Positions 1 through 64,000 of a stretch of DNA of 64,000 bases are shown one piece after another. Positions within the stretch are counted from its first letter, which is position 1. Each line of letters begins with the position of its first letter. The notes under the pieces were generated by a model. The model made no database searches, was not told where the DNA came from, and saw only the letters and a program-made list of their open reading frames with translations. The position numbers and the translations under genes were made by a program. Origin of the DNA: Thalia democratica. Lineage: Eukaryota. The stretch lies in contig OZ241834.1 in assembly GCA_965202585.1 (NCBI GenBank), positions 31,124,001-31,188,000 on the forward strand, in the 5' to 3' direction.

Positions 1-839
1 TTCAGTTATAAAAAAATAGAGTACGTTTGCTGTTTGGTAACATTAAAAAGCTATATAAACTATAAATAAAGTTGTACTGTTCAAGTGTTTATCTTTATTA
101 TCATCTAACTTAAAAATGCTTAAAGAAAAACTTCTGCTGACTGGTAAATAAGCACTTATATTTAGAAATATATTCATATAAACAGAGTTTAGAACAGCTA
201 AAATTTTGTTTCAACTAAAAGAATAAAAAAGGTATATAAAACTTATGAAAAACGTAACTGTAAAGCTATTTTGAATGCAACAACTATCAGCAGTTTTTAA
301 ACTATAAAAGTTGTAATAAAACAACGCTAATAATAAAAATCTATTAAATCAAATCAAGGTAACAAACTTGCCTGTATATTTATTTGTTGTATTACCAGTA
401 TATAACGGTTATTTATAATTTTAAGTTGTGTAGATTTTTTTAACTTTAGACATGTTGCATAAAAGTTAAAAATAAAGTACTCGTTGTTAAGAGTTTTATC
501 AAAAAAAATATCAAATTGTAGCTTAAAAAATTGTCATGTGAAGAAATAAATAGTGTTTTTTTTTTTTAATATAAGTTTAGTACATAGTTAAAGCGATTTT
601 GTTAGACGCATAAAATGTTATTGAGCAAAAATAGTTCAGAGAGAACGTTGAGAAATGTTTAAGTTCTAAATTATATGTTTTGATAAAAATCTTTGTCGTA
701 GCTAACTAAAAATAACGAATTTAGCTATGTTCTAAATTTAAACTACAAAGGTACTGAGAAAAAAAAGTTTGACTCAGACAAAAAGGCGCTTAGGAGTGTC
801 TACAAACAAAGCATTCATCAAAATCACATAACAGCTAAC

Positions 840-1023
840 CTAAAACAGACGCCATAATTTCTATTTTGTCTTCTCCATAACTGTTTGTTGCGGTAACATC
901 ATATTTCCCTCCGTCATCGACTGCAACCGACTTCAAATTGAGCTTCACCGTCGAGTTCTCCCTGACAAATTCAACGTTGTCGCTGCCGACGACGCTGGTA
1001 ATGAATTTGTCGTCTCCAGCGCT
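840..1023 (-). CDS. ttn: Exon 63 (I/A-junction-type Ig second half)
   Basis: VKLNLKSVAVDDGGKYDVTATNSYGEDKIEIMASVL then G|GTTAG. Confidence 0.87.
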
Positions 1024-4000
1024 CTGTGAATATGACAGGAAGGCTGTGATAATTGGTGACATTTGAGCTAACACCCGAGCGCGACCACTTGCTCGGCTTT
1101 CAGCGTTTGATTAATTGACTTGAAAGCCAAATTTGAACGCTGAACCTTTTGATTAACATTTAGCGCGCGCTTAGCTTCAGCTCGAGTTTTATTTGTGCAG
1201 CAGTTTTACTTATGCTCGAGTTGTATAACACCATCACTTCTTATGTAAATTATAGTACAGATTTATTTTTAAAGTTTTTGAATAACTTATAAAAATTAAA
1301 AGTCTAAACTAAAATAAAGAAAATTAAAAACATTCAAAACAACAAACTGTCTTTTTCCAACTGAACACGGGATCGGGAAACCCCAAATAAGCAACCACGA
1401 TCGAGTAGGGCTTGGAAGTCTTCATGACGACCTGGTCACTATCGTCAACCAATGTCAGAAGTTCCATCTTGGGCGGGCACGGAAAGCCGACCACGCATGT
1501 GGACTGGCAGGTCCTGTTCAACCGGGCCGTGTACCTACCCAGGTCGCCAGCACCAGCCTTGTTCACCACCAAGCTGTGCGTTTTTCCCTGTTGGCATGTA
1601 AAAATGATAAAATGAGAGGTACAAGTCGAAAGCAATCAAAAAATCAAAAAATGAAAATATTAAAAAGTGTGTTTTGCATTTAAATCAACTAAAAAGCGTA
1701 AATGTACAAACGGCTATGAAATTAACGTTATATATATAAAATAAAAACACAACGTTTTTTTTTTTTGGTTTTACCTAACTAATTGTTGTCCATTTGTACC
1801 TCACATTACACAAGTAGGTAAATCGATTACTTAAACATCTATTAATAGTGTTAAATTGAAAAGTATTAAATTTAACAGTATTAAAACATTCAATTAAGCC
1901 AGCAAACCTCAGCCGAGCACATGAGCTGGTGTTTCTCGCTGTTGCTTATTTCCTTGTCATTCAAAAGCCACTGGATTTTGTCGAGCTGGCTGATTTCGCA
2001 GGTCAGTTTGAAGGAACTTTTCAGCTTGACTTCGAGCTGGTCGGGAAGGACTTTGGTGAAGGTGGTCGATTTGCTCGAGGACCTTTTGCGCAAGACGTGC
2101 AGAGTTGTCCTGGATGAAACACGGTCGATTTTGCACTCGTATATGCCTGCATCGGATATCTAAAAAAAAAAAAGTTTATTAGGTTGATAGGGTGTTTTCA
2201 TATTATTTTTACAAAAAATTGAGTTTTTATGAAGTTTAAGAACTGTTAAAAAATTAGGCCACATGGGGTGTGAAAAAATTAATCAATTTTTATATAAGGC
2301 CTGTCTGTCAATTCACTACAGATATATATATATATATATATATATAAAATAAGGTTAATGTTTAAACTTAAACTCTTTCAACTGAGCCCACTTGAAGGGC
2401 TTTTAAATAATTTATTCAAATTATTATATATTATTATATATATATATATATATATAACTAATACATACTTTTTCTGTTTAGCTCAAAACATTTGTTTATG
2501 ATTTACTTTGTTTACTTTTAAAATGAGCTACTGAGTAAAAATTGTATTTTTGAATTATCTTTTTCTAAGCTGGGTTAAAACCTTGTGAGGTAAATACTTA
2601 TTTAATTTTATAAAAAGCCAATGTAACAAGTAAAAAGTAAAGTCTAAAAATAATATTTCTTTTGACCTCTGTATAAAATTTTAACCTGTATTTATTACGG
2701 CTATCATCAATAAAGTTGAGATGTTCTCGCCATTAATATGTGCTCTGTATGCAATTAAAAACAAAAAAAATTTGCCACAGAAATTTATATTTTTGTCACC
2801 AACTTTTACGTTTTTAATGATTAGCTGAAGCACGCCTTTATCTTCTTTTGTTGAAAATCTTTCGTTTTGTGCAACTTTCTTGTTGTCGTGAAACCACGTC
2901 ACAAACGACTTGTTCGGATACGTCACTTCACAGGTCATTATGACGTCATCGCCCTGATTCGACTTGACGGGCTTCAGCTCTTTGGTGAAGCTGACTTTTT
3001 CATCTGAATTTTTATAAATAATTTTTAAAAATCAGTTTAAAACACAAAACTCAAAACACAACCTGATCTCGAGTAAGATCTCGAGTATGTTCGCCGCAAC
3101 ATTTTCTTTTACTAATTGCCTTTATTACTGTTTGAACCTTACCATACTTACAATAAACACAAAATTTACAATTGACTTATTTTTAAAAAATGATTCTGTA
3201 AAAAAGAAGGAAAATAATCAATTCCAAAAATCTAGCGTTTAAAAAAAAAACTAATTCGTGTGCTCTTTCTTACTTAAACATCAGTGATTAAAAATAAAAC
3301 TGCAGTGCATATGCTTGAGTGAATAAGTGATGTAAAAAACACTTCTTGTTGCCTTCTTACACAAATCCCTAAGGAGCTTCAAAACAAATCCCCGATAATT
3401 TCGTCAGCTTACACTTTCTAGCGAGTGAGCGCGATTGAAACTACAAAGCGCGTCATTAAAAATTGTTATGTAATTAGCGTGGTTTTAATTAGTGTTTGTT
3501 TATTCAGAAAGAAATACTTTCGACAAAGCTTAAGGATAACGACGGTAAGTAGAACAAAACAGTATAGTTGATTACGAGATATGTGATAGAAAAAAAAATG
3601 TTCAAGTGATATAATTAGGGTAGTTTTCAAGTTTTTATTAGTAGGTAGAACATTCTTATTTATTTTCAATAAATTCCATTTTATAATACAGAAGAATAGT
3701 AAATAGTGTTATAAAACGTTTTCTATGGTTGATTTTAAAAAGCAAACAATTAAGAAGCATAATCTAGTTTAATTAACGATAACTTTACTCTGAAGTTTTA
3801 ATTTACGAACATTGCCAAATACTTTATTTATAAAACCTTATGCTTTTACACAAGTATACAATATAGATGGCTTTTTTGCATTTTAAAATAAGAATATATA
3901 AAATTTATGTTAAGCTTTATTTAAATATTTAAATAGTTATTAATAGTACGTTTAAGAAACATAATTTGAATTTTATTTTGTATAAACAAAAAGGAACAAC

Positions 4001-7000
4001 TTAATTATATTACATAAAGTCAGTAACACACTCACTTAAAAGTTAATAATTTAATTTTTTTTATAGCTTTTATAAAAACAGAAATAGAAGTATATGTGCT
4101 ACTTAATAGGTTATTTATAGTAACTTTTTATTCATGCAAAAGATTTTCACTTTAATTTACCGCACTTATTAAAATAATAAAGACAGAAATTATCAATTGT
4201 AAAGTTGTACCTTTATTGTACAAGGTATTTTAATAAAATGCATGAGTTGTAAATTATTATAGTTGCTATTGATAAGTTAAATCAAATAAATAAATTTTAA
4301 ATATATTAAATTAGTAAAAAAGGCATAATGTTTTAAGCGTAAATATTCATTTATTTTTTTTTAATTTATTTCTGTTAGCATTCTGTAATTTAACATCTGT
4401 TTAATACAAAAACAGTCTCAATATTTTTTAGTTAAGCTAAGTAGTTTAAAATTACTTTGGAAAGTTCAGTCGTTAACTTTTCAATCAGTCTTCAAAGCAT
4501 TTGAAAAATTAAAAAGGTTAATGTTAATTAGTTTTCAACAAACTTATGTTTCTTAAAACTTGGTAAATTTTCTTTCTTAAAGTTTTATTAAGTAAACTTA
4601 AAGTCTTTTGTAATTTTTATAAAAATATTTATATAATTAAATTAGTGATTTCTTTTAGTCCTAGTATTTAATATTTATAAGGTTGTAATCACAATTCCAA
4701 CTACGATAGAAAAAAAAGTATAATATATATCTTATATATATATATATATAATATAATCTTTAAAATTTGTTTTTGCATAAATTATTTTCGTAACAATCTA
4801 TACAAACCATATTCTGTGTTTACCAAAATCAACTTCTTGAATAGAACAAAACTACTACAAATAAATACTATAAAACCTATTTTTTTGTTAAGGTAGACAA
4901 CATAAGGTGTACAAATAAAAACTTTTTGAAAAAAGTTTTCGGAGTGTTTTTTTTGAATGGTATTTATTGTAACAGGATAAAAAACTCCTGATACTTTAAA
5001 ACTTTCTTGTAATCATAGTCTTACTTTTTGATAAAAGTGACTGTTTTTTATTACTTCATAGACTATTTGAAAGGTTTTTCACTTTTTTTTAATCAACTAA
5101 GCTTTACTTTTAGAAAAGTTTTATTTATTGATTTAAATTATCTTTTTAGAAATTAAAGAAATGAATATTACTAAATAAGAAAAAAAATAATGTCAAATAA
5201 AATGTGTCTCAAATACTTAAATATATTCAATTAACAAAATGAAAAACATTAGATTCCCTATGGCACTTTTTTAACTTAAAGGAATCTTAAATTCTAATAG
5301 AATTCATGTTTTGTGAGTTTAATAAAACTGTGATAACTTGATTAAGTTAATACTTTGTTGAACCTTTTTTAAACCAATTCAATTAAATAAAAATCGTAAA
5401 AATATAATTAAAAAAATTTTTCATACAGAGTTAGTGTATTACGAAAAGTATAGTTAAGCATATTAAAATTTTAACACAAAAGTTTATAAAACCGCATGCT
5501 AAAGGCTTAAATTAAAATTAAACTCGTAGACTTAATATTTGTTTCGATATTTAAAAGCATAAACAAGTTTAAAAAAATAGTTTAACATAAATAAAAAATA
5601 AGTATTTCATTATCTAAAAAGTACAACGTATCAAAAAAGTAAACGCCAACATATATTTTACTTAGATATAAAACTTCTATTTGCTGTAAATCACTTTGAC
5701 TTTAAACTTTTTTAACAAAGTATTTTAATACGAATATTTACCTAAAAGTGCTTTGTCAAAGATGTGATTAATTTTAATTTTAAATTTAGATATAATATAT
5801 TTAATTTTTCCTCTTTTTTTAAAGCTATATTCTGATATTTTTGAAAAACTTTAGTAAACTGTATCATAGTTAAATACAATTTAAACAATAAATTATCAAT
5901 TGAAAGATATAAAGTCTTCACCTAATAGTTTAGTGTGAACACACTATTATTATTTTTTCAATTCTGCACATAGCTTTAGAAAAGTTTTAAAATCACTAAC
6001 GTATAAAACAAAAGCATTGATTAAAATGTGGTAGTGTTTAAAAGTCGTTTTAAAAAACTTATTTGGTAGTCAAACAAACGGTTATTATTATAGAGTATTA
6101 TTACAATCGTTAAGTTTAGTAAATATTTATGTTTTAAACGCTTAATTTCTTTTATGGGATTTTTTAAATTATTAGCTTGTAATTACTTTTAAACTTTAGC
6201 ATAATATCGATAGTTATATTTAGATCAGAAGGTCTGATATATAAAATTAAAAAAATTTCATTGAAAATGTTGCTCGCAGGGTGTATAGAAAAAACTTTTC
6301 GTTGGCCGCAGTTATTTAAAGTACTTTTAATGATCAATAAAAAATACAATTTCTAAACAACAATGTGATTTTTAATGCAAAAAAAAGTCACTAGTAATTG
6401 ATAATTGTTTCAGTAATAGCCTACCTGTAAGTTTTTATAATATAAGTTATAAACGTTATAAAAGTATTTTAATAGCTGTAAGTTATATCACAGGCCTCAG
6501 TTCGCGAATCACTGATTTAATATCACAAAACTGTATATTAATCAACCTTAGTTTGTTAGTTTTAACCACATGTTATTTATATTTACAAATGAAAATATAA
6601 TAAAGAAAAAGAATTATATTGAACTCAACTACTGATTTTTTTTACATATTATAGTAAAACTACTTTGGCGTTTGAAAAAAAAAATAGCTAGCAAATTTGC
6701 TAATAACTTCTCACTTTAAGTTTTTTTAATTGACATCTAAACGTTCAAAAAGGTATCAACTGTTTTAATAACTTAGTCTTTACCTATTCCCTTAATTAAA
6801 TTTAGTAGAAGCAGTTAGTAAATATTAAAGTAGTTTAGTAAACAGCATATGAATAATCTGTTGTTTATTTTGGGACTTTTTGCTCCAAGCACGCCACGAT
6901 CAGTTTGATAAAAAGAAAGTTTATTTTTTGAAAATTTAGTTGAAAAACTGCTAGCATAACCTAGAGGTCAGTGGCCTTTATAACTTGATAGATATGTTTA

Positions 7001-10000
7001 AACCACAGGTCTTTTAATAAGAAATGTGTAAACTTTACGAGAAACGCTACTCGCGGGCACTGTATAAAAAGATCATTCGCAAGCACACTTATCTAAAATA
7101 ATTAAACTTTTGCGGTAATCAATAGAAATGAATAGTTTTAAATAAGTAAAGTTATAAATTATTTTATCACTATAGCACTAGTAATAAGTAGTTAAAAGTT
7201 CAAAAGCCTAAAAGGAAGTTTTTACCTTAAAAACCTTTTTAATATTTTAAATGTGTCTATTACGTGTGATAAAAACACACTTCGGACCAAATTTTGTCCG
7301 CGGGTCGTAGTATGCCAATCACCAGCATATTCACTAATTATTTTTTCTATTTAGAGACTTTTGTTTCGTTGTTTTAATGTTCGAAAATACTCGTTTGGCA
7401 AGAAGGCTTTGAATTTGTGTAGTGTAGTTTTCAAAAGTTAAAAGTTAGTATTTTAAATATAACTCTATGTTAAAGTTACATTATTTAATTACATTAAATA
7501 AAAGAATACTTTGACAAGTTCAAGTATTGTGTTTGTAATTTTTTTGAAATATGTGAGTCTATAAATAAGTTTTGAATAATCTTTAAAATTTTGTTGTATA
7601 TATCATAGTACACCTATTTTTAAAATATGCTATTACTTTCATAGAATGCAAACAGTTTAGAGAAACTTTAAGTATAAAAATTTTTAAGTAATTTTTTGGT
7701 CCAGCTACAGTTTAGTATTAAAAGTACAATGTTGACTTAGTTTAATTCAATAACAAATATGCTTGTGTACTTAAACTAAGCTCCAAACAAGTTTTACTTA
7801 AGTTAGTTTTATGTTATTTAGCAGAACATGCATTTAAACTTATCTTAAACCTTTACAACGATTAAGTTTTTATATAAATGTACATACTAATTAAACTTAC
7901 ATACGAATACGAATCTAGAAACAAAAACTATTAAAATTTTCTGTCGAGTTATTTAAACTTGTAAGTTAGCTGATATCATGAAGTAAATGTCAATTCTTAT
8001 ACCAATATATAAAATTTTGACAGTTTGTGATTTAATACTGAAAGTTTTTTTAGACTTTAAACCTATTTACATTCATTTTTTTAAAGATAAAAATTTGGTT
8101 AATAAAATAATTTATTTGGCATTAAAGTTTGGCATAGCTTTTATCGGAATTCATTCCGCCTACTTGCATACTGAATTACTTTTATAGGTATTATAAATAT
8201 TTTTTTACAATAAACAGAATAAAACAAAATTGATAATAAAAAAGTATGTGCTAAACGAGTGTAGTAAAAAATCACAAAAAAGTGCAACACTAGGTGGTGT
8301 AATTGAGAAATTATTACCGACCAATCACGCGCAAGAACGCAGAACACGTGACTTCTCCGAACTCGTTTGCCGCCGTCACTGAATATTCCCCGAAATCGCT
8401 GAAATAAATAAATTAGTTTCAATATATTCTAATAAAAAATGTTGAACTTAAAACATTTGACTGTTACCTGTGCTTGACTTTTTTGATTTCTAGGTAAGGT
8501 TTGGTTAGTGAATTTCCTATTTTGATTCCTACTTTTTCTGACAATTCTTTACCGTCCTTGTACCAAGTTATGTTTTTGGAGTTTGCGTGTTTCAACAAGC
8601 ATTTTAAACGAACCTGTGAAAAGGTTTAAAGTTTAAATTTGTTCGTGATTAGGTATTGATCAATGTTAATGTATTCAAAATACAAATTTCATAAACTAAT
8701 AAAAAACTAAAATCTTTTACAATTTTTAGTTGTTTCTCCTTTAAAGATCAATAATAGGTTTATACTAAAAAGTTTTAGTTACTTTATCGAAAATATAACA
8801 GATATAACAGACAAAAAAACTAAGTTTTTTTTTATTCTTACTTTATCTCCGTGTTTTACTTCCGCTGCAGACAGCTCTTTTGTGAATATCGGTGCTTCTA
8901 AAAGGTAGTCATCTACAAAAAGATTTTGTTAGAGTTAACAGTTAATGATTTATTTTCGACTTGCAGTGTGTTTTTTGCATAACAAGCAAGTGCTTATTTG
9001 TGGATCTAATTTTACGCTACTTATGAATGTTTGTGGATAAGATGATAGTAATTTTATTAAATGCCCTTTGCAATTTTAAATTGTGCTTTACATTATTAAA
9101 TGCTAAATAAACTGAAACAATTAAGAAAATCACATTAAAAACATTTTTCACACAAAGTACGTATTCATAAGGCATAACAGAACAGTTATACTTGTTTTAG
9201 TATCTAACCAAAACAAGATTTATCAAAAAACATCATTAATGAAGTAAATTTTCAACTTTTTTGCTAAAATAAAACAACAAACAATTTCGTGAGTACTTGC
9301 AACTACAGTTATAATGTTTATGTGCTAAAAATCTAAGTGCAAGTTTTTGTGCGGCTGCTACTTTAAAAACCAGTGAAATGTGCACTTTCAACTCGAAAAA
9401 CCAGTGTTTTTTTTCAAGTGAGTTCACCCTTTTTAGTAAAACCTTCAATTTCATCTTTCATTTGTTTTCTCCACGTATCGTCATCGCTACTGTTTGAAAT
9501 TTTCCGTTTGTTGGTCGGAACTTCCTTTTCCTCTGTCTGCACTTCCCTATCAACTAGATTCTGCGAGGGTTTATCAACGAACTGGTCGTGCTCACTGCTC
9601 ACCACCAACGTCGCTCTGCACTGAGTGCTCCCCTTCTCGTTTGAAGCCAGAACCTTGTATACTCCTGAGCTCGAACTCATGCTGCTGCTTATTATCAGGC
9701 ATCCCGCTTCGTTTCCATCGCTGATCACCTCGATCTTGTCCTTCATCGGCTCGACGGGCTCGTTGTTCCTGAACCACTGAACGCTCGTTTCGCAGCTGCT
9801 CGGCTTGAGGGTGTAGACGAAGTGCGCGGGCTGGCCCTCCGCAACGGAGCAATCCGAGATTGTCTTCAGAAATTCCGGAGGCTCGGTTTGAAAGCTTTTG
9901 TTATCATCCGCAGCTTTTTTGATGGTTTTTATTTCTTCCCTGATCACGGTCTTGATCTTGTCCGACCAGTTCTCGGTGAGCGCCATTTTGTACAGCGGCT

Positions 10001-13000
10001 CGTCCTGGCTCGCCGCCGAGTCCGACTCGACTTCGTCGTGTTTCCTCTTCGCGTCGCCCTCGTGCGGTGATTTAATTAGCTGCTGAATTGACTTGGAAAA
10101 TAAATTGACCGCATGGTGGCCTCCCTTCATCACCATGGACGGGTGGCTCATCAGCACGTCTCTGGTGGCAGAGGAGCTTTGACGATCTTCTTCCGTTTCT
10201 TCTTCTTCCAGATCGTCTTCGATGATATCTATGTTTGAATAAGGATTTAAATTTTCTCGTAAACGTTTTAGTAGAACGTGCGCGTTTTTTGTACTAATTT
10301 CACTGAAAAAAAAAGTTCTGCTAAGATGAAAATGTTGACTGATCTGAAAGCTGAGTCTGTCTAAACAAAACGTGTAACTAAACTAAAGCGTCTAAGTTTT
10401 AATGAATTTTTAACAACTGCGGTGTGTTGAACTTCAAATGCACTTGAAGACTGGTTCGTATGAAATCTAAAAAAATAATACCAGTTTCAAAACTCTATTA
10501 TTTTTGTCTTTTTAAACTAACACTCAACTCTAAAACATCAAGCAAAGCAACATTATGCACATTCGTTAGCGTTAGACCATTCCAAAAATCCAGAGTATTT
10601 AAGAAATAAAGATGACTTTGTTTATTTTAATAAGTTTAAAAAAATTTAAACATTATTAGACATAATTAAAATTTTACAAAATATTTTTTGAAGTGAAAAT
10701 AAGTTTTTCCTTTAATAGATAAAAAAGTCAGAAAAAAACTCTCTATTTGTTATTGTTTGAGGAGAATCTTTGTTTTAAGAATTTAACATGCTTGCAAAAT
10801 GTTTAACAAACTCTCAAATAGCTTTTTGACTAGTTTTGATATGTGAATAAATGTCATATCATGCCGTGAAATTATAGTCTTATAGTTAAGTACTGATAAA
10901 ATTTGTTAGTATTACTTTGGGTTTCCAGTAACACACTAAACTATATATCGTAGTAGGCTTTTTTGATACTTAGTTTTAGAATTTATTTGTCCTGTTTTAC
11001 ATCAGTGCCATAAGAAACACCTAATCTTATACAAAAACTGCTACGAGCGGTTTAGTTGTTATATTTTGAAAGAAACAATCGGCAATAACCTAGTGGTAGT
11101 TTAAAATAAAGTCTTACAATAAATAAAAGTGTTTTACACAAGTTTAGAAAAAATATATACGTATAACAACAAAATAAAACTAGTTTATGTATAACTTTAT
11201 TCTATCAATACAAGCATTCGAGTGATAAATGTTTAATTTTTAAAACATCTATTTTCAGCATGCAAAAGTATGTTTTAATGCTAATGAAGCTCACATGTTA
11301 ATATATTTTGATAAAACAATGGTGTATGTGAATAAAAACTAAATTTAATTAAAACTCTACAGAAACATTTACATGTAAAATATGCTGATAAGATTTTTTT
11401 AACTATTAACATTCTAACTTATATGTGTCAAAAATTTAAGTAAGTTAGTAAAACAAAAATAATAAAATGTAAAATAAATAAATCACTAAACAAAAATGGC
11501 TTAATTTCGATATGAAACTTAATAAATATAAAGAAAAAAGCATTTGTGATACACAAAAACGTTTGACAAAAATCATGCATAGTTATTTTTGTAACTAAAA
11601 CTTTTATTCCAGCTGGTAAAACTGATATCTAAAAAAAATCTACACTATAGTTTTTTTTTTTCAAAACATTTTCTATTACTATTTAAATACTTTTACTTGT
11701 AAAATATTTTTGGTATTCTTAGCTTATGGTTTTTTACCAAAAAAATTCGAGCACAGTGAAAACTTTTATCTTAAGACAAAATTTGTAAAACTTCAAAAAG
11801 GAAAGTGCAATATTTACTTTAAACTTATTTTTAGGTTTTTACTTACCTTTTTTAAAAGCTTTTTGATTTTTTACTGTAACGTTAAAAGTTTGCTTAAAAA
11901 GTTGTTTTTTATCACTTTCAGCAACAAAAACGTATTTGCCAGTGTGTTCAGTTTGAAAGTTATTTATTGTCAGCGAATATAAGTCTTCATTCATTTTATT
12001 GGACAGCTGAATACTATCACTCATATTTTTTACTTCAACGCCGTCCTTAGTCCAGGAGCACTTTTCTGGCTTTTTATGCTTTAAGCACGGACATAGGACT
12101 AGCTTTTCTCCCAAAGTCCCAAAACAATTTTCGGTCAGCTTATCGTTCACCAACTTGTCTTTTTTACCCTTGGAAATTTTTGGTGACAAACTAACAACAC
12201 CATTAAATTCGTCACTGGACGAAACTACCATATCAGCTATCAAGGTAGTGCAGCTGGAAGTTGAAATGTCACTAGATGAGCTGTTGAGGAGAATTGACAA
12301 GTGCTTGCTCGACTCATCATCTGTAAAAACGTCGCAAGTCCCGTCCAAAAACGAAATGTCTTTGGTGGCAATGGTGTCGCAGTCTGAAAACACGCTCGTG
12401 TCGTTGCTGCCTGCTGGAGATGTGTCATATTGATGTGTTGAGGCGGAAATACAATCATCAGCAGGAGATGGGCCACCTAGATGCGTTGAGGTAGACGCGC
12501 AGTCATCAATGACTATCTTAGGAGCGTCTGTTCGAGATGGGATCTTACCTGAACCACTTGCTTCAAGGTCATCGTCACTCAAAGTTTTGTTGTGATGCGT
12601 TGAGGCGGAATTGCAGTCAACAACAACGATCTTTGGAGCGTCTGTTTGATTCGTCATTTTGTCCGTGCAACCACTCGTCTTAGGAGGATTTATTTCAATC
12701 GGTATATTGTCCATCGAACCACTTGTTTTAGGCTCTGCGATGCTCAAAGTTTCGAACACGGCGTCGTTGTCCTGCAGATCGTTCCTGCTGCTGCACCTTG
12801 TTGGCAGTTTCGTGCTGGTGCTTCGAGGGGAGAAGTTTTCGGGTATGGATCCGTTGAATGAGTTGAGGAAGGAGCAATCTTCCGTTCCTACCGTTTCGCA
12901 GTCGGAAAACATGCTGATCGTAGTTGATTCATCCAAGTTATCGCTACTCAGTTTCTTCAGTCTGTCTTCCAAAACTTTTTCACTGTTGCATTTATCAGAA

Positions 13001-16000
13001 GAAAGATCGTTCAAATCTAGCTTGGGTAGTCTTTGCTTGTCATTCGGAGCTAGGTTGTTTCTAGTACGCGTTTTCAGATGCCTGCTCTTGTGGCTGTTGC
13101 TTCTGATTTTGGGCTTTAAAGGATACGAACGCCTGTTTTTCGGTTTAAGCTCTTCCACACTTTCCTCTCTTATTGATTCATCCTTGCTTGGTATCGGCAA
13201 GCTTTTGCTCAAGTCGTCTTTTTTAACTCCTAGTGAAAATTTGGTGGCAATGTTTCCTTCTTCGTTTGAGACGGTGACTTTGTATTCGCCGCTGTAGTAT
13301 TTTTGAAACTTTTTAAAAGTCATTATTGCGTCATAAGAGAACATTTCCCTGTTCAGCTCGATTCTTCTCATTATTTCTGAACCGAACTGTAGAAAAAAAT
13401 TGAAATTTTGAGTCAAATTTACAACAAAGACTTATTGCGTTTATTTTAACACTAAGTAAAAAAATCATTTTTTGTAGTCTTTAACGACTTTAATGAACTA
13501 GCCAAGTATATTAAATAATTTCTTAATTTTAAACCATATATTACTCTTTGTTATTTCTTATATATAATTAATAATTACATTTTAACTCATTCCACAAAAA
13601 CTACGACAGGCATAAATATATTCCACTTTATGTATTTGAATTTATTTTAAATGTTTTTAAACATATTTATTGTATGATAATTAACAACTGCTAGCTAGTA
13701 ACCTTTTCATCGTTAAAATACCACTCGACATCCGGTTTTGGACTGGCAACAAACGTGCACTTAATTCTGAACCTTTCATCTACTGGAACATCGTATGAGC
13801 GTTTTGGCTTGATGAGAAACGCCGGTTTGACGTTGTTCGCTTTTGATCTGGCTTTAGCAACTGGCCTGAAAAGGTTTTGTTATTCAAATTCTTATTTTTT
13901 TATAAAATTATTATCTTGTAAACTTATTTATAAAACAATGTTTCACTGAACTAATATTTGTTATTAACAACATTCTAAATTACAATAAATAGTCGAAAAC
14001 TGAAATAAAATTTATAGAAACATTAAGCTTAGCTTAAGTTTACAAACTATATTTAAACTATATGTTTTGTGATTTAGTCAAAATGTTTCAAGTACAAACT
14101 TGGCTACGTCAAGTGTTTCCTTGAGGGTAGGCTCAATGTAAAAATGATAGATCTTTGCTCCGTACTTTAAATCGAGATTGTGTAAGTTGATACTTGATGT
14201 TTTATCTGTCATTATTAATAACGTGTTGAAGTAACAAATATAATTGTAAGTATATTGGAATTATATAAATATTTTAATTTAAAAAATAACTTGAGGTAGT
14301 TTAATTTGAATTATTGTAATGCTTATATTCAGAATTATGAGTCATACTAGCTTTATCTAAAAATCACATCAAGAAAACATATAAAAATGTTTAGAGATTT
14401 AAAATAAAGAGTAAACTAAGAAGAAATGTTGTAAAAATCTCACCTTAAAAATGGTAGCAGAAGAAATTGAAACAGAAAGGAGGAAGAATTAATTGTGCAT
14501 TTGATTGTCGTTGAAAGGGGTAAAAAAATCAAACTTCAATAAAACTTGCGTCAAAAACAAAAGAAACGAATAAAGCTGTCTTTAAATAAATCAAACTATG
14601 CTGAAATCTAACATCTTTCAACAGTCTACTATAGTAACTGCTGTACGAATCAAACAAGCTAATTTTTCTAAAATATATTTTTTCTGATGAAATGCAAAGA
14701 AAATATAAAACAGTTAGGAAAACAAAACAAATAAAGTAACACATTTTTTTTTAAGTCGCATAATAAGCAGAAAAATGAGAAATATAAAAAGTAGTATGTA
14801 TTGTGTACGGACTTAGAAGGTTTTATTTAAAGATTTTATTAAGTTTTAAATAATAATAGTTGTCTATATATATAACATTTAGAAAATCACTACTTATACA
14901 TGTATTCTTACCGTCTTCATTATCTTTGATTTCTGATTTTCTTGAACTTTCTTCTTCTGTTGAAAATTATTTTGTTAAATTGTCTTAAGTACAATAATAA
15001 TAAATACTTTTGCAGAATTTAACACAAAAACAGTATGACTCCATTGAAATATATACAGGAAACACTGCAAAATAAAACTAGAATGAAATGATAACGAATG
15101 TTTATATTATAACTAAACGCGTTTTTTTTTCTCATGCTAACTTTAGAATTATTCTGTTTATGCACGTTTTAATGAAACTGCTGAAACACACAAATACTTG
15201 AAAAAAACAAGCAAAATTAAAGTCTCTTAACAAAAAAAGAAGAAAAACTTAAATTAAACTTAAACACAATAGATGAAATTTCTAGCGAACTTCTCCTTAT
15301 GGATAATGCTTATTGAAAAAAACAGTGTTCTATCCATAAAATATTAAATAAATGTTTTAACTGTTTAGAAGTAATACTATGAACATAGCTCACTTCATTT
15401 TACTTTAAATAATCTTGAAAAAAACAAAGCAGCAAACTATGAGTAGATTAATAACTTTTTTGTAAAACATTAACACGAAATGTATGTAAAATAACATGAA
15501 AGAAAACTTTTAATTTTTAAACCACGTTTAAGCGAACCAAAATAGGACCTTCGTTATTTTAATATAATACCTGTATGACTGTGTCAACATGCAGTCTGAA
15601 CTGATTCTAAACTGTTGATCAGAAGATTTGTGTTCGCGACTTTACACGCTTTTCGCGCGCGAACATCCTGTAATGTTCACAACACCCTTTTTGCATTATG
15701 AATCTTTGTTGAAAAACACATAAAATCGAAATAAGTTTATGTAAAACAAGATGAAACAAGTAGCTATTAAAAATGCCCTTCAGCAAACCAAAACATGAAT
15801 TTGAGTAACTTTTGTATTAGGTATACATGTAGGTATTATGTACACACACAAATTAATGTTCTTTATTTTGTACTGGTTTGATTTTTTTCCACGCATGAAC
15901 ACAAAGTTTAAGCAATGAATCTGCACTCCTCCCCACAAATGGACCAAAAACACACGTTAATGATATTTTCACGCATGAGTTCACACCCTCCCGTCACCTC

Positions 16001-19000
16001 GGTCGAAGAACACGTGGGTGCTCGAGCTGGCCACCTCGCCCCCGAACTCGTCCCGCCCCACGCACGTGTACACCCCGCTCATCTCTACCCCACCTCCGCC
16101 TTCCCTCGCCTCCAGCCGCGCCCGCGTGTCCCCGTCCTCCGTCTTCCACGACGACTTCCTGAACAGCTTCGGGTTCAGCGGCTCGCCGTCCCTCCGCCAC
16201 TCCACGGAGGAGGATCCCGACATGACGCACTCCAGCCGCACGTCCTTCTCGTTCAGGGTGGGCGATTCCACGGGCCGGAGGACGGACGGGGGTCGGTCCG
16301 TTGAGGAGGACCGCTGCTGCCAGTACGACTTTCTCTTTTCTGTGGGAGAAATGATGAATGAAGTCAAGGCATTTTTGAAGCAAAATAAGTTGTTCGCTTT
16401 AATATAGGCAGTATTAATGTTTGTGTACAAAAACAAAAAATATTAGTTTTTTGGTTTTAATGTATACCAGCTTGAGTTTCTTGAAATAACTGTAATTTTA
16501 AATACGGTCAGCTTAATTTTCTTTATAAAGTTTTTTTTTCTATACATATTTAAAATAAAGTAACATTGAAAAATTATAAGGAAAAATAAATAAAATATCG
16601 ACAAAATAATTTTGAACAAACAAGCCATCTTTTATGTAACGTTTATAAAAAATATATCAAAAAAGCTCTTACTAACCGACTCTGAGCGTCGCTTCGCAGC
16701 TCGCCGACCCGTGAGTGTTGCAGACCCAGCACTTGACGCTGCATCCGTCATGCTCCTTCCTGCTCGGCCGCTCTATGATCAGCGTGTGTACCCCGCACAC
16801 GTCATCCACCAGGATCGAGTACCCCACCTGAGCCGGCCTCACCTCCGTCTCGTTGACCGTCCACCTGACCAGCCCCAGCCCTTCCACCTGGCACGTGAAC
16901 TCGGCCGCTTCGGACTCGAAGCACGATTGCGCCGTGAGGGACTTTTTGAAGCACGGCGCGAAGCTTTCCGGCGCCCTGGTCGGCTTGGGGGTGACGGGGT
17001 AATCCCCGATGACGGAGAACTCGACGGTGGACAGACTGTCTTGGGATCGCATGTTCGTACTGACGCCCTGCCACAGCTCCTCCTCGCAATACTCCACCTT
17101 GCTGGGAGTGGACACGTAGCTCTGACCGCATTCGCTCTCGTCCGTTACTTCGTCGATTTCAATGAAGCTCTGCTGGGACTCTTCAACGATAATCTCCTCG
17201 TCGCTTTGCTGCGTCACAATCGGTTCTACTTCCTTTTCGATTGCTTTTTCATAATTATCTTTGCTTTCCTCTGTCTTTATATTAGTTTTTGCAATTTCAA
17301 CTTTCGGTTTGTTTTTTGTCTTTTTTAATTTCCTAGACTTTTTCAGGGTGCTAGATTGGTCTTGTTCAACTATATAGCTACTCTCTATATGTGTTTTATT
17401 TGAACTTTTATTTTCTAATGAAATTTTTTCATTACGTGTACTAGTTTTCAATTTAGCTGCACTTTCTGAAGATTTATTGGATTGTACAACATCTTTTTTG
17501 ATTTTGATTTTTTCTGTGTTTTTTAAGTTTTTTAAAGAAGTTTTGTTTTTGTTTGACTTTAATTTTTTTGACGACTTTTTGGTTGCTTTAAGCTTTTTCT
17601 TCTCAGTTTTGTTTTCTTTACCAGTTTTAGTTACTTCAGATGCCTTGGCTATTTTATCACTCTTCTTAGTATGTTGCTCATTTTGAGAAAGTGAAGTTTC
17701 ATTATCTAAAATAGAGGTTTTACTTTCAACAAACTGCTGTTTGGCCTCTTTAAAAGCCGAAAGCGCGTCGACCGATCTTTTTTCTTCGACTTTTTCCCTG
17801 TCTTCCTTCTGCAATCCCATCGACGACCTCTTCAAGGACTCCATCTCGCTCTCTGCTTTCGCGGTGTCGGTCAACTTGCTCTCACTCGCCGCGCCTTCCA
17901 ACCTCTCGTGCTTGCTCCTTTCCTTCCTGAAGTTGTGCGTCCTGTAAACTTCTTCCTTCTCCACCGACGTCAGGGACGAAGATTCTTGCAAGTCTTTGTC
18001 GACTTCACTGAAAAAAGACTCCCTGTTCATTTCAACTGTTGAAGATTGCGTTTCTCCTTCGAACCTGGACGCGCTCGAGTCGCGCGACCTGAACCGCTGC
18101 TCGCTGGCGTCCCTCGACCGCAGCCCGCTCCTGATCTGCGCCAGGCTCCTCCTGTTGGCCTCCTCCGTGTCGTCGACGACCTTCTTGTCTTTTTGCACCG
18201 TCCTCAGGTTCTTCAGCGCCACCAAGGACTCGTTCCTCCGCTTCGCCTTCGAGTACCTCGCCAGCTCCACCTGCTCCTCAACCTGCTGGTTCGACCTGCC
18301 GGAAGTTCGGCCCCTCTGCCCTCCTGAAGGTTTCGGAGGCAGCGTCTGGTCGGCTTCGGGCCTCGAGTCGCTTTCCTTCCTGCGCAGTTTCGGCTTCTTG
18401 GTTGTTTTCGACTGCCTGACCAGCTTTTTACCGGATTTGTTCGCGCTTTTTGAAATTTTCGAGTCGGAAGATTTTGTTTTGTTTTTAAGTGAGGACTTTT
18501 TGCTTGAGCTTGATTTTTTTATTTTGCTTGTCAAACTGCTTTCAGCCGTGCTTTTGCTGACTGATTGGTCCTTTGTTTTTATCAGTTTTTCAGTTTTTTT
18601 CTTAAGATCAACAGCAGTTGTTTCATTTTTATTTGATGTCTCTTCAATAGAAGTAGCTATTTTATCAATCAAACTTTCTTTATCACTTTTTGAAGCTTGT
18701 TCGTAGTTGATGTTATTTTTATTAAAGCTTTGTTTCTTACCTTCAGATATCTTGTATTGCTCTGATTGAATATTTTTCTTGTTTGCAACTAGATTCAAAC
18801 TAACCTCGTCATTTTTTATACTGCTATGTACCTTGCTATTAACCAATTTATTTATATTGTTGCTTTGTTTACTTTGATTATTCTGTTTATTTGTTTGAGT
18901 ATTTAAACTAGCATTTTTTGAAGTAAGATTAGAGGGAGCTTTTGAGTCTGAAGCATTTTCGTCTTTTATTTTATTTTCAAATAACTGGTTATTTGCTTCT

Positions 19001-22000
19001 TTAAAACTTTTAACTATAGACTCTTGCTTTTTCAAGCTGTCTTTAAGCGCTTCAGATATACCATCTTTTATATTTTCTGATTTTGTTTCACAAAGTTTGA
19101 TTAAAGCTTCTAATTCGTCTAGTTTGTTTTTTGACTCCTTATTTGTATTATCAAATTTATCTTTAAAAGCACTGTCATCATTTTCAAGTTTTAAACTTTC
19201 ACAATTGTCTTCAATATGAGAGTCAAAAGTGCTTAAACTTTCTATGTTAGACCGATTTGTATTCTTTTGTTCAATGGTTTTTTCTGACTCATACAGTTTA
19301 TTATCTATGTTTTTATTAACATTAAAATCATGTGTGTTATTGTTGTATTCAAAAGTGTTTTCTGAGTTATTTAGTTTGTTATTTGAATTTATACCTATAT
19401 TAAACATGTTTGGATTATTGTGTTGTTCAAAAGCATTTTCTGACTCATTTAATTTAATTTTGGACATTTTATCAACATTAGAATTGTTTGTACTTTTGTG
19501 CTTTTCAAAAACACTTTCTGACTCGTTATTTTCTAAATTTTCATTTACATAAAAGTTATTTGTTTTATCAAATTGTTCAAAACTTTTATTTGGTTCATTA
19601 AGTTTTCGTTCTAATTTTGTATCTGTATTTATATAATATGTATTTTCTCTACTTTCTGTACTAGTATTTGAAATGTTATAACCGTCATCTATGTTGTTAC
19701 CACTGGGTGTTTGCCCCGGCGACTCAGTACCTTGCCTTGAGAAATCATCCGAATCATTCTCAAAAGTAAGATCTTCTAAAGATGCCGGGGCCCCGAAGTT
19801 TCCCAACAGACGGTTGTTTGGGCGCTTTCTACCTGAGAACACGTCACGTGACTCCTCTTTTATACCTGATTGGCTCTGCTGCTTCCTCTGCTGCTCCTCA
19901 ACGAAGCTCTTCATCTGCCTCCGGTCGCTCACAGTCGCCAGGTAGTCCTGCTTCATCTGCCGCATCTTGCTGCTCACGCTCTCTCCCTTCGCTTCTTCCC
20001 TCTCCTCCTTCCTGCCGATCACCGGCTGCCTCACCTCCTCGGCCACCTCCTTCAGCTCCTCCTCCCCGACAAACACCATCTCGAAACCCCTCCTGCGCGG
20101 GTTCCACCTCCTCCGCCATCCGTCTTTGAGCGAGCTCGACACGCTGTCCGACCTGACGCAGTCGCACGTCTCCGGCCTCCTCCTCGCGTCGAGGTCGTAC
20201 GCGAGCTTGGAAGGAGGCCGCTGCATGGTGGAGGAGGAGCAGATCGAAAACGTGTCGTCGTCCGACATAAGGTTCTTGATCTCGTCCACCGACTGCTGCG
20301 AGTCGGCTATGGAGCTCATTTCGTCGTACCTCCGCTCGTACGTTTTTGTCGTGGCAGCCGGGGGCACGACTCCGCCAAAGTACTCCATGTTGATCCTGCG
20401 CAGCTCCTGCTTCTTCTTCTCCTTGCTCTTGGCTCGAGACTCTTTCTTGTCGTCCGACTCGGCAAAGACTATCTCGAAGGCGCGGGTTCTCGGGTTCCAG
20501 CGGCGCTTCTGGGTGAAGACGTCCGACCCGCTCGGCGACTGCGTCCTTATGCAGTCGGTGGAGGCCGGCCGCTTGTAAGGGTTCACCAGTTTTTCCAGGT
20601 CGACGTCGTTCAGCTCGGTGATCCTGGCGCGGTCCTTGTCGTCTTCTATCATCCAGCCCTCCTCCACCTTGAACTCGGTCCTCGGCATGGGCTCGTTTAT
20701 CAAGTCGCCCCTGTTCTCGTGCTGGTCCTGCTTGACGGTCGACACGAACTTTTCCCCCGTCGCCGGGTTGTACACCTCGTAGCTGATCCTCTCCTGCTTC
20801 GTCTGCAGCTTCTTGCCGTCGCCCTGCTGCTTGATCCGCGTCGTGGTCGTCGTCTCCGTCGTCTCCACCAGCACGATCTTGTTCTCCTCGTCGCCCAGCG
20901 CTTTCTCCTTGATGCCGGTGTGGTCCTCGGGCGGCAGCGGCATCGTGCTCCTGTCGTGCTTCAGGTGGTCCAGGGCGCTGTTCTTCAGGTTGTCCTTCAG
21001 CGACTTCCGCCTCTTCCTGGTGACGACGTCCTCGTACACGCTCTCCTCGGTCACGTACACCGACGGCTTGAACTCCTCGACCTGCCGCTCGTCCAGCGAC
21101 TCGGTCGGCGTCGTCTGCGTCTCGATCTCGTGCCTCCCCACCACGCTGCTCTCCTCCTCCTGCAGGACTTCCTCGTACAAGGACTCGTCCTCCGACTGCG
21201 CCGACGACCGCTCGAACATCAGCTCCTTCTTCTCGGCCGACTTGTACTTGACGGGCTGCGGCTTGGGGAAGGTAAAGACCATGGGAGGCGGGGTGCGACG
21301 CTCCCTCAGCATCAGCTTGAACTCGGACCTGGAAATTTCGGGAGGAGGTTTCGGCTGTTCCTCTTCCTCGGGCTTTCCTTCGTCGGATGAAAACTCAAGC
21401 GCCTTCGTCAGCTGCTTCTCCTGGTTCAGGTTCTCGTTGACCGTTTCGACTTCTTTTTCTTCTTCAATTTCTTCTGGTTCGGCTGTCACGGGTCTTCCCA
21501 CTTGCGCGCTGAACAGCGAAGGAGTTATGGCTCCGTGGCCTCCTCTTATCTTCATGCTCATCACGCTCCTGCTTCTCTCCTCCTCTTCCTCTCGCACGTC
21601 GAAGGGAATCTCGTAGTCGGCCTGAGCGTTCAGGGAGTACTGAGAAAGGACGCTCTGGCTGTTCTGCTGCCTCTCGTTGCTCCTGAACATGATGTTGACG
21701 GGAGAAAGGGCTCTCGTCTCCCGCATCGTCGCCGTCACCTCGCTGCGGTGCGATTCTCCTCGGTAGGGACTCGGAGACCTGCCTGCGTGGACGTCGAAGA
21801 GGGGCGGCGTCTGAAAGAGAACTCTTCTTTGCTGCTCCCTCTGGTGTTGTGACGCGTCTTCGTCTCCCATTATGACGTCACGCGCCTCCTGGATCGACTT
21901 GTGCAGCTCGTTGTAAAGAGCCTCCTCGTCGAACGCGCGCTTCTCGAGAACCACCGTGGAAACCGGTGGGGAGGGAGACCTGCTCGACACCTTCAGGCGG

Positions 22001-25000
22001 ATCTCCTGCCTGCTTTCCACCTCGCTCCTACCCCCCTTCCTGAACATCCTTAAACCTGGCGAAGGGGTTCTGCCCACCATGACGTTGAAACCGGGAGTTA
22101 TTGATCTCTGGACGGCCGGCACCTGCATTGTGTAGGTGGTGATGTCCCTGTCCAGGAAGTGGTCGTAGCAGTGGCACATGGTGGAGCCCTGGCCCGTGTA
22201 GGTCATGTAAAAGTGACCTGCCATCGAGGACAGGCTGCCTAATCTGTCCACGTTCGCCGATTTCATGGTGACGTGGTGGACTTTGTTGAAGTTTTTCAAC
22301 GTGTTGGTGGTCACTAACTTGCTACTTAAACTACTAGTAACTACTTACGTGAATGAAGACACAGTTTCCCGAATTCGTTTTATTTTTCATTGTGACGTCA
22401 TACACACGATAACAGAGCAGCGATTGATACAGCCATGGGGGAAGCAGCAAAGAAACATGTAAAAAAAAAAGTTATAGTAAGTAGAAGGAAAAAAGGCTTT
22501 TTATATAAGGCATGCTAAATAAAAACTATGAAAAATTTTGAAAAAAAGATTTGTGTTAAACTTTTCTAAGAAAAAATGACTGTATCAAATCGCGCTACAC
22601 AAACAAAAAAAAGTTAAATAAATACAGATATTAATTTGCTGCCAAAACAACTCTTAAAACACAAATCAGATTCAAAAACAAAAGTCTTAAAACAAAAATT
22701 TTAAGCAGCTGCAGCGGCGGGCGAGTAGTTGACAAGGAATTTACCTTCCGTCTCCCTTCGCCTCGTGTCCTCCCTGGCAACGACGTTGGTGGCGCTGACG
22801 ACGCGCCCCAGCTTGTTGCTGGCCACGCACTCGTACAACCCGACGTCCTGCTCCTGCAACTGGGACACCACCAGGCACGAGGTGTACTCGTGGTCCCTCA
22901 CCTCGTACGAAAACCTTCTCCGCATGTCGATTTTCCCGCCATTTTGGTACGGGCGGATCGGCTGCCCGTCCTTGTACCACGCGACCTGCGGGTCGGGGCA
23001 CGCGGAGAACTTGACCCTCAACCGGGTTTCCCCGTTTTCGGGGTCGACCCGCATCTTTTCGACGACGGTGGGCGAGAACTCGACTTCCAGCACTGGTACG
23101 GGGACTTTTATCTCGTAGGGGGTGCGCGACTCGAACCTTTCGATTTGCGTCACAAAGCCCTGCTTCTGCTTGTCTAGCTTCAGTTTTTCTGAAATGTTAA
23201 AAACAAAGTGAGTTTTTGTTGAAGAGTTTGCAGATTTCAAGGCATTCCAAATGATTTCAAACTCACAGCAAGCTTTGAGTTTAGCATGACGAAACCCACT
23301 GTTTATGAAAATCCAATCTGATGACTTTTATTTTTGATTACATGACAATATATTAAAAAATCAACCTACTAAACAAACAACAAATTGCGCCAGAAAAGTA
23401 TAATGCAAGCAAAAAAACATACTTGGAAAAAATCTCAACCAAAACAAACACTTCATGATGATAACTGCAGATTATTTTACCTGTAACTTCCAAGTCAGTG
23501 CTGCTGATTGCTTCACCGCAGCTGTTCAAAGCGTGGCACCTCACTTCACCTGAATCTTGCACCCTGGAAGACTCTATAACCAACCAGCATTGGCCTGTGC
23601 TGCTCAACCGCCCGCACTGTGATAAGTTAGAACAAAGTTAGAACTGCTTCTTACAATGTTAACTTTACGTTCAAATTGTTTTCGTTCTTTAAGTTTTAGG
23701 ATGTCTACCACACAGACCTTGTTTCTGTTAGTTATGTCCTCGCCATTCAGAAACCACCTGACACCGAGCCGGTCTCCTTCTATGACGCAGCTCATTCTAA
23801 CTATGCTGCCCTCTATGACGTGCAAAGGCTGCAACGGGCTCAAAACTTTTGGCGGCAAAACTGGAATGATTAGGTTGTTTATAAATTTCTTCTTAACATG
23901 TGGAATGATATAAAATGATGGTGATGTGATTTTTTTTCAAAAAGCAAAAAAAAAATTGAGTTCTTTTTTTTATCTTAGCTTTCCACTTAATTTTCAAATA
24001 ATTTAGCAAATATATGGCTCCCTCCAATAAAAGGTATCAAAAAGCTAACTTTGTTGGCAAAACTAAAATGTTTAAACTTTGAAAACATTTATATAAAGGT
24101 TAAATGAGCAGAGGATAGAAGCTGAACAAGCATATGAAGACGCAACAGTTTCGTTACTCAGATCAGAATCAAGTTTAAATTAAGAGTTCTTTTTTTTAAC
24201 TGTGAACTACGATCATGACTTGCTTTCTTTATTTTATAAAACAAAATGAAAACATACAGATGAAACTGATTCCTGTTTTTTTTTCTAAAATAATAAATTC
24301 AAAACAAAAAAAAAGGAACAAAATTCTAACTGAAACGAACACTCTGAATGATTTCAATGAAGTCAACCAAAACACAAACAAGCCTCATTTTACGAGCTTA
24401 CTTTCGATGTTGAGTTTGGCCTGCGAAAGCGTTTTGTTTACCGAGTTTGAAACAATGCACTCGTAAGTGCCTTCGTCTTCCTCCTTGACCTCGGCAATTT
24501 CAAGCTGCAGCTTGCAACCGATGGCGGTGATTTTGTAGTTTTCACCGTTCTTTATTTCAACATCGTTTCGTCTCCACACAACTGTCGGATCTGATTGAAA
24601 GCAACGTGAAGGGATGTTAGAAATACTTTAGCATTTGATTATACAACATAGCTATTTAAACTGTCAATAAAAACAGTTTTAATTGGTGATTACGTAAAAT
24701 ACGTTTATCTAGTAACAAAAATATTTTAGCAAAACTTTGTATGTCATAAAAAAATGCATTAATAAAAGATATTATTTTCTACTAAGTGTTTGTTTAGTTT
24801 GAAAGCATTTATTTCAAAAGCATCTTCGACTTAAAACTCAGTCTTACTCGTTCCTGCAATTTCACAAGTAAATCTAGAGGTCTGTCCTTTCTTGGCGTGG
24901 AAGTCTTGAAGAGGCTGGATGATTTGGACAGCTTCCTCTTCTTCCCTCTCCAACATTTGCTCACCCTCAACATGTTTGACTTCTTCTATTTGTTCTTCAT

Positions 25001-28000
25001 TTTGTTCCACTTCCTCGGTTTCTTCTTTTTCTTGTTCAGCTAAATTGAAACAAATCATGTCAGCAATTGTTTGTTATTTTTTTCAAAAAAATTCTTAATC
25101 GGTCAACAAAGTTTCTTATAGAATTTAAAATCTAATGCTTAAGACTTTAATAAAATTAATTAGACAGCAGAACACAAAGCAACATCAAGCACCTTTGTAA
25201 CTTCTGCATAAAGCTTTTTACCACTCCAAAAATATACCTTTATACAAAAATCATAACAAATAAATTTAAATCAAAACTCACATTCAGTAGTAAATAGCAG
25301 TCCGGACGACCTGAAGCTTCCGTACTTGTTGGATGCCTCGCAGGTGAACTTCCCGATGTCCTGATTGCAGATGTCGGCAACCACCAACGTGAACTGCTCA
25401 TCCTTTGTTTCCATCTTGTACTTTTCCCCTGAAAGACACCAGTTAGTACAAAAGTTTATGCTTCAGTAAAAGCACATTATTTCAGAGTTGTTAATCCTGA
25501 CGCGAGAATATATGAATTGTACACACTTTTTAAACTTTATTCACTTTACGACGTTTTACTGCAATAACAGCTCATTAGATAAAAAAATGAAACAGTTCAT
25601 ACACAAGAACAATGGCTGTAAATAAGAAAGACAAAGATTAAGTATACTAACAAAACTCGCTAAAAAATTTCTCTGATAACTTAAAAATAAAAAAGAGAAC
25701 AAAGCTTAACAAGCTTAATTATGTAGCATCAAAGTTTATTGCTGTTCGATTCAAAATCGCACCTTCAACTATCTCGCTGCCGTTAAACGACCACTTTACT
25801 TCTGGCAGCGGCCTCCCGTTGACCCTGACGCTGAAACGGGCTTCCTGTCCGCACTCCACTATGCAGTCGCGCATCTCTTGCGAGAAACTCGGCTCTTCGG
25901 GCGCTGTTTTATGATTTTTTTTTACTATAGCTTTATTACATAGAGAGAGAGCAATTTAAATGATACTAGACATATTTACAATCAGAGTTTATTTCAATGA
26001 ACCAACTTTGCACGTAAACAAAAGACTTCATTGACGTTCCGTCGACATCGAACTTGTATTCTCCAGAGTCGTTGAAGTTTGTGTTTTCAATGATCAGCTT
26101 GTGTTTCGTTCCGTCAACTCTATACTTGAATCTAAAAAAAGTTCACATAAGTTAAGTAACTTATAAAACTACGGATACAATTTTATCTAAAGATAATTAA
26201 AATAAAATTAATTATTAAAGAATGTTAGTCTTTCGAACATTTTTTATTTCACATAAATTCTAGTTAATAAATATTTGACAAAAATTTGTATTTAAATGAA
26301 AAGAAATTAAGGTTTGTTCTAATTAATACGTTAGTTTTATAAGGCGTTATTGTTTTAGTTAAACTTAGTATTTCAAGCTACAAACCTTTCATCTTTGTTA
26401 ATGTCAATTACTTTTCCATTATGTGACCATTCAGCCCTAATATCTGGCTCGCTAATCATAAATTCAAGAACAGCTTTCTCATTTTCTAAAACTTCAACGT
26501 CTTCCATTGACTTTAAAATATCAATATGACTGCCTATAAAGTTTTGTTCATAAAATTAGTCTTTGTACCTTTTTAAATTAAGAGTTACTCTACAAAGTTT
26601 TAAACATTTTGTTAGCTCTTCATTATTTTTTAGTACGGTAATTTTTTTTTTCTTCTTCACATGTAAATCATAACTTAATATTTTTCAGTAGTTTAATAAA
26701 TTGTACTTGAATACATTGTTGAGTTATACGATTAAAGAAGATAATTTATGATATAATGAAATACAATGGAAATAAAAATCAAAAGAAATATAAAAAGAAT
26801 GAAAAGTTAAGTTAAATTACTTAGAAGTGCTATCCAAACAAAAAATTTATTATTTTCTACTGTTTGAACTTAACAAAGCAGTATATTTTATTAATTTGCC
26901 AAACAGAGGCTAAAGTTGAATAACCTATTTCTAAAAAGATTTCCATTAAAGCTAAAAGACCTCCTTCGGACTTTTAAACTTACTAAAACAACCAGGCGCA
27001 GGTTGCAACTAAATCATAAGTAACTCAAATTTGGTTTTAAAACCTGATTATAAGACATATAATCAGATGAAATAGTAAATAAGTAGAACAAATTTTCAAA
27101 ACACAAACTTGTGACGTTGAGCTGACAAGTGGTGAACTTGCTGCCGGCCACCGCCGTGTAAACCCCGCTGTGCGCCTTCCGCGGCTCCCTCACCCTCAGC
27201 ACGTGGGTGTTTCCCCTCCTGAAGGAAGTGTAACGCCCCCCGGTGGTGGCGATGCTCTTGTCGCCCTTCTTCCAACTGACTGTGACGTCATCGCAGTCGA
27301 TCTCGCACGAGATGTCCACCTCGCGCGTCGACTCGTCACACTTGACCGATTTCGGGAGCTCCGAGGTGAATCTGACGGCTGAAAAGGAAAACAAAGGAGG
27401 TTTGCTTGGTTCGTATATGAAACAAAATCCTAGCGCATTATGCTATTTAAAACAGCTATTGGTATAGGTCAAGTTTATTAAAGATTTTATGATTTGTGTC
27501 AATGCAATTTCAAGTATTAAATTTTGTACTAAATGCTGTATTTTTAACATTATCGTTTATTCCTTTTTTGAGCAAAATTTCAAAAAACAGACCATGCATA
27601 AATCAAACATCCGTAGTATGTAATTTATAAAAAAATAATTAGACTATAATACGTGACAAGTAACAGTTATGAAACTTACGAGACACACACAATCTAGCGG
27701 CACACTCGTCAACTCCGTCCAAGACCTGACACTTGTACAATCCGGCATCGCCGTCTCCGCAACTTTTAATTTCCAACTTCCGGACTTTCCCTTCGTTCGA
27801 AATGCGAATGTTGCTCGTCGGCTTTTGAGATAAAAGCAAGTTTAAAAATATACAACTGCTTTTGTTAGTTATAACAACAAACAGCTTAAAACAACAAAAA
27901 CAAGCGATTGCCTTGTTAATTAAAACAACTTGATTAATAAATAATAATAAAACATATCGAATTGAAGTAATGTCAACAGTAATATTTAAATACTTTTCCA

Positions 28001-31000
28001 GAAATGCTAGAAAAAACTATTTTAGAAACTTTTTCTTTACATAAAACTATTTTTCTCTATTACATTTCATTGAAACAAATAGCAGATTAAAATTTATTTG
28101 CCAAGGTGTTTAATTTGCAAACAATCTCACAGTGACGATCTGATCGTCCTTCATCTTTATATAAAACTATTTTTCTCTATTATATTACATTGAAACAAAC
28201 AGTAGATTTAAATTTATTTCATTTGTAATCTCACAGTAACGATTCGATCGTCCTTCATCCACGTGCACACTCCGGAGTCCTCCACCGACAGCTCCACTTC
28301 GAACGACGTGCCGTGAGTTTCCTTCACCCTCTGTTCGGTGAATCCCCTCGTCACCTTCACCTCTTCCACGCGAACCCGCATGGACGTCTGCTTGCTGCCC
28401 ACCTTGAACGTGTACTCGCCCCCGTCACCGGGTGTCGCCCCGCGCACCTTCAGCGAGTGCTGCGCCCCTCGTTGCGTGATCTGCGTTTCAGTTGTTTTTG
28501 TTGCGTGTTTGTAAGTTTTGTTGTGCAAATTACAGATAATTTTTTTAAAGCCTATGCGTGGTTTAAGCCTTCGGAAAAATGAAAAAAAAAAAACGTTAAA
28601 AGAAAAGTTGAAACGAGGAAAGTTTCAGTTTGATTCCGAAGTGTTTTGAGAAATCTAACCAAATTAAAACTTTAGCAAAAGAAAATGCTTCTACGTTCTC
28701 ATGATTAAATTTGTCCTATCATAACTAAAACACAGTTAGTCATTAATGAAAATGGTTTACCGTAGTTCTTTGCGAGTTCTTCACTTCAGTACCGTTGTGC
28801 ATCCACCTTCCAGTGACTTGCGACTTGCTGGTCTCCGTGATCATCTCGAAATCTTTCGATTGCACGACTCGCCGGCTCCCGTGCAGCTTCTTCGTTATTT
28901 CCACCTCTGATTTTTGAGAGTTTTAGATTAAAGCTACATGTGTTGTTTAGCTCCATTTTTTGGTTGTAGTTTTATTTTTTACGTTAATTAAAACATTTTA
29001 GTAGTGTAACAATCAAATTAAAAGTTAAATCATTTATTAGAGAAATACTAATCATTTAAATAACTGACCGTTTTTAATGTTTTTTGATAATTTTAAAAGA
29101 TGTTAAAAAACACAAACTTTCAACGAAAAGTCGGGCGCTGGTCTGCGTCGATCCGGCGAAGCAGCTGTACACCCCCTCGTCCGCCTTCCCGCAGTCCTTC
29201 ACCACCAGGTGGTGCATGCCGCTGCCCGAGTCGCTGATGAGCAGCTTCCTCTGGTCCTCGCGCAGCACGCGCTCGTTCTTCTCCCACCGCACTCCGGGCG
29301 GGTAATCCCCCTCGCGCAGCATCGCCTCGAACACCGCGTCGCCGCCCTCCGCCACCGTCACGTTCTTCAGCCCCAAGCTGAATCTGGGGCCTGTTTGCGT
29401 TTTGTTGTTATTTAGACTGTTGAGTGAATACATGCATGACGTTTTTGTTTTTAGCTGTATAATAAATCTCGTAATTGTTCCATCAACGTTAAAGCTTTTT
29501 GGTTGCAAAAAATATTGAAAAAAGTTAATAACGAAAGATTTACAAACTAAGAAAAAAACATTACTTTGCCCACTATTTTTGTATTTTTAACTACAGCTCA
29601 ATATTTTTTAAACTAGAATCCATGCCTCGTTCATACAATTCACTCACTGATGACGGTGACTTTGGCGGTGGTGGTGGTCCTTCCCACCTTGAACGAGTAA
29701 ACCCCCGCGTCCCTCGCCGTCACCTCCGCCATCACCAGCCTCCGCACCCTGCCGCTTTCCACCACCCGCACCAGCTCGCCCTCCCGCACCCGCTTGCCGT
29801 CCTTCAGCCACGCGCCGGTGACGTCGTCGTTCGCCAGGTGGCACTCGAGAGTCGCGCCCTCGCACTCCAGGATGTCGACGTCGCGCAGCGGCCTCACGAT
29901 TCCCGCTCCTTGAAAATTTTAAAACGTTTGTAATTTTTAATTTAGTTTTATTTTAAATTTTTACACACTCTTGTTTACGTATCTTGTGCTGTTATCACAA
30001 TATCGATAATGTTTTGCTTGAATTTTTACTTTCAAATTATTTATTTTAACGTGTGTGCTTTTTACTATTTTTTAGATAATGATTAAAAACTAACAATTTT
30101 TTTATTTCAGTTATTTTTACAACACTAAACACAATCCGACCTTTAACTTGCAGGTTGCAGACGCTCGTCTTGCTCCCGCACGTCAGCTTATACTCGCCCT
30201 GGTGGTCGACGTTCAATGAGCTGATGAACAGCTTGCAAGTTCCTCCCTCCTTGGTCATCTTGATGCTCGACGATTTCTCCTGTTTTCATAATTAACTTTA
30301 TTAAAAAACCAAAAGAATAGCCAGTCATTTGTTAGGAAAAACAGTTTTTCATTAAAAAGTACTGATTCATTAAAACAACCTTTTATCTACAACAAAAAAA
30401 GTTATACTACTTACTTTTTATCGTAAAGCCTTACTAAAAACATATTTTGTTAATATTTTTTTACAAACCGATATAATTCTGTCGTCCTTGGTCCACACCG
30501 CCCGCACCTCCACCTCCGAAACGTCCACGCGCAGCGTCACGGGGTTCGTCTCGTGCGCTGTGACGTCACAGAGCTCGCTGGCGAGGCTCACCTCCCTCAC
30601 TTGCAGCTCGGCGTTGGTGCGCAGCGAGCAGCTCTTGCCCTGGAACGAGTACCTGCCCGCGTCTGACGGCACCACGTTCCGCACCACCAGCACCTGCTTG
30701 CTTCCGATGGTCTGCACGTTGAACTTGGCCGAGTCCGACTCGCCCACGCTGAACCCTGGCAGCGCTTGCAGCGGTTGGTCGTTGTAGAGCCACGCGCCCT
30801 GCGTGTACGCCTGCCGGTTGACGTTGCACTCGAACACGGCCGAGTTGGACTCGGTGACTGTGACGGACTTCAGGTGGGTCGTGATCAGGAAGTCTGTGTT
30901 GGATACGTTGGGTTTTCTATCTTTTAATATCGCCTTTTAAATATAAAGTTTTTTTTAAAAATTATTTTACAAACTAAGTTTCGGTCAAAGACCTCGTCAG

Positions 31001-34000
31001 TGCTTAAATAAATGTTTTCGTTAAACCAAAACATATAATAGTGTTTTAAAAAAAGGTTAAACTTTGAAATTTTTAGTCGTTCCCGTCAGTGTTTCACAGA
31101 TAAACTACAACACTTATTTTCTTTGATAAACAGAAATAGTGTTGTGGCTTTCAGATAAAAAGTTTTGCGTGTTAACCTTTCACAGTCAGTTGGCAAGTTG
31201 TTTCTGCGTTGCCGGTTCTGAATGTGTAAGTTCCTGAATCCTTCAGTTCGCACTCGGTTATCGTTAGGATGTGTTCTCGTCTGTCCAGAACCATCTGGTG
31301 ACGATCGAACCTGTGTGATGAAAATTGTTTGCTAACTTAACTGTTTTACCAAACAGCAGAAGCATTTAATTCATGACTACTAGTTATTTTAAAGCAGAAC
31401 TATTATAAATTAAATTTCTGTTAATTTCGATATTTTAAATGGCATGGTTTCCAGTATTTTGATCGTAAATTAGTACAATACTGATAAGTTAAGTGCAAAA
31501 ATAAATATATTTTAGTACCCTTAGACCTAAGCAATTTTTACTTATAGAGACTCTGCTTTTAAAAAAAATCTTATTTTGCCACTGAAATTTGAAGCCAAAA
31601 CTTTATCTTGTTGAAGTCACGAACCTCTCGGACTGTTTGATGAACACGCCATCGTGGTACCACAGACCCATGACGTCCTTGTTTATTTTGCACTTCAGCT
31701 TCACCGTGTCTCCCTCGTACATCGTCGTGTTGGTCATCGGCTGCAGGATTCCGACGTTTTGCGCTGAAAATAGAAAACTCAGAACTGTTTGATTGGAAAT
31801 TTATTTTGTAATCAAGCAACTGGTAAAGTTTCAACAGAGAGTTATATCTTAAATATCAAACTAAAGAAGCCTAGGTTTAGCAAAAGTATACAATGCTAAG
31901 CAAATTTTGATTTTTAAAGGCAAATTTATTAAAAAAAAAAGTTTTGCTAAAATGTTTAAACTGCAAACTTGCAACTTGCAGTCTGCATCTGGAGATGTTC
32001 TTTCCGTAAACGAACTCAACGTGACCGTCGTCCTGGGGCTGAGCGCAAGTTATGATCAACTTGCGCTTGTTCAAGAAGCACTCCTCAACAAACCTGTCTT
32101 CTTTCTGTGGGAGGAATGAATATTATTAGTATGATATAAAATGAAAATTCATTAGAATAATAAAGTTATTCGAAGTAAAGTATTTACTAAAACTAAAATT
32201 GTATAAAAGGCATGGTCATATTTTTTTAAAGCAATGTTTAGGACCGACGTTCAGTAATAAAATAATTTATTTTAAGGCACAATTTTCATTATTTTTTCAT
32301 ACCTGCACAGGTTGTCCGTTAATGAGCCATTGTCCTTGCACCTCGTTGTGAGAAACAGTTGTTTGTATCACCGCCATTTCTCCCATGTCCGCCTTGCTGT
32401 CCTGCAATTCTTCCATGATCGCCTTCTGTCTTGCTGTAAGATAGATAGAAAGCTTTATTAATTTGATTATTTTAAAACACTTTTTAAAACTATATACATC
32501 AATAGAGGTTTGATTAAACATTGTTAACTTTTTAGACAATTTTAATATAAAACTTTGCACCTTCACTATGACAAATATGGATTTAGTTGTATGGCCGACT
32601 AAACTGTTTGAAAAAAATTGTAAGCTTAAAGTTCTTTTAAATTAAAAATAATCGAAAACCTAACGAATACTTTTTTTTCAATAAAAAACTATTTCCTAAA
32701 ACGATTTTAGCCAATTTAGACCTGACAGCTGAGATCAAAAGTACAAAACAAACAACACCCACCTGCCACCCTGACTTCGGCCGAGGTGAAGGCCCTCCTC
32801 CCGTTCCCGTCCTCGATCTGGCACGAGTACACCCCCGAGTCCTCGCACCTCACGTCAGACACCCTCAGGTAGAACGAGTCCTCGTCCCTCCTCACCTGGC
32901 ACTTGTCCCCGTCCTCTATGACGCAATCGCCCACCCGCCACGTCACGCTTGAGATGTCGGCGCGGGAGGAGCACTCGAGCATGACGGACCGGTCGAACTC
33001 GGTCGCCATGCGGTTCCGCAGGTTCTTCGAAAACAGGAGCGGCTTCTCTTTAGTTTCTGAAATTGGAAAAGTTAAAGTAGAAAAAATTAAAAAAATTTCA
33101 GATATTGATTTTTTTTGTTTGGCAGATTTTTTTTCTATTGACAAATTGAAATATAAAGCAGTTAGTATGTAGATGTGTAATGATAGTGAAAGACTTGAAC
33201 TAAAAACTAGCTAGATTATGTCAACAGTGCTTTTAAGATTTTGATCTATTAAACTGTTCAAAAAATTGACTTCATGAAAGTGTTACTTCTGTTTGTTGTT
33301 TTTATTCGTTGTTTTTTATAGTAAAACATATACGCACGCATTTGAACAACTTTGTATAGTAATGTAAGATTTAGCAAAGACGCTCACCTTTTACAACAAG
33401 GAACGCTTGGCTCCCGGCCTTTCCAGCAGGATTCATGAGCTTGACCGAGTAAGCTCCGGCGTCTTCCGCGCACACGTTCCTTATCAAAAGTTCGCACACA
33501 TCCCTCTGTTAACAGCATGTTGCATTAACAAATACTGTTGCTTTGTTCAAAAGCGTTTCGTTTGATGTTAGCTAATTTTATGTTAACTGTTTTGTAAGAA
33601 AATGCCAAAGATTGATCGTCTTAGAAAGAAAACAACAAGAGTTGTAAGAGTAAAGGTACATTCAAATTTTTGTTTTTGAAAAAAACACAATTTCTCCATA
33701 CTAAAAATAATAAAACACAACATATCAACATAAAACATCACCAAAAACGAAAAATAAGTAACATGTTTGTGTAGGAAAAAATGAAACTGAACAGTACTGT
33801 TAACTTTAGTAAGAAGCGTACTAAAGTAACAGAAAATGTTAGCTTCGGTAACAACTCACAGATTTTAAGTTTCAAAATTCAAAATTACAAATGCCCTCAC
33901 TTTCGGGTACGACCACGTGATCCTGCCGTCCAATCGCAGCGCGTCCTCGTTGTGAACCCACGTGACTTTCGGCAGGGGGTCGGAGTCGAACTTGACGTGG

Positions 34001-37000
34001 AAGCTGGCGTCGCTTCCCGCCCTCACCTTGCAGTTCCTCAGCCCTTCGACGACAATCGGCGCCTGCATGTCGGGAGTGATCTGGACCTGTTTCGACGGTT
34101 TTTGTCATTTTTATCAAGATGGTTTTTTTTTTTTTTTGAAAACAAAAATCTGATTGTTTTACAAGCTAAACATAAAAAAAACTATTTATATAGTAATGAT
34201 AAGAAAATAATAATTATAGCACTTATCGAATTTGTTTTTCTAGTGTTTGCCTATATATTTTTATTGATATTGATTAATTTTGATATTTTTAATTTAATAA
34301 CAAATTGCCTTGTTGAGTTCGTAGTCGGGAGCCATCTGGTTGGCTCTGTGAAGCCAGGGAGCGTTCGATTTGTGATCCTGTGATTGGCTGGACTTGTGGT
34401 GGAGCAGTTCTCTTTTCGTTTCGCGCAAGTGCATCTCGTAACTCCTGTCTCTTTCTGACACCTAGCGGAAATAATTTTAAAGATCATAAGTCAGTTTTTT
34501 ATTACCAAACATTTTGGAGTTAGCATTAGCATGTACTGTGAATACTAATTTTGGTACTTAGCTTTGCTACGTGTGTGTAAAACTTTGTAAAAAAATTATT
34601 ATAACAATTTATAAAAATACACGTTTAATTTTGCTTTAAAAGTTTTTTTTATAACTATAAATACCGACGTCTTGTAAAAGTCCAAAAGAAACTTTATTTC
34701 AAACTCACTCTGGCCGAGTTGGTGTCAACTTTTATTTTTAAAACTTCTATTATCATAATTTTTTGCAATACGTGAAAAACTTTATTTTAAATAGTTTTTT
34801 TACGACTATGTACATTGCTGCTTTGTTTTAGTATTCAGTTGTTTTTATTTCAAACTCACTCTGGCCGAGTTTGTGTCGAGCTTTATTTTTAAAACTTCTA
34901 TTATTATAATTTTTTACAACACGTGCAAAACTATATTTTTAAATAGTTTTTTTACGACTGTATATATTGATGCTATGTTTTAGTATTTAGTTATTTTTAT
35001 TCCAAACTCACCCTGGCCGAGTTTGTGTCGAGCTTCCTCACCAGCTGCTCCTCGTCGTTCAGCTTGGAGAACTTCGTTTGCAGCTCCTCGTTCCTCTCCA
35101 CCTTCCTCAGCTCCATCTTCCGCATCAGGTTCTCGTTCTGCTCGATCTGCTGCAGCTCCACCATGCGGCGTCCTTGATCCTCTGTGGAAAAAATGTTGTT
35201 AGGAATGGCTATTTTCAATTTTCAATTCAAAACAAGCAAACATTCCAACCGTTCAAATAGTACTTCTTTTCGACTTCGACTTCGGACTTGCGCAGCAGCT
35301 TCCTGAAGTTCTCCTGGCTGACGACCTCGATCTTCGCCGACGACTTCTCGAAGCCGAGCTCGTTGGCGACCGCGATCTCAACGGTTCCCTGGTCGTACTC
35401 CCGCACATCGGTGATCTCCATGCTGTACATCCCGTCGTGCCACACGCGGAATCTGCGTGAAGTTGGTGAGTTTTTGTAAAAGTTATCTTTTGTTTTAGAT
35501 TAAATTCAAAGTTGTAAAGTAAAGTTTGGTTTGTAAAATGTTTGCGACAGTGTTTAACATAAAACTATGAAAAGACGATTATAAGTTATTTTTTTAAATC
35601 TAAACGAGTGTTTTTTGTGACGTCATAGCAACAAACTTAAAAAACAAAGGCGTTATTCAAAATATTTTTGTTTAAACAGCTATTGAAAACACTCACCGCT
35701 TGCTGGAGCTGATTTCCTGCCCGTTGAGGAACCACTCGACTTTGGGTGGCGGGTGAGCGTTGACCCTGCAGATGAACTTGGCCGAATCGTGCTCCCTGAC
35801 CGTGGAGTTTTGCAGGTGCAAAACCACTTGCGGCGCTACAGGCTGCGATTTGGGCAGCTCCGCCGGATGGTCGTGCGCCAATGAGTACTGTATAAACGCA
35901 AATTGTTATTAGAACAACAAAGAAAATTTCTTTAAAGAAAAAACTAAAAGATTATAGAAAAAGATGTAAATAAAAAAAACGTTGGGACAGCGAGTAACAA
36001 TAAAATTCTGTATTTGAATAGTTAATTTTGTTTTTCTTTGGTTTTTGTTACCTAAATTCTGAATTTTGAAAAATAAAGAACTTCATTACAACTATATACG
36101 TTTTCTAAACTATTTTTAGGATTTTTAAACCGAGAAGATATTAAAGTATTTGTCTTATACTGTATTAGTACTAAATATTAACTTTAGTTAAAAGAAAAAT
36201 TAAACAGTATTAATGAAACAGTTACAAACTTTTTGTCGGTATTTTTCAATGGAGTTGATGCTGTGCAGCTGATCGCTTTCAGGGAGCTGCGTTGACTCGA
36301 CGAGACCCTTTTCTTCTTTGACGATCAAACTGGTGGAAGATTGAGCGATGCCGAAAGAATTCGTCACTCTGCAACTGATCACACCTGAAACAGTTCAGTC
36401 AAATTTTTTTTTAAGAAGTACTAACAAACAGTATATATACTTTTTAGACTTTTAGAAAGATAATGTTCCTAAAAACAGCATGAAAATTATGAAACCTGTA
36501 TCCCGCGGAAACACAGAGGCGAAGTTCAACGATGCGTAGCCAAACTCGAACAGGGTTGTTATCCTGGTTGCGTGCTCCAACGGCTTGTTGTCCAGCAACC
36601 ATTCAACCTGAAACCGTGTAAATTAGATTTACATTGGTACTTTGGTGTAAAGTTGTTAATTACATAAAGCTTCTACACCTTTACGTAAAAAATTCAATTG
36701 AGGTTGGTTAGAAAAAAAGTTTAATTAACTGAAATAAGTATTTTTTAAAAAGATAAATGTTTATAGTAACCGTAGCGGAGACTTTCTTTGATTTTTATTT
36801 GATTTTGAAAATTATATGTTTAAAACAGAATTACGGGTTATACAATTTTAGAGCTTGTTACATTCTAAATTTGGTATTTGATTAGAGAAAGCTAAACATT
36901 CAAACAAACTTTCATGTTGGGATCGCAGATGGGCACGACGTAACACTGGAACCTGGCGGACCCGTATATTTTCTGTCTGACGGATTCCAACTTCTTTCTA

Positions 37001-40000
37001 AACTTCGGCTTCTGCTTCTTCTTTTCGTTGTACATGTCAGCATCATCGTAGTGGTCAAGCTGGAATAGTTAAAGTTTGTTTAAGGTATCGATTTGTATAT
37101 TAAGTATAAAGTTGGTAACAAAAACAGTTTTACAGAGACTAGTTTTAAAACACTTAAAGCAAAATGCACTAATTTAACTTACATTTCATGACTTTTTGTT
37201 TAAAACTTTATGATAGAAAAATAGACAAGTTTTTTATCTATTCAAAATTTTTTTTAAGTTGCTTGAAGAACGTAGAAGCAAACTTAAATAATGAACTGTT
37301 TAATTTCGTTAAAACTTATCAAAAAAAATACTGCTTTTTTAATTTTTATTGTTCTTATTTTATTTTCATACCTTGTGTCTCTCCGAAGACTTCCCCGCCT
37401 CCAGCTGGGACTTCTGACCCGATCCCTTCTTCACGGTGAACCTCCTTCCCTTGTCCTCCTGGACCTTCTGCTCCTGCTTCACCGTCACCTTGCACCTTGC
37501 CAGGTCCCTCCCGTGCTTGTTCACCGCCGTCGCCGTGTACCACGCGTCGTGCTCCCGCTTGCTGGCGCCACCTATCGTCAGCAGCCCGTGACCGTCCACC
37601 CCGTCGATGCTGTAAAAAAAAATAAAGTCTTTAACTTTTAGTACAAATTAAACTATTTTGAAGTTTTAATAATTATACAATTGAAAAAATTCAAAACTAC
37701 TTTTTTTTAACTTTGTTAACAAAAACATAGAATAATGTTTATCAAGACAAGCATTATGTTGCCGAATTTATTTTCAATTATAAATGTAAATTAAGTAGGT
37801 AAACAAATAATGGAACATGTATTCAACGCACAGAAAATCGTGGTTTCCTTCGGGGTGCAGGAGGACGTTGTCGCGCATCCACACGATCTCAGGAGTGGGT
37901 TTTCCCACCGCGAACACCTCCAACCTGATCGTGTCGCCCTCCTTCGCCGTCAAGCTCTGCGGCTTCTCGAGAATCTTCGGTATCTCCGCTCCCTCTTTTG
38001 CTAGATTTTAAACAACAATTCTTATTAATGAAATATAAATTAGGGATTAAAATTTATAACCAACATTGATAAACTTGGATAGATTTTTGCATTGAAGCTT
38101 TTAGCTACAAATTTTTTTAATCAGTTGTTTTTGCTTAAATAAGTTTCGTTTTATTTTGTGCAATATTAATTGTACGTACATAAAGAAAATTGGATAAATG
38201 TATAGAAAAAATTGAATACAAACTGTCTTGATTTTCATCAAGCACAAAACAAAAGTACTTAATAATTAAAATTTTGAGAGTTGAAAATTTATTTTGAGAT
38301 AACTTTTAAAAACTTGAAATATGTATATTTTTTCAACACAAGCGTATTTAATTTTGCTCACCGACGATGGTGAGGTTGAGCGAGGTGTAAGCCTTTCCAG
38401 CCTCGTTCTTGGCGATGATGGTGTACTTCCCTGTGTCGTCCAGCTTGGCCGGGGAGATTATCAAGGACCTGACTCCGTCCTCCTTGATGACCAATCTGTG
38501 ACTGTAATCTTCCTGCACTTCGTTACCTGCATATGAAAAATGTTTAGTTTTTGTGCTTTGTTAAACATATACAATTTATCATAAAGCTAATAAATATTGC
38601 AAATGTGGTTTAAGAATCTATGGCTAAAGTTTTTCTTTGACAAAGTTGGTTACTGTAATGTGTTTTTAATGTTATTAGATATAATAGTCTTTGGATAATA
38701 TTTTCTTAATAGTCAAGCTTTGTTGGTAGATTATATTCTGAAATAAAATAAAAAACAATTACTTTTTAAGTAGCACGTCAAAATTTTGACTTTTTTCAAC
38801 TATCTTTTAAGTATAAATTTTGTACTCTTCAGTTATTAGTTAGTTTTAAATAGTACTTAAATTTCAGCCGCTTTTCAACATTTTTAAAAGTTGTACAACG
38901 TTAATTTTTTTTTCAACTACTAACCAAAATAAATATTCGAATATTTTCCAAAAATTGAGTAAGCTAAAGTCTAAAAATGTTTCGCGGTAAGTCAAGAGTG
39001 CTTAGGCTGGCTCTTAAGCTGTTTAAGTAGTAACATGTACGGATAAACTAGCTATTTAAAGAAAGCGTTTGTTCATTAAAAAAGCCTAGTGTACATTAGC
39101 TATGTCGTTTATTAGTAAAATATTTATCAGTTATAACTAAAAAAACTATACGAAACTAAAACAAGATAAATCTAACTGATAAAAAAGTTTACCTTTGCAA
39201 CTGGTTATACACACGTATACGTTTAAATCTAGCTGTATCCAGCTATGCAAAGCATCTTGACCATTGTTATTTGTTTCAGCTTTAATGTTATTTCTTAATA
39301 AATTTTCTTGTTCCTTAAGACTATTTACTCCCAGTCTAACAGAAGTAGAGCGTTTAAGTATGATATCATTATTTAAAAATTTCTCTTCTTGTTTAAAACC
39401 ATTTTCTCCTAGTTTAATTGAAGATGAGCGGTTAAGTTTGTTATCATTAATAAATATCTTTTCTTGTTCTTTAATTCCATTTGACCCCAGTCTATCCGAA
39501 ATAGAGCGTTTAAGTTTGGTATCATCATTTAATAACTGTTCTTGTTCTTTAATACCATTGGACCCCAGTCTATCCGAAGTAGAGCGTTTAAGTTTGGTAT
39601 CTTTATTGACAAAGTTTTTACTTTCTTCAATATTTTCTGCGTTGTTATTCACTTTGTTTCTTTTCAAACTTCTTCTAAACTTCCTCGGCGCTAGCAGTTT
39701 GTACCGGGACTTGGGAGCAAAGATGCTTTTCTCGCTTTTTATCGACTTCACGAACCCCGAATCGCTAGAATCCGTGAAAGACTCGGATCTCTGTACTTTT
39801 TTGATGTCATCCTCGCTATAGATAATTTCCTGTTCACCGTTTACTTTGACCTTGTTTTCTTTTTCTTTCAACTTGCTGCTTTTAGAGTCTTTTTTCTTTG
39901 AAAATTCACTGAACGACTTGTTTAAGCTGGACCTGATATTTTTTAAACTTTGTGAAAAAGTCAAATTTTCCGCTTCTCGAGTTTTGTTGAGTTTTCGAAC

Positions 40001-43000
40001 CTGCTTCGGAGTTCTAAAGCTTCTTCTGGACTCCGGATTCTTGTTTATGTCGTCTCTTAAAAACGGATTGCTAGACACTCTTTTTAGGTTGTTTAGGCTG
40101 TTCAGTTTACCTTTTTTAACTTTTGCATCTTTTTTGTCACATTGCATATTTATGATAAGTTGAGGCTGGTTAAACCTTACTGCTATTCCATATATGTAGC
40201 TTTCCATAAACTAGTACGACAAAATTTTAAAAAGTTCAAAAATCATTCTGTTTAAAAAGCTACTAGACTTAAAATTCATAAAATACTGTTATAAAATTGA
40301 AAAAAAACACAAACTGGTTTTAAACTACAAATTAACGTTTTACGAATAAACAATACATAAACCTAGCTGTAACCTACAAACTTTAGTTTTTTATATAAAC
40401 AAAAACAATAGTTTACAAATCGAAAGCTGCTGTATAAACAAAATCAAACCGTCGCGTACCGCGTTGCCTCGCAAAACCTACACAAACATTTTTTTTTCTG
40501 GCAAAACTTTGTCGCACAAAGTAATAAACTTGAAACACTTGCCAGCAACAAAACAGCTTTTTTTTGTAAACTTTCTCTCAAAAAAGCGTTCAAGTGGCAG
40601 CGCGAGGGGCTGTTGAAGTTTTATTTTTATTTTTTGTAGTAGCTTTGCCCGCTTTATTTTTGTTTGCTCAAAAGACAGCAAAGAGTCACTTTCCGATTGA
40701 AGATTGCTTTTTGTTTGCTCAATTCTGCTTGCTCAGTCGGTGATAAAATACTTAGACTTGACGCCTTACGACTTTCCTTTTAGTTTTTATGTTAGTCGTA
40801 TTAAGCTACTGATTAACTTATTATCTTTTACTAAATAATCAACTTAAGTAATGACTAGTTTATTTTTATTTTTTTTAATTTTTAAATTTGAATAATTTTT
40901 TTTTTTATAAATATTTAAGTTATGAAGTTATAAAGAAACCCTTAGAATTTAAATGACAACTATTTGAATTAATATATACCGGTACACTTTTTTCTGTTAA
41001 ATTTTACAAAAAAAAAACAGCCATGGTAAGTTTCATTTATTTCTACATTGTCCGTTTCATTAACAAAATTTAATTGCTGAGCTATTTCAACGTTCAATCT
41101 GTCTTATACTAAATAAGCCTTTTACCAACAGTTTTTGAACAATCAAACACCTTTTCCATAAAAAACTTTACTAAAGTCTTATTAAAAAATATTTTAAAAT
41201 AACTTAATAAAAATAACTGCAAAGCATAGTTGTGTTTCAATTTTTTTTTTGTAAAACAGCCATTCATTAAAATGCAGTATTTTTGATTTTTAATGCAACA
41301 AGTGCCATTAACAGCTACTTCAGCTTGAGTATCAAAAGTATATTTACCAGTGTAAGAACAGATTGTTTGCTTAGGTTACTGCAGAAGCTTTTTACAGTTG
41401 TTAAAAACTGTTTGTTTGTCTAAGAAAAAATTTACGAGTAAAAGTTTAAAAATTACGACTTGATAGGTAAATGTGGTAAACAAGCTTTTAAAAGTTCTAA
41501 TGTTTAGTCGAAGTTTTAACATAAATAATTACTTTTGTGCGTTTGTTAAGTTTAAATTTAGTTTATAGCGTTTTTACTTTTTAAGTGTGTAGTTATAAAA
41601 AATTAGTAAACTCCATCAAAATAACCTTTTAAGAAGAAAGTAACTTCAGGCATTGGTCTTCCTGTGACTTTACAGTCGATTCTGGTTGCGTTGCCTTCAG
41701 TGCAAACAATACTGTCTGGCTTTGAAAGAAAACGAGGCCTGTTCGTAAACATACAAAGTTACAGTTCGAGCTTTCTTTAATTTACAAATTAGACATAAAA
41801 CCTGTTCAATTTTTTAAAATTTTAAAGTTGTTTAGTTGCAACTAAAAGGTCTAAATCAAAATTTGCTTTTATCCGTATTTGATTATGTAACAACTCGTTT
41901 ACAAAAACTCACACAAAATTACTTTCAAATCGTTGTTTTTATATTACTCAACATCAAAACAAAAACTCAATTATCAACTAATTAATTTTAGAGATCTTTA
42001 AAAATATATTGCAATTGTAAGCAAATTAAAAAATTAGTTTTATAACTAATTTATTTCAATTTGGTGATTTTTTAAATCTTATGTTTAGCAACAACGGAAA
42101 AGATTAAGCTTTTCAAGGTACAACAAAAGGAACAACTGTTTCAAACTTAAGTTTTACTGAAACTAAGCCTTCAAAAACTAAAACTGATTAATATATCTAT
42201 ATAAGTACTTATCAATACAAATAGAGCATAAATAACTGTTAAAAATGTTTTTTTTTAAATTACACAAAAAAAGGGGATTTTTATCATCTCATGTCTAAAA
42301 ACGCAAAAGTACAACAAAAATTAAAATAAATTACAAGTAGGATTTTTCAATGTCGTTTTGGTAGCTCTTCTCGGTGTACGCTTGCTTGTGATTGGTGGAT
42401 CTCGTCGTCAGGTTGGTCACGTGGGTCAGCGCGGGTGAGTTCGAACTTTCCCGCGCATTTGCGCTCCACTGCACACTGGGCGATTGTCTGGCGACACCCC
42501 TGGATGAAGACCTGCGCTCTTTACGACCCCTGGCGTATTGTAAATGGTAAAAAGTGTTCTGGTAAGAAAGCACAGTGTTTGGCGAACATATTAATTTGAA
42601 TATTTAGAGGATGACATATATTAAAGGTTTAATTATACCAGGTTTCGTAGAAGAGAAAAAGTAGTTGTATTATAAGAGGAACAATAAATTAATTGTTGAA
42701 AGAGGCCCTAATAAACAGCTGTAGTTGAATTTAACCGAAATCTAAAACTTCCAGAGTTAAAAATAAAACGAACAATACCATAAGTATTTAAGATTATTAG
42801 ATCAAGTAGATTAAAAACAAACTTAGCTTGTTAAATTGCACAAAGTAAAAACAAATAAGTGACAAACACAATCATTTAACGTTAAAGTTTAAGTAAATAA
42901 AGGATTATCTTATTATTTTATTAAGATCTACTTTAAAATCAAACAAACCTAATAGATGTAGTTTGCTCGCTAACTGCAGTTTCTTCCTGACTCATTCTAT

Positions 43001-46000
43001 ACTGATCTGTGAAGTATAAAGTACAATTTTGGTAAAATTACATCATTTTAGATTTAATTTGAAAAATTAACAGTTTTTAATGGAAAAAAAAGTGTGCTAA
43101 AAGTTTGACAAACTAAAAAACATAATCAAAACTTGTAAAAGCCTACAGTAGCTTTGAAACTTATTTTGTTGTACCAAATTTAGAACAAAAAAAGAACCTT
43201 ATATTTTGTATGCATTTTATATACTTATATGAACAATAATAATACAATAAAAGTTTCAAAGTTTTAAAGAAAAACTTTTTTTTGCTGAAATTAATACTTT
43301 GACTATAAAAGATGAAAAAATTTTGATGTTAAAAATGATGATATTGGTAAAAATGTAGGCACTTAAGTAAATAAAACGTTTTCAATACAATATCGCACAA
43401 AGTAAGGTTGAATATATTTGTTTCAAACTTCATAAAAGGATTAATACTCCTTCGTTTCACAATACGTTATACTTACAGTTGTCAACTTAAATATAACTAA
43501 TTATCAACTTTATTGAAATATAAACCTTCGCTGATAACTTTGACGGCTCCGCTGATAAAACCGAACTGATTGGTCGCAGATATCTGATATTCTCCGATGT
43601 CGTCATACTGCGCGTCATCTATTACCAGACTGTACAAATCTGGAATGTTTTTTTTCAGCATTTAGTAAGTATTAGCACTTAAAGTTTGATTGATTAAGTT
43701 ATGACTTGAAGATTTTAAAATAAAATTTACCAGTACAAAAAATAACTTATTTGTTTAAAAAGGACACATTTTTTGAATTCTAATAATAATTTTTTTTTAA
43801 ATATTTAATGATAATTTTTTAAGTTGTTAAAACTAACTTATTGATTCGTCGCAAGTTATCCTGACCCGGTGGTTTCCCGTCAGCGTGACGTTGTTGCGAC
43901 CCCACGTGACCAGCGGACGGGGAGCCCCCGTGATGACGCAATCGATGCGCACCTGGCCCCCTTCGACCAGCGTCATGACCGGGTCGGGCGTGGTGACGAA
44001 GCACGGGGGCCTGCCGTTGGGTGTCGCGCTGCTCGGTCGCCCCTGCCTCGTCTGGGACTCGGGTCGCTGGGAGCCCTGGTGGGAGCCCTGGTCGTCAGTG
44101 GTTACCAGGTCGCTCTCCGACACAAACTCCAAGTCGGCGCTTTGAAAAATGAAAAGAGTTCGAATAGTTTCCAATATAAATAGTTATTTGTATGAGAAGG
44201 TTTACAAACGAGGTTTATTATAAAGGTATTTTTTGTTAACAAGTATTAACTTTTACAATTGAAACCTAATCTTAAAATATATACAAACTCGTTTAAAGGT
44301 AAATATTTAACAAAAAAATCAATTATAAACATTATAAAGCATTTAATCTAAAAAAGATTTTAAATAAATACCTTTCGAAACCGTCATAGCTGGTGGTTGA
44401 AACGTCGGTGGTTGAAATATTTGAGGGGGGCCGACCGTCGCCCCTTGGCTTTATATTGGATGCGTACACCTGTGCGTAATGATTTTTGTACAAGTAAAAT
44501 TAAAAAAAGCTTGTATTTATTCTACTATTTTGTGTTTTTTTAGTTTTTTGTGAAAAATAGAGAAGCATATCAAATTTAAAGAGTCGATAGTATTATAGTT
44601 AATTTTGAGTGAAGCTAAATTGTATTGATCATTTTTTGTCTTGTACAAACTTGTAGTGTGAATGCGTGGGAGGAGGTTCCGTGTTCGTTGGTGGCGGTGC
44701 AGGTGTACAGGTCGCTGTCGTCCAGGTAACTCTCCCTGACTATCAGGTGGGTGGTGGTTCCGTCGTACGTTATTTCGAAGTCCTGGTTCGATTCCACCAT
44801 TTGTTCTGCGTACAAAAAATATTAAAGTACACAGTTTAATTGTGCTCACTTTTTTTTTAACTTTTAAAAATTTAGTAAATTCTTACTTATAAACAAAACT
44901 TAAGTCTACTCTATAAAAAAATTAAACAAAAAACTAATAGCATTTCTGTTTTACACAAAACACTCTTTAATTTCAAATTCATGAAACTAAATTTTAACTA
45001 CCTCCACGGTACCAGGCAACTTCGGGGACCGGGTCCCCAGATATTTTGCACGTCATCAGGGTCAGTTGACCCAACGGAACCCGCAACTGGGCTTTCTCCG
45101 ACTTCACCTGAGGCGCCGAGCATGATACCTAATATTTATGTTTTAACATTATATTAAATATATACAATTGTTATATTACTGATAACAAAAACAAGGACAA
45201 GCTTACAAAAAGCCAGCTTAAAAATAGGTTTTAGAAGTTTTTGCATGTATTAATTTTTTTAATTGGTGTTATAAATTAAAAAAGCAACTTCTCAGTTTTT
45301 ATTTAGTTACGTTTTAGGTTTAGTAATGTTAGTTATATTTTTTTACTATTTTAAACATTTGATAAAATGTCAAAGTGTTGCTAACTATGATGCTTTTATG
45401 AAAAATGTCTTATTTGAAAATAATAATTAGTAAAAAATCAAAGTTTTTGAGCTCAGTGAAAAAAATAAAACAAAGCGATTAAAACTACTGATCACGGCAA
45501 TTTAAAACACAAGCGAGCAGTTGAAGTAGTTACCGACCTTGAGTTGGTCACGTGAGTAGAAATAGTCGTAACATCCAAAATAAGAAACATGCAGAAGCGT
45601 GCAGCTGTCGCTGTGCTATCACTACTACGTTAAAATAAACACTAACTTTTTTGAATTAGGGCTTTTTTATACAAACTTATTGTAAATAGTTATATTGCGT
45701 AAAAATATTTTACTAAGAATATATTGTAAAAAACTTCAATGTTTTTAATATAAGAAATACTTCAACGAAACTCTTAAAACTAACTTACAATTAAAGTTCA
45801 TTTTATTCTTGATTAACATTTTTGTAGGATCTATTATTGATAAATTTTTAAAACCTGTTATGTTAAAAAAGTTTACGTAGTTTTACATACCTACAAATTT
45901 TTAACTTGTCCAACTTACAAATCAGTGAGCAAAAGCTACATTTTTTGTAAGCTTAAAAGTATAGTTGACTTTAATTTATTTTTATAAAGTACAAATCACT

Positions 46001-49000
46001 ATCATTATAAACATTTTTATAAATACTAACCATTTTTTTGAAACAAGCAAATCAAAAAATCGCACTGCATGTATTTCTATAAAGAAACGAAATATCAATT
46101 TTTTTTTTGCGTAAAAATACCGTTTTATTTAACAAACATTTGTTTTTAAATTCCTTTACCGTTGATAAACAAGCTTATATTTAAAATTTTGTGAAAGTAC
46201 ATTGAAGAAGTTTGTAAGAATTTTTTCGATATAAGTATATTAACACTTTGAGTCGAACATAGTTTACAAACTATGAACAAACTAAAAAATGCTTAAGAAC
46301 ATATTCTAGCAACTGTGATCATGCTTATACAAAATTTAGTTTGAGTGTGATTTAGTTAGTGCACTAACAACCTAATGTGCTATTAATTTTTGTTCGTAAA
46401 AATATCTACTTTCCCTTTAAAATGGGAAATCTACGGATTGATTTTATGATTAAAAACGACTATAAAACACCACAAAAAACTAAAAAATTTTAAAACAATA
46501 TTGAAATACAAAATCATAACTTGTTTTAAAGTATACTGTTGCCTTAAAATTAACACAAATTAAAACTTTTCATCTAAAGACGTTTTTCGTTGTTATGAAA
46601 TATAAAACGGCTCGCTAAAGACCTTTTCTACTAAAACTTGATCTCTGAGTAGAAAAGTTGCCCACCCTTATATTATACAGAACTATTTTGTATATTATTT
46701 TTCGTAAAAATCTCATAAAAATTATTCTACTGTGCTTTCTATTCGTTGATATAGTGTGCGCAAATTTTCCTGAAAAAACCAACAGTGCGCAGTACAAACC
46801 ACACTCGGGTTTTATTCTCACTTTACTAAAAGGCATGAAGCTGTTTCGTTCGAAGCCACTCGTTTGCCTGTGGCCTCGGTTCCTATAACCTTGGTTATTT
46901 AAACTAAAGTCATGACGGTGAGTGCGTTTCGGTTGATGATGATCGAAACGCTGATTCTCGTAATTGTGACTCGATAATGACATGTTTGGTGACGTCATGT
47001 AATCGCGATGACGCAATGATTCGTAGCTCATGACGTCATGATGCATATTTTCGAAGCTCCGGCTAGGAGAATGGTGCGTCATCTCGTACGGCTCGTATCG
47101 GAGATGACGCTGTTTTTTGTTGGTTTGATGACGCGTCTGATTTGTTTTTTGGTAATGACGACATGAGCGTGACGTAATCACCTGGTGCTTGTTTTCTCCC
47201 GACAGTTGGCTGAAGTCGTCGGGGAACAGGGAAGGTTGAACGACGCCCGGCGAAGGCGGGATGTTTGCTATTCCCTGAAATTAAGTATATTTTTAGACAT
47301 GTAGCTTTTTATAATAAAAGTTATGTCGGTAAAAGATATTTTAAAAATTCAACAGTTGGGTATTATTATTGAAATTGATAGTTTCAAGGTTCATCATGAA
47401 AAATACAAGCTCCCCGAAATTCCGTAACAACCCTTCTACAACAGCTTTATCATTTTTTAAGAAACTTTTGACATCTACAAATTAAATGACTTACAGCATA
47501 TTTTTTCTACTTATAAAATACGTTATTTGCAATAAAAAAAACTCAAACAACCACTGAAGGGCTGATCCTGACGCTCCTCATGCTCGCTTCCTGCTGCTGC
47601 TGCTCCTTCTTCCTCATTATTGACTTCATTTCGTGAACGTTTCCGTCGAAAACTTCACTCTGTTTGAGATTAACAAGTTAAAAGAAAACACAAAAAAATC
47701 ACAAGGTTCTTATTTTACATATACACCCAAACACATAAATCAAATTTAAATAATTTTAGTTCGAAACTAACTGTTGCGTGATGCTCCTGACTGGAAGATT
47801 GTGCGGCGAATTTGCTCTCATTTGCCTCATATGAGACTACTCCTCCCTCCGAAGTATTTTCTGGTTCACCTGCATTTTAATTTAACATGTTTTACTCAAT
47901 ACTTCAATAGTTATCTTTTTTATAAGATTGTACAATTTTTAAAATGTAAAATTACCTTCCATGACAACCAATGGAGCTGATGACGTTGTCTGTCCCTGCT
48001 GGTTGGCGATTGCGCATGTGATTGTTCCGCTGTCCTCCTCTGCTACGCCCACTAGTGTCAGAGTGTGCTTTTCCCTGTCGCTTCGAACTTGACAGTTGGC
48101 AGAATCGTGTACTTGTACTCCCTATTATTTCAAAATTAAGTTTTGCGTTTGACTAAATAAAAATAAAAAATTTTAATTCAAAGATTTTTCACCTTATGTC
48201 TAATTAGTTAAAATGAGTTGGTATGAAAAAAACAAACTTATGAGTTATAAAGTTATAAACTTGTAATATCTTATTTTTTAAATGTCCATTTTTTTGGTAT
48301 GACCTGGTGTCATTTTTACCGGTACAACGTCAAATTTAAACTTAATAAAATAAAAAAATTCACCTCTTTGTACCAAGCAACGATGGGTGTTGGGGTTCCG
48401 AAAATAATCGCATTGAAAACAGCGTCACCACCTGGCGAAACCCTAACTCCCTCAAGTTGAGTTTCGAACCTCGGTGAAATCGCCATCGCTGTATGTTATT
48501 GATTAGTTGTAGAACTTATATTTTTTAATTTCTGTTAATCTGTAACAGTTTTGTTTACCACAGCTTTATACTATTGATATGACAGTAAAAGGAAAACAAA
48601 ATGGTTTAAAAACTTTAAAATTATATAAGTTTTTAAAATTAACTCATTTAGATTTAATACATTTTAATCTGTAAAAGTAGGAGAGATCTTTATTAACTAC
48701 CTTTCAAAATCTACGCTTCATAAAATATTCTCTTAAAATTTAATGTTAAACTCAAACTTTTTGAATTGAAAAACAACTAAAGCGTCATTTAAAATTAATT
48801 TCCACAAACATTTTTGTCATTATTATTTTACCAAACAACCGCACGAACATCTGATGCTGAGGTTGGCGGTGGAGGAGTTTTCTCCCTTGTCGTTGCTGAC
48901 GTAGCACGCGTACCTGCCCCCGTCCCCCAGTATCACCTTGTCGATCCGCAGCACGCACTTGCCGTTCTCGAAGTTGGCCAGCTGGAAGCGCGGCGATGAC

Positions 49001-50356
49001 GTCACGTCCACCCCCTCGTAGAACCAACGTATTTTTGGGCGCGGCGATCCTGCGGAAGAATTTGTTTGAAAACTAATAAAACTTGACGTAAAATACGTTT
49101 GAGCGTGCGAGATTTTAACGGCTTAAATTTGAGAATAATTTTTTGAAGAAATAATGATGTTCACTTAATAAGTAATTTTTAAAAGAACTTTGGTCAAAAG
49201 GTTGCACGGTACAGTCATTTTTTAATAAAAACTGTTTAAAACACAAAAGACATGTTCCTTTTTCATGTAGAGACAAAATATATATTAAGTAAAAGCACTT
49301 TCATTAACTAAAATAAAAAAATACATCATTGTAGATTTCTCGGGTACAATGTATAGATCTTTGTATGGAAGTGGTTTAATGAAAAAGTAAATACTTTTAG
49401 TGGGAATAATATAAACAAGAATCATCGGCGAAAGTCTACAGAGCATAAGTCTGGACTTTCGTATGCCGTAGAAAAAACCCAAGTTAATATAAAGCATAAT
49501 AGTACCAATTCGATCATCAGACATTTCGGTAGACTGAGACCCGAGTTTCGTTTTAATTGAAACCGAAATCTTGTGGTCTGATGATCGGAGTGGTGTGATC
49601 AAAACTCTATAAATAGTATTTTGTTATAACCTAAAGGTTTTATAAGGTTTTAACCTAAAATATCATAAGTACGTTTTTGTTTTTTTAACCTAAATAAAAA
49701 AAGGTTTTTTTAAAGTTTTAATAAATTAGTTTTGTTTTTTTAGTCTTATATGAGAAATAGTAAGAAAAGTAACGTGAAATAGTTTTCATAGATTACATTT
49801 GTTTTAGTAGAACATTTATTTTAAATTAATGATGTGCATAAATTGCAGTCAATTATTGTTTGTAAATTTTTTTACAAAAAGTTTAAACTAACAATTAAAT
49901 AAAAAAACTTACATGAGTTTATTTTAGTTTAAAACATGTTTCGGAAGCCGAGATTTTTTTTTCATTACGTTCAAAACGTAATTATCACGCAATTAGCACC
50001 GTATCTTAGTCAAAACTTTGAAATGTTATAAGTATTATTGTGGGAATTACCATTACAATTTTTTCTTAACTCGGGTTGTTTCACACAAAACTTTCAAATA
50101 AAATCTAGTCGTGGGCCGAAACATTTACTTCCCTGCTCTAAACAAAGATGTTCTAAAATTATTAGTTGAAATATTTATTAATATTATTTATTAAAAATTT
50201 ATTAGCCAAAATAAAAAATAAGAAAAGCAAACCCCCGACGATGCATTCGAACTGGACACTCCAGTCCTTCACTGCCACCACGTTCTGAAGCGGCTGCAAA
50301 AAACACGGCATTTCCGGCTCAGTGACGTCATTTTCTTCAGTGACGTCAGTGGCCAT
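840..50356 (-). CDS. ttn: Titin/connectin orthologue, N-terminal part (63 coding exons, ~6,225 aa in window; continues beyond position 1)
   Basis: Exons joined by GT/GC-AG introns keep one reading frame (total 18,676 nt = 3n+1). Peptides closely resemble recalled human titin segments: HRLVIKEDGVRSLIISPA, QKPKFRKKL, FEFGYASLNF, VEWFLNGQEISSSKRFRVWHDGMYSMEITDVREYDQG, MQAPIVVE...RITWSYPKRDVCELLIRNVCAED. Confidence 0.93.
1348..1587 (-). CDS. ttn: Exon 62 (Ig end plus I/A-junction-type Ig first half)
   Basis: GKTHSLVVNKAGAGDLGRYTA...PPKMELL...DQVVMKTSKPYSIVVAYLGFPDPVFSWKK. Confidence 0.88.
1908..2159 (-). CDS. ttn: Exon 61 (Ig end plus next Ig first half)
   Basis: ISDAGIYECKI...TFTKVLPDQLEVKLKSSFKLTCEI...QWLLND. 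Confidence 0.88.
2322..2456. repeat. Two (TA)n microsatellites in an intron
   Basis: TA runs near 2322-2346 and 2435-2456. Confidence 0.85.
2804..3003 (-). CDS. ttn: Exon 60 (distal tandem Ig first part)
   Basis: VSFTKELKPVKSNQGDDVIMTCEV...TWFHDNKK...LQLIIKNVK|GTTGGT. Confidence 0.87.
3063..3102 (-). CDS. Candidate alternative first micro-exon MLRRTYSRSYSRS (Cronos-like)
   Basis: ATG at 3102, phase-1 donor CAG|GTTGTG at 3062, 59-nt intron, in frame with exon 60. Confidence 0.45.
7040..7325. mobile_element. Degenerate hAT/Charlie-type MITE relic in the 5.3-kb intron
   Basis: GTCCGCGGGTCGTAGTATGCCAATCACC resembles the recalled GGCCCGCGGGCCGTAGTTTGCC...CCTG end of Charlie-type MITEs; no clear TSD. 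Confidence 0.25.
8322..8398 (-). CDS. ttn: Exon 59 (Ig end)
   Basis: DFGEYSVTAANEFGEVTCSAFLRVI. Confidence 0.85.
8468..8613 (-). CDS. ttn: Exon 58 (Ig middle)
   Basis: VRLKCLLKHANSKNITWYKDGKEL...PYLEIKKVKH. Confidence 0.82.
8842..8912 (-). CDS. ttn: Exon 57 (Ig start)
   Basis: DDYLLEAPIFTKELSAAEVKHGDK. Confidence 0.8.
9428..10228 (-). CDS. ttn: Exon 56 (unique, Ig, unique)
   Basis: PPEFLKTISDCSVAEGQPAHFVY...VQWFRN...SSGVYKVLASNEKG. Confidence 0.88.
11847..13386 (-). CDS. ttn: Exon 55 (Ig end, ~370-aa Ser/Asp/Thr-rich unique region, degenerate Ig)
   Basis: YSGEYKVTVSNEEG at the start; CSWTKDG...YSLTINNFQTEHTGKYVF at the end; G|GTAAGT donor. Confidence 0.88.
13703..13865 (-). CDS. ttn: Exon 54 (Ig first half)
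   Basis: KPAFLIKPKRSYDVPVDERFRIKCTFVASPKPDVEWYFNDEK. Confidence 0.87.
14100..14205 (-). CDS. ttn: Exon 53 (linker)
   Basis: DKTSSINLHNLDLKYGAKIYHFYIEPTLKETLDVA; required phase 1 to 2 bridge. Confidence 0.7.
14912..14956 (-). CDS. ttn: Exon 52 (45-nt symmetric exon)
   Basis: EEESSRKSEIKDNED; CAG acceptor and G|GTAAGA donor. Confidence 0.65.
15998..16339 (-). CDS. ttn: Exon 51 (Ig)
   Basis: PPSVLRPV...VRLECVMSGSSSVEWRRDG...SGVYTCVGRDEFG; phase-1 donor at 15997, or read-through to TGA at 15983-15981. Confidence 0.85.
16677..22340 (-). CDS. ttn: Exon 50: giant 5.66-kb exon, ~1,780 aa unique low-complexity sequence plus a C-terminal Ig
   Basis: Uninterrupted ORF; phase-1 acceptors at 22340 or 22313; ends APCFKKSL...CWVCNTHGSASCEATLRV then G|GTTAGT. 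Confidence 0.88.
19222..19605 (-). repeat. Five degenerate ~26-aa Asn-rich coding repeats (KLNESEN.FE..N..N.FNV)
   Basis: KL-starting units at 19605, 19455, 19377 and 19299 (78-nt steps, one 72-nt unit). Confidence 0.75.
22745..23188 (-). CDS. ttn: Exon 49 (Ig)
   Basis: VKFSACPDPQVAWYKDG...CLVVSQLQEQDVGLYECVASNKLG; donor GTAAAT, phase 1. Confidence 0.9.
23481..23616 (-). CDS. ttn: Exon 48 (Ig second half)
   Basis: CWLVIESSRVQDSGEVRCHALNSCGEAISSTDLEV. Confidence 0.9.
23718..23860 (-). CDS. ttn: Exon 47 (Ig first half)
   Basis: PPKVLSPLQPLHVIEGSIVRMSCVIEGDRLGVRWFLNG. Confidence 0.9.
24402..24590 (-). CDS. ttn: Exon 46 (Ig second half)
   Basis: LQLEIAEVKEEDEGTYECIVSNSV resembles titin YQLEIAEAYPEDEGTYTFVASNAV. 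Confidence 0.92.
24848..25039 (-). CDS. ttn: Exon 45 (acidic linker plus Ig first half)
   Basis: EEEEAVQIIQPLQDFHAKKGQTSRFTCEIAGT. Confidence 0.88.
25282..25428 (-). CDS. ttn: Exon 44 (Ig second half)
   Basis: QFTLVVADICNQDIGKFTCEASNKYG. Confidence 0.9.
25763..25903 (-). CDS. ttn: Exon 43 (Ig first half)
   Basis: PEEPSFSQEMRDCIVECGQEARFSVRVNGRPLPEVKW resembles titin PEPPQVLQELQPVTVQSGKPARF. Confidence 0.9.
26007..26131 (-). CDS. ttn: Exon 42 (Ig second half)
   Basis: FKYRVDGTKHKLIIENTNFNDSGEYKF. Confidence 0.88.
26386..26533 (-). CDS. ttn: Exon 41 (Ig first half)
   Basis: HIDILKSMEDVEVLENEKAVLEFMISEPDIRAEWSHNG. Confidence 0.87.
27109..27378 (-). CDS. ttn: Exon 40 (tandem Ig)
   Basis: VRFTSELPKSVKC...ISCEIDCDDVTVSWKKG...HSGVYTAVAG. 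Confidence 0.92.
27680..27821 (-). CDS. ttn: Exon 39 (Ig second half)
   Basis: KVRKLEIKSCGDGDAGLYKCQV. Confidence 0.9.
28038..28258. repeat. Tandem duplication (~105-120 bp) of the exon 38 3' end, donor and adjacent intron
   Basis: ATAAAACTATTTTTCTCTAT at 28041 and 28161; exon-end copy at 28131-28154 versus native 28235-28258. Confidence 0.88.
28235..28480 (-). CDS. ttn: Exon 38 (Ig second half plus next Ig first half)
   Basis: HSLKVRGATPGDGGEYTFKVG...FEVELSVEDSGVCTWMKDDRIVT|GTGAGA. Confidence 0.9.
28761..28906 (-). CDS. ttn: Exon 37 (Ig first half)
   Basis: VEITKKLHGSRRVVQSKDFEMITETSKSQVTGRWMHNG. Confidence 0.85.
29118..29390 (-). CDS. ttn: Exon 36 (tandem Ig)
   Basis: PRFSLGLKNVTVAEGGDAVFEA...HHLVVKDCGKADEGVYSC. 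Confidence 0.92.
29648..29908 (-). CDS. ttn: Exon 35 (tandem Ig)
   Basis: IVRPLRDVDILECEGATLECHLANDDVTGAWLKDG...DAGVYSFKVG. Confidence 0.92.
30141..30279 (-). CDS. ttn: Exon 34 (Ig second half)
   Basis: TCKLFISSLNVDHQGEYKLTCGSKTSVCNLQVK. Confidence 0.88.
30469..30893 (-). CDS. ttn: Exon 33 (1.5 tandem Ig)
   Basis: FLITTHLKSVTVTESNSAVFECNV...VVRNVVPSDAGRYSF...VRAVWTKDD. Confidence 0.9.
31177..31310 (-). CDS. ttn: Exon 32 (tandem Ig second half)
   Basis: REHILTITECELKDSGTYTFRTGNAETTCQLTVK. Confidence 0.87.
31625..31763 (-). CDS. ttn: Exon 31 (tandem Ig first half)
   Basis: VGILQPMTNTTMYEGDTVKLKCKINKDVMGLWYHDG. Confidence 0.87.
31969..32104 (-). CDS. ttn: Exon 30 (tandem Ig second half)
   Basis: NKRKLIITCAQPQDDGHVEFVYGKNISRCRLQV. 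Confidence 0.87.
32303..32433 (-). CDS. ttn: Exon 29 (tandem Ig first half)
   Basis: IMEELQDSKADMGEMAVIQTTVSHNEVQGQWLINGQPVQ. Confidence 0.87.
32763..33056 (-). CDS. ttn: Exon 28 (tandem Ig)
   Basis: LLFSKNLRN...VMLECS...VTW...FYLRVSDVRCEDSGVYSC. Confidence 0.9.
33388..33505 (-). CDS. ttn: Exon 27 (I1-like Ig second half)
   Basis: RDVCELLIRNVCAEDAGAYSVKLMNPAGKAGSQAFLVVK. Confidence 0.92.
33901..34086 (-). CDS. ttn: Exon 26 (I1-like Ig first half)
   Basis: VQITPDMQAPIVVEGLRNCKVRAGSDASFHVKFDSDPLPKVTW...RITWSYPK. Confidence 0.92.
34309..34461 (-). CDS. ttn: Exon 25 (unique; GC donor)
   Basis: VSERDRSYEMHLRETKRELLHH resembles titin DESYEELLRKTKDELLHW; ends AAG|GCAATT. Confidence 0.8.
34692..35034. 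repeat. ~152-bp tandem triplication containing the exon 24 3' end and its splice donor
   Basis: CTGGCCGAGTT(T/G)GTGTC plus flanking intron recurs, with donors at 35011, 34859 and 34708. Confidence 0.9.
35012..35181 (-). CDS. ttn: Exon 24 (charged unique sequence)
   Basis: EDQGRRMVELQQIEQNENLMRKMELRKVERNEELQTKF...LDTNSAR|GTGAGT. Confidence 0.85.
35250..35452 (-). CDS. ttn: Exon 23 (Ig end)
   Basis: FRVWHDGMYSMEITDVREYDQGTVEIAVANELG...ENFRKLLRK; donor chosen to give phase 1. Confidence 0.85.
35697..35887 (-). CDS. ttn: Exon 22 (Ig)
   Basis: APQVVLHLQNSTVREHDSAKFICRVNAHPPPKVEWFLNGQEISSSKR. Confidence 0.92.
36230..36384 (-). CDS. ttn: Exon 21 (Ig end)
   Basis: GVISCRVTNSFGIAQSSTSLIVKEEKGLVESTQLPE. 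Confidence 0.92.
36496..36607 (-). CDS. ttn: Exon 20 (Ig)
   Basis: VEWLLDNKPLEHATRITTLFEFGYASLNFASVFPRDT. Confidence 0.92.
36910..37059 (-). CDS. ttn: Exon 19 (Ig)
   Basis: DMYNEKKKQKPKFRKKLESVRQKIYGSARFQCYVVPICDPNMK. Confidence 0.92.
37372..37609 (-). CDS. ttn: Exon 18 (Ig plus linker)
   Basis: HDAWYTATAVNKHGRDLARCKVTV resembles titin DSAWYTATAINKAGRDTTRCKVNV. Confidence 0.92.
37832..38000 (-). CDS. ttn: Exon 17 (Ig)
   Basis: PKILEKPQSLTAKEGDTIRLEVFAVGKPTPEIVWMRD. Confidence 0.9.
38362..38526 (-). CDS. ttn: Exon 16 (second half of Z6-like Ig)
   Basis: GNEVQEDYSHRLVIKEDGVRSLIISPAKLDDTGKYTIIAKNEAG. Confidence 0.92.
39193..40207 (-). CDS. Intronic 338-aa Lys/Asn/Ser-rich ORF; candidate alternative first coding exon of titin
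   Basis: Open ORF starting with ATG 3 nt after an AG (40212-40211) and ending at AAAG|GTAAAC (phase 1), in frame with the exon starting at 38526. Confidence 0.65.
39290..39601 (-). repeat. Four tandem 78-nt (26-aa) coding repeats DTKLKRSTSDRLGSNGIKEQEQLLND-like
   Basis: Units start at 39601, 39523, 39445 and 39367, an exact 78-nt spacing. Confidence 0.92.
41626..41738 (-). CDS. ttn: Exon 15 (first half of Z6-like Ig)
   Basis: PRFLSKPDSIVCTEGNATRIDCKVTGRPMPEVTFFLK resembles titin KPVSFKCLEGQTARFDLKVVGRPMPETFWF. Confidence 0.87.
42335..42529 (-). CDS. ttn: Exon 14 (Ser/Arg-rich linker)
   Basis: GRKERRSSSRGVARQSPSVQW...; phase 2 to 2. Confidence 0.65.
42949..43006 (-). CDS. ttn: Exon 13 (short linker)
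   Basis: DQYRMSQEETAVSEQTTSI; phase 1 to 2 fits neighbours. Confidence 0.6.
43526..43639 (-). CDS. ttn: Exon 12 (Z4 second part)
   Basis: NLYSLVIDDAQYDDIGEYQISATNQFGFISGAVKVISE. Confidence 0.85.
43838..44139 (-). CDS. ttn: Exon 11 (Z4 first part)
   Basis: PCFVTTPDPVMTLVEGGQVRIDCVITGAPRPLVTW resembles titin Z4 (FITKPVVQKLVEGG). Confidence 0.85.
44372..44469 (-). CDS. ttn: Exon 10 (linker)
   Basis: VYASNIKPRGDGRPPSNISTTDVSTTSYDGFE; phase 0 to 2. Confidence 0.72.
44651..44805 (-). CDS. ttn: Exon 9 (Z3 second half)
   Basis: EQMVESNQDFEITYDGTTTHLIVRESYLDDSDLYTCTATNEHG. Confidence 0.88.
45002..45128 (-). CDS. ttn: Exon 8 (Z3 first half)
   Basis: VSCSAPQVKSEKAQLRVPLGQLTLMTCKISGTPVPEVAWYRG. Confidence 0.85.
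46822..47274 (-). CDS. ttn: Exon 7 (long form; short form ends at 47182)
   Basis: GIANIPPSPGVVQ...KHQ, then an open His/Arg/Ser-rich extension to FMPFSK|GTGAGA; both donors are phase 0. Confidence 0.7.
47555..47659 (-). CDS. ttn: Exon 6 (Z-disc insertion, Ser-Pro)
   Basis: SEVFDGNVHEMKSIMRKKEQQQQEASMRSVRISPS; donor could be 47554 or 47551, both in frame. Confidence 0.7.
47772..47869 (-). CDS. ttn: Exon 5 (unique linker)
   Basis: GEPENTSEGGVVSYEANESKFAAQSSSQEHHAT; phase 1 to 0. Confidence 0.75.
47956..48121 (-). CDS. ttn: Exon 4 (Z2 second half)
   Basis: GVQVHDSANCQVRSDREKHTLTLVGVAEEDSGTITCAIANQQGQTTSSAPLVV. Confidence 0.88.
48364..48488 (-). CDS. ttn: Exon 3 (Z2 first half)
   Basis: SMAISPRFETQLEGVRVSPGGDAVFNAIIFGTPTPIVAWYKE; AG/GT flanks. 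Confidence 0.88.
48849..49049 (-). CDS. ttn: Exon 2 (Z1 second half)
   Basis: GSPRPKIRWFYEG...CVLRIDKVILGDGGRYACYVSNDKGENSSTANLSI; phase 1 to 1. Confidence 0.9.
50233..50356 (-). CDS. ttn: Exon 1 (start; Ig Z1 first half)
   Basis: ATG at 50356, acceptor AG at 50370-50369; MATDVTEENDVTEPEMPCFLQPLQNVVAVKDWSVQFECIVG resembles titin Z1 (PTFTQPLQSVVV); phase-1 donor GTTTGC. Confidence 0.85.
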
Positions 50357-51479
50357 TTTTTGTGTTAACTGTTTAAAAACTATAAACTATATAAAATTTT
50401 TCAAAATCTTTTTTAGAAAAGCACTTCTATACTTGGATAGCGATTACAACTTGTTGTAAAAGTGTGTTGTACAGAACCAAAGTTTAAAACAAATGTTTAA
50501 GCACTAAATAATAAAGTAAATGGATTATTTTTGGCATGTTCTTCTCACAATGTTTTAATTTGTGAATATTTGTAATATATGGGTTTAAAGTTTTCAAAGT
50601 TCATTGGTTGTGGTTTAGAGATGACTAATTCGTGCTTTTTGCAAATGCCGCATGCTTAAAGTAAAAATTAGGTAACACCATTTAGACGCTCTTAATACAC
50701 CTACTTGTCTCTTTGTCAATTGATTATATTATTCTAATACTCATGCACAAAATAGTTAGCTACATTTACATTAATGTATTAAAATTATAAAATTCAAAAA
50801 CTAAACGGTTTAACAAAATTTATATAAAGCTTTGAAAAATTGATTGATTTTTTTTTTTCAGTTAATCTAGTTTTTCGACTTACTAAAAAAATAATTAAGG
50901 ATTTAATTCAAAGCTAAAATTTCAACTTCAAAAATGACAACTTTAATGAAAAGACGAATATAGAAAACAAAAATGACTTTCTGTTACAATAACTTTATGG
51001 ATCTAATATCTACTTTTTTTTATTGTTTTTAATTAACGGAATGGGCTAGCAATACTTATTATGAAACGTATAAAACATTAAAGTATTACGAACACTTTTA
51101 TGGATCTTTTTTTATACAACTCTAAAATATTTCATATTTTTTATTATTTTATATATAAGACGTATACAAAGTAATAACTTAAATAGGTTTACTCCTAGAT
51201 TACTCATTTACTAGATATAAGTTTTTTTTATTTTTTAATATGTATTCTAAAAACATACCTAATAAAAATTCTTATAATTTTCAACTATAGCTTATTTTTT
51301 TACCTAGTGTTTTAATAAATGTTTCTTTGAATATTCATTTTAAAGATGAACTCTATCCTATAAGAAATTGCTCTTCTTTATAACAGTAAACAATTTACAA
51401 AACATTTATCTATTTTCAAATAAATAAAACAAAAACTAACAAATATCTATTTCTTTCTTGTTTGTTCAAAAAGTGTTAT

Positions 51480-51720
51480 CCAATAGTTCGGCACAGCTCG
51501 GAAGCTATAACCGAATAACAAAATAGTTCGGACGGAGACGACTTGCATTACCTCACGCGTTTTTCCCTGATTGTCTCTTATCGCATTATTATCTTTTATG
51601 ACGTCACGTTTGGATGCTGGTTGCATCACAATAGCAGATAACTTATGTCTGCATTGTTTCAACGTGTTATCTTCTTGTGGAGATAATAGTTATTATGCTT
51701 CCGTAATACAATATTGTCTC
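51480..51720 (-). promoter_or_regulatory. Candidate titin promoter / non-coding first exon
   Basis: Locally GC-richer island 1.2 kb upstream of the ATG; TGACGTCA at 51599; AGATAA sites at 51589, 51636, 51667 and 51681; donor-like GAG|GTAATG at 51551. Confidence 0.4.
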
Positions 51721-54700
51721 CCTTGCACCAAAATATGTAATTTGTTTAAATAAAAGTTTTGTATTGCGGTTCTTTTAATATATTTGTTAATTACAAACTA
51801 CAGAAAGTATTTTGACTTGCATAAATGACTATTTGAAAAGCAACATTTTGAATAAAAACTATCTAAAAACATCATTTTTGTTATTTAATCTTGAACATTT
51901 AACAAAAAGTGCCGATAGAAGTTTTTATTGTTTAGATTTATTAACTTTCACGTAAATAAATACATAAAACATACTCAAGATTTAGTTTTCACAACTTTGA
52001 AATTTACCTTGCAATTTTTTCATAAAACGAATTTACCACTTATAGAATTATATTTGCTTATTAAATTGTTTTCAAAGTCTAAACATCAAGTATATATATA
52101 TATAAATTAAGTTGTAGAAAATTAGTTTATTTATTAAAATATTTTTAAATAGAAAGCTATAATCATGTTTTCGTGAAACTAAAACTATAGCATACATCTC
52201 AAAAAGGATATTTTTTAATTGTTTCAAAATATACTTAATTAACTTAGTTATTAATTTTTTCCAAAGTTTTTCACAGTATAAATGTACATATTATTTTTAA
52301 TCATCCTAAAATTTTTATTTTATTACAAACTAAAAGTAAGTTAATTCATTCACTTAGTTTATAAGTTAGTTTGAAAGCATATAAAAGTTAAAAAACTTGC
52401 ATTTTTTTAAATATATTTGTACGCAATAACAAAAAGTAAGAAAATATTCTTACAACATTTTTAAGCAACGTTTTTTACAAATTTTAGAAACTAAGTATTT
52501 GCGAAAAAATATAATATTTAATTGAAGCAGTACGTAGAAAAATTATTTACTTAGTAAACATAAAACCTAAGTTATAAATGGATAAAAAGGTCTTTTATAT
52601 ATACCCTTCTCTTTGAGTACTTTTTATCATATGTACTCAAAATTAGATATGATTGATTTGGTTATATAGGTCTAGAATGTTTGTTTAAATTTCATATTAT
52701 AATTAGTAAGAGTATCATCACAAAAAATTTCAAACAGTATTCTTTGTAAAGCTTTGTTTTATGTTATTTTAATATACACAATAAGATATATTTCAATTTA
52801 ACAAAAATAATGCAGTCAGAGCAGTAAATATTCATGCTCGATTAGTTGCTAAATAATACTAGCAAAGCAATATTAATTTACATAAAATTACATGAGTGTT
52901 ACAAAAATGTAGTTAATTTTCTATAACATACTAAAAAACATCAGACAAACTGAGAACCAGCACTTTTTTAATCGGTTTATTTTTAAAGTAAACCTTAATT
53001 ATCTTCTTTTTTTTTTTAATAAGTTTTCAAACTTACATGATGAAAGACTTAAACTGATAAAGTTTTTAAACTTTGTTACTGGATGACAGTTAATGGATTT
53101 TGAAACATTTTGTGTTTTGTTAGCAAAAAGTATACTCGATTTATCAGTGTTGTGTTTTTATTAATACCAAGAAAAGATTGTGCTTAATAAAGCAAATTCT
53201 TAATACTTTTTTTTCTTTATGATTTTATAGGTTTAAGAAGAGTGAGACTTTGAAAAATAAAGTTTGTTCAATTTATGTTTATATAAAACAGTACTTTATA
53301 AGTTGTTAAAAATGAAGAGTTTAAGTAAAATTATTTTGTTGTATAAACGCGTTATAAGCATGATTTAGCATACTCTTGCGGATATTTTTGTAGCAGTACA
53401 TTAAAAAAAAAGATTTAATTGTCTAGTTACAATTTTTAGTATGTTTGTATGACAATATATACTAACTTACATAAATTTAGACTTGTCTAATAGATTATAA
53501 CTTTTAAAAATTAACAAAACTATTTAGCGTATTACAGTAGGTATAATTACGTTTAGTTTAAAAAAATCTATTAAGTTTTTGAGTTCTTTTAGCGAACATT
53601 TGAAACTATCATTTTTGTTTTTATTATTTTATTGTTCGGAAAACAGTATGTAAAACAAATTTGTAGTTTATATTTATACAGAAAATATATAAATAAAAAC
53701 ATATAAATAAGATTTTAATTACTAACTTCATTAAACAAGTATATTATTTTTCTACTAAGATATAACGATTAGAGTCTGCAATTCAAAAAGTTACTTGCTA
53801 ACAATATTTTTTTTAATTCTTAGCTGAGTATAGATTTTTAGATTTTAGTTTCTTTATTTTTCATCAAGTCAACTTTTAGGAAATGTTTTAGTCTTGAAAC
53901 CAAAAGCTATTTATTTATCGTTATTGTAGGCACTTTATTTTTATCTGTTTTGTTTTCAACAAAACTGGTGTTCTTAAGTAGCGTTAAATATCTAGAATAT
54001 ATAGATGCGGTTTATAGTTGAGCTGACTAAACTTTTTGTTGGAAAAGTTATAAAAGTCTAGTAGCTAAAGTTTTAAAACATTTTTAATGTTTAATATATT
54101 AGCTTTGAAATAGCTTTATGAATACTTTGAAGAATTTTTTAAACTCTTTTTTCAAAAAACACTAACAAGTTAAAAAAATTTAAAAGCACGCGGTTAGAAA
54201 AAAGAAACATGGTAACTTTCTATTTTAATTAAAAAAACTAGTAGAACTTTTAAGAGTTTTTATTGTTTTATGATTAGTAATAAGTAAATAGCTTTTTGAT
54301 AATAATAATAAAGTGACAATAACTTACATTATGTATTTTAAAAAGTATACTGATTATATTTAAAGAACAAATATTTCTTTACATATTTAAGATTTCAATG
54401 TTCCACAACTTTAAAACGTGTTTTTTAACTAATTAGAAAAAGTAAATGAAGCAATTTAAGATATATTTAGACATTTTATTATACCGCTCTTAAAACTATT
54501 CAGTTAAAAGATTTAAGTTTTTGTAAGTAAAAAACTGTTTTAATTATTATTAATTTTTAATATCAAAACAGCAATAAATTTGTTAGAAGTTTTATAACAG
54601 ATCTATTAGAACTCTTTTAGTTAAATTTTATTAAAAATGTATACTAAGTTTTTAACCCGGAAAGAACCTTTTAAATTTATAAAATAAAGTTTTAAAGGTT

Positions 54701-55728
54701 TCAATTTTCTAATTTTATTATCAAAACACAAAAAAAAAACTAAACTGTCTTTTTAATTTATTTTTTTTATTGAAGTTGTTATAAAACATATTTTTCATAA
54801 ATCTTTGTAACTATTGATCTATTTTTTATATACCAACTTTTACAAAAGCTGCAAAATAGTTTACAACTTCAACAAAAATTGTCTTGTTGTGTAACAACAT
54901 TTACGAAACACATTGAAAAAGTTTTTGTAAATTTTCACGGGTACCTCAAATTATTTACCTTTAAAATTAGTGTGTTCAGTTTTTGAGGTAAGGTTTTGAA
55001 ATACCACAAGACCATCATAATCTTTAAGTTTCTAAGCTTACTTTACTCAAAAAAAAATCGTTTCAAAACATAGCTTATAGGTTTAAAACAAACTTTTTTC
55101 AAGTAAGTATACTTAATTTATTTTATATTTAAGTTAAAAGTACAAACTAGAAACTTTTTTTTAATTACTAAATATGTGCGACAGAATAAACTTGTAGTTC
55201 CAAAACTTGATAAAAATCTTTATTAGTTTAATATTTGTTTGACCATTACTTTAAAATGTAGTATAAACTTGTTTTTTTTTCTAAGACGTACTTATTACAG
55301 TTTAGGAATAAATTCTTGATAACGATATTATGACAGCGTTTCACGAGGTATAACTAAACATATACTTACAATCCAAAATTGTGTTTGAATTAGTTAAACA
55401 AAGTTGAACTAATAAATTTTACCAATATACAAACCTACTACAAAAACCAAACTAAAAATTTCAAAATATCAACTTAGAAAAGGAAGAAACAAAATTTTGT
55501 AAAACTTTAAAAATATTGGTACGGTTAGTTTTCGACTAAAGTTTAGAGAAAAAGCTAGACGATGCGTTTTAAATTCTTAGTTTCATTTCTTTTAATTCAG
55601 TAATCGTTTTAAAAAGTATACAAACTTGTGATTTTTTTAACTACATTTCTAAACTACTACTATATGGACAAGTTGTATTTATAGTTACTCAAAAATACAT
55701 ACTTTTAATACTCAAAATATGTAAGCAC

Positions 55729-58509
55729 CAGGGGCGTAGCGTGGGGAGGGACGCTGGCGCATGCGCGCCACCAAAAAAAAAGAAGTAAAAAAAAATGTAA
55801 TATCTTTATTCTTTATTGTTTATTTTTTCTGATTAATTTGCCGTTTTTCAACTAAGTTTTTCTAGTATTTGAAAAGTAAAACGAAATTTCAAATACCAAT
55901 TAGTGACAAGTTAGGGAAATCACCCAGTATACTGATTCGGTGCGTAATTTTAAATGTGCGCCAATGTTGATGCAAAACTCCATAAGGAAAAATTTTATAA
56001 CTTCATTAACTTCATAAGAATTTACACTCAAACAGTACGCAACCAGTTAGTGCACCGCAGTAGTATAACCTTATGAGAGAATTTTCTACAAGGACAAATG
56101 CTAACATTTTGTTAGCAAACCATAAAGCTAAACCTGTTTTATAGTGATAATGATTCAAGAATAAACAAATAGTAATAAAAATAGCAATTAATAACTGCTA
56201 ATAAAATAAATTGATAATAAGAACAAAAAATATTAACAACATAATTAAAAAGATAAATAACAAAAAAAAAATTAAAACAAATAATAAATAAACAGCTCAT
56301 ACTGTGATTGCAGTTTTAATCTCACTGTACAAAAAGTATTCTTTAAATTACCCTAAACTTAAAATTTTTATTAAAAGTAGTTTCTTTTTTTATTAAGATA
56401 ACAAACAAATCAAACTTTGCTATTCTATCAGCCATAAAGTTTGAAAATTAATCTATTTTTGTAGCTAGTTATTTTAAAATTTCTTCAGTCACATCATGAA
56501 TAATATTATAGCAACTTGTAAAACAGATTTTTTACAATCAATATTTAGTCTTAAAGACTTAATTGATTAATTTTAAATTTAAATTTATTTAATTTTAAAT
56601 CAAGTTTAAATGGTATTTAAAAAAAATTTCTTTCTACCCACTGTTTGTAGTATTTAAAAAATGCTATTCCCTAAAGATCATAGAAAAACCGATTTTAAGA
56701 TAAATGAAAAGCTATATTTCTTGTGAATTTTTAAAAGCATGGAAAAGGTTGACCTTCAAAAATTTATCTTTTTAACTTTTTGTTTTGTATCAGAAACATT
56801 TAGTAAAATCTTTCCACACACTCAGGATAACTCAAGATTCTATGAAGTTTTGGAAAACTTTAGTATGACTCTGTTAAAACCAGGATAACATTTTAAATAG
56901 TTTATAAAATTAAGTATTTTTAAGCTCAGGCTGACTAAGGATATATTTGTTTTTTTTGTTAACTCAGGGTAGATTTAGTGGTTTTAAAAGCTTTTTTTTA
57001 AGAGCCTAGTTTCTATTAGTTTAAAAACAATAAAAAATATCTTTAAAATAATTTAAAATGCCTACGATGACACATGATATTTTTAAACTAACTCAGGACA
57101 GTTATTTTGACTCAAAGAGTGGCAAGGCAATCCTGGTTTCTTCAAAGTTAGTTGTTTTTTGAAAATTTGTTTTATAATACTAAATAAAAAGTAAAAATCT
57201 GTTTTCATTAATTTTTAGATTATTATTTTTAAAAAAATATGCAAAGTAGTATTGTATGGAATGTTGCAAATCTAAAAATATGTCAGATAGGAAAATTATC
57301 TGAAGTTCAAAAACTTGAATTGAAAAATAGCAAACCAACACCAGATATTGCTATTACTCAAGACTGCAGTTCAAGTGGTATGAAATTTTAATTTTTGTTT
57401 ATATTTCAGATTTTCTTCATTTGTTAAGATATATTTTTACAGTTTTATATTGTAATATAGCCAAAAATGTAGAAGTTAATACAAAAAAAAAACTAGCTCT
57501 TTAGTTTTTTCTACAAATAAATTAAAAATTTTAGACTTTTAATTTTAATACTGAAGATTTAACATTTTTATATAAAAGATAGAGATAGTATATTAAAAGC
57601 TGCAACAAACTAAAAGTATGAGTTATTTTGAGTTTAATACAATTCTATTTGTTGATATAAAATAAATATTGAAAATTATCTAGAAAATGCACAGAGAAAA
57701 TGTTTAGAGGCATTAATTGTTATACTTAGTTGACTATTTATTTGTAGTTTAAGGCCATAGGGGGGGGGGTAAGCCATGTTTTTTAGAAGTTGATCTTATC
57801 TTATAAAAATTTTTCTAAGCAATAAGGTGCTTTTTATTGTTATAAAAAATTCGAATTACTTTTTGAGATATGACTAGTCAAAGTTGGGCCGCATAGGTTC
57901 CCTATGGAAAGGGAAAACTAAAACAGCGAGAAAGACTATTTTGTTTAAAATCTATCTCCTCCTACATTTTTCAAGCAATCTTCTTCAAACTTTAACAGTT
58001 TAATCTTTTTACAATAATAAAATAATATTACTTGTGAACTTAAAAAAATTGTAGTAACAATGTATTTTTTATGAAAAATAAAAATAAATTTTAAAGTTTT
58101 TTTATAAAATTTTTATTTATTTTAATTATCAAAATTCATAAATTACGTTTTTTTTTTGTAAAGTACGGATCATTTTCTTAAATTTATAAAGATTGCTACA
58201 AAAGTGAAGAAGAAGATAGATTTTTAATAATATTTTAAATTTCCCAGAAAATTGACCCCGAAGTAAGTTTACATTTGTATAAGTATAAGTAGTTCTAATA
58301 AAGTTTAAATTTTTTTAATTTTTTAATTTTGTAATAAATAATTATTTTTTAAAACAGTTGCTTTGAACTTATTTTACTTAATGATTTTATTTCAATTATA
58401 CTACTTATAAAAAGATCTTTTTATAGCTAATTACAAAAGTTTCAACTTAGGGGATTTTTTGAGAAAAAAATTGCGCACCCCCTGACCAAAACACCACGCT
58501 ACGCCACTG
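55729..58509. mobile_element. Non-autonomous hAT-superfamily DNA transposon, 2,781 bp
   Basis: 16-bp TIRs CAGGGGCGTAGCGTGG (55729) and the reverse complement of CAGTGGCGTAGCGTGG (58494-58509), 15/16 identical; perfect 8-bp TSD GTAAGCAC at 55721-55728 and 58510-58517. Confidence 0.9.
57239..57377 (+). pseudogene. Possible remnant first exon of a hAT (ZMYM1-like/TTF zinc finger type) transposase
   Basis: MQSSIVWNVANLKICQIGKLSEVQKLELKNSKPTPDIAITQDCSSS then G|GTATG; resembles the recalled N-terminal 'EEKL.IK..RP.PD..I.Q' stretch of this family; no catalytic domain visible. Confidence 0.35.
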
Positions 58510-61500
58510 GTAAGCACTATGATTCAAAGCTGTTTTTGTCAATTAAAACAACATTAACAATTGAATTATTATCATTGTCAATAAAATGAAACTAGTAATA
58601 GTTTACTGGTGTAAATTGTATTATTTTTCAATGAGAAAATCAATGAATAACATGATGCTCACACGGACAGTGGTAATCAGCTTGGCCTGTGACAAGCCAC
58701 TAATTTTTTGCCGAGGCAACGACAAATTGGTTAATTTCATGATCTACTTGACTATGTATGAATAATTAATAGCCAATAATTTGTTTCTGTATTTTGAAAA
58801 CTAAAATTCAACGCGTTGGATTGTAACGTAATACGTAAAACAAATATCTTTAAATTAGACTTAATAGTTTAAGTACTTTTAAAATAGTGGTAAGTTTGGA
58901 ACTAAGAAAAATAGAAAACTCATAATTAAGATTAAATAAAAAATAGTTTTATTCAATTCAAAAATACTCTAGTTACTTTTGTAATTATTTAAAACTTCAA
59001 CTGTTTGTTTTTGGTATCAGCAGCATAATTTTTTAAATTTAGAAAAATGTTGGACTTAATTTGAATTAAAGATATTTTCGACCACGGACAATTTTTATAA
59101 AAATAGAAAAAGTTGTACAGTTACTGAAATAGCTCTGCAAGTTGTATTTATAATATTCCACAAAGCTTATAAGTTTTTTTTTATATGTCTAATGAGTTTG
59201 CTTACAGTTTATATATTTAAATTATTTTATTTTAAATTTTTATCACAAGTTACACATTTATTTTCACGTTTTTTAGGCTATCATTGAAAGCGTTGCAATA
59301 AAGAAAGCTATATGACTCAGTGGATCATTAGAAATTAATAACAAATGTTTTTTAGTTCTATTTTTATGACGGAAAAATAAAGCATAAAGTAAAAATTAAA
59401 GCGACTAATTCCTTATGTAAGAGATGTATTTTTTTTCAACAAGAAGAAAGTTTAACAATAATATATACTTAGATTTCACAAAAATTGTATTTTATGAGTA
59501 CATATTAAAGCTTTAGAATGCTGGATAATGTTCTAATGCAGGTTTATTTTTGTATTCCAAGAAATGTTTTTGTACGGAATTTTGAATTATATCTAACTGC
59601 ATAAAATTTTATTTTTGTTAACTCTAAAATTAAAATAAAACAAATAAGTTTCTAAGCTTGTAATTTTTTTTCTTGCTTAAAAAGCATGCACGTACATTGG
59701 AAATTTATACGACACAGCTAACATTGTTTACAAATTAAAAGTATATTTGTAGCTTTAACAAAATTTAATTTAAAATCGACAAAATTCTAAAAATTATAAA
59801 ATATAAAAGATTAAAGATAGTGTATGACGTATATTTAATGTTAATTTTGTATGTTTTTACAGTTAAACAACTTTTAAACTTTTACTACTGTCGCTGTTAA
59901 AACGCTACGAAGCTCTCAATAACACTATTTTTTTTTTTAGTTAGAAAATTAAAGAAATTTAGCTATTTCAGAAAAAAAATTAAAGTTATGTATGTATATA
60001 AATATATAAGTATCGAAAACTTTTTTTTCTACGTCGTAACAGTACTTTTATTGTTTCAAAATAACGATTAAACTACTATTTAAAAACATGTAAGCACATA
60101 TTCGTTTATGTAAGTTTATTAGAAACGTTAAATAAACTATTTATTACTATTACACTATCCAATATTATAGACATTTATAATTAAATAGAAAACCATCGAA
60201 TTTTATCAGGGAAATATGTTTTAGTGCATTTTTTGACTTTAAAAGAACTAAGACCAATAACTTATCTTAATTAAACGTTAAAAAAGTAGTTGAGAAAAAC
60301 TCTTAAAAGCTAACGTCTACAGTATATGTTTTGTTAGTGTTTGGTTTAGATTTATACTTTAACTTTAATCTAGTTGTTTAACTTAAACTTTATGACATTT
60401 ATAACTACTTTTCATAAGTTTTTTATATCTTGATACAGTGTAACAAACCAATATTTTAAAAAGGCATTCGCAATAAAAATTGTTTTAGTTGACTGCTAAG
60501 TTATATTTTTACTTGAATTAAAAATATAAATTAAATTTCAAGTTATGAAAGCCATAATCGACTACTTTTATTAAACAAAAATTATATCTTAAATGCTCGC
60601 TTATTATTCTTTTCCAGTTAAGTACTATAACTTTGAGTTTTTAATATAGTTTGTAACTGACAAAAATAAAGTACTGGTTTTTACAAAGCGAATAGTTTTC
60701 TGATAGATGTGAAAAATTAAGTTAAAAACTGAAGAGTAAACGGTGATGATTTTAGCGGTGATAGAACCGTTATAAACACTACTATGGTTAAAAGATAATT
60801 CGTTGTAGTTTATTTTGCTTTAACAATTCCTATTTAAAGTTCTAGCATAAAAAAACGTACAGTTATTAACTATTTATTACTTAAACTTGTATTAATTTAA
60901 AAACTTATATATTTTCTATCTTACTAAATGTAAAAAATCACGTAGAATAGAATTATTTTTTGATACATTTAAAATGAAAGCAACTGTATAAGTTTTGGAG
61001 TATATTATGTAAATATGTTGCTCCGTTTTTTTCAAACACTAATATTTGTACCATGTAATTAATTTTATTTTGTCATATTTAAGTTAAGCTTTTTTTTTTT
61101 TATAGTTTTGTTTAATTTTTAATGGAATATTTTATAAATATTCAGATCAAAATTTTAAATTTTAGTCAACTTTTTTTCTGTTTGTAGGTTCAAAGCAGAC
61201 ATGTTAAAAAGCTCTGCTTTGTTTACTCGAGCGTGAAATTACTAACTTAAAACAAACCAAAGTTTATACGCTTCATTGCTGAATTACCATAGTAACTATT
61301 AGCATTTTACCAACTCTGGTTCAAAGTATTTTTTTAAATACGTTACTAAAACTAATGCTAAACCTCATGCAACACCAATTTGACTTTAATACAAGTATTG
61401 CTCAAGTATTTAAAAATAAACGGACCAGATTAAAAAAACTATATAAGCAATTAACTAGCTTTATCTACGCGTTTCAAAGCTGATAATTACTAAAAAAAGT

Positions 61501-64000
61501 TTTAGAAATTTTTAAATTTCAAAAGTACTTTGTTCAGCTTTTTCGTTGATTAAAAGTTGCTAGTTTATGTTTAATTATTAAGAAATGAAAAATCAGCTAC
61601 ACAGCTTCTGTTCAACTTTAGATATAACATGGTTTACAACAAATTAAGAACATGTTAGCACTTTTAAAAACATCTGAAGAAGTTTATTTATCAGATATAA
61701 ATCTAACTTTAAAATTTTTGCTTCAAAAAAAACTAGGTTGTTGTTTTAGTATACCACTGTGGTTTTTAAGGTGTGCACCTGTGCACAAAAAGTTTAGTAT
61801 AGTAAAAAAAAATTAACTTTATTTTTTTTATAACCTTAACTATAACATAAATTAACAGTCTAAGACTTTATTTATACATTATGACAGTTGAAACTTGTTT
61901 TTTAATTATAGTTTTTTTTTTGTAACTTAGTATTCAAAAAAATATTCCTGTAACTTACTGATCACAGATTTAAAAAAAAAATTTAACCAATGGTATAGTG
62001 ATAAAAGTTATTAGTATTATGATTATAAAACGATTGCTTTCCAATTAAACAAATTTTAAATTTGCAGATTTTCACAACTTTAGAGTCATTTTTTTTTCTA
62101 ATTTTTGCATGAATACATGTTTTTATATAATTAATGATTTTTTAACTCAAACCTTAATTCTAGAGTCTAAACTATTAAACCTGCATTACTTAAACGTTAA
62201 AATAGTTGTAGTGATTGATTAAAACTGATAAAATATTTAAACATTTGTTATTGTTTGTATGTATATTAGTACTAAAATTTAAAGTAAATTAGTAAAGCTA
62301 TACAAAAATTTAACATTATATCTTGTTATCGTAAAAAGTGACTAAATTTAAATTCAAAAATACATATTCTAAACATACCACGCAAAATACAGTTTATAAC
62401 AGTACACGAAAAACAAAAAACCACAAAACACTGTAAAAATTTATTTTTGCATAACAGTGAAAATATTCAAAAGGTGCAAGTATATATATCTTTTTTCAAG
62501 TAGGCAATCTTACAAGTCGAAATTTTGTTTCAGTTAAGGTTTGTTTTAGAACCCCAAAATTAAACATTAACCATAACCGGCAACTTTTACTTGTTTGCCC
62601 GTCTCTCGTGTATTATGCAAATTTGTTTATTTTGATAACGCACTGGTGTTAAATTAAGTAGTATTTTTTGTCAAATGAGTTTACTATCATTAGATAATTT
62701 TGATTAAACACTACGTTAAAATCAATAGTAGTTTTATAAACCATAAGAAAGCTAGTTTGTAGGAAAACAACATATGAAAAAAAACTAACCCAAGCTGGAA
62801 AGTATTTTTAAATTTTATTGCTTAATACACAAGAAATATTTTTAATTTTAAAATAGTTTTGAATCGTTTAATAGCTGATAAAGTTAAATAAATGAAATAA
62901 AAATATATGCTCAAACTTTTACACGTAGTATTAAAGCAATACTAATTAAATTATTGAAAACTTAATTTTTCAGTGTTCAGATTTTTGATTTATAATTGTT
63001 ATAAAATTGTTACCGTTATGCTTTGGTTTGCGTTAAAATTACAAATAAAAATTACTAGTTTTTTAAACAGTAAGGTTCTGTTATACTGAAAGTACTTTTC
63101 TAAGGACTTGATGTTTAAACCAAACGTAAGGTTTTTGGAAATTTATACAATCAACATTAAAGACAAGTTTATTTAAAGCAATAACAAGCTTGCTCACTTA
63201 AAGTTATATATTTCGAAACGTTTTTTTAGTCATAAACACATTTACCTTACATTTAACACTCAAAAACACTAGTTAGATAATGATTCGTTTTTTATTACTT
63301 TAATGACAAATTAATTCAGAAAGTTTTTGTCTTTTAAATAAAATATTTAACATTTATTAAAGCCTAAACCTGAAAATGTACAAAAAAAAACAAATCAAGA
63401 TATATATTAGCTTGTTTACTAGATTTAATTAGTGTTAGTATAAACAATCCTTTTAAACATTTTTTTTTGTGATCAAAGTTTAAATTATTATAAAACTTTA
63501 TTTAGCTACTTCAAAAATTTTTAAACTAATTTCTAACTAAGCTTGTAAACTAATTTTTATTAATCAAATGTACTTATGTGTTGTTTTTGTACTTATTAAA
63601 AGGTTGAAAATAAGTGTGTCTAAATAAAAATGGAAATATTTGATTAAGTTATTTGTAACTTTATTAGAAATATATACTAAAGAATTACTTTTTTAATTTG
63701 AACATGATATACTTTGAGTGACAGCCATTTGACTAAAAAAATTATCCTGAACTTTGCGGAGATTATTTGGTTTACATGAAATTTATTTTAAAATATAAAC
63801 TTCAACAATAAATTTCTAATTCTTATAAACTGTTAAATACTTTATAAACAAAAGTATTTAAATTATACAACTAAAAAAAATTAAAGCTATTTATAAAAGC
63901 ATTAAACTTTGTTTCATAAAATAATCTGTTTAAAAACATAATAAATAACAACAGCATTTATTCCAAAAAACAAAAAAGTATACTGACACAAAAAGTTGAG

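Follow-up and report, generated by a model that had tools for sequence, protein, structure and literature searches.

We propose that the stretch from 23188 to 840 on the minus strand encodes the I-band, in its central and distal parts, of the titin (connectin) of a pelagic tunicate. As a whole, it is probably best explained by disordered modules, spliced in line, that would act as the titin spring, the PEVK segment having been lost or replaced. In striated muscle, passive stiffness is set by the I-band of titin, whose vertebrate order (proximal Igs, N2B/N2A, PEVK, distal Igs) is usually taken as the chordate pattern. The stretch lies in the window, the 64,000 nucleotides of Thalia democratica DNA analysed here, whose numbering is used throughout; negative positions lie to its left.

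Bases 23188 and 840 are the outermost exon bases (first and last) of the I-band stretch, and in the spliced model the exons between them join into a single open frame of 3,366 residues. With the Fn3 exon at -192..-385, about 1 kb left of the stretch, the product has 3,430 residues and zero stops. Our own Ig HMM found ten Igs in this spliced product, followed by one Fn3. The features, in the order of transcription, are:

22745-23188, minus strand: linker (about 32 residues) and Ig exon; Pfam I-set, E 1.2e-13
16962-22313, minus strand: giant exon, unique part, about 1,790 residues; open for 1,890 codons
16677-16961, minus strand: 3'-terminal Ig of the giant exon; Pfam I-set, E 1.9e-7
15998-16339, minus strand: 114-codon Ig exon between two phase-1 introns; E 4e-12 with our own Ig HMM
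14912-14956, minus strand: micro-exon of 45 nt, encoding (x)EESSRKSEIKDNED; RNA-type contigs
13703-13851, minus strand: Ig, first half; E 4.7e-7 with our own Ig HMM
11847-13386, minus strand: second half of an Ig, unique segment and complete Ig; Pfam I-set, E 3e-9
9443-10228, minus strand: acidic unique segment, Ig and tail; Pfam I-set, E 2.3e-10
8897-8842, 8613-8468 and 8398-8322, minus strand: one Ig in three exons; own Ig HMM, splice phases 1/0/2/1
3004-8321, minus strand: largest intron, 5.3 kb, 20-25% GC
3003-2804, 2159-1908, 1587-1348 and 1023-840, minus strand: last three Igs in four exons; best HMM-scoring exon joins
-192..-385, minus strand: first exon left of the stretch, fn3; Pfam E 3.5e-8, 34 bits, cut-off 25

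Pfam I-set scored above its cut-off on six tested pieces, the terminal Ig of the giant exon included, and below it on the three remaining Ig pieces (the 16339-15998 exon and two half-domains); for 15998-16339 the matches to Ig_2, Ig_3 and I-set were weak, every one under its Pfam cut-off. The non-domain gaps between domains measure 32, 1794, 16, 25, 345, 122 and 51 residues, 2,385 in sum. All modules are flanked by phase-1 introns, as they are in vertebrate titin, so that skipping of a module would leave the frame intact. Exon 22745-23188, with phase-1 introns on both sides (acceptor ..TTTCAG/, donor GAAG/GTAAAT, the slash marking the splice site), carries the Ig with which the proximal array ends, approximately the 22nd Ig of the protein. 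The ends of 15998-16339 come from RNA contigs, the 5' end from a joint and the 3' end from loose ends in runs X4 and X1. The junctions into the exons ending at 13703 and 9443 are fixed to about 25 residues at best: acceptor 13851 (phase 1, fitting the upstream donor) competes with 13865 (phase 2, stronger) in the former and 10228 (phase 1) with 10302 (phase 2, stronger) in the latter, whose donor is 9443 or 9428. The unique segment of 11847-13386 is S/D/T-rich, 345-355 residues long and carries conserved motifs, and the G/GTAAG donor of this exon is legible in all three sequences available (the stretch and the metagenome contigs P0001 and P0002). Exon 9443-10228 encodes an acidic unique segment of about 122 residues, an Ig and then an E/K/D-rich tail of about 50 residues. 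Four Igs then abut, beginning with the three-exon Ig at 8322-8897 (E 2.5e-18 in the spliced product). In the same product the other three reach E 1e-11, 1.6e-7 and 5e-13, and their pieces have Pfam I-set matches; the final one closes in ..MASVL at the phase-1 donor TTAG/GTTAGC, 2 residues ahead of the Fn3.

The flanks on both sides look like those of a chordate titin. About 22 Igs (approximately 9 Z-disc and 13 proximal) are spread from 50.4 to 22.8 kb, upstream of 22.8 kb, giving about 31 Igs ahead of the first Fn3 in the whole protein. Titin chains, Z1Z2 included, are the best solved-structure matches of the first Ig, which aligns to Z1 of 2a38 and 1ya5; by similarity, then, the order appears to be Z1Z2-related N-terminal Z-disc Igs followed by proximal tandem Igs. 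Left of the stretch, four D-zone-like I-F-I-F-F-F units, with a non-domain gap behind the first Fn3, are followed by many copies of the 11-domain super-repeat I-F-F-I-F-F-F-I-F-F-F, so the A-band consists of Ig/Fn3 super-repeats of the 7-domain D-zone and 11-domain C-zone types. The best matches listed for the D-zone piece were amphioxus titin-like proteins, among the best 150 matches, which comprised proteins of up to 7,602 residues and no full vertebrate titin. According to one published account, titins of non-vertebrate chordates combine an elastic region in the I-band with an A-band region of vertebrate type (PMC12198301). The tunicate super-repeats agree with the vertebrate-like A-band of ascidian and amphioxus connectin. 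Ciona and amphioxus connectin are reportedly treated by Hanashima et al. (2012, Methods 56:18) and Ohtsuka et al. (2011, J Mol Biol 409:415).

The giant exon (22313-16677, 5.6 kb) is in line and spliced to the next Ig exon in RNA contigs. Its acceptor would be 22313 or 22280, and its phase-1 donor at 16677 reads TCG/GTTAGT with an in-frame TAG immediately behind it. The first approximately 880 residues are encoded by GC-rich sequence and contain conserved blocks, after which AT-rich N/K/S-rich blocks (24-32% GC) are interleaved with GC-rich ones; its 1,790 non-Ig residues gave zero Pfam families above cut-off. The RNA evidence consists of assembled contigs from two sources, a metatranscriptome sample and an organism-labelled run whose type is not on record. 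The contigs cover 15990-21980 throughout, AT-rich blocks included, without an internal joint; skipping joints around the giant exon lie outside this reach. The GT..AG joint from 16677 to 16339 is present in X4 and X1, where the depth of the intron is zero, as against 145 in the DNA run X3. With its large unique, probably disordered sequence, its place after the proximal Igs and between Igs, its terminal Ig and its in-line splicing to further Igs, in series within the spring region, the exon resembles in architecture the N2B element of the vertebrate cardiac I-band, which consists of Igs and a 572-residue unique sequence. In contrast to N2B, the tunicate unique sequence is about three times longer (~1,790 residues) and of mosaic GC/AT composition. 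It is improbable, in our judgement, that the giant exon is instead a cassette used optionally or serves as an alternative 3' end, which would leave a main isoform with about 590 unique residues and a truly miniature I-band. Its flanking phase-1 introns mean that skipping would preserve the frame, and retention of the following intron would stop the protein after the Ig at the TAG; however, all contigs crossing the 3' end splice onward, in two independent samples. In vertebrates, titin novex-3 is an alternative C-terminal exon, and the tunicate exon shares its multi-kilobase size, its place past the proximal Igs and the stop directly behind the donor. Unlike novex-3 it is spliced onward in the RNA contigs, where a terminal isoform was not seen, and a novex-3-type terminal exon was rejected on the use of donor 16677 and the zero intron depth in X4 and X1, although a minor terminal isoform may exist.

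Vertebrate PEVK consists to about 70% or more of P+E+V+K, with 26-28-residue PPAK repeats and E-rich motifs, and is encoded by a long series of small symmetric exons, each bounded by phase-1 introns. Scanning the three minus-strand frames of 164 kb with a 26-residue window (at least 62% P+E+V+K and at least 3 P) gave only three isolated stretches, all of them domain or linker pieces. A PEVK segment by composition was rejected: the unique segments contain 23-46% P+E+V+K and lack 26-28-residue PPAK repeats. A PEVK-style array of small symmetric phase-1 exons was also rejected, one 45-nt exon being all that was found. This micro-exon (acceptor CAG/, donor ACG/GTAAGA, phase-1 introns on both sides) encodes 15 residues, E/S/K/D-rich and not PEVK; loose ends at 15998 in X4 and X1 place uniquely on 14927-14956. 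It was invisible to all sequence-based scans, GC and ORF scans included, until the RNA contigs brought it to light, so a few more small exons may exist. Some isoforms might even have a larger I-band, with further unannotated exons in the introns or exons used in other tissues, an idea to which the mismatch of the strong phase-2 acceptors 13865 and 10302 with the upstream phase-1 donors also lends itself. We consider this highly unlikely. Relaxed criteria gave no other charged micro-exon candidate in any intron, the bridging-exon search found no credible exon leading into the 13703 and 9443 exons, no PEVK-like stretch was present, and intron space is only about 12 kb in total. The largest intron (3004-8321) gave zero coding candidates in GC, frame and exon-candidate scans and is without any Rfam family; it holds one dispersed repeat of about 200 bp near 6250-6500, to which 37 of its 39 other genomic matches belong.

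A vertebrate distal tandem-Ig segment comprises about 22 uninterrupted Igs directly before the I/A junction. A segment of this type was rejected, with just four Igs abutting ahead of the first Fn3, and the 100 kb beyond that Fn3 contain Ig/Fn3 super-repeats only, without an Ig array. The sequence-only reading of this DNA had proposed an I-band with neither PEVK nor a long distal tandem-Ig array, and both points stand; an Ig array or PEVK left of the stretch or in the introns, which it had named as refuting, was not found. The domain check it called for returned Igs and then fn3, and the exon to the left does encode the expected Fn3, joined directly to the last Ig. Its short run of Igs before the junction was correct, but it had counted two plus one and overlooked the three-exon Ig at 8897-8322. 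It had put the unique sequence at ~2,500 residues, where the model holds 2,385 non-domain residues, and the segments do lie between single Igs. It did not include the exon 14956-14912.

Orthologues of 11847-13386 were found on marine metagenome contigs, 75% (P0001) and 52% (P0002) identical. For these two relatives, dN/dS was 0.25 and 0.11 in the 355-residue unique segment and 0.24 and 0.23 in its Ig. Purifying selection equal to that on the Igs exceeds what a purely entropic spring needs. A third relative, from the Tara metagenome, is 37% identical to giant-exon residues 20-831 (E 5e-113), with synonymous sites saturated and pN 0.33-0.43. Word-based, HMM and feature searches gave no similarity for the giant exon outside pelagic-tunicate metagenome contigs. 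These alignments indicate that large parts of the unique sequence are conserved under purifying selection, and the earlier label 'low-complexity' therefore fits only in part, failing for the large motif-bearing regions. None of the proteins found is orthologous to the AT-rich N/K/S blocks (~900 residues), which have the look of a pure spacer. Repeated motifs include TPxFNVxVGRTPSP (3-4 copies), RRWNPRxRxFE[IM]VF (2 copies), FSDC[ED]T..T.D.SFL (2 copies) and PKIV.DDC.S.STH (repeated), and such conserved linear motifs point to binding functions besides elasticity. In charge-hydropathy terms all unique segments fall on the disordered side and the neighbouring Ig controls on the folded side. An AF2 model of the giant exon, built on a two-sequence alignment and hence weak evidence of disorder, had a mean pLDDT of 37.8, with 759 of 880 residues below 50; only short helices and hairpins appeared, at the conserved motifs, and the RRWNP..FE.VF hairpins and helices close to them had pLDDT of about 70-76. 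We infer that the ~2,400 non-domain residues are largely disordered. Different, E/K/S/N-rich disordered segments had been suggested by the sequence-only reading, and their in-line position in RNA contigs agrees with this.

It could be argued that the unique segments serve chiefly as scaffolds for docking or signalling, in the manner of the N2A, N2B and novex-3 hubs of vertebrates, and that most of the elasticity resides in the ~31 Igs or in other proteins. The dN/dS parity with flanking Igs, the strong retention of short repeated motifs in three divergent relatives and the placing of AF2's only confident elements all speak for such a role. Docking and elasticity are nevertheless compatible, the vertebrate N2Bus both docking and stretching; the AT-rich blocks are spacer-like; and all segments lie in series in the chain and so must bear load. 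We regard a mainly scaffolding role as rather unlikely.

The absence of PEVK is set against other titins. Amphioxus connectin has been described with an Ig-PEVK region, unlike the tunicate stretch, and the amphioxus titin-like protein that we inspected contains a PEVK-like stretch. PEVK-type segments are reported for insect kettin and projectin (PMC3835035). Like the tunicate protein, Sallimus/kettin and projectin belong to the titin family and have elastic parts made of Igs and unique extensible sequence; the insect proteins, however, are reported to have PEVK, with I-band and A-band roles split over two genes. Since PEVK-type segments are reported from insects and a PEVK-like stretch is present in amphioxus, the absence of PEVK in a fast-evolving tunicate would be explained more simply, and on these comparisons more likely, by loss or replacement in the lineage than as the ancestral chordate state. 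The suggestion that this I-band informs the ancestral chordate spring is accordingly weak, and the tunicate map alone does not give the ancestral state. A bolder reading, which we offer tentatively and think less likely than its opposite, is that both PEVK and the distal Ig array gave way to disordered modules that are specific to the lineage, maintained by selection and furnished with repeated motifs of their own, an independently evolved spring-and-hub in several pelagic tunicates. If the Z-disc part, proximal Igs and A-band ruler were kept in this way, the spring would be the evolutionarily replaceable part of titin, and the tunicate modules would be new natural sequences with which to ask whether an entropic spring needs composition only or also motifs.

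In the spring that we favour, about 22 Z-disc and proximal Igs are followed by the in-line 5.6-kb exon (~1,790 unique residues and an Ig), then by single Igs spaced by the 15-residue micro-exon and unique segments of ~345, 122 and 51 residues, and finally by four abutting Igs joined directly to the first A-band Fn3. Placed in series between the Z-disc and thick-filament anchors, the unique segments would supply entropic extensibility, doing the job of vertebrate PEVK and N2Bus, and their conserved motifs would probably be docking sites too, as in vertebrate N2B and N2A; the simplest account of the missing PEVK is that this tunicate lineage lost or replaced it. The likeness to PEVK extends to the presumed role as an unfolded extensible chain between Ig segments, to phase-1-bounded modules and to the 15-residue charged exon, which recalls the PEVK exon style, whereas the tunicate sequence, rich in E/K/S/N/D, is carried by three large exons rather than a small-exon array. 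At 0.38 nm per residue, the 2,385 non-domain residues have a contour length of ~0.9 µm. Human skeletal PEVK reaches about 2,200 residues at its longest, and cardiac N2Bus and PEVK together come to about 750, so that the tunicate chain would be about as long as the former and far above the latter. 'Miniature', as the I-band had been called, thus suits the Ig count and gene span but not the extensible chain: what sets this spring region apart is its construction, and it is not truly small.

The long open frames across 840-23188 all lie on the minus strand of the window (G000:C10:31124001-31188000, in an assembly of 802 Mb), and this stretch is a variant of the spring region of titin. Among solved structures the first Ig of the gene finds titin chains as its top matches and aligns to Z1 of Z1Z2 structures; in the same search nothing meaningful matched the Z-disc piece 37369-37647, and the last Ig before the Fn3 domains had generic Ig matches only. 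The best 150 matches of a 1,200-residue D-zone piece, encoded just left of the window, do not exceed 7,602 residues in length; they comprise amphioxus titin-like proteins, which are the best of the named ones, twitchin, unc-89 and unnamed proteins. Domains were mapped with Ig and Fn3 HMMs built from the locus itself, over the window and 100 kb to its left. Within the window these models find Ig domains only and no Fn3. To the left (negative coordinates) they find first a D-zone-like pattern, followed by many super-repeats of 11 domains, I-F-F-I-F-F-F-I-F-F-F. The first Fn3, which the sequence-only reading had expected next to the stretch, is the exon at -192 to -385 (Pfam fn3 passed, E 3.5e-8, 34 bits against a cut-off of 25). 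Six consecutive Fn3 domains at -7099 to -10356 (minus strand; L002/L003, DNA left of the window) lie in the I/A transition zone ahead of the first D-zone-like unit, and the last of them carries an acidic unique stretch (..EDPTTVENIDEEPQKVPSETESSSESSEK..) after its second half.

Splice sites were placed from the joins that scored best with the HMMs, from codon reading at boundaries and, for two introns, from RNA contigs. The resulting model, from 23188 through 840 into the Fn3 exon, has 3,430 residues and no stop, and contains 10 Igs and non-domain stretches of 32, 1794, 16, 25, 345, 122 and 51 residues, 2,385 in total. Phase-1 introns bound every module. Between the last four Igs lie linkers of 2, 8 and 4 residues, and a further 2 residues lead to the Fn3. 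The chain thus runs from the Z-disc and proximal Igs through unique modules alternating with Igs to four Igs and the Fn3/Ig thick-filament part. Of the ends proposed from sequence, 23188 is exactly the base at which the exon of about the 22nd Ig begins, and 840 exactly the base at which the last Ig exon ends. The proposal that some 2,500 unique residues, carried by three large exons, alternate with single Igs was essentially right. The features discussed below are as follows.

Features of the spring region (slash, splice site)
22313-16677, minus strand: giant exon, about 1,790 unique residues and an Ig at the 3' end
19311-19524: tandem repeat of 78 bp (26 residues), 2.8 copies, 71% match, in the N-rich part of the giant exon (Tandem Repeats Finder)
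14956-14912, minus strand: micro-exon of 45 nt encoding (x)EESSRKSEIKDNED, phase-1 introns on both sides, from RNA contigs
13865 and 10302, minus strand: strong phase-2 acceptors, TTTTCAG/ and TTTTTTTTCAG/ respectively
13386-11847, minus strand: 530-residue exon, with the second half of an Ig, a unique segment of 345-355 residues and a complete Ig

Contigs of four sequencing runs were aligned to 15990-21980. Among these runs are X1, a marine metatranscriptome, and X4, whose organism label is that of the DNA run X3 and which, though of unrecorded type, behaves like RNA. Both X4 and X1 contain the joint 16677 to 16339, with GT..AG ends; in the intron bin 16390-16589 their depth is 0, against 145 in X3; and both cover the aligned part of the giant exon, its blocks of 24-32% GC included, with no internal joint. 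The giant exon is therefore spliced to the next Ig exon. In this it resembles vertebrate N2B, which is spliced in line, and differs from the terminal novex-3 exon. An in-frame TAG stands directly behind its donor (16672-16676, minus strand; GTC G/GT TAG), and if this intron were retained, translation would stop immediately behind the Ig and could yield a short form like novex-3, which does not appear in the contigs over 15990-21980. With this TAG and a phase-1 intron on either side, isoforms in which the giant exon is terminal or is skipped may also exist; none was seen, in a contig-covered stretch too short to reveal a skipping joint.

We scanned 164 kb in the three minus-strand frames for PEVK, defined as 26-residue stretches in which P+E+V+K make up 62% or more and prolines number three or more. 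The scan gave three isolated matches and no others, all of them pieces of domains or linkers. The single one in the window, ESRTPYEIKVPVPVLEVEFSPTVVEK (23055-23132, minus strand), is the linker and first strand of the Ig exon preceding the giant exon. The unique segments have 23-46% P+E+V+K and are rich instead in E, K, S, N and D. Hidden PEVK exons were sought as intron GC islands, by composition and by micro-exon scans, and were rejected on all three counts; the GC islands are closed in all frames or are known Ig pieces, one being the first strand of an Ig not placed earlier. We found neither PEVK exons in the introns nor long Ig arrays before the first Fn3, either of which would have spoken against the sequence-only reading. 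What did emerge is one tiny non-PEVK exon, the 45-nt exon at 14956-14912, flanked by a CAG/ acceptor and a /GTAAGA donor. It was revealed through the RNA contigs only, having been missed by the sequence-only reading and by GC and ORF scans, so further tiny exons may hide in this AT-rich genome, perhaps a few like it. Micro-exon criteria relaxed so as to recover it gave no other charged candidate in any intron.

At two junctions the phases disagree. The donors 14912 and 11847 are phase 1 and the strongest downstream acceptors, 13865 and 10302, are phase 2. Bridging exons that would reconcile them were looked for and none was credible, and the model accordingly takes the weaker phase-1 acceptors 13851 and 10228. 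Either these are in use or small exons are still missing; the choice changes at most about 25 residues of the model. The largest intron, 3004-8321 (5.3 kb), holds only a dispersed repeat of about 200 bp (~6250-6500), which has 37 other matches in the assembly at 69-85% identity and is probably a short non-autonomous element; Rfam gave no match on 1-24000.

A charge-hydropathy analysis assigns all the unique segments to the disordered class and the Igs next to them to the folded class. AF2, run on residues 1-880 of the giant exon with a two-sequence alignment, returned a mean pLDDT of 37.8, with 759 residues below 50 and moderately confident elements limited to short helices and hairpins. Such low confidence is in keeping with disorder and lends it weak support, though it is no proof. 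Tested alone, the Ig that closes the giant exon passed as Pfam I-set (E 1.9e-7); the other 1,790 residues reached no Pfam cut-off. The exon is a mosaic of blocks of 53-61% and 24-32% GC, open for hundreds of codons, and blocks of both kinds are present in RNA contigs. Self-BLAST found no internal repeats, and Tandem Repeats Finder only the 78-bp repeat. The whole exon had no match among proteins of 1,040-3,300 residues, the target length to which that search was limited, and the ESM Atlas feature search with the conserved block gave no usable match.

Relatives were found in marine samples, the RNA-type matches in metatranscriptomes and the orthologous contigs in metagenomes (two labelled Tara Oceans); the animal is accordingly pelagic. 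Two metagenome contigs carry orthologues of the 530-residue exon, 75% and 52% identical to it; dN/dS is 0.25 and 0.11 in the exon's 355-residue unique part and 0.24 and 0.23 in its Ig. A Tara scaffold encodes an orthologue of giant-exon residues 20-831 (37% identity, E 5e-113), for which synonymous sites are saturated and pN is 0.33-0.43. Judged by these comparisons, the unique sequence is not free to drift. Conserved in the giant exon are TPxFNVxVGRTPSP-like motifs (3-4 copies), KSIQEARDVIM, a block of about 120 residues around VLVETTETTT..YEV..P.TGEK, and two copies of RP.S.DC.R..S......RRWNPRxRxFE[IM]VF; the 530-residue exon has FSDC[ED]T..T.D.SFL twice and PKIV.DDC.S.STH repeated. These motifs suggest that, like N2B and N2A, the modules have binding partners as well. 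Among the proteins found there was no orthologue of the second half of the giant exon with its AT-rich N/K/S blocks, and these blocks may have arisen by recent expansion within the exon. On the 3007-bp Tara scaffold L014, the giant-exon frame of a distant relative ends close to the counterpart of residue 880, with about 40 nt of contig still to come, and has a possible donor there (AAAAAG/GTCTGC); that exon may be shorter or split there.

Because they lie in series between two anchors and look disordered, the 2,385 non-domain residues would be expected to serve as entropic springs. Their contour length, taking 0.38 nm per residue, is ~0.9 µm. In human titin the longest skeletal PEVK has ~2,200 residues, and cardiac N2Bus and PEVK together are far shorter; the non-domain length here is thus comparable with the former and far above the latter. 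The sequence-only reading is confirmed in its observations, with small corrections, and partly supported in its interpretation: its 'miniature' I-band holds for Ig number (about 31 precede the first Fn3) and gene span (22 kb), and fails for extensible length on comparison with the human springs.

It had also taken this region to inform the ancestral chordate spring, a step that the wider distribution of PEVK does not favour. Our search of a literature not including the connectin papers on Ciona (2012) and amphioxus (2011) gave no description of a tunicate titin I-band. Amphioxus connectin is described with an Ig-PEVK region. PEVK-type segments are among the features reported for insect kettin and projectin (PMC3835035). 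The amphioxus titin-like protein XP_066263902.1 (P0007) has, at residues ~5990-6380, PEVK-like inserts rich in P, A, V, E and K. With PEVK-type or PEVK-like segments reported or found in both insects and amphioxus, loss or replacement explains the absence of PEVK from this tunicate more simply than does an ancestral chordate lack of it. In P0007 the inserts are placed among the M-band Igs, beyond the presumed kinase gap, so I-bands are not the only place where PEVK-like composition occurs.

Follow-up and report, generated by a model that had tools for sequence, protein, structure and literature searches.

A conserved candidate start exon ahead of the thick-filament part of a tunicate titin

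The thick-filament part of a tunicate titin probably has a start of its own, much like Cronos of vertebrates, as judged from a comparison of a titin locus of Thalia democratica with orthologous loci of two related species. The candidate start is a micro-exon of 13 codons that opens with an ATG and lies in the largest intron of the gene (5.3 kb), about 60 nt ahead of an exon encoding part of an Ig domain. With moderate confidence we take this micro-exon to be a real start exon under selection, and its being kept by selection in three related species makes an own start for the thick-filament part probable. The evidence consists of sequence features, their conservation, a set of substitutions that are silent only, and the position of the micro-exon in the order of protein domains. 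An initial annotation of this DNA had proposed that a start equivalent to Cronos predates vertebrates. The selected start exon, its position at the I/A junction and the conserved block upstream of it speak for this proposal; the MEF2 site on which it leaned and its description of the start as "internal" fared less well. The own start is thus supported because it is conserved, and not by the features first leaned on. The reading that we are inclined to accept as a whole is that one intron holds both a selected first coding exon and, probably, the 3' end of an upstream message.

All positions refer to the window, which is the whole stretch of 64,000 nucleotides that was analysed (contig OZ241834.1, positions 31,124,001 to 31,188,000). 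Inspection of the sequence places the titin gene on the minus strand of the window, and the features around the candidate start are as follows.

3102 to 3063, minus strand: candidate start exon, coding part; an ATG opening 13 codons (MLRRTYSRSYSRS), then the first base of an Asp codon
3062 to 3004, minus strand: mini-intron of 59 nt, ending in TTCAG
3003 to 2810, minus strand: exon 60; the first two thirds of an I-set Ig domain, entered in phase 1

The ATG at 3102-3100 opens MLRRTYSRSYSRS, and the G at 3063 is followed by the donor GTTGTG. Exon 60 opens AT GAA AAA at 3003, and the G of the micro-exon plus this AT gives Asp in phase with the micro-ORF. The initial annotation had described a 40-nt ATG-initiated ORF that joins exon 60 in the correct phase across a 59-nt intron, and this arrangement is indeed present. 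Exon 60 itself ends at the donor AAC|GTAAAA at 2810, from which reading continues as ISDAGIYEC at 2159. A perfect tandem duplication of 12 nt lies within the 40-nt ORF. The mini-intron begins with a conserved GU-rich stretch of 29 nt (3062-3034), and the remainder, which includes a branch-point-like CTGAT, is poorly conserved.

Splice sites were scored against an exon chain of the window that we built ourselves, which is approximate and has some small exons wrong. On this scale the micro-exon donor G|GTTGTG falls at the 26th percentile of the 46 called donors of the gene, like the donors of exons 59 and 60. Donor sites across the gene are degenerate, 15 of the 46 having T at position +3, 14 G and 15 A, and GTTGTG is therefore unremarkable. 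The mini-intron, at 57-63 nt in the three species, falls a little below the class of 68-112 nt that makes up the shortest confident introns called in the gene. An in-frame TAA at 3111-3109, together with very poor AGs (against the 46 called acceptors, those at 3105, 3111 and 3119 rank between the 0th and the 11th percentile), excludes a simple in-frame cassette spliced from exon 59, in agreement with the earlier observation that the nearby AGs give none. As raw sequence, however, the micro-ORF pattern is not above chance, since 9 of 34 long introns of the same gene carry, no more than 200 nt from their acceptor, an ATG..GT ORF that is in phase and 13 codons or longer. The finding rises above chance because the micro-ORF is conserved in relatives.

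These relatives came from a search for homologues of the open frame that surrounds exon 60, which returned two short proteins called on marine metagenome contigs. One of them, P0001, starts with MLRRTYSRSYSRS. The contigs of both proteins are orthologous genomic loci of two related species, represented by L001/L002 (952 nt) and L003 (2244 nt, Tara Oceans), so that the conservation comparison comprises the window and two relatives (L001 and L003), one of the two being close. A second homology search with P0001 as query gave no further relatives, and DNA searches of a metagenome contig collection gave no matches, this collection being without the metatranscriptome that yielded a further contig, L005, described below; the absence of matches there therefore has no bearing on RNA. 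A search of protein representatives with exon 60 returned mostly multi-Ig proteins, with P0002 as the only close relative. In the searched collections, a local BLAST comparison of the whole returned set brought up no protein of cDNA origin that contains exon 60, and none of the RNA contigs extends over 3004-3525.

Nucleotide identity over exon 60 is 89% to L001 and 96% to L003, and the intron downstream of exon 60 becomes unalignable in L001 within about 30 nt. Upstream of exon 60, identity to L001 over 3525-3034 is 86-93%, equal to that of the exon (89%), and is distributed as follows.

3525 to 3261, minus strand: block A, conserved non-coding DNA, a candidate promoter, outron or non-coding first exon; 86-93% identity to L001
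3273 to 3197, minus strand: poorly conserved stretch of 77 nt; identity 63-67% with indels, against 86-93% on both sides (for 3260 to 3197, likewise 63-67%)
3196 to 3034, minus strand: block B, including the micro-ORF and the first 29 nt of the mini-intron; identity 86-92% (L001 to L003)
3196 to 3103, minus strand: part of block B upstream of the ATG, a putative 5' leader; identity 86% to L001 and 91-92% to L003
last 30 nt before the exon 60 acceptor, minus strand: identity 64% to L001

The whole block 3525-3034 is single copy in the 802-Mb genome, and a repeat or mobile element was rejected on this ground. The 5.3-kb spacer as a whole has only one dispersed repeat, of about 200 nt.

Within the micro-exon the peptide is identical at 14 of 14 residues in the window, L001 and L003, and the 40 nt have undergone six substitution events among the three species, all six of which are silent in the frame of the ATG (CGG>CGA, CGA>AGA, ACA>ACG, TAC>TAT, and TCG>TCA twice). 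Read in the two other sense frames, the same six changes are nearly all protein-altering. Under mutation models with a transition bias of 1 to 4 and a CpG excess of 1 to 10, the chance that a single change is silent is 0.28-0.32 and P(6/6 silent) is 5e-4 to 1e-3; the reading frame had been fixed before any relative was seen, and no penalty for multiple testing applies. As a control we took gap-free 39-nt windows with at least 5 variable sites from the same conserved block. None of the 128 other windows was silent, and the only silent ones were those in the register of the micro-ORF. The CpG transitions point in the same direction, as six possible protein-altering ones in the ORF are unused and both silent ones have occurred. 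The initial annotation had named conservation of the micro-ORF in related species as a check on its proposal; the micro-ORF is kept in L001 and L003 with silent substitutions only.

The surroundings of the 13 codons are conserved as well. All three species keep the ATG, its AAAATG context, the G|GT junction and an in-frame stop 3-5 codons upstream. L001 has no AG just upstream of the ATG, which argues that the micro-exon is not an internal cassette. The mini-intron is 59 nt long in the window, 57 nt in L001 and 63 nt in L003; these indels are not multiples of three, which argues against a frame constraint between two coding segments. By accident the mini-intron is open in L001 alone, and this is how a gene caller came to produce P0001. 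For 13 codons, six changes and two relatives, the pattern is that expected of a short coding exon followed by an intron. Two other coding arrangements were rejected. An unspliced small ORF would depend on a read-through stop that is not kept in L001, and an antisense frame that shares third positions fits five of the six changes but contains a TAA.

The place of the micro-exon in the protein was established with Pfam. Exon 60 matches I-set (profile positions 2-62 of 90, E = 1.4e-9), exon 61 opens the next I-set domain, exon 63 ends the third, and the first Fn3 domain lies about 150 nt before the start of the window. The candidate start thus stands three Ig domains ahead of the part that contains Fn3 domains, and exon 60, which had been placed shortly before the first Fn3 from the sequence, encodes the first of these three Ig domains.

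Neither block A nor the part of block B ahead of the ATG is coding, as the indels there are not multiples of three and stops are present; read on from exon 59, that part of block B runs into a stop in L003 and is frameshifted in L001. The longest invariant run in block A is 27 nt, and TGACG and TAATTA each occur in it twice. Block B opens behind an acceptor-like CTTTTTTACAG| (AG at 3197-3196) and carries tandem consensus donors, ATT|GTAAGT (3151) and ATG|GTAAGG (3142), all of which are invariant in the three species. A uORF of 6 codons (3145-3125) in the putative leader is kept in the relatives. Consensus donors and an upstream ATG are odd for a plain 5'UTR. The poorly conserved 77-nt stretch lies exactly between a TAA|GTAAGA donor at 3273 (GTAAAA in L001) and the acceptor at 3197/3196, in the manner of a small intron; its donor scores at the 39th percentile of real sites and its acceptor at the 28th, and by its position and conservation it may be a small intron or the end of an outron. 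Candidate readings of this region are that transcription starts in or near block B, that block A is a non-coding first exon, and that 3196/3195 is a spliced-leader acceptor, a kind of site that is common in tunicates. The relatives also keep an E-box at 3174-3169, with a middle dinucleotide that differs in each of the three species, and we mention it as a lead only.

Several other identities for the conserved block were considered and rejected. Rfam gave no meaningful match to it at E <= 1 and there was no excess of RNA folding stability (z = +1.2 and +0.5), which disposes of a structured RNA or known RNA family such as a snoRNA or miRNA. A double cassette, with exons of 44 nt (3195-3152) and 43 nt (3105-3063) spliced after exon 59, keeps the frame in the window only; in L003 it runs into a stop, and L001 has a frameshift and lacks an AG. 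The initial annotation had pointed to a GC-richer patch at 3240-3470 and to a MEF2 site within it as the mark of a promoter. The patch exists, with a GC content of 0.31-0.35 over 3151-3600 against 0.19-0.25 in the rest of the intron, but the conserved block runs over 3525-3034 and carries conserved splice-like signals. The MEF2 match TTAAAAATAA at 3288-3297 is likewise present, but the pattern (YTAWWWWTAR) is common by chance, with 72 matches in the window and about 15 in the 5.3-kb intron, and the copy at 3288-3297 is broken in L003. A muscle promoter driven by MEF2 was accordingly set aside, the site being neither above background nor conserved in L003.

Two explanations dispense with a new protein start. 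The conserved block could be an intronic cis-regulatory element, such as a muscle enhancer or a splicing control, of one continuous titin gene, with the ORF accidental; the silent-only pattern would then be a coincidence or the result of constraint at the level of DNA or RNA. In its favour, the conserved stretch is about 490 nt long and for the most part clearly non-coding, and the opening 29 nt of the mini-intron are no less conserved; in-phase ORFs arise often by chance, as the count of 9 in 34 long introns indicates, and the GU-rich stretch and splice-site-like motifs suggest binding of splicing factors. Such an element leaves the coding signal to chance at a P of about 1e-3, with none of the 128 control windows silent, and has no account of why six protein-altering CpG transitions stayed unused as both silent ones occurred, or why the ATG, the upstream stop and the phase-matched G|GT were kept in three species. 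We consider it unlikely. Alternatively, the cassettes 3195-3152 or 3195-3143, and possibly the micro-exon, could be included from exon 59 as poison or terminating exons, inclusion of which would terminate or destabilise the upstream reading frame. The invariance of the CTTTTTTACAG| acceptor and of the tandem GTAAGT/GTAAGG donors in three species fits this, as does the early stop that inclusion from exon 59 would bring in all three according to the alignment. It leaves unexplained the silent-only conservation of the ATG frame and the missing AG before the micro-exon in L001, and the cassette sequence, with a frameshift and substitutions, has no coding pattern of its own; we regard this explanation as quite improbable.

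The upstream end of the 5.3-kb intron bears on whether the start exon belongs to a message of its own, and its features are the following.

8398 to 8322, minus strand: exon 59, the end of an Ig domain; donor ATT G|GTCGGT
8321 to 8111, minus strand: read-through of the exon-59 donor, with a stop at 8316-8314, a 3'UTR-like stretch and AATAAA at 8116-8111

Exon 59 ends in the same phase as the micro-exon and is phase-compatible with exon 60. Its donor GTCGGT is weak, at the 24th percentile of called donors. A search with the 801-nt exon 10228-9428 returned P0152, called on L005, a JGI metatranscriptome contig of 2271 nt from a relative. L005 lacks the three introns between exons 10228-9428, 8897-8842, 8613-8468 and 8398-8322 and is hence RNA-derived, and it is unspliced at the exon-59 donor, where it reads GGT CGG TAA, so that P0152 ends ...LRVIGR*, three residues past a complete Ig domain. 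After the donor the window and L005 are 86% identical over 208 aligned bases (8321-8111), as against 55-57% directly after the shared AATAAA. From its sequence and conservation, the stretch after exon 59 looks like a 3'UTR with a poly(A) signal, although stops and AATAAA are frequent in sequence of 80% A+T. At the other end of L005, 800 nt or more of a long intron is retained ahead of the first exon, and the contig extends 155 nt beyond AATAAA; its read-through may therefore be that of a partly spliced pre-mRNA. Two RNA runs from marine metatranscriptomes, X1 and X2, contain 5-6% of the sampled words of 2700-8650 and are absent from the matches listed for the exon-rich stretch 830-3110, for which exon 60 alone should have sufficed to list them. 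Their word content fits exons 58-59 plus the tail, without exons 60-63, and gives weak support to a message that ends there. By these features the 5.3-kb "intron" may also, or only, be a boundary between two messages. The statement that the start is internal to one gene is thereby put in doubt: the start exon is conserved, but L005 reads through the exon-59 donor to a stop and AATAAA.

A stricter parallel to Cronos would have exon 59 spliced to exon 60 in a single giant message that does not end in this intron, with the micro-exon as a minor first exon served by an internal promoter. It shares the claim of a start exon with the explanation that we prefer and differs from it at the upstream end only. 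Exons 59 and 60 are phase-compatible and both lie at Ig boundaries, the exon-59 donor is kept in L005, and L005 shows signs of incomplete splicing at its other end too, and these points favour such a message. A single message does not, on the other hand, account for conservation after exon 59 that ends exactly at AATAAA, for a stop three codons past the donor in both the window and L005, for the low rank of the donor GTCGGT, or for the seeming lack of exons 60-63 in X1 and X2. We think a continuous message of this kind possible but doubtful.

In the explanation that we prefer, two transcription units would meet in this intron. The conserved non-coding DNA of about 490 nt (3525-3103) would carry the promoter and 5' leader of the downstream unit, with transcription starting in this region. 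Translation would start at the ATG at 3102 and yield 13 unique residues rich in Arg, Ser and Tyr. Splicing at G|GT (3063/3062) would remove the intron of about 60 nt and join the micro-exon to the Ig exon that begins at 3003, and the conserved GU-rich run after the micro-exon donor probably aids recognition of the micro-exon. The message would then encode the last three Ig domains of the I-band and the Fn3/Ig thick-filament part of this tunicate titin. The 3' end of the upstream message, which would encode the Z-disc/I-band part, probably lies in the same 5.3-kb intron, where the stop three codons past exon 59 and the AATAAA at 8116-8111 suggest polyadenylation at about 8095. The site would in this way act as a boundary between the two units. 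Annotators should take this as a warning that a single gene model built from every phase-compatible Ig exon may be wrong at this locus. The locus can be used to ask whether an internal start is ancestral to Olfactores, and whether tunicate titin is one giant protein or several, a question that bears on the role of titin as a 'ruler' in tunicate muscle.

To our knowledge, Cronos has been described in vertebrates alone, and how it arose is unexplained. In vertebrates Cronos is made from an internal promoter in the distal I-band, starts in the intron that precedes an Ig exon and has 7-12 unique residues upstream of that exon (PMC4720518), the unique N-terminus being 7 residues long in zebrafish and 12 in mouse and human (Zou et al. 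2015, PMC4720518). The tunicate candidate resembles it in that the start lies in an intron before an Ig exon, shortly before the A-band part; in that a short unique N-terminus, here of 13 residues, precedes an Ig domain; in that the product would be the C-terminal, thick-filament part of titin; and in that the feature is conserved among relatives. It differs in having its unique residues on a separate micro-exon with an intron of about 60 nt, whereas those of Cronos are a 5' extension of the Ig exon, and in that the upstream message may end in the same intron.

The upstream end has a parallel in Novex-3 of vertebrate titin, in which an alternative 3' terminal exon gives a protein of the Z-disc and I-band only. 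The candidate stop and poly(A) signal would likewise end a Z-disc/I-band-only product inside the titin locus. The tunicate end would, however, arise by read-through of a donor, which adds two residues and then a stop, and not through a dedicated large exon, and it would lie at the I/A junction, whereas Novex-3 lies in the proximal I-band.

Other invertebrates have split titin-like genes, namely sallimus/I-connectin and projectin in arthropods and ttn-1 and twitchin in C. elegans (compare the remarks in PMC4720518 and PMC12198301). The tunicate arrangement would be like these in that the parts of I-band type and of A-band type each have a message of their own, divided near the first Fn3 domains. 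It is unlike them in that the two units lie side by side in one locus, on one strand and in compatible phases, and a fused message is possible. Chordate titin is thought to combine separate invertebrate I-band and A-band genes. We suggest, tentatively and with more doubt than conviction, that the 5.3-kb intron is a preserved seam of the ancestral fusion that made chordate titin, with an I-connectin-like 3' end, represented by the stop and AATAAA after exon 59, on one side and a projectin-like promoter and start exon, represented by blocks A and B and the micro-exon, on the other. If this were true, Novex-3 and Cronos would be remnants of the same two-gene ancestry, and a start of the Cronos type would predate vertebrates.

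The putative 5' leader upstream of the candidate start micro-exon (3102-3063) was compared between the window and the orthologous contigs of two relatives, and the features considered here, in the leader and elsewhere in and around the titin gene, are as follows.

3125-3197, minus strand: invariant splice-like signals, and a uORF retained in the three species
3169-3174, minus strand: E-box, CANNTG, from the three-species comparison
8317-8322, minus strand: donors of exon 59, the in-frame GTCGGT and a second donor, GTAATA
About 6250-6490: dispersed repeat of about 200 nt, the sole repeat found in the 4.2-kb spacer
L007 and L008, 10.5-20 kb before the window's first base, minus strand: one reading frame that stays open for over 3172 codons

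In the leader, a non-coding 'exon' of 44 or 53 nt is set off by a textbook acceptor, which is invariant, and by two consensus donors in tandem; a uORF of 6 codons is present in all three species. These signals are candidates for a spliced-leader acceptor, a terminating cassette, or U1 sites in the leader. The E-box is likewise retained in 3/3 species, with a different middle dinucleotide each time (CAATTG, CAAGTG and CATTTG).

At exon 59, GTAATA lies 4 nt downstream of GTCGGT and scores better, and its use is predicted to shift the frame and introduce a stop at the exon 60 junction. Donors of this minus-strand gene are unusually degenerate across the window: in its 46 called introns, T, G and A are about equally frequent at position +3, and GTTTGT-type donors are frequent. 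The spacer repeat has at least 40 copies genome-wide, at 70-85% identity.

Positions 1-810 of L005, a spliced RNA contig of a relative, correspond to about 11060-10229 of the window (minus strand): the intron preceding exon 10228-9428 is still present there over a length of 800 nt or more, including a patch with 83-88% identity to the window (about 10590-10350). Either the intron was retained in this RNA, or this part would mark a further internal start, for a short message with two Ig domains (protein P0152 of 338 aa). The long frame beyond the window start encodes Fn3/Ig super-repeats broken up by long acidic linkers, and its codon count is a lower bound, as the frame continues past the DNA examined.

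Follow-up and report, generated by a model that had tools for sequence, protein, structure and literature searches.

Within the 3.1-kb intron that divides one immunoglobulin (Ig) domain of a titin-like gene in Thalia democratica, and on the same strand as that gene, lies an open reading frame (ORF) that has a start codon of its own and that sequence comparison supports as a genuine coding exon under selection, not as a cassette exon. For the use of this exon we give an even chance to an internal promoter combined with an alternative first exon, which would yield a titin without its Z-disc end. Positions refer to the window, that is, the whole stretch of 64,000 nucleotides analysed, and the features under discussion, all on the minus strand, are as follows.

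41626..41738, minus strand: host exon 15, first half of an I-set Ig domain (I-set profile positions 1-34, Pfam), ending in phase 1
40400..40750, minus strand: conserved non-coding block, candidate promoter or enhancer (cross-species and haplotype identity)
40249..40399, minus strand: poorly conserved spacer that may serve as 5' leader or outron (identity of 22-49% between the window and L011)
40211..40250, minus strand: 5' flank, conserved, with CAG at 40250-40248 and TAG at 40213-40211 as candidate acceptors (cross-species alignment)
39193..40207, minus strand: coding exon, 338 codons plus 1 base from the ATG at 40207 to the last exon base at 39193 (selection, donor, composition)
39295..39628, minus strand: in-frame tandem repeat of 78 nt (26 aa), 4.3 copies (TRF)
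39187..39192, minus strand: 5' splice donor GTAAAC, phase 1, identical in the window, in the other haplotype (C175) and in a Tara marine-plankton relative
39146..39192, minus strand: read-through tail of 15 codons plus stop, coding only if the donor is unspliced
38971..39064, minus strand: conserved non-coding intron block (about 88% identity to the Tara relative over a 65-nt core, flanks about 50%)
38362..38526, minus strand: host exon 16, which completes the I-set Ig domain begun in exon 15 (I-set profile positions 44-90, Pfam)

The host gene

Judged by its encoded domains, the host is titin-like, with I-set Ig domains at the front, a long disordered exon (1880 aa) and downstream fn3/Ig super-repeats, the latter including an exon of 2671 aa with 11 fn3 and 8 I-set stretches, located 12-22 kb farther downstream and in the same orientation. 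The best PDB matches of the host Ig domain are titin Ig domains. The ORF exon belongs to the front (Z-disc/I-band) part of the locus, among the proximal Ig domains, with the large disordered exon and the super-repeats following farther downstream. It had been proposed in the preliminary description that the intron splits a single Ig domain, and this is borne out by Pfam, which places exons 15 and 16 on one I-set profile. Exon 15 ends at AAAAG/GTTAT (41626; the slash marks the splice junction) and exon 16 starts at 38526. The joints 42335/41738 and 41626/38526 were both seen in a metatranscriptome contig (X6 record 26), in which the ORF is skipped.

A selected coding exon with its own ATG

The ORF extends over 39146-40207 on the minus strand and encodes 353 aa up to its stop codon. 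When the sequence was shuffled 500 times, the longest ATG-initiated ORF reached 137 codons with the composition of the intron and 168 codons with that of the ORF, compared with the 353 observed. The ATG is preceded by TAG/TTTATG (40213-40205, minus strand), and an in-frame TAG is found just upstream of it; the coordinates and the shuffles are in agreement with the earlier proposal of a 338-aa ORF with its own ATG right after an acceptor in the Ig-splitting intron. At its other end, the junction AAG/GTAAAC (GT at 39192-39191) is a donor of phase 1, the same phase as that of exon 15. Exon 16 is entered in this phase, and the reading frame of the ORF, a private ATG exon, therefore matches that of exon 16. 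The same phases uphold the earlier reading of AAAG/GTAAAC as a phase-1 donor in frame with exon 16. Splicing from exon 15 into the ORF would be out of frame and the in-frame TAG precedes the ATG, so that the ORF is no simple cassette, as had also been proposed.

Compared with the Tara relative, the ORF up to its donor has a dN/dS of 0.107 (261 codons, dS 1.39), and compared with the C175 haplotype a dN/dS of 0.174. All indels among the window, C175 and the Tara relative are in frame, including those that change the repeat number. Judging from these comparisons, strong purifying selection acts on the ORF. Two parts are invariant, the first 23 aa and the HSWIQLDLNVYVC segment at the C-terminus, and conservation of both sequence and protein collapses immediately past the donor in all three sequences. 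The Tara contigs stop short of the titin exons, and synteny therefore refers to this genome and its haplotype only.

With a pI of 9.9 and a net charge of +29, the predicted product is basic; Lys, Ser and Asn abound in it, and it is expected to be disordered (AF2 pLDDT of 40). Each 26-aa repeat unit bears a basophilic-kinase consensus of the KLKRS[TS]S type, and the unit is present in four copies in the window, three in C175 and one in the Tara relative; furthermore, one X5 RNA contig omits exactly 78 nt of the ORF. No Pfam family matched the product at E<=1, and a protein search of the Atlas gave no usable match. Among 5.8 billion plus 1.84 billion sequences, the latter being representatives searched with a profile, relatives of the protein were confined to one Tara cluster. 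Searches with two short queries, one of the C-terminal 95 aa and one of the central 104 aa, brought up neither fragments nor fusions of the protein, and among the assembled proteins of the large collections none has the head joined to Ig domains. An exact look-up in the protein collection contained neither the window protein nor the haplotype protein, and two scans of JGI metagenomes, with peptide patterns and with a conserved 26-mer, were empty. Within the 801-Mb genome the ORF has no copy other than the allelic contig C175. By these searches the ORF is a lineage-restricted orphan, for which a homologue outside the lineage was not found. Paralogy with other disordered titin exons was rejected, since tblastn gave no match in L016 or elsewhere in the window. 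A predicted complex between ORF residues 296-338 and the half-Ig of exon 16 scored 0.01, which speaks neither for nor against an association.

Conserved elements flanking the exon

The block at 40400-40750 is 58-78% identical to the Tara relative in 50-nt windows when gaps are included, with 82-90% identity among aligned bases in the best windows, as opposed to less than about 50% in the flanks. Its indels are not multiples of three, and the block is therefore considered non-coding. The patch originally pointed out (40440-40780) is slightly richer in GC (0.35-0.37 compared with 0.20-0.28) and is 95.0% identical to the C175 haplotype, compared with 91-92% for the remaining intron. The block contains two GAGCAAACAAAAA (forkhead-like) motifs, two CANNTG boxes and one GCGACGGTTTRATTTTGTTTATACAGCAG block, the motif names being assigned by reading alone. 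No RNA contig of the metatranscriptomes X5 and X6 falls on it, a finding easier to reconcile with a promoter than with an exon. The patch had been described as either a promoter or a non-coding exon with a donor, GACG/GTTTGA, at about 40449; its conservation, its non-coding nature and its consistency with a promoter held up, while the donor was rejected, as cross-species conservation crosses it and continues for about 45 bases beyond. The block thus looks, from its pattern of conservation, like a promoter or enhancer and not like a 5' exon.

Between the block and the ATG, cross-species conservation restarts at TTAACAG/RATGATTTT and continues to TAG/TTTATG. A short upstream ATG is present at 40246, and its frame ends at the TAG at 40213-40211.

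Two possibilities for the conserved block downstream of the donor (38971-39064) were examined and discarded. An RNA structure was not favoured by the fold z-score (+0.64), and no Rfam match was obtained. A terminal mini-exon of nine codons (acceptor AG at 39053-39052) would encode a peptide that differs at 3 of 9 residues between the haplotypes, and it is also disfavoured by the fact that the conserved block reaches past its stop codon.

RNA contigs on the ORF

The RNA data are contigs of two marine metatranscriptomes (X5 and X6) from a near relative. X5 contigs cover 39189-39410, 39789-39958 and 40025-40175 of the ORF, with a depth of 3-7, compared with 36-61 on titin exons. These contigs could stem from pre-mRNA or DNA, because the diverged intron of the relative would miss the 85% likeness for contig placement. 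The alignment of one of them (X5 record 20) extends four bases beyond the exon and stops at 39189, and a further 15 letters of this contig fail to fit the intron. Since the GTAA at the start of the intron (GTAAAC) is shared with the start of exon 16 (GTAACG), 39189 is the very end point that is expected of a junction between the ORF and exon 16. The end point of this contig is thus an indirect hint of such a junction. Joints in the DNA runs X1 and X3 (for instance, 40247 to 41810) had sides of 20-23 letters and were set aside as low-complexity noise.

A proposed internally started titin or a nested gene

Under the preferred explanation, transcription would start inside the intron, driven by the promoter-like block located 200-540 bases upstream of the exon. 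The leader would be removed, through cis-splicing or spliced-leader trans-splicing, at one of the two conserved acceptors before the ATG, or retained, and the phase-1 donor of the exon (39193) would be spliced to exon 16 (38526). The product would be a titin minus all of the upstream Z-disc Ig domains, which would be replaced by a basic, disordered head of 338 aa, rich in Ser, Lys and Asn and carrying one to four copies of the 26-aa repeat with its basophilic-kinase-type sites. This head might serve as a phospho-regulated docking or localisation module; the nuclear, developmental or non-sarcomeric role suggested earlier is conjectural. The features described above are the basis on which we infer promoter activity, splicing to exon 16 and whatever function the head may have. 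The titin part of the fused product would begin midway through an Ig domain, and the remaining second half would be unable to fold as an Ig.

The explanation that comes closest to this one, to which we assign a somewhat lower but still substantial probability, is a stand-alone orphan gene nested in the titin intron, in the same orientation as titin, with its own promoter and intronic polyadenylation, which would encode a free, basic and disordered protein of 299-353 aa with conserved hydrophobic N- and C-terminal segments. A product with half an Ig domain would thereby be avoided, and the gene would have as its own both the conserved block and the ATG that follows an in-frame stop codon. The invariant 23 aa at the N-terminus and the HSWIQLDLNVYVC segment would be like the ends of a self-contained protein, and the read-through form, of 299 aa, was called by gene callers on seven Tara DNA contigs. 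Furthermore, an AATAAA, which a free-standing transcript would require, is found past the read-through stop codon in both species, 33 nt in the window (39113-39108, minus strand) and 66 nt in the Tara relative, which could be due to chance, with a background rate of about one AATAAA per 250-400 nt. What such a gene would not account for is the donor. The tail past the GT has a dN/dS of about 1-2 over 14 codons and is unconserved between species, yet GTAAAC is invariant; polymorphism among the Tara contigs is low across this tail, too low to gauge constraint. The match in phase to exon 16 would have to be a one-in-three coincidence and the shared strand a one-in-two coincidence, and X5 record 20 would be expected to continue instead of ending four bases past the donor.

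It is also conceivable, although we consider it quite unlikely, that a single internal promoter has two competing outputs, the free protein through intronic polyadenylation and the headed titin through splicing to exon 16. This would accommodate the coexistence of evidence for the fusion and for the nested gene, at the cost of additional assumptions. Least probable by far, and close to refuted, is a reading without any protein, in which the frame of the ORF arose by chance or is decaying, or the ORF is what is left of a transposon, or it acts as a poison or cassette exon of full-length titin: the ORF is of low complexity, A-rich, repeat-containing and without a known domain, as such a reading would have it, but its dN/dS is 0.11 at a dS of 1.4 with every indel in frame, its length far exceeds that of any shuffle, it is single-copy apart from its allele, splicing into it from exon 15 would break the frame, and its ATG has a stop codon ahead of it.

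Comparison with known systems

In telokin/KRP, which is expressed from an intronic promoter of MYLK, and in palladin isoforms, a private first exon feeds common downstream Ig exons; these private exons are short, and the products begin at domain borders. In contrast, the tunicate product would begin in the middle of an Ig domain and with a long private exon. With same-strand nested orphan genes, the ORF has in common a lineage-restricted disordered protein located wholly within a host intron, an upstream conserved element of its own and a nearby AATAAA. It differs from them in that such genes have no need for a conserved, phase-matched donor at the position where protein conservation ends.

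A case from titin itself is Cronos, an isoform without the Z-disc end that is produced from a conserved internal promoter in an intron of vertebrate TTN (Zou et al. 2015, PMC4720518). The likeness consists of an intronic promoter within titin and a unique 5' sequence that feeds constitutive downstream exons, the promoter and the junction being proposed in the case of the tunicate. However, the start of Cronos is located far downstream, whereas that of the tunicate would fall within a split Ig domain of the Z-disc/proximal region, and the unique exon of the tunicate is an orphan of 338 aa, whereas the unique sequence of Cronos is short, its isoform-specific probe being 89 nt (PMC4720518). Neither a sequence relationship to vertebrate Cronos nor a shared position with it was found. 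The earlier remark that there is no vertebrate equivalent was thus overstated as regards an internal-promoter titin without the Z-disc end, although Cronos starts elsewhere in the gene and lacks a long unique head (PMC4720518).

Significance

The exon merits annotation under either reading, because homology-guided gene predictors will miss it. If it belongs to a free nested gene, it would be an ordinary, though clearly selected, orphan. More tentatively, the titin locus of this pelagic tunicate may be read as several messages, in which internal promoters drive newly evolved, orphan, disordered heads; here such a head would replace the whole Z-disc anchor, start the protein in the middle of an Ig domain and give rise to a form of titin without the usual anchoring, which may be phospho-regulated or non-sarcomeric. 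If the head does join exon 16, a non-vertebrate chordate would have independently evolved an internally started titin without the Z-disc end by means of a young orphan exon, and this would bear on the gain of isoforms in giant muscle genes and on the origin of new coding sequence in introns.

Position of the ORF in the host gene

The 338-codon frame (the ORF; 353 codons to its stop) is located within a 3.1-kb intron of the host gene, with the following features.

40207-39146, minus strand: ORF, ATG to stop, 353 codons
39193, minus strand: last exon base at the ORF donor AAAG/GTAAAC, after 338 codons plus 1 base
41738-41626, minus strand: host exon 15, ending AAAAG/GT, phase 1
38526, minus strand: start of host exon 16, preceded by CAG

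Exons 15 and 16 match positions 1-34 and 44-90, respectively, of the same Pfam I-set profile, and therefore the host intron divides one Ig domain. The best PDB matches of the host Ig exons are titin domains, the window also contains a 1880-aa disordered exon, and 12-22 kb downstream on the same strand, before the window start (L016 1847-9862, G000:C10), there is a single exon of 2671 aa that contains 11 fn3 stretches and 8 I-set stretches. It is reasonable to regard the host gene as titin. The 2671-aa exon finishes with a disordered, Lys-rich tail followed by a stop.

There is no RNA run on record for T. democratica, and the RNA evidence comes from contigs of two marine metatranscriptomes of a near relative, at an 85% identity threshold. 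Record 26 of one of these (X6) carries both the 42335 to 41738 and the 41626 to 38526 joints, and the latter indicates that the ORF is skipped in the normal host message. The frame arithmetic of the preliminary description was borne out: splicing of exon 15 into the ORF is out of frame, while the phase-1 ORF donor enters exon 16 in frame. An in-frame TAG is found 3 bases ahead of the ORF ATG.

Coding sequence and product

The G+C content of the host intron is 25-30%. The longest ATG-initiated frames in 500 shuffles were 137 codons (intron) and 168 codons (the ORF's own composition) vs 353 observed, and thus the ORF is beyond chance. One further copy was found in the 801-Mb genome, on contig C175, with 91% identity to the window across the entire 3.5 kb, introns and exons included; since two variant contig series occur at equal depth in the DNA run X1, C175 represents the second haplotype. 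With both alleles at equal X1 depth, this part of the titin gene is very heterozygous. Between C175 (G000:C175:28363-34769, L008/L009) and window 38300-41800, introns differ by ~9% and exons by ~2.5%.

The single matching protein cluster in public collections (P0001-P0004, 299 aa, 67% identical to the ORF product) derives from seven Tara Oceans DNA contigs of a related plankton species, the Tara relative. Up to the donor, dN/dS (Nei-Gojobori counts) was 0.107 against this relative (261 codons, dS 1.39) and 0.174 against the C175 haplotype; over 14 codons past the donor it was ~1-2 between species. Every length difference among window, C175 and Tara relative keeps the frame, including that of a 26-aa (78-nt) coding repeat at 39295-39628, present in four copies in the window, three in the C175 haplotype and one in the Tara relative. 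On these comparisons the ORF is a selected coding sequence, and a non-functional frame is highly improbable. Exactly one 78-nt unit is skipped in an RNA contig from a third lineage. A long antisense frame opposite the ORF (39264-39821, plus strand, 185 aa; L002 1304-2125 in the haplotype, where it reaches 273 aa) is most simply a by-product of A-rich, stop-poor sense codons and has no independent support.

The product (338 aa, pI 9.9, net charge +29) contains 14.5% Lys, 12.4% Ser and 11.2% Asn, and AlphaFold gave a pLDDT of 40 with just a weak C-terminal hairpin. Residues 1-23 are invariant, as are LKRVSSNPFLRDD, FSQSLKNIRSSLNKSFSEFS, HSWIQLDLNVYVC and a 46-residue block around RSESFTDSSDSGFVKS...RKFRRSLKRNK. 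Judged by motif alone, the repeats and several conserved sites may be basophilic-kinase sites, and RVSSNP a 14-3-3-type site. Pfam, Atlas and remote-sequence searches returned no relative of the product, and it does not resemble the other disordered regions of the titin locus.

Upstream region

The longest contig of the Tara relative (L011) supplies 1244 bases upstream of the ATG. Its alignment with the window is poor above ~40750, good from ~40750 to 40400, poor from 40400 to 40250, and good again from TTAACAG/RATGATTTT (CAG end at 40248) to TAG/TTTATG. The GC-richer patch pointed out in the preliminary description is a real conserved non-coding element by both cross-species and haplotype alignment: aligned bases within its blocks are up to 82-90% identical, indel lengths are not multiples of three, and identity between haplotypes is 95.0% vs 91-92% elsewhere in the intron. 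The donor GACG/GT proposed there for a non-coding exon did not hold up, as the strongest conserved block straddles it and runs ~45 bases further. The contigs of the two metatranscriptomes include none on the patch. Inspected by eye, the patch contains a TTTATAC ~30 bases short of the point where conservation stops, along with CANNTG boxes and motifs of forkhead type. On our reading, the patch is more likely a promoter or enhancer than a 5' non-coding exon. In that case the unconserved spacer would serve as leader or outron, and two conserved AGs just upstream of the ATG are candidate acceptors.

Both species keep a short upstream ATG (40211-40246, minus strand). It opens a frame of 11-12 codons that is closed by the TAG located 3 bases ahead of the main ATG, and the encoded peptide is unconserved. 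A weak SNORD34-like match at 41015-41087 (plus strand; 25 bits vs a gathering score of 38, E = 0.12) is probably due to chance.

Possible use of the ORF donor

GTAAAC is identical in the window, C175 and the Tara relative, and conservation collapses directly after it at both nucleotide and protein level. This is the pattern expected of a used splice donor, although a variable C-terminal tail could mimic it. Metatranscriptome contigs reach depths of 36-61 on the titin exons; on the ORF there are three shallow ones (39189-39410, 39789-39958 and 40025-40175; depth 3-7, 83-90% identical). The remaining intron bins have none, which is weak evidence since the relative's diverged intron would fall under the 85% threshold. 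The first ORF contig loses its match at 39189, 4 bases beyond the exon end, and carries 15 extra letters that depart from the intron sequence. Because the intron starts with GTAAAC and exon 16 with GTAACG, joining the ORF to exon 16 predicts exactly a 4-base overrun, and the contig end is thus a hint of that join. A non-coding block at 38971-39064 (minus strand), 130-220 nt past the donor, is ~88% identical to the Tara relative between flanks near 50%; it resembles a branch point, T-run and AG with no conserved exon after it, and showed neither a significant fold nor an Rfam match.

We give about an even chance to the ORF being an alternative first exon of titin joined to exon 16, because a conserved donor lies precisely where protein conservation stops, the phase matches (chance 1 in 3), the strand is that of the host (chance 1 in 2) and the RNA contig overruns the donor by four bases. 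A free, stand-alone nested gene in the host intron is somewhat less probable. In its favour, AATAAA occurs in the two species 33 and 66 bases past the stop of the read-through frame (background ~one per 250-400 bases), both ends of the product are conserved, and a titin starting with half an Ig domain would be awkward. Complex prediction for the ORF C-terminus with the exon 16 half-Ig favoured neither reading. Production of both a free protein and an ORF-headed titin is improbable.

If joined to exon 16, the ORF would work like Cronos, the internal-promoter titin isoform of vertebrates (PMC4720518), but its exon is not homologous and lies at a different place; the private exon here is unusually long, an orphan, and enters mid-domain. 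Both the coding exon and the conserved control block upstream of it are well supported. The more striking part is a prediction, a titin that would be headed by the ORF product and be without its anchor.
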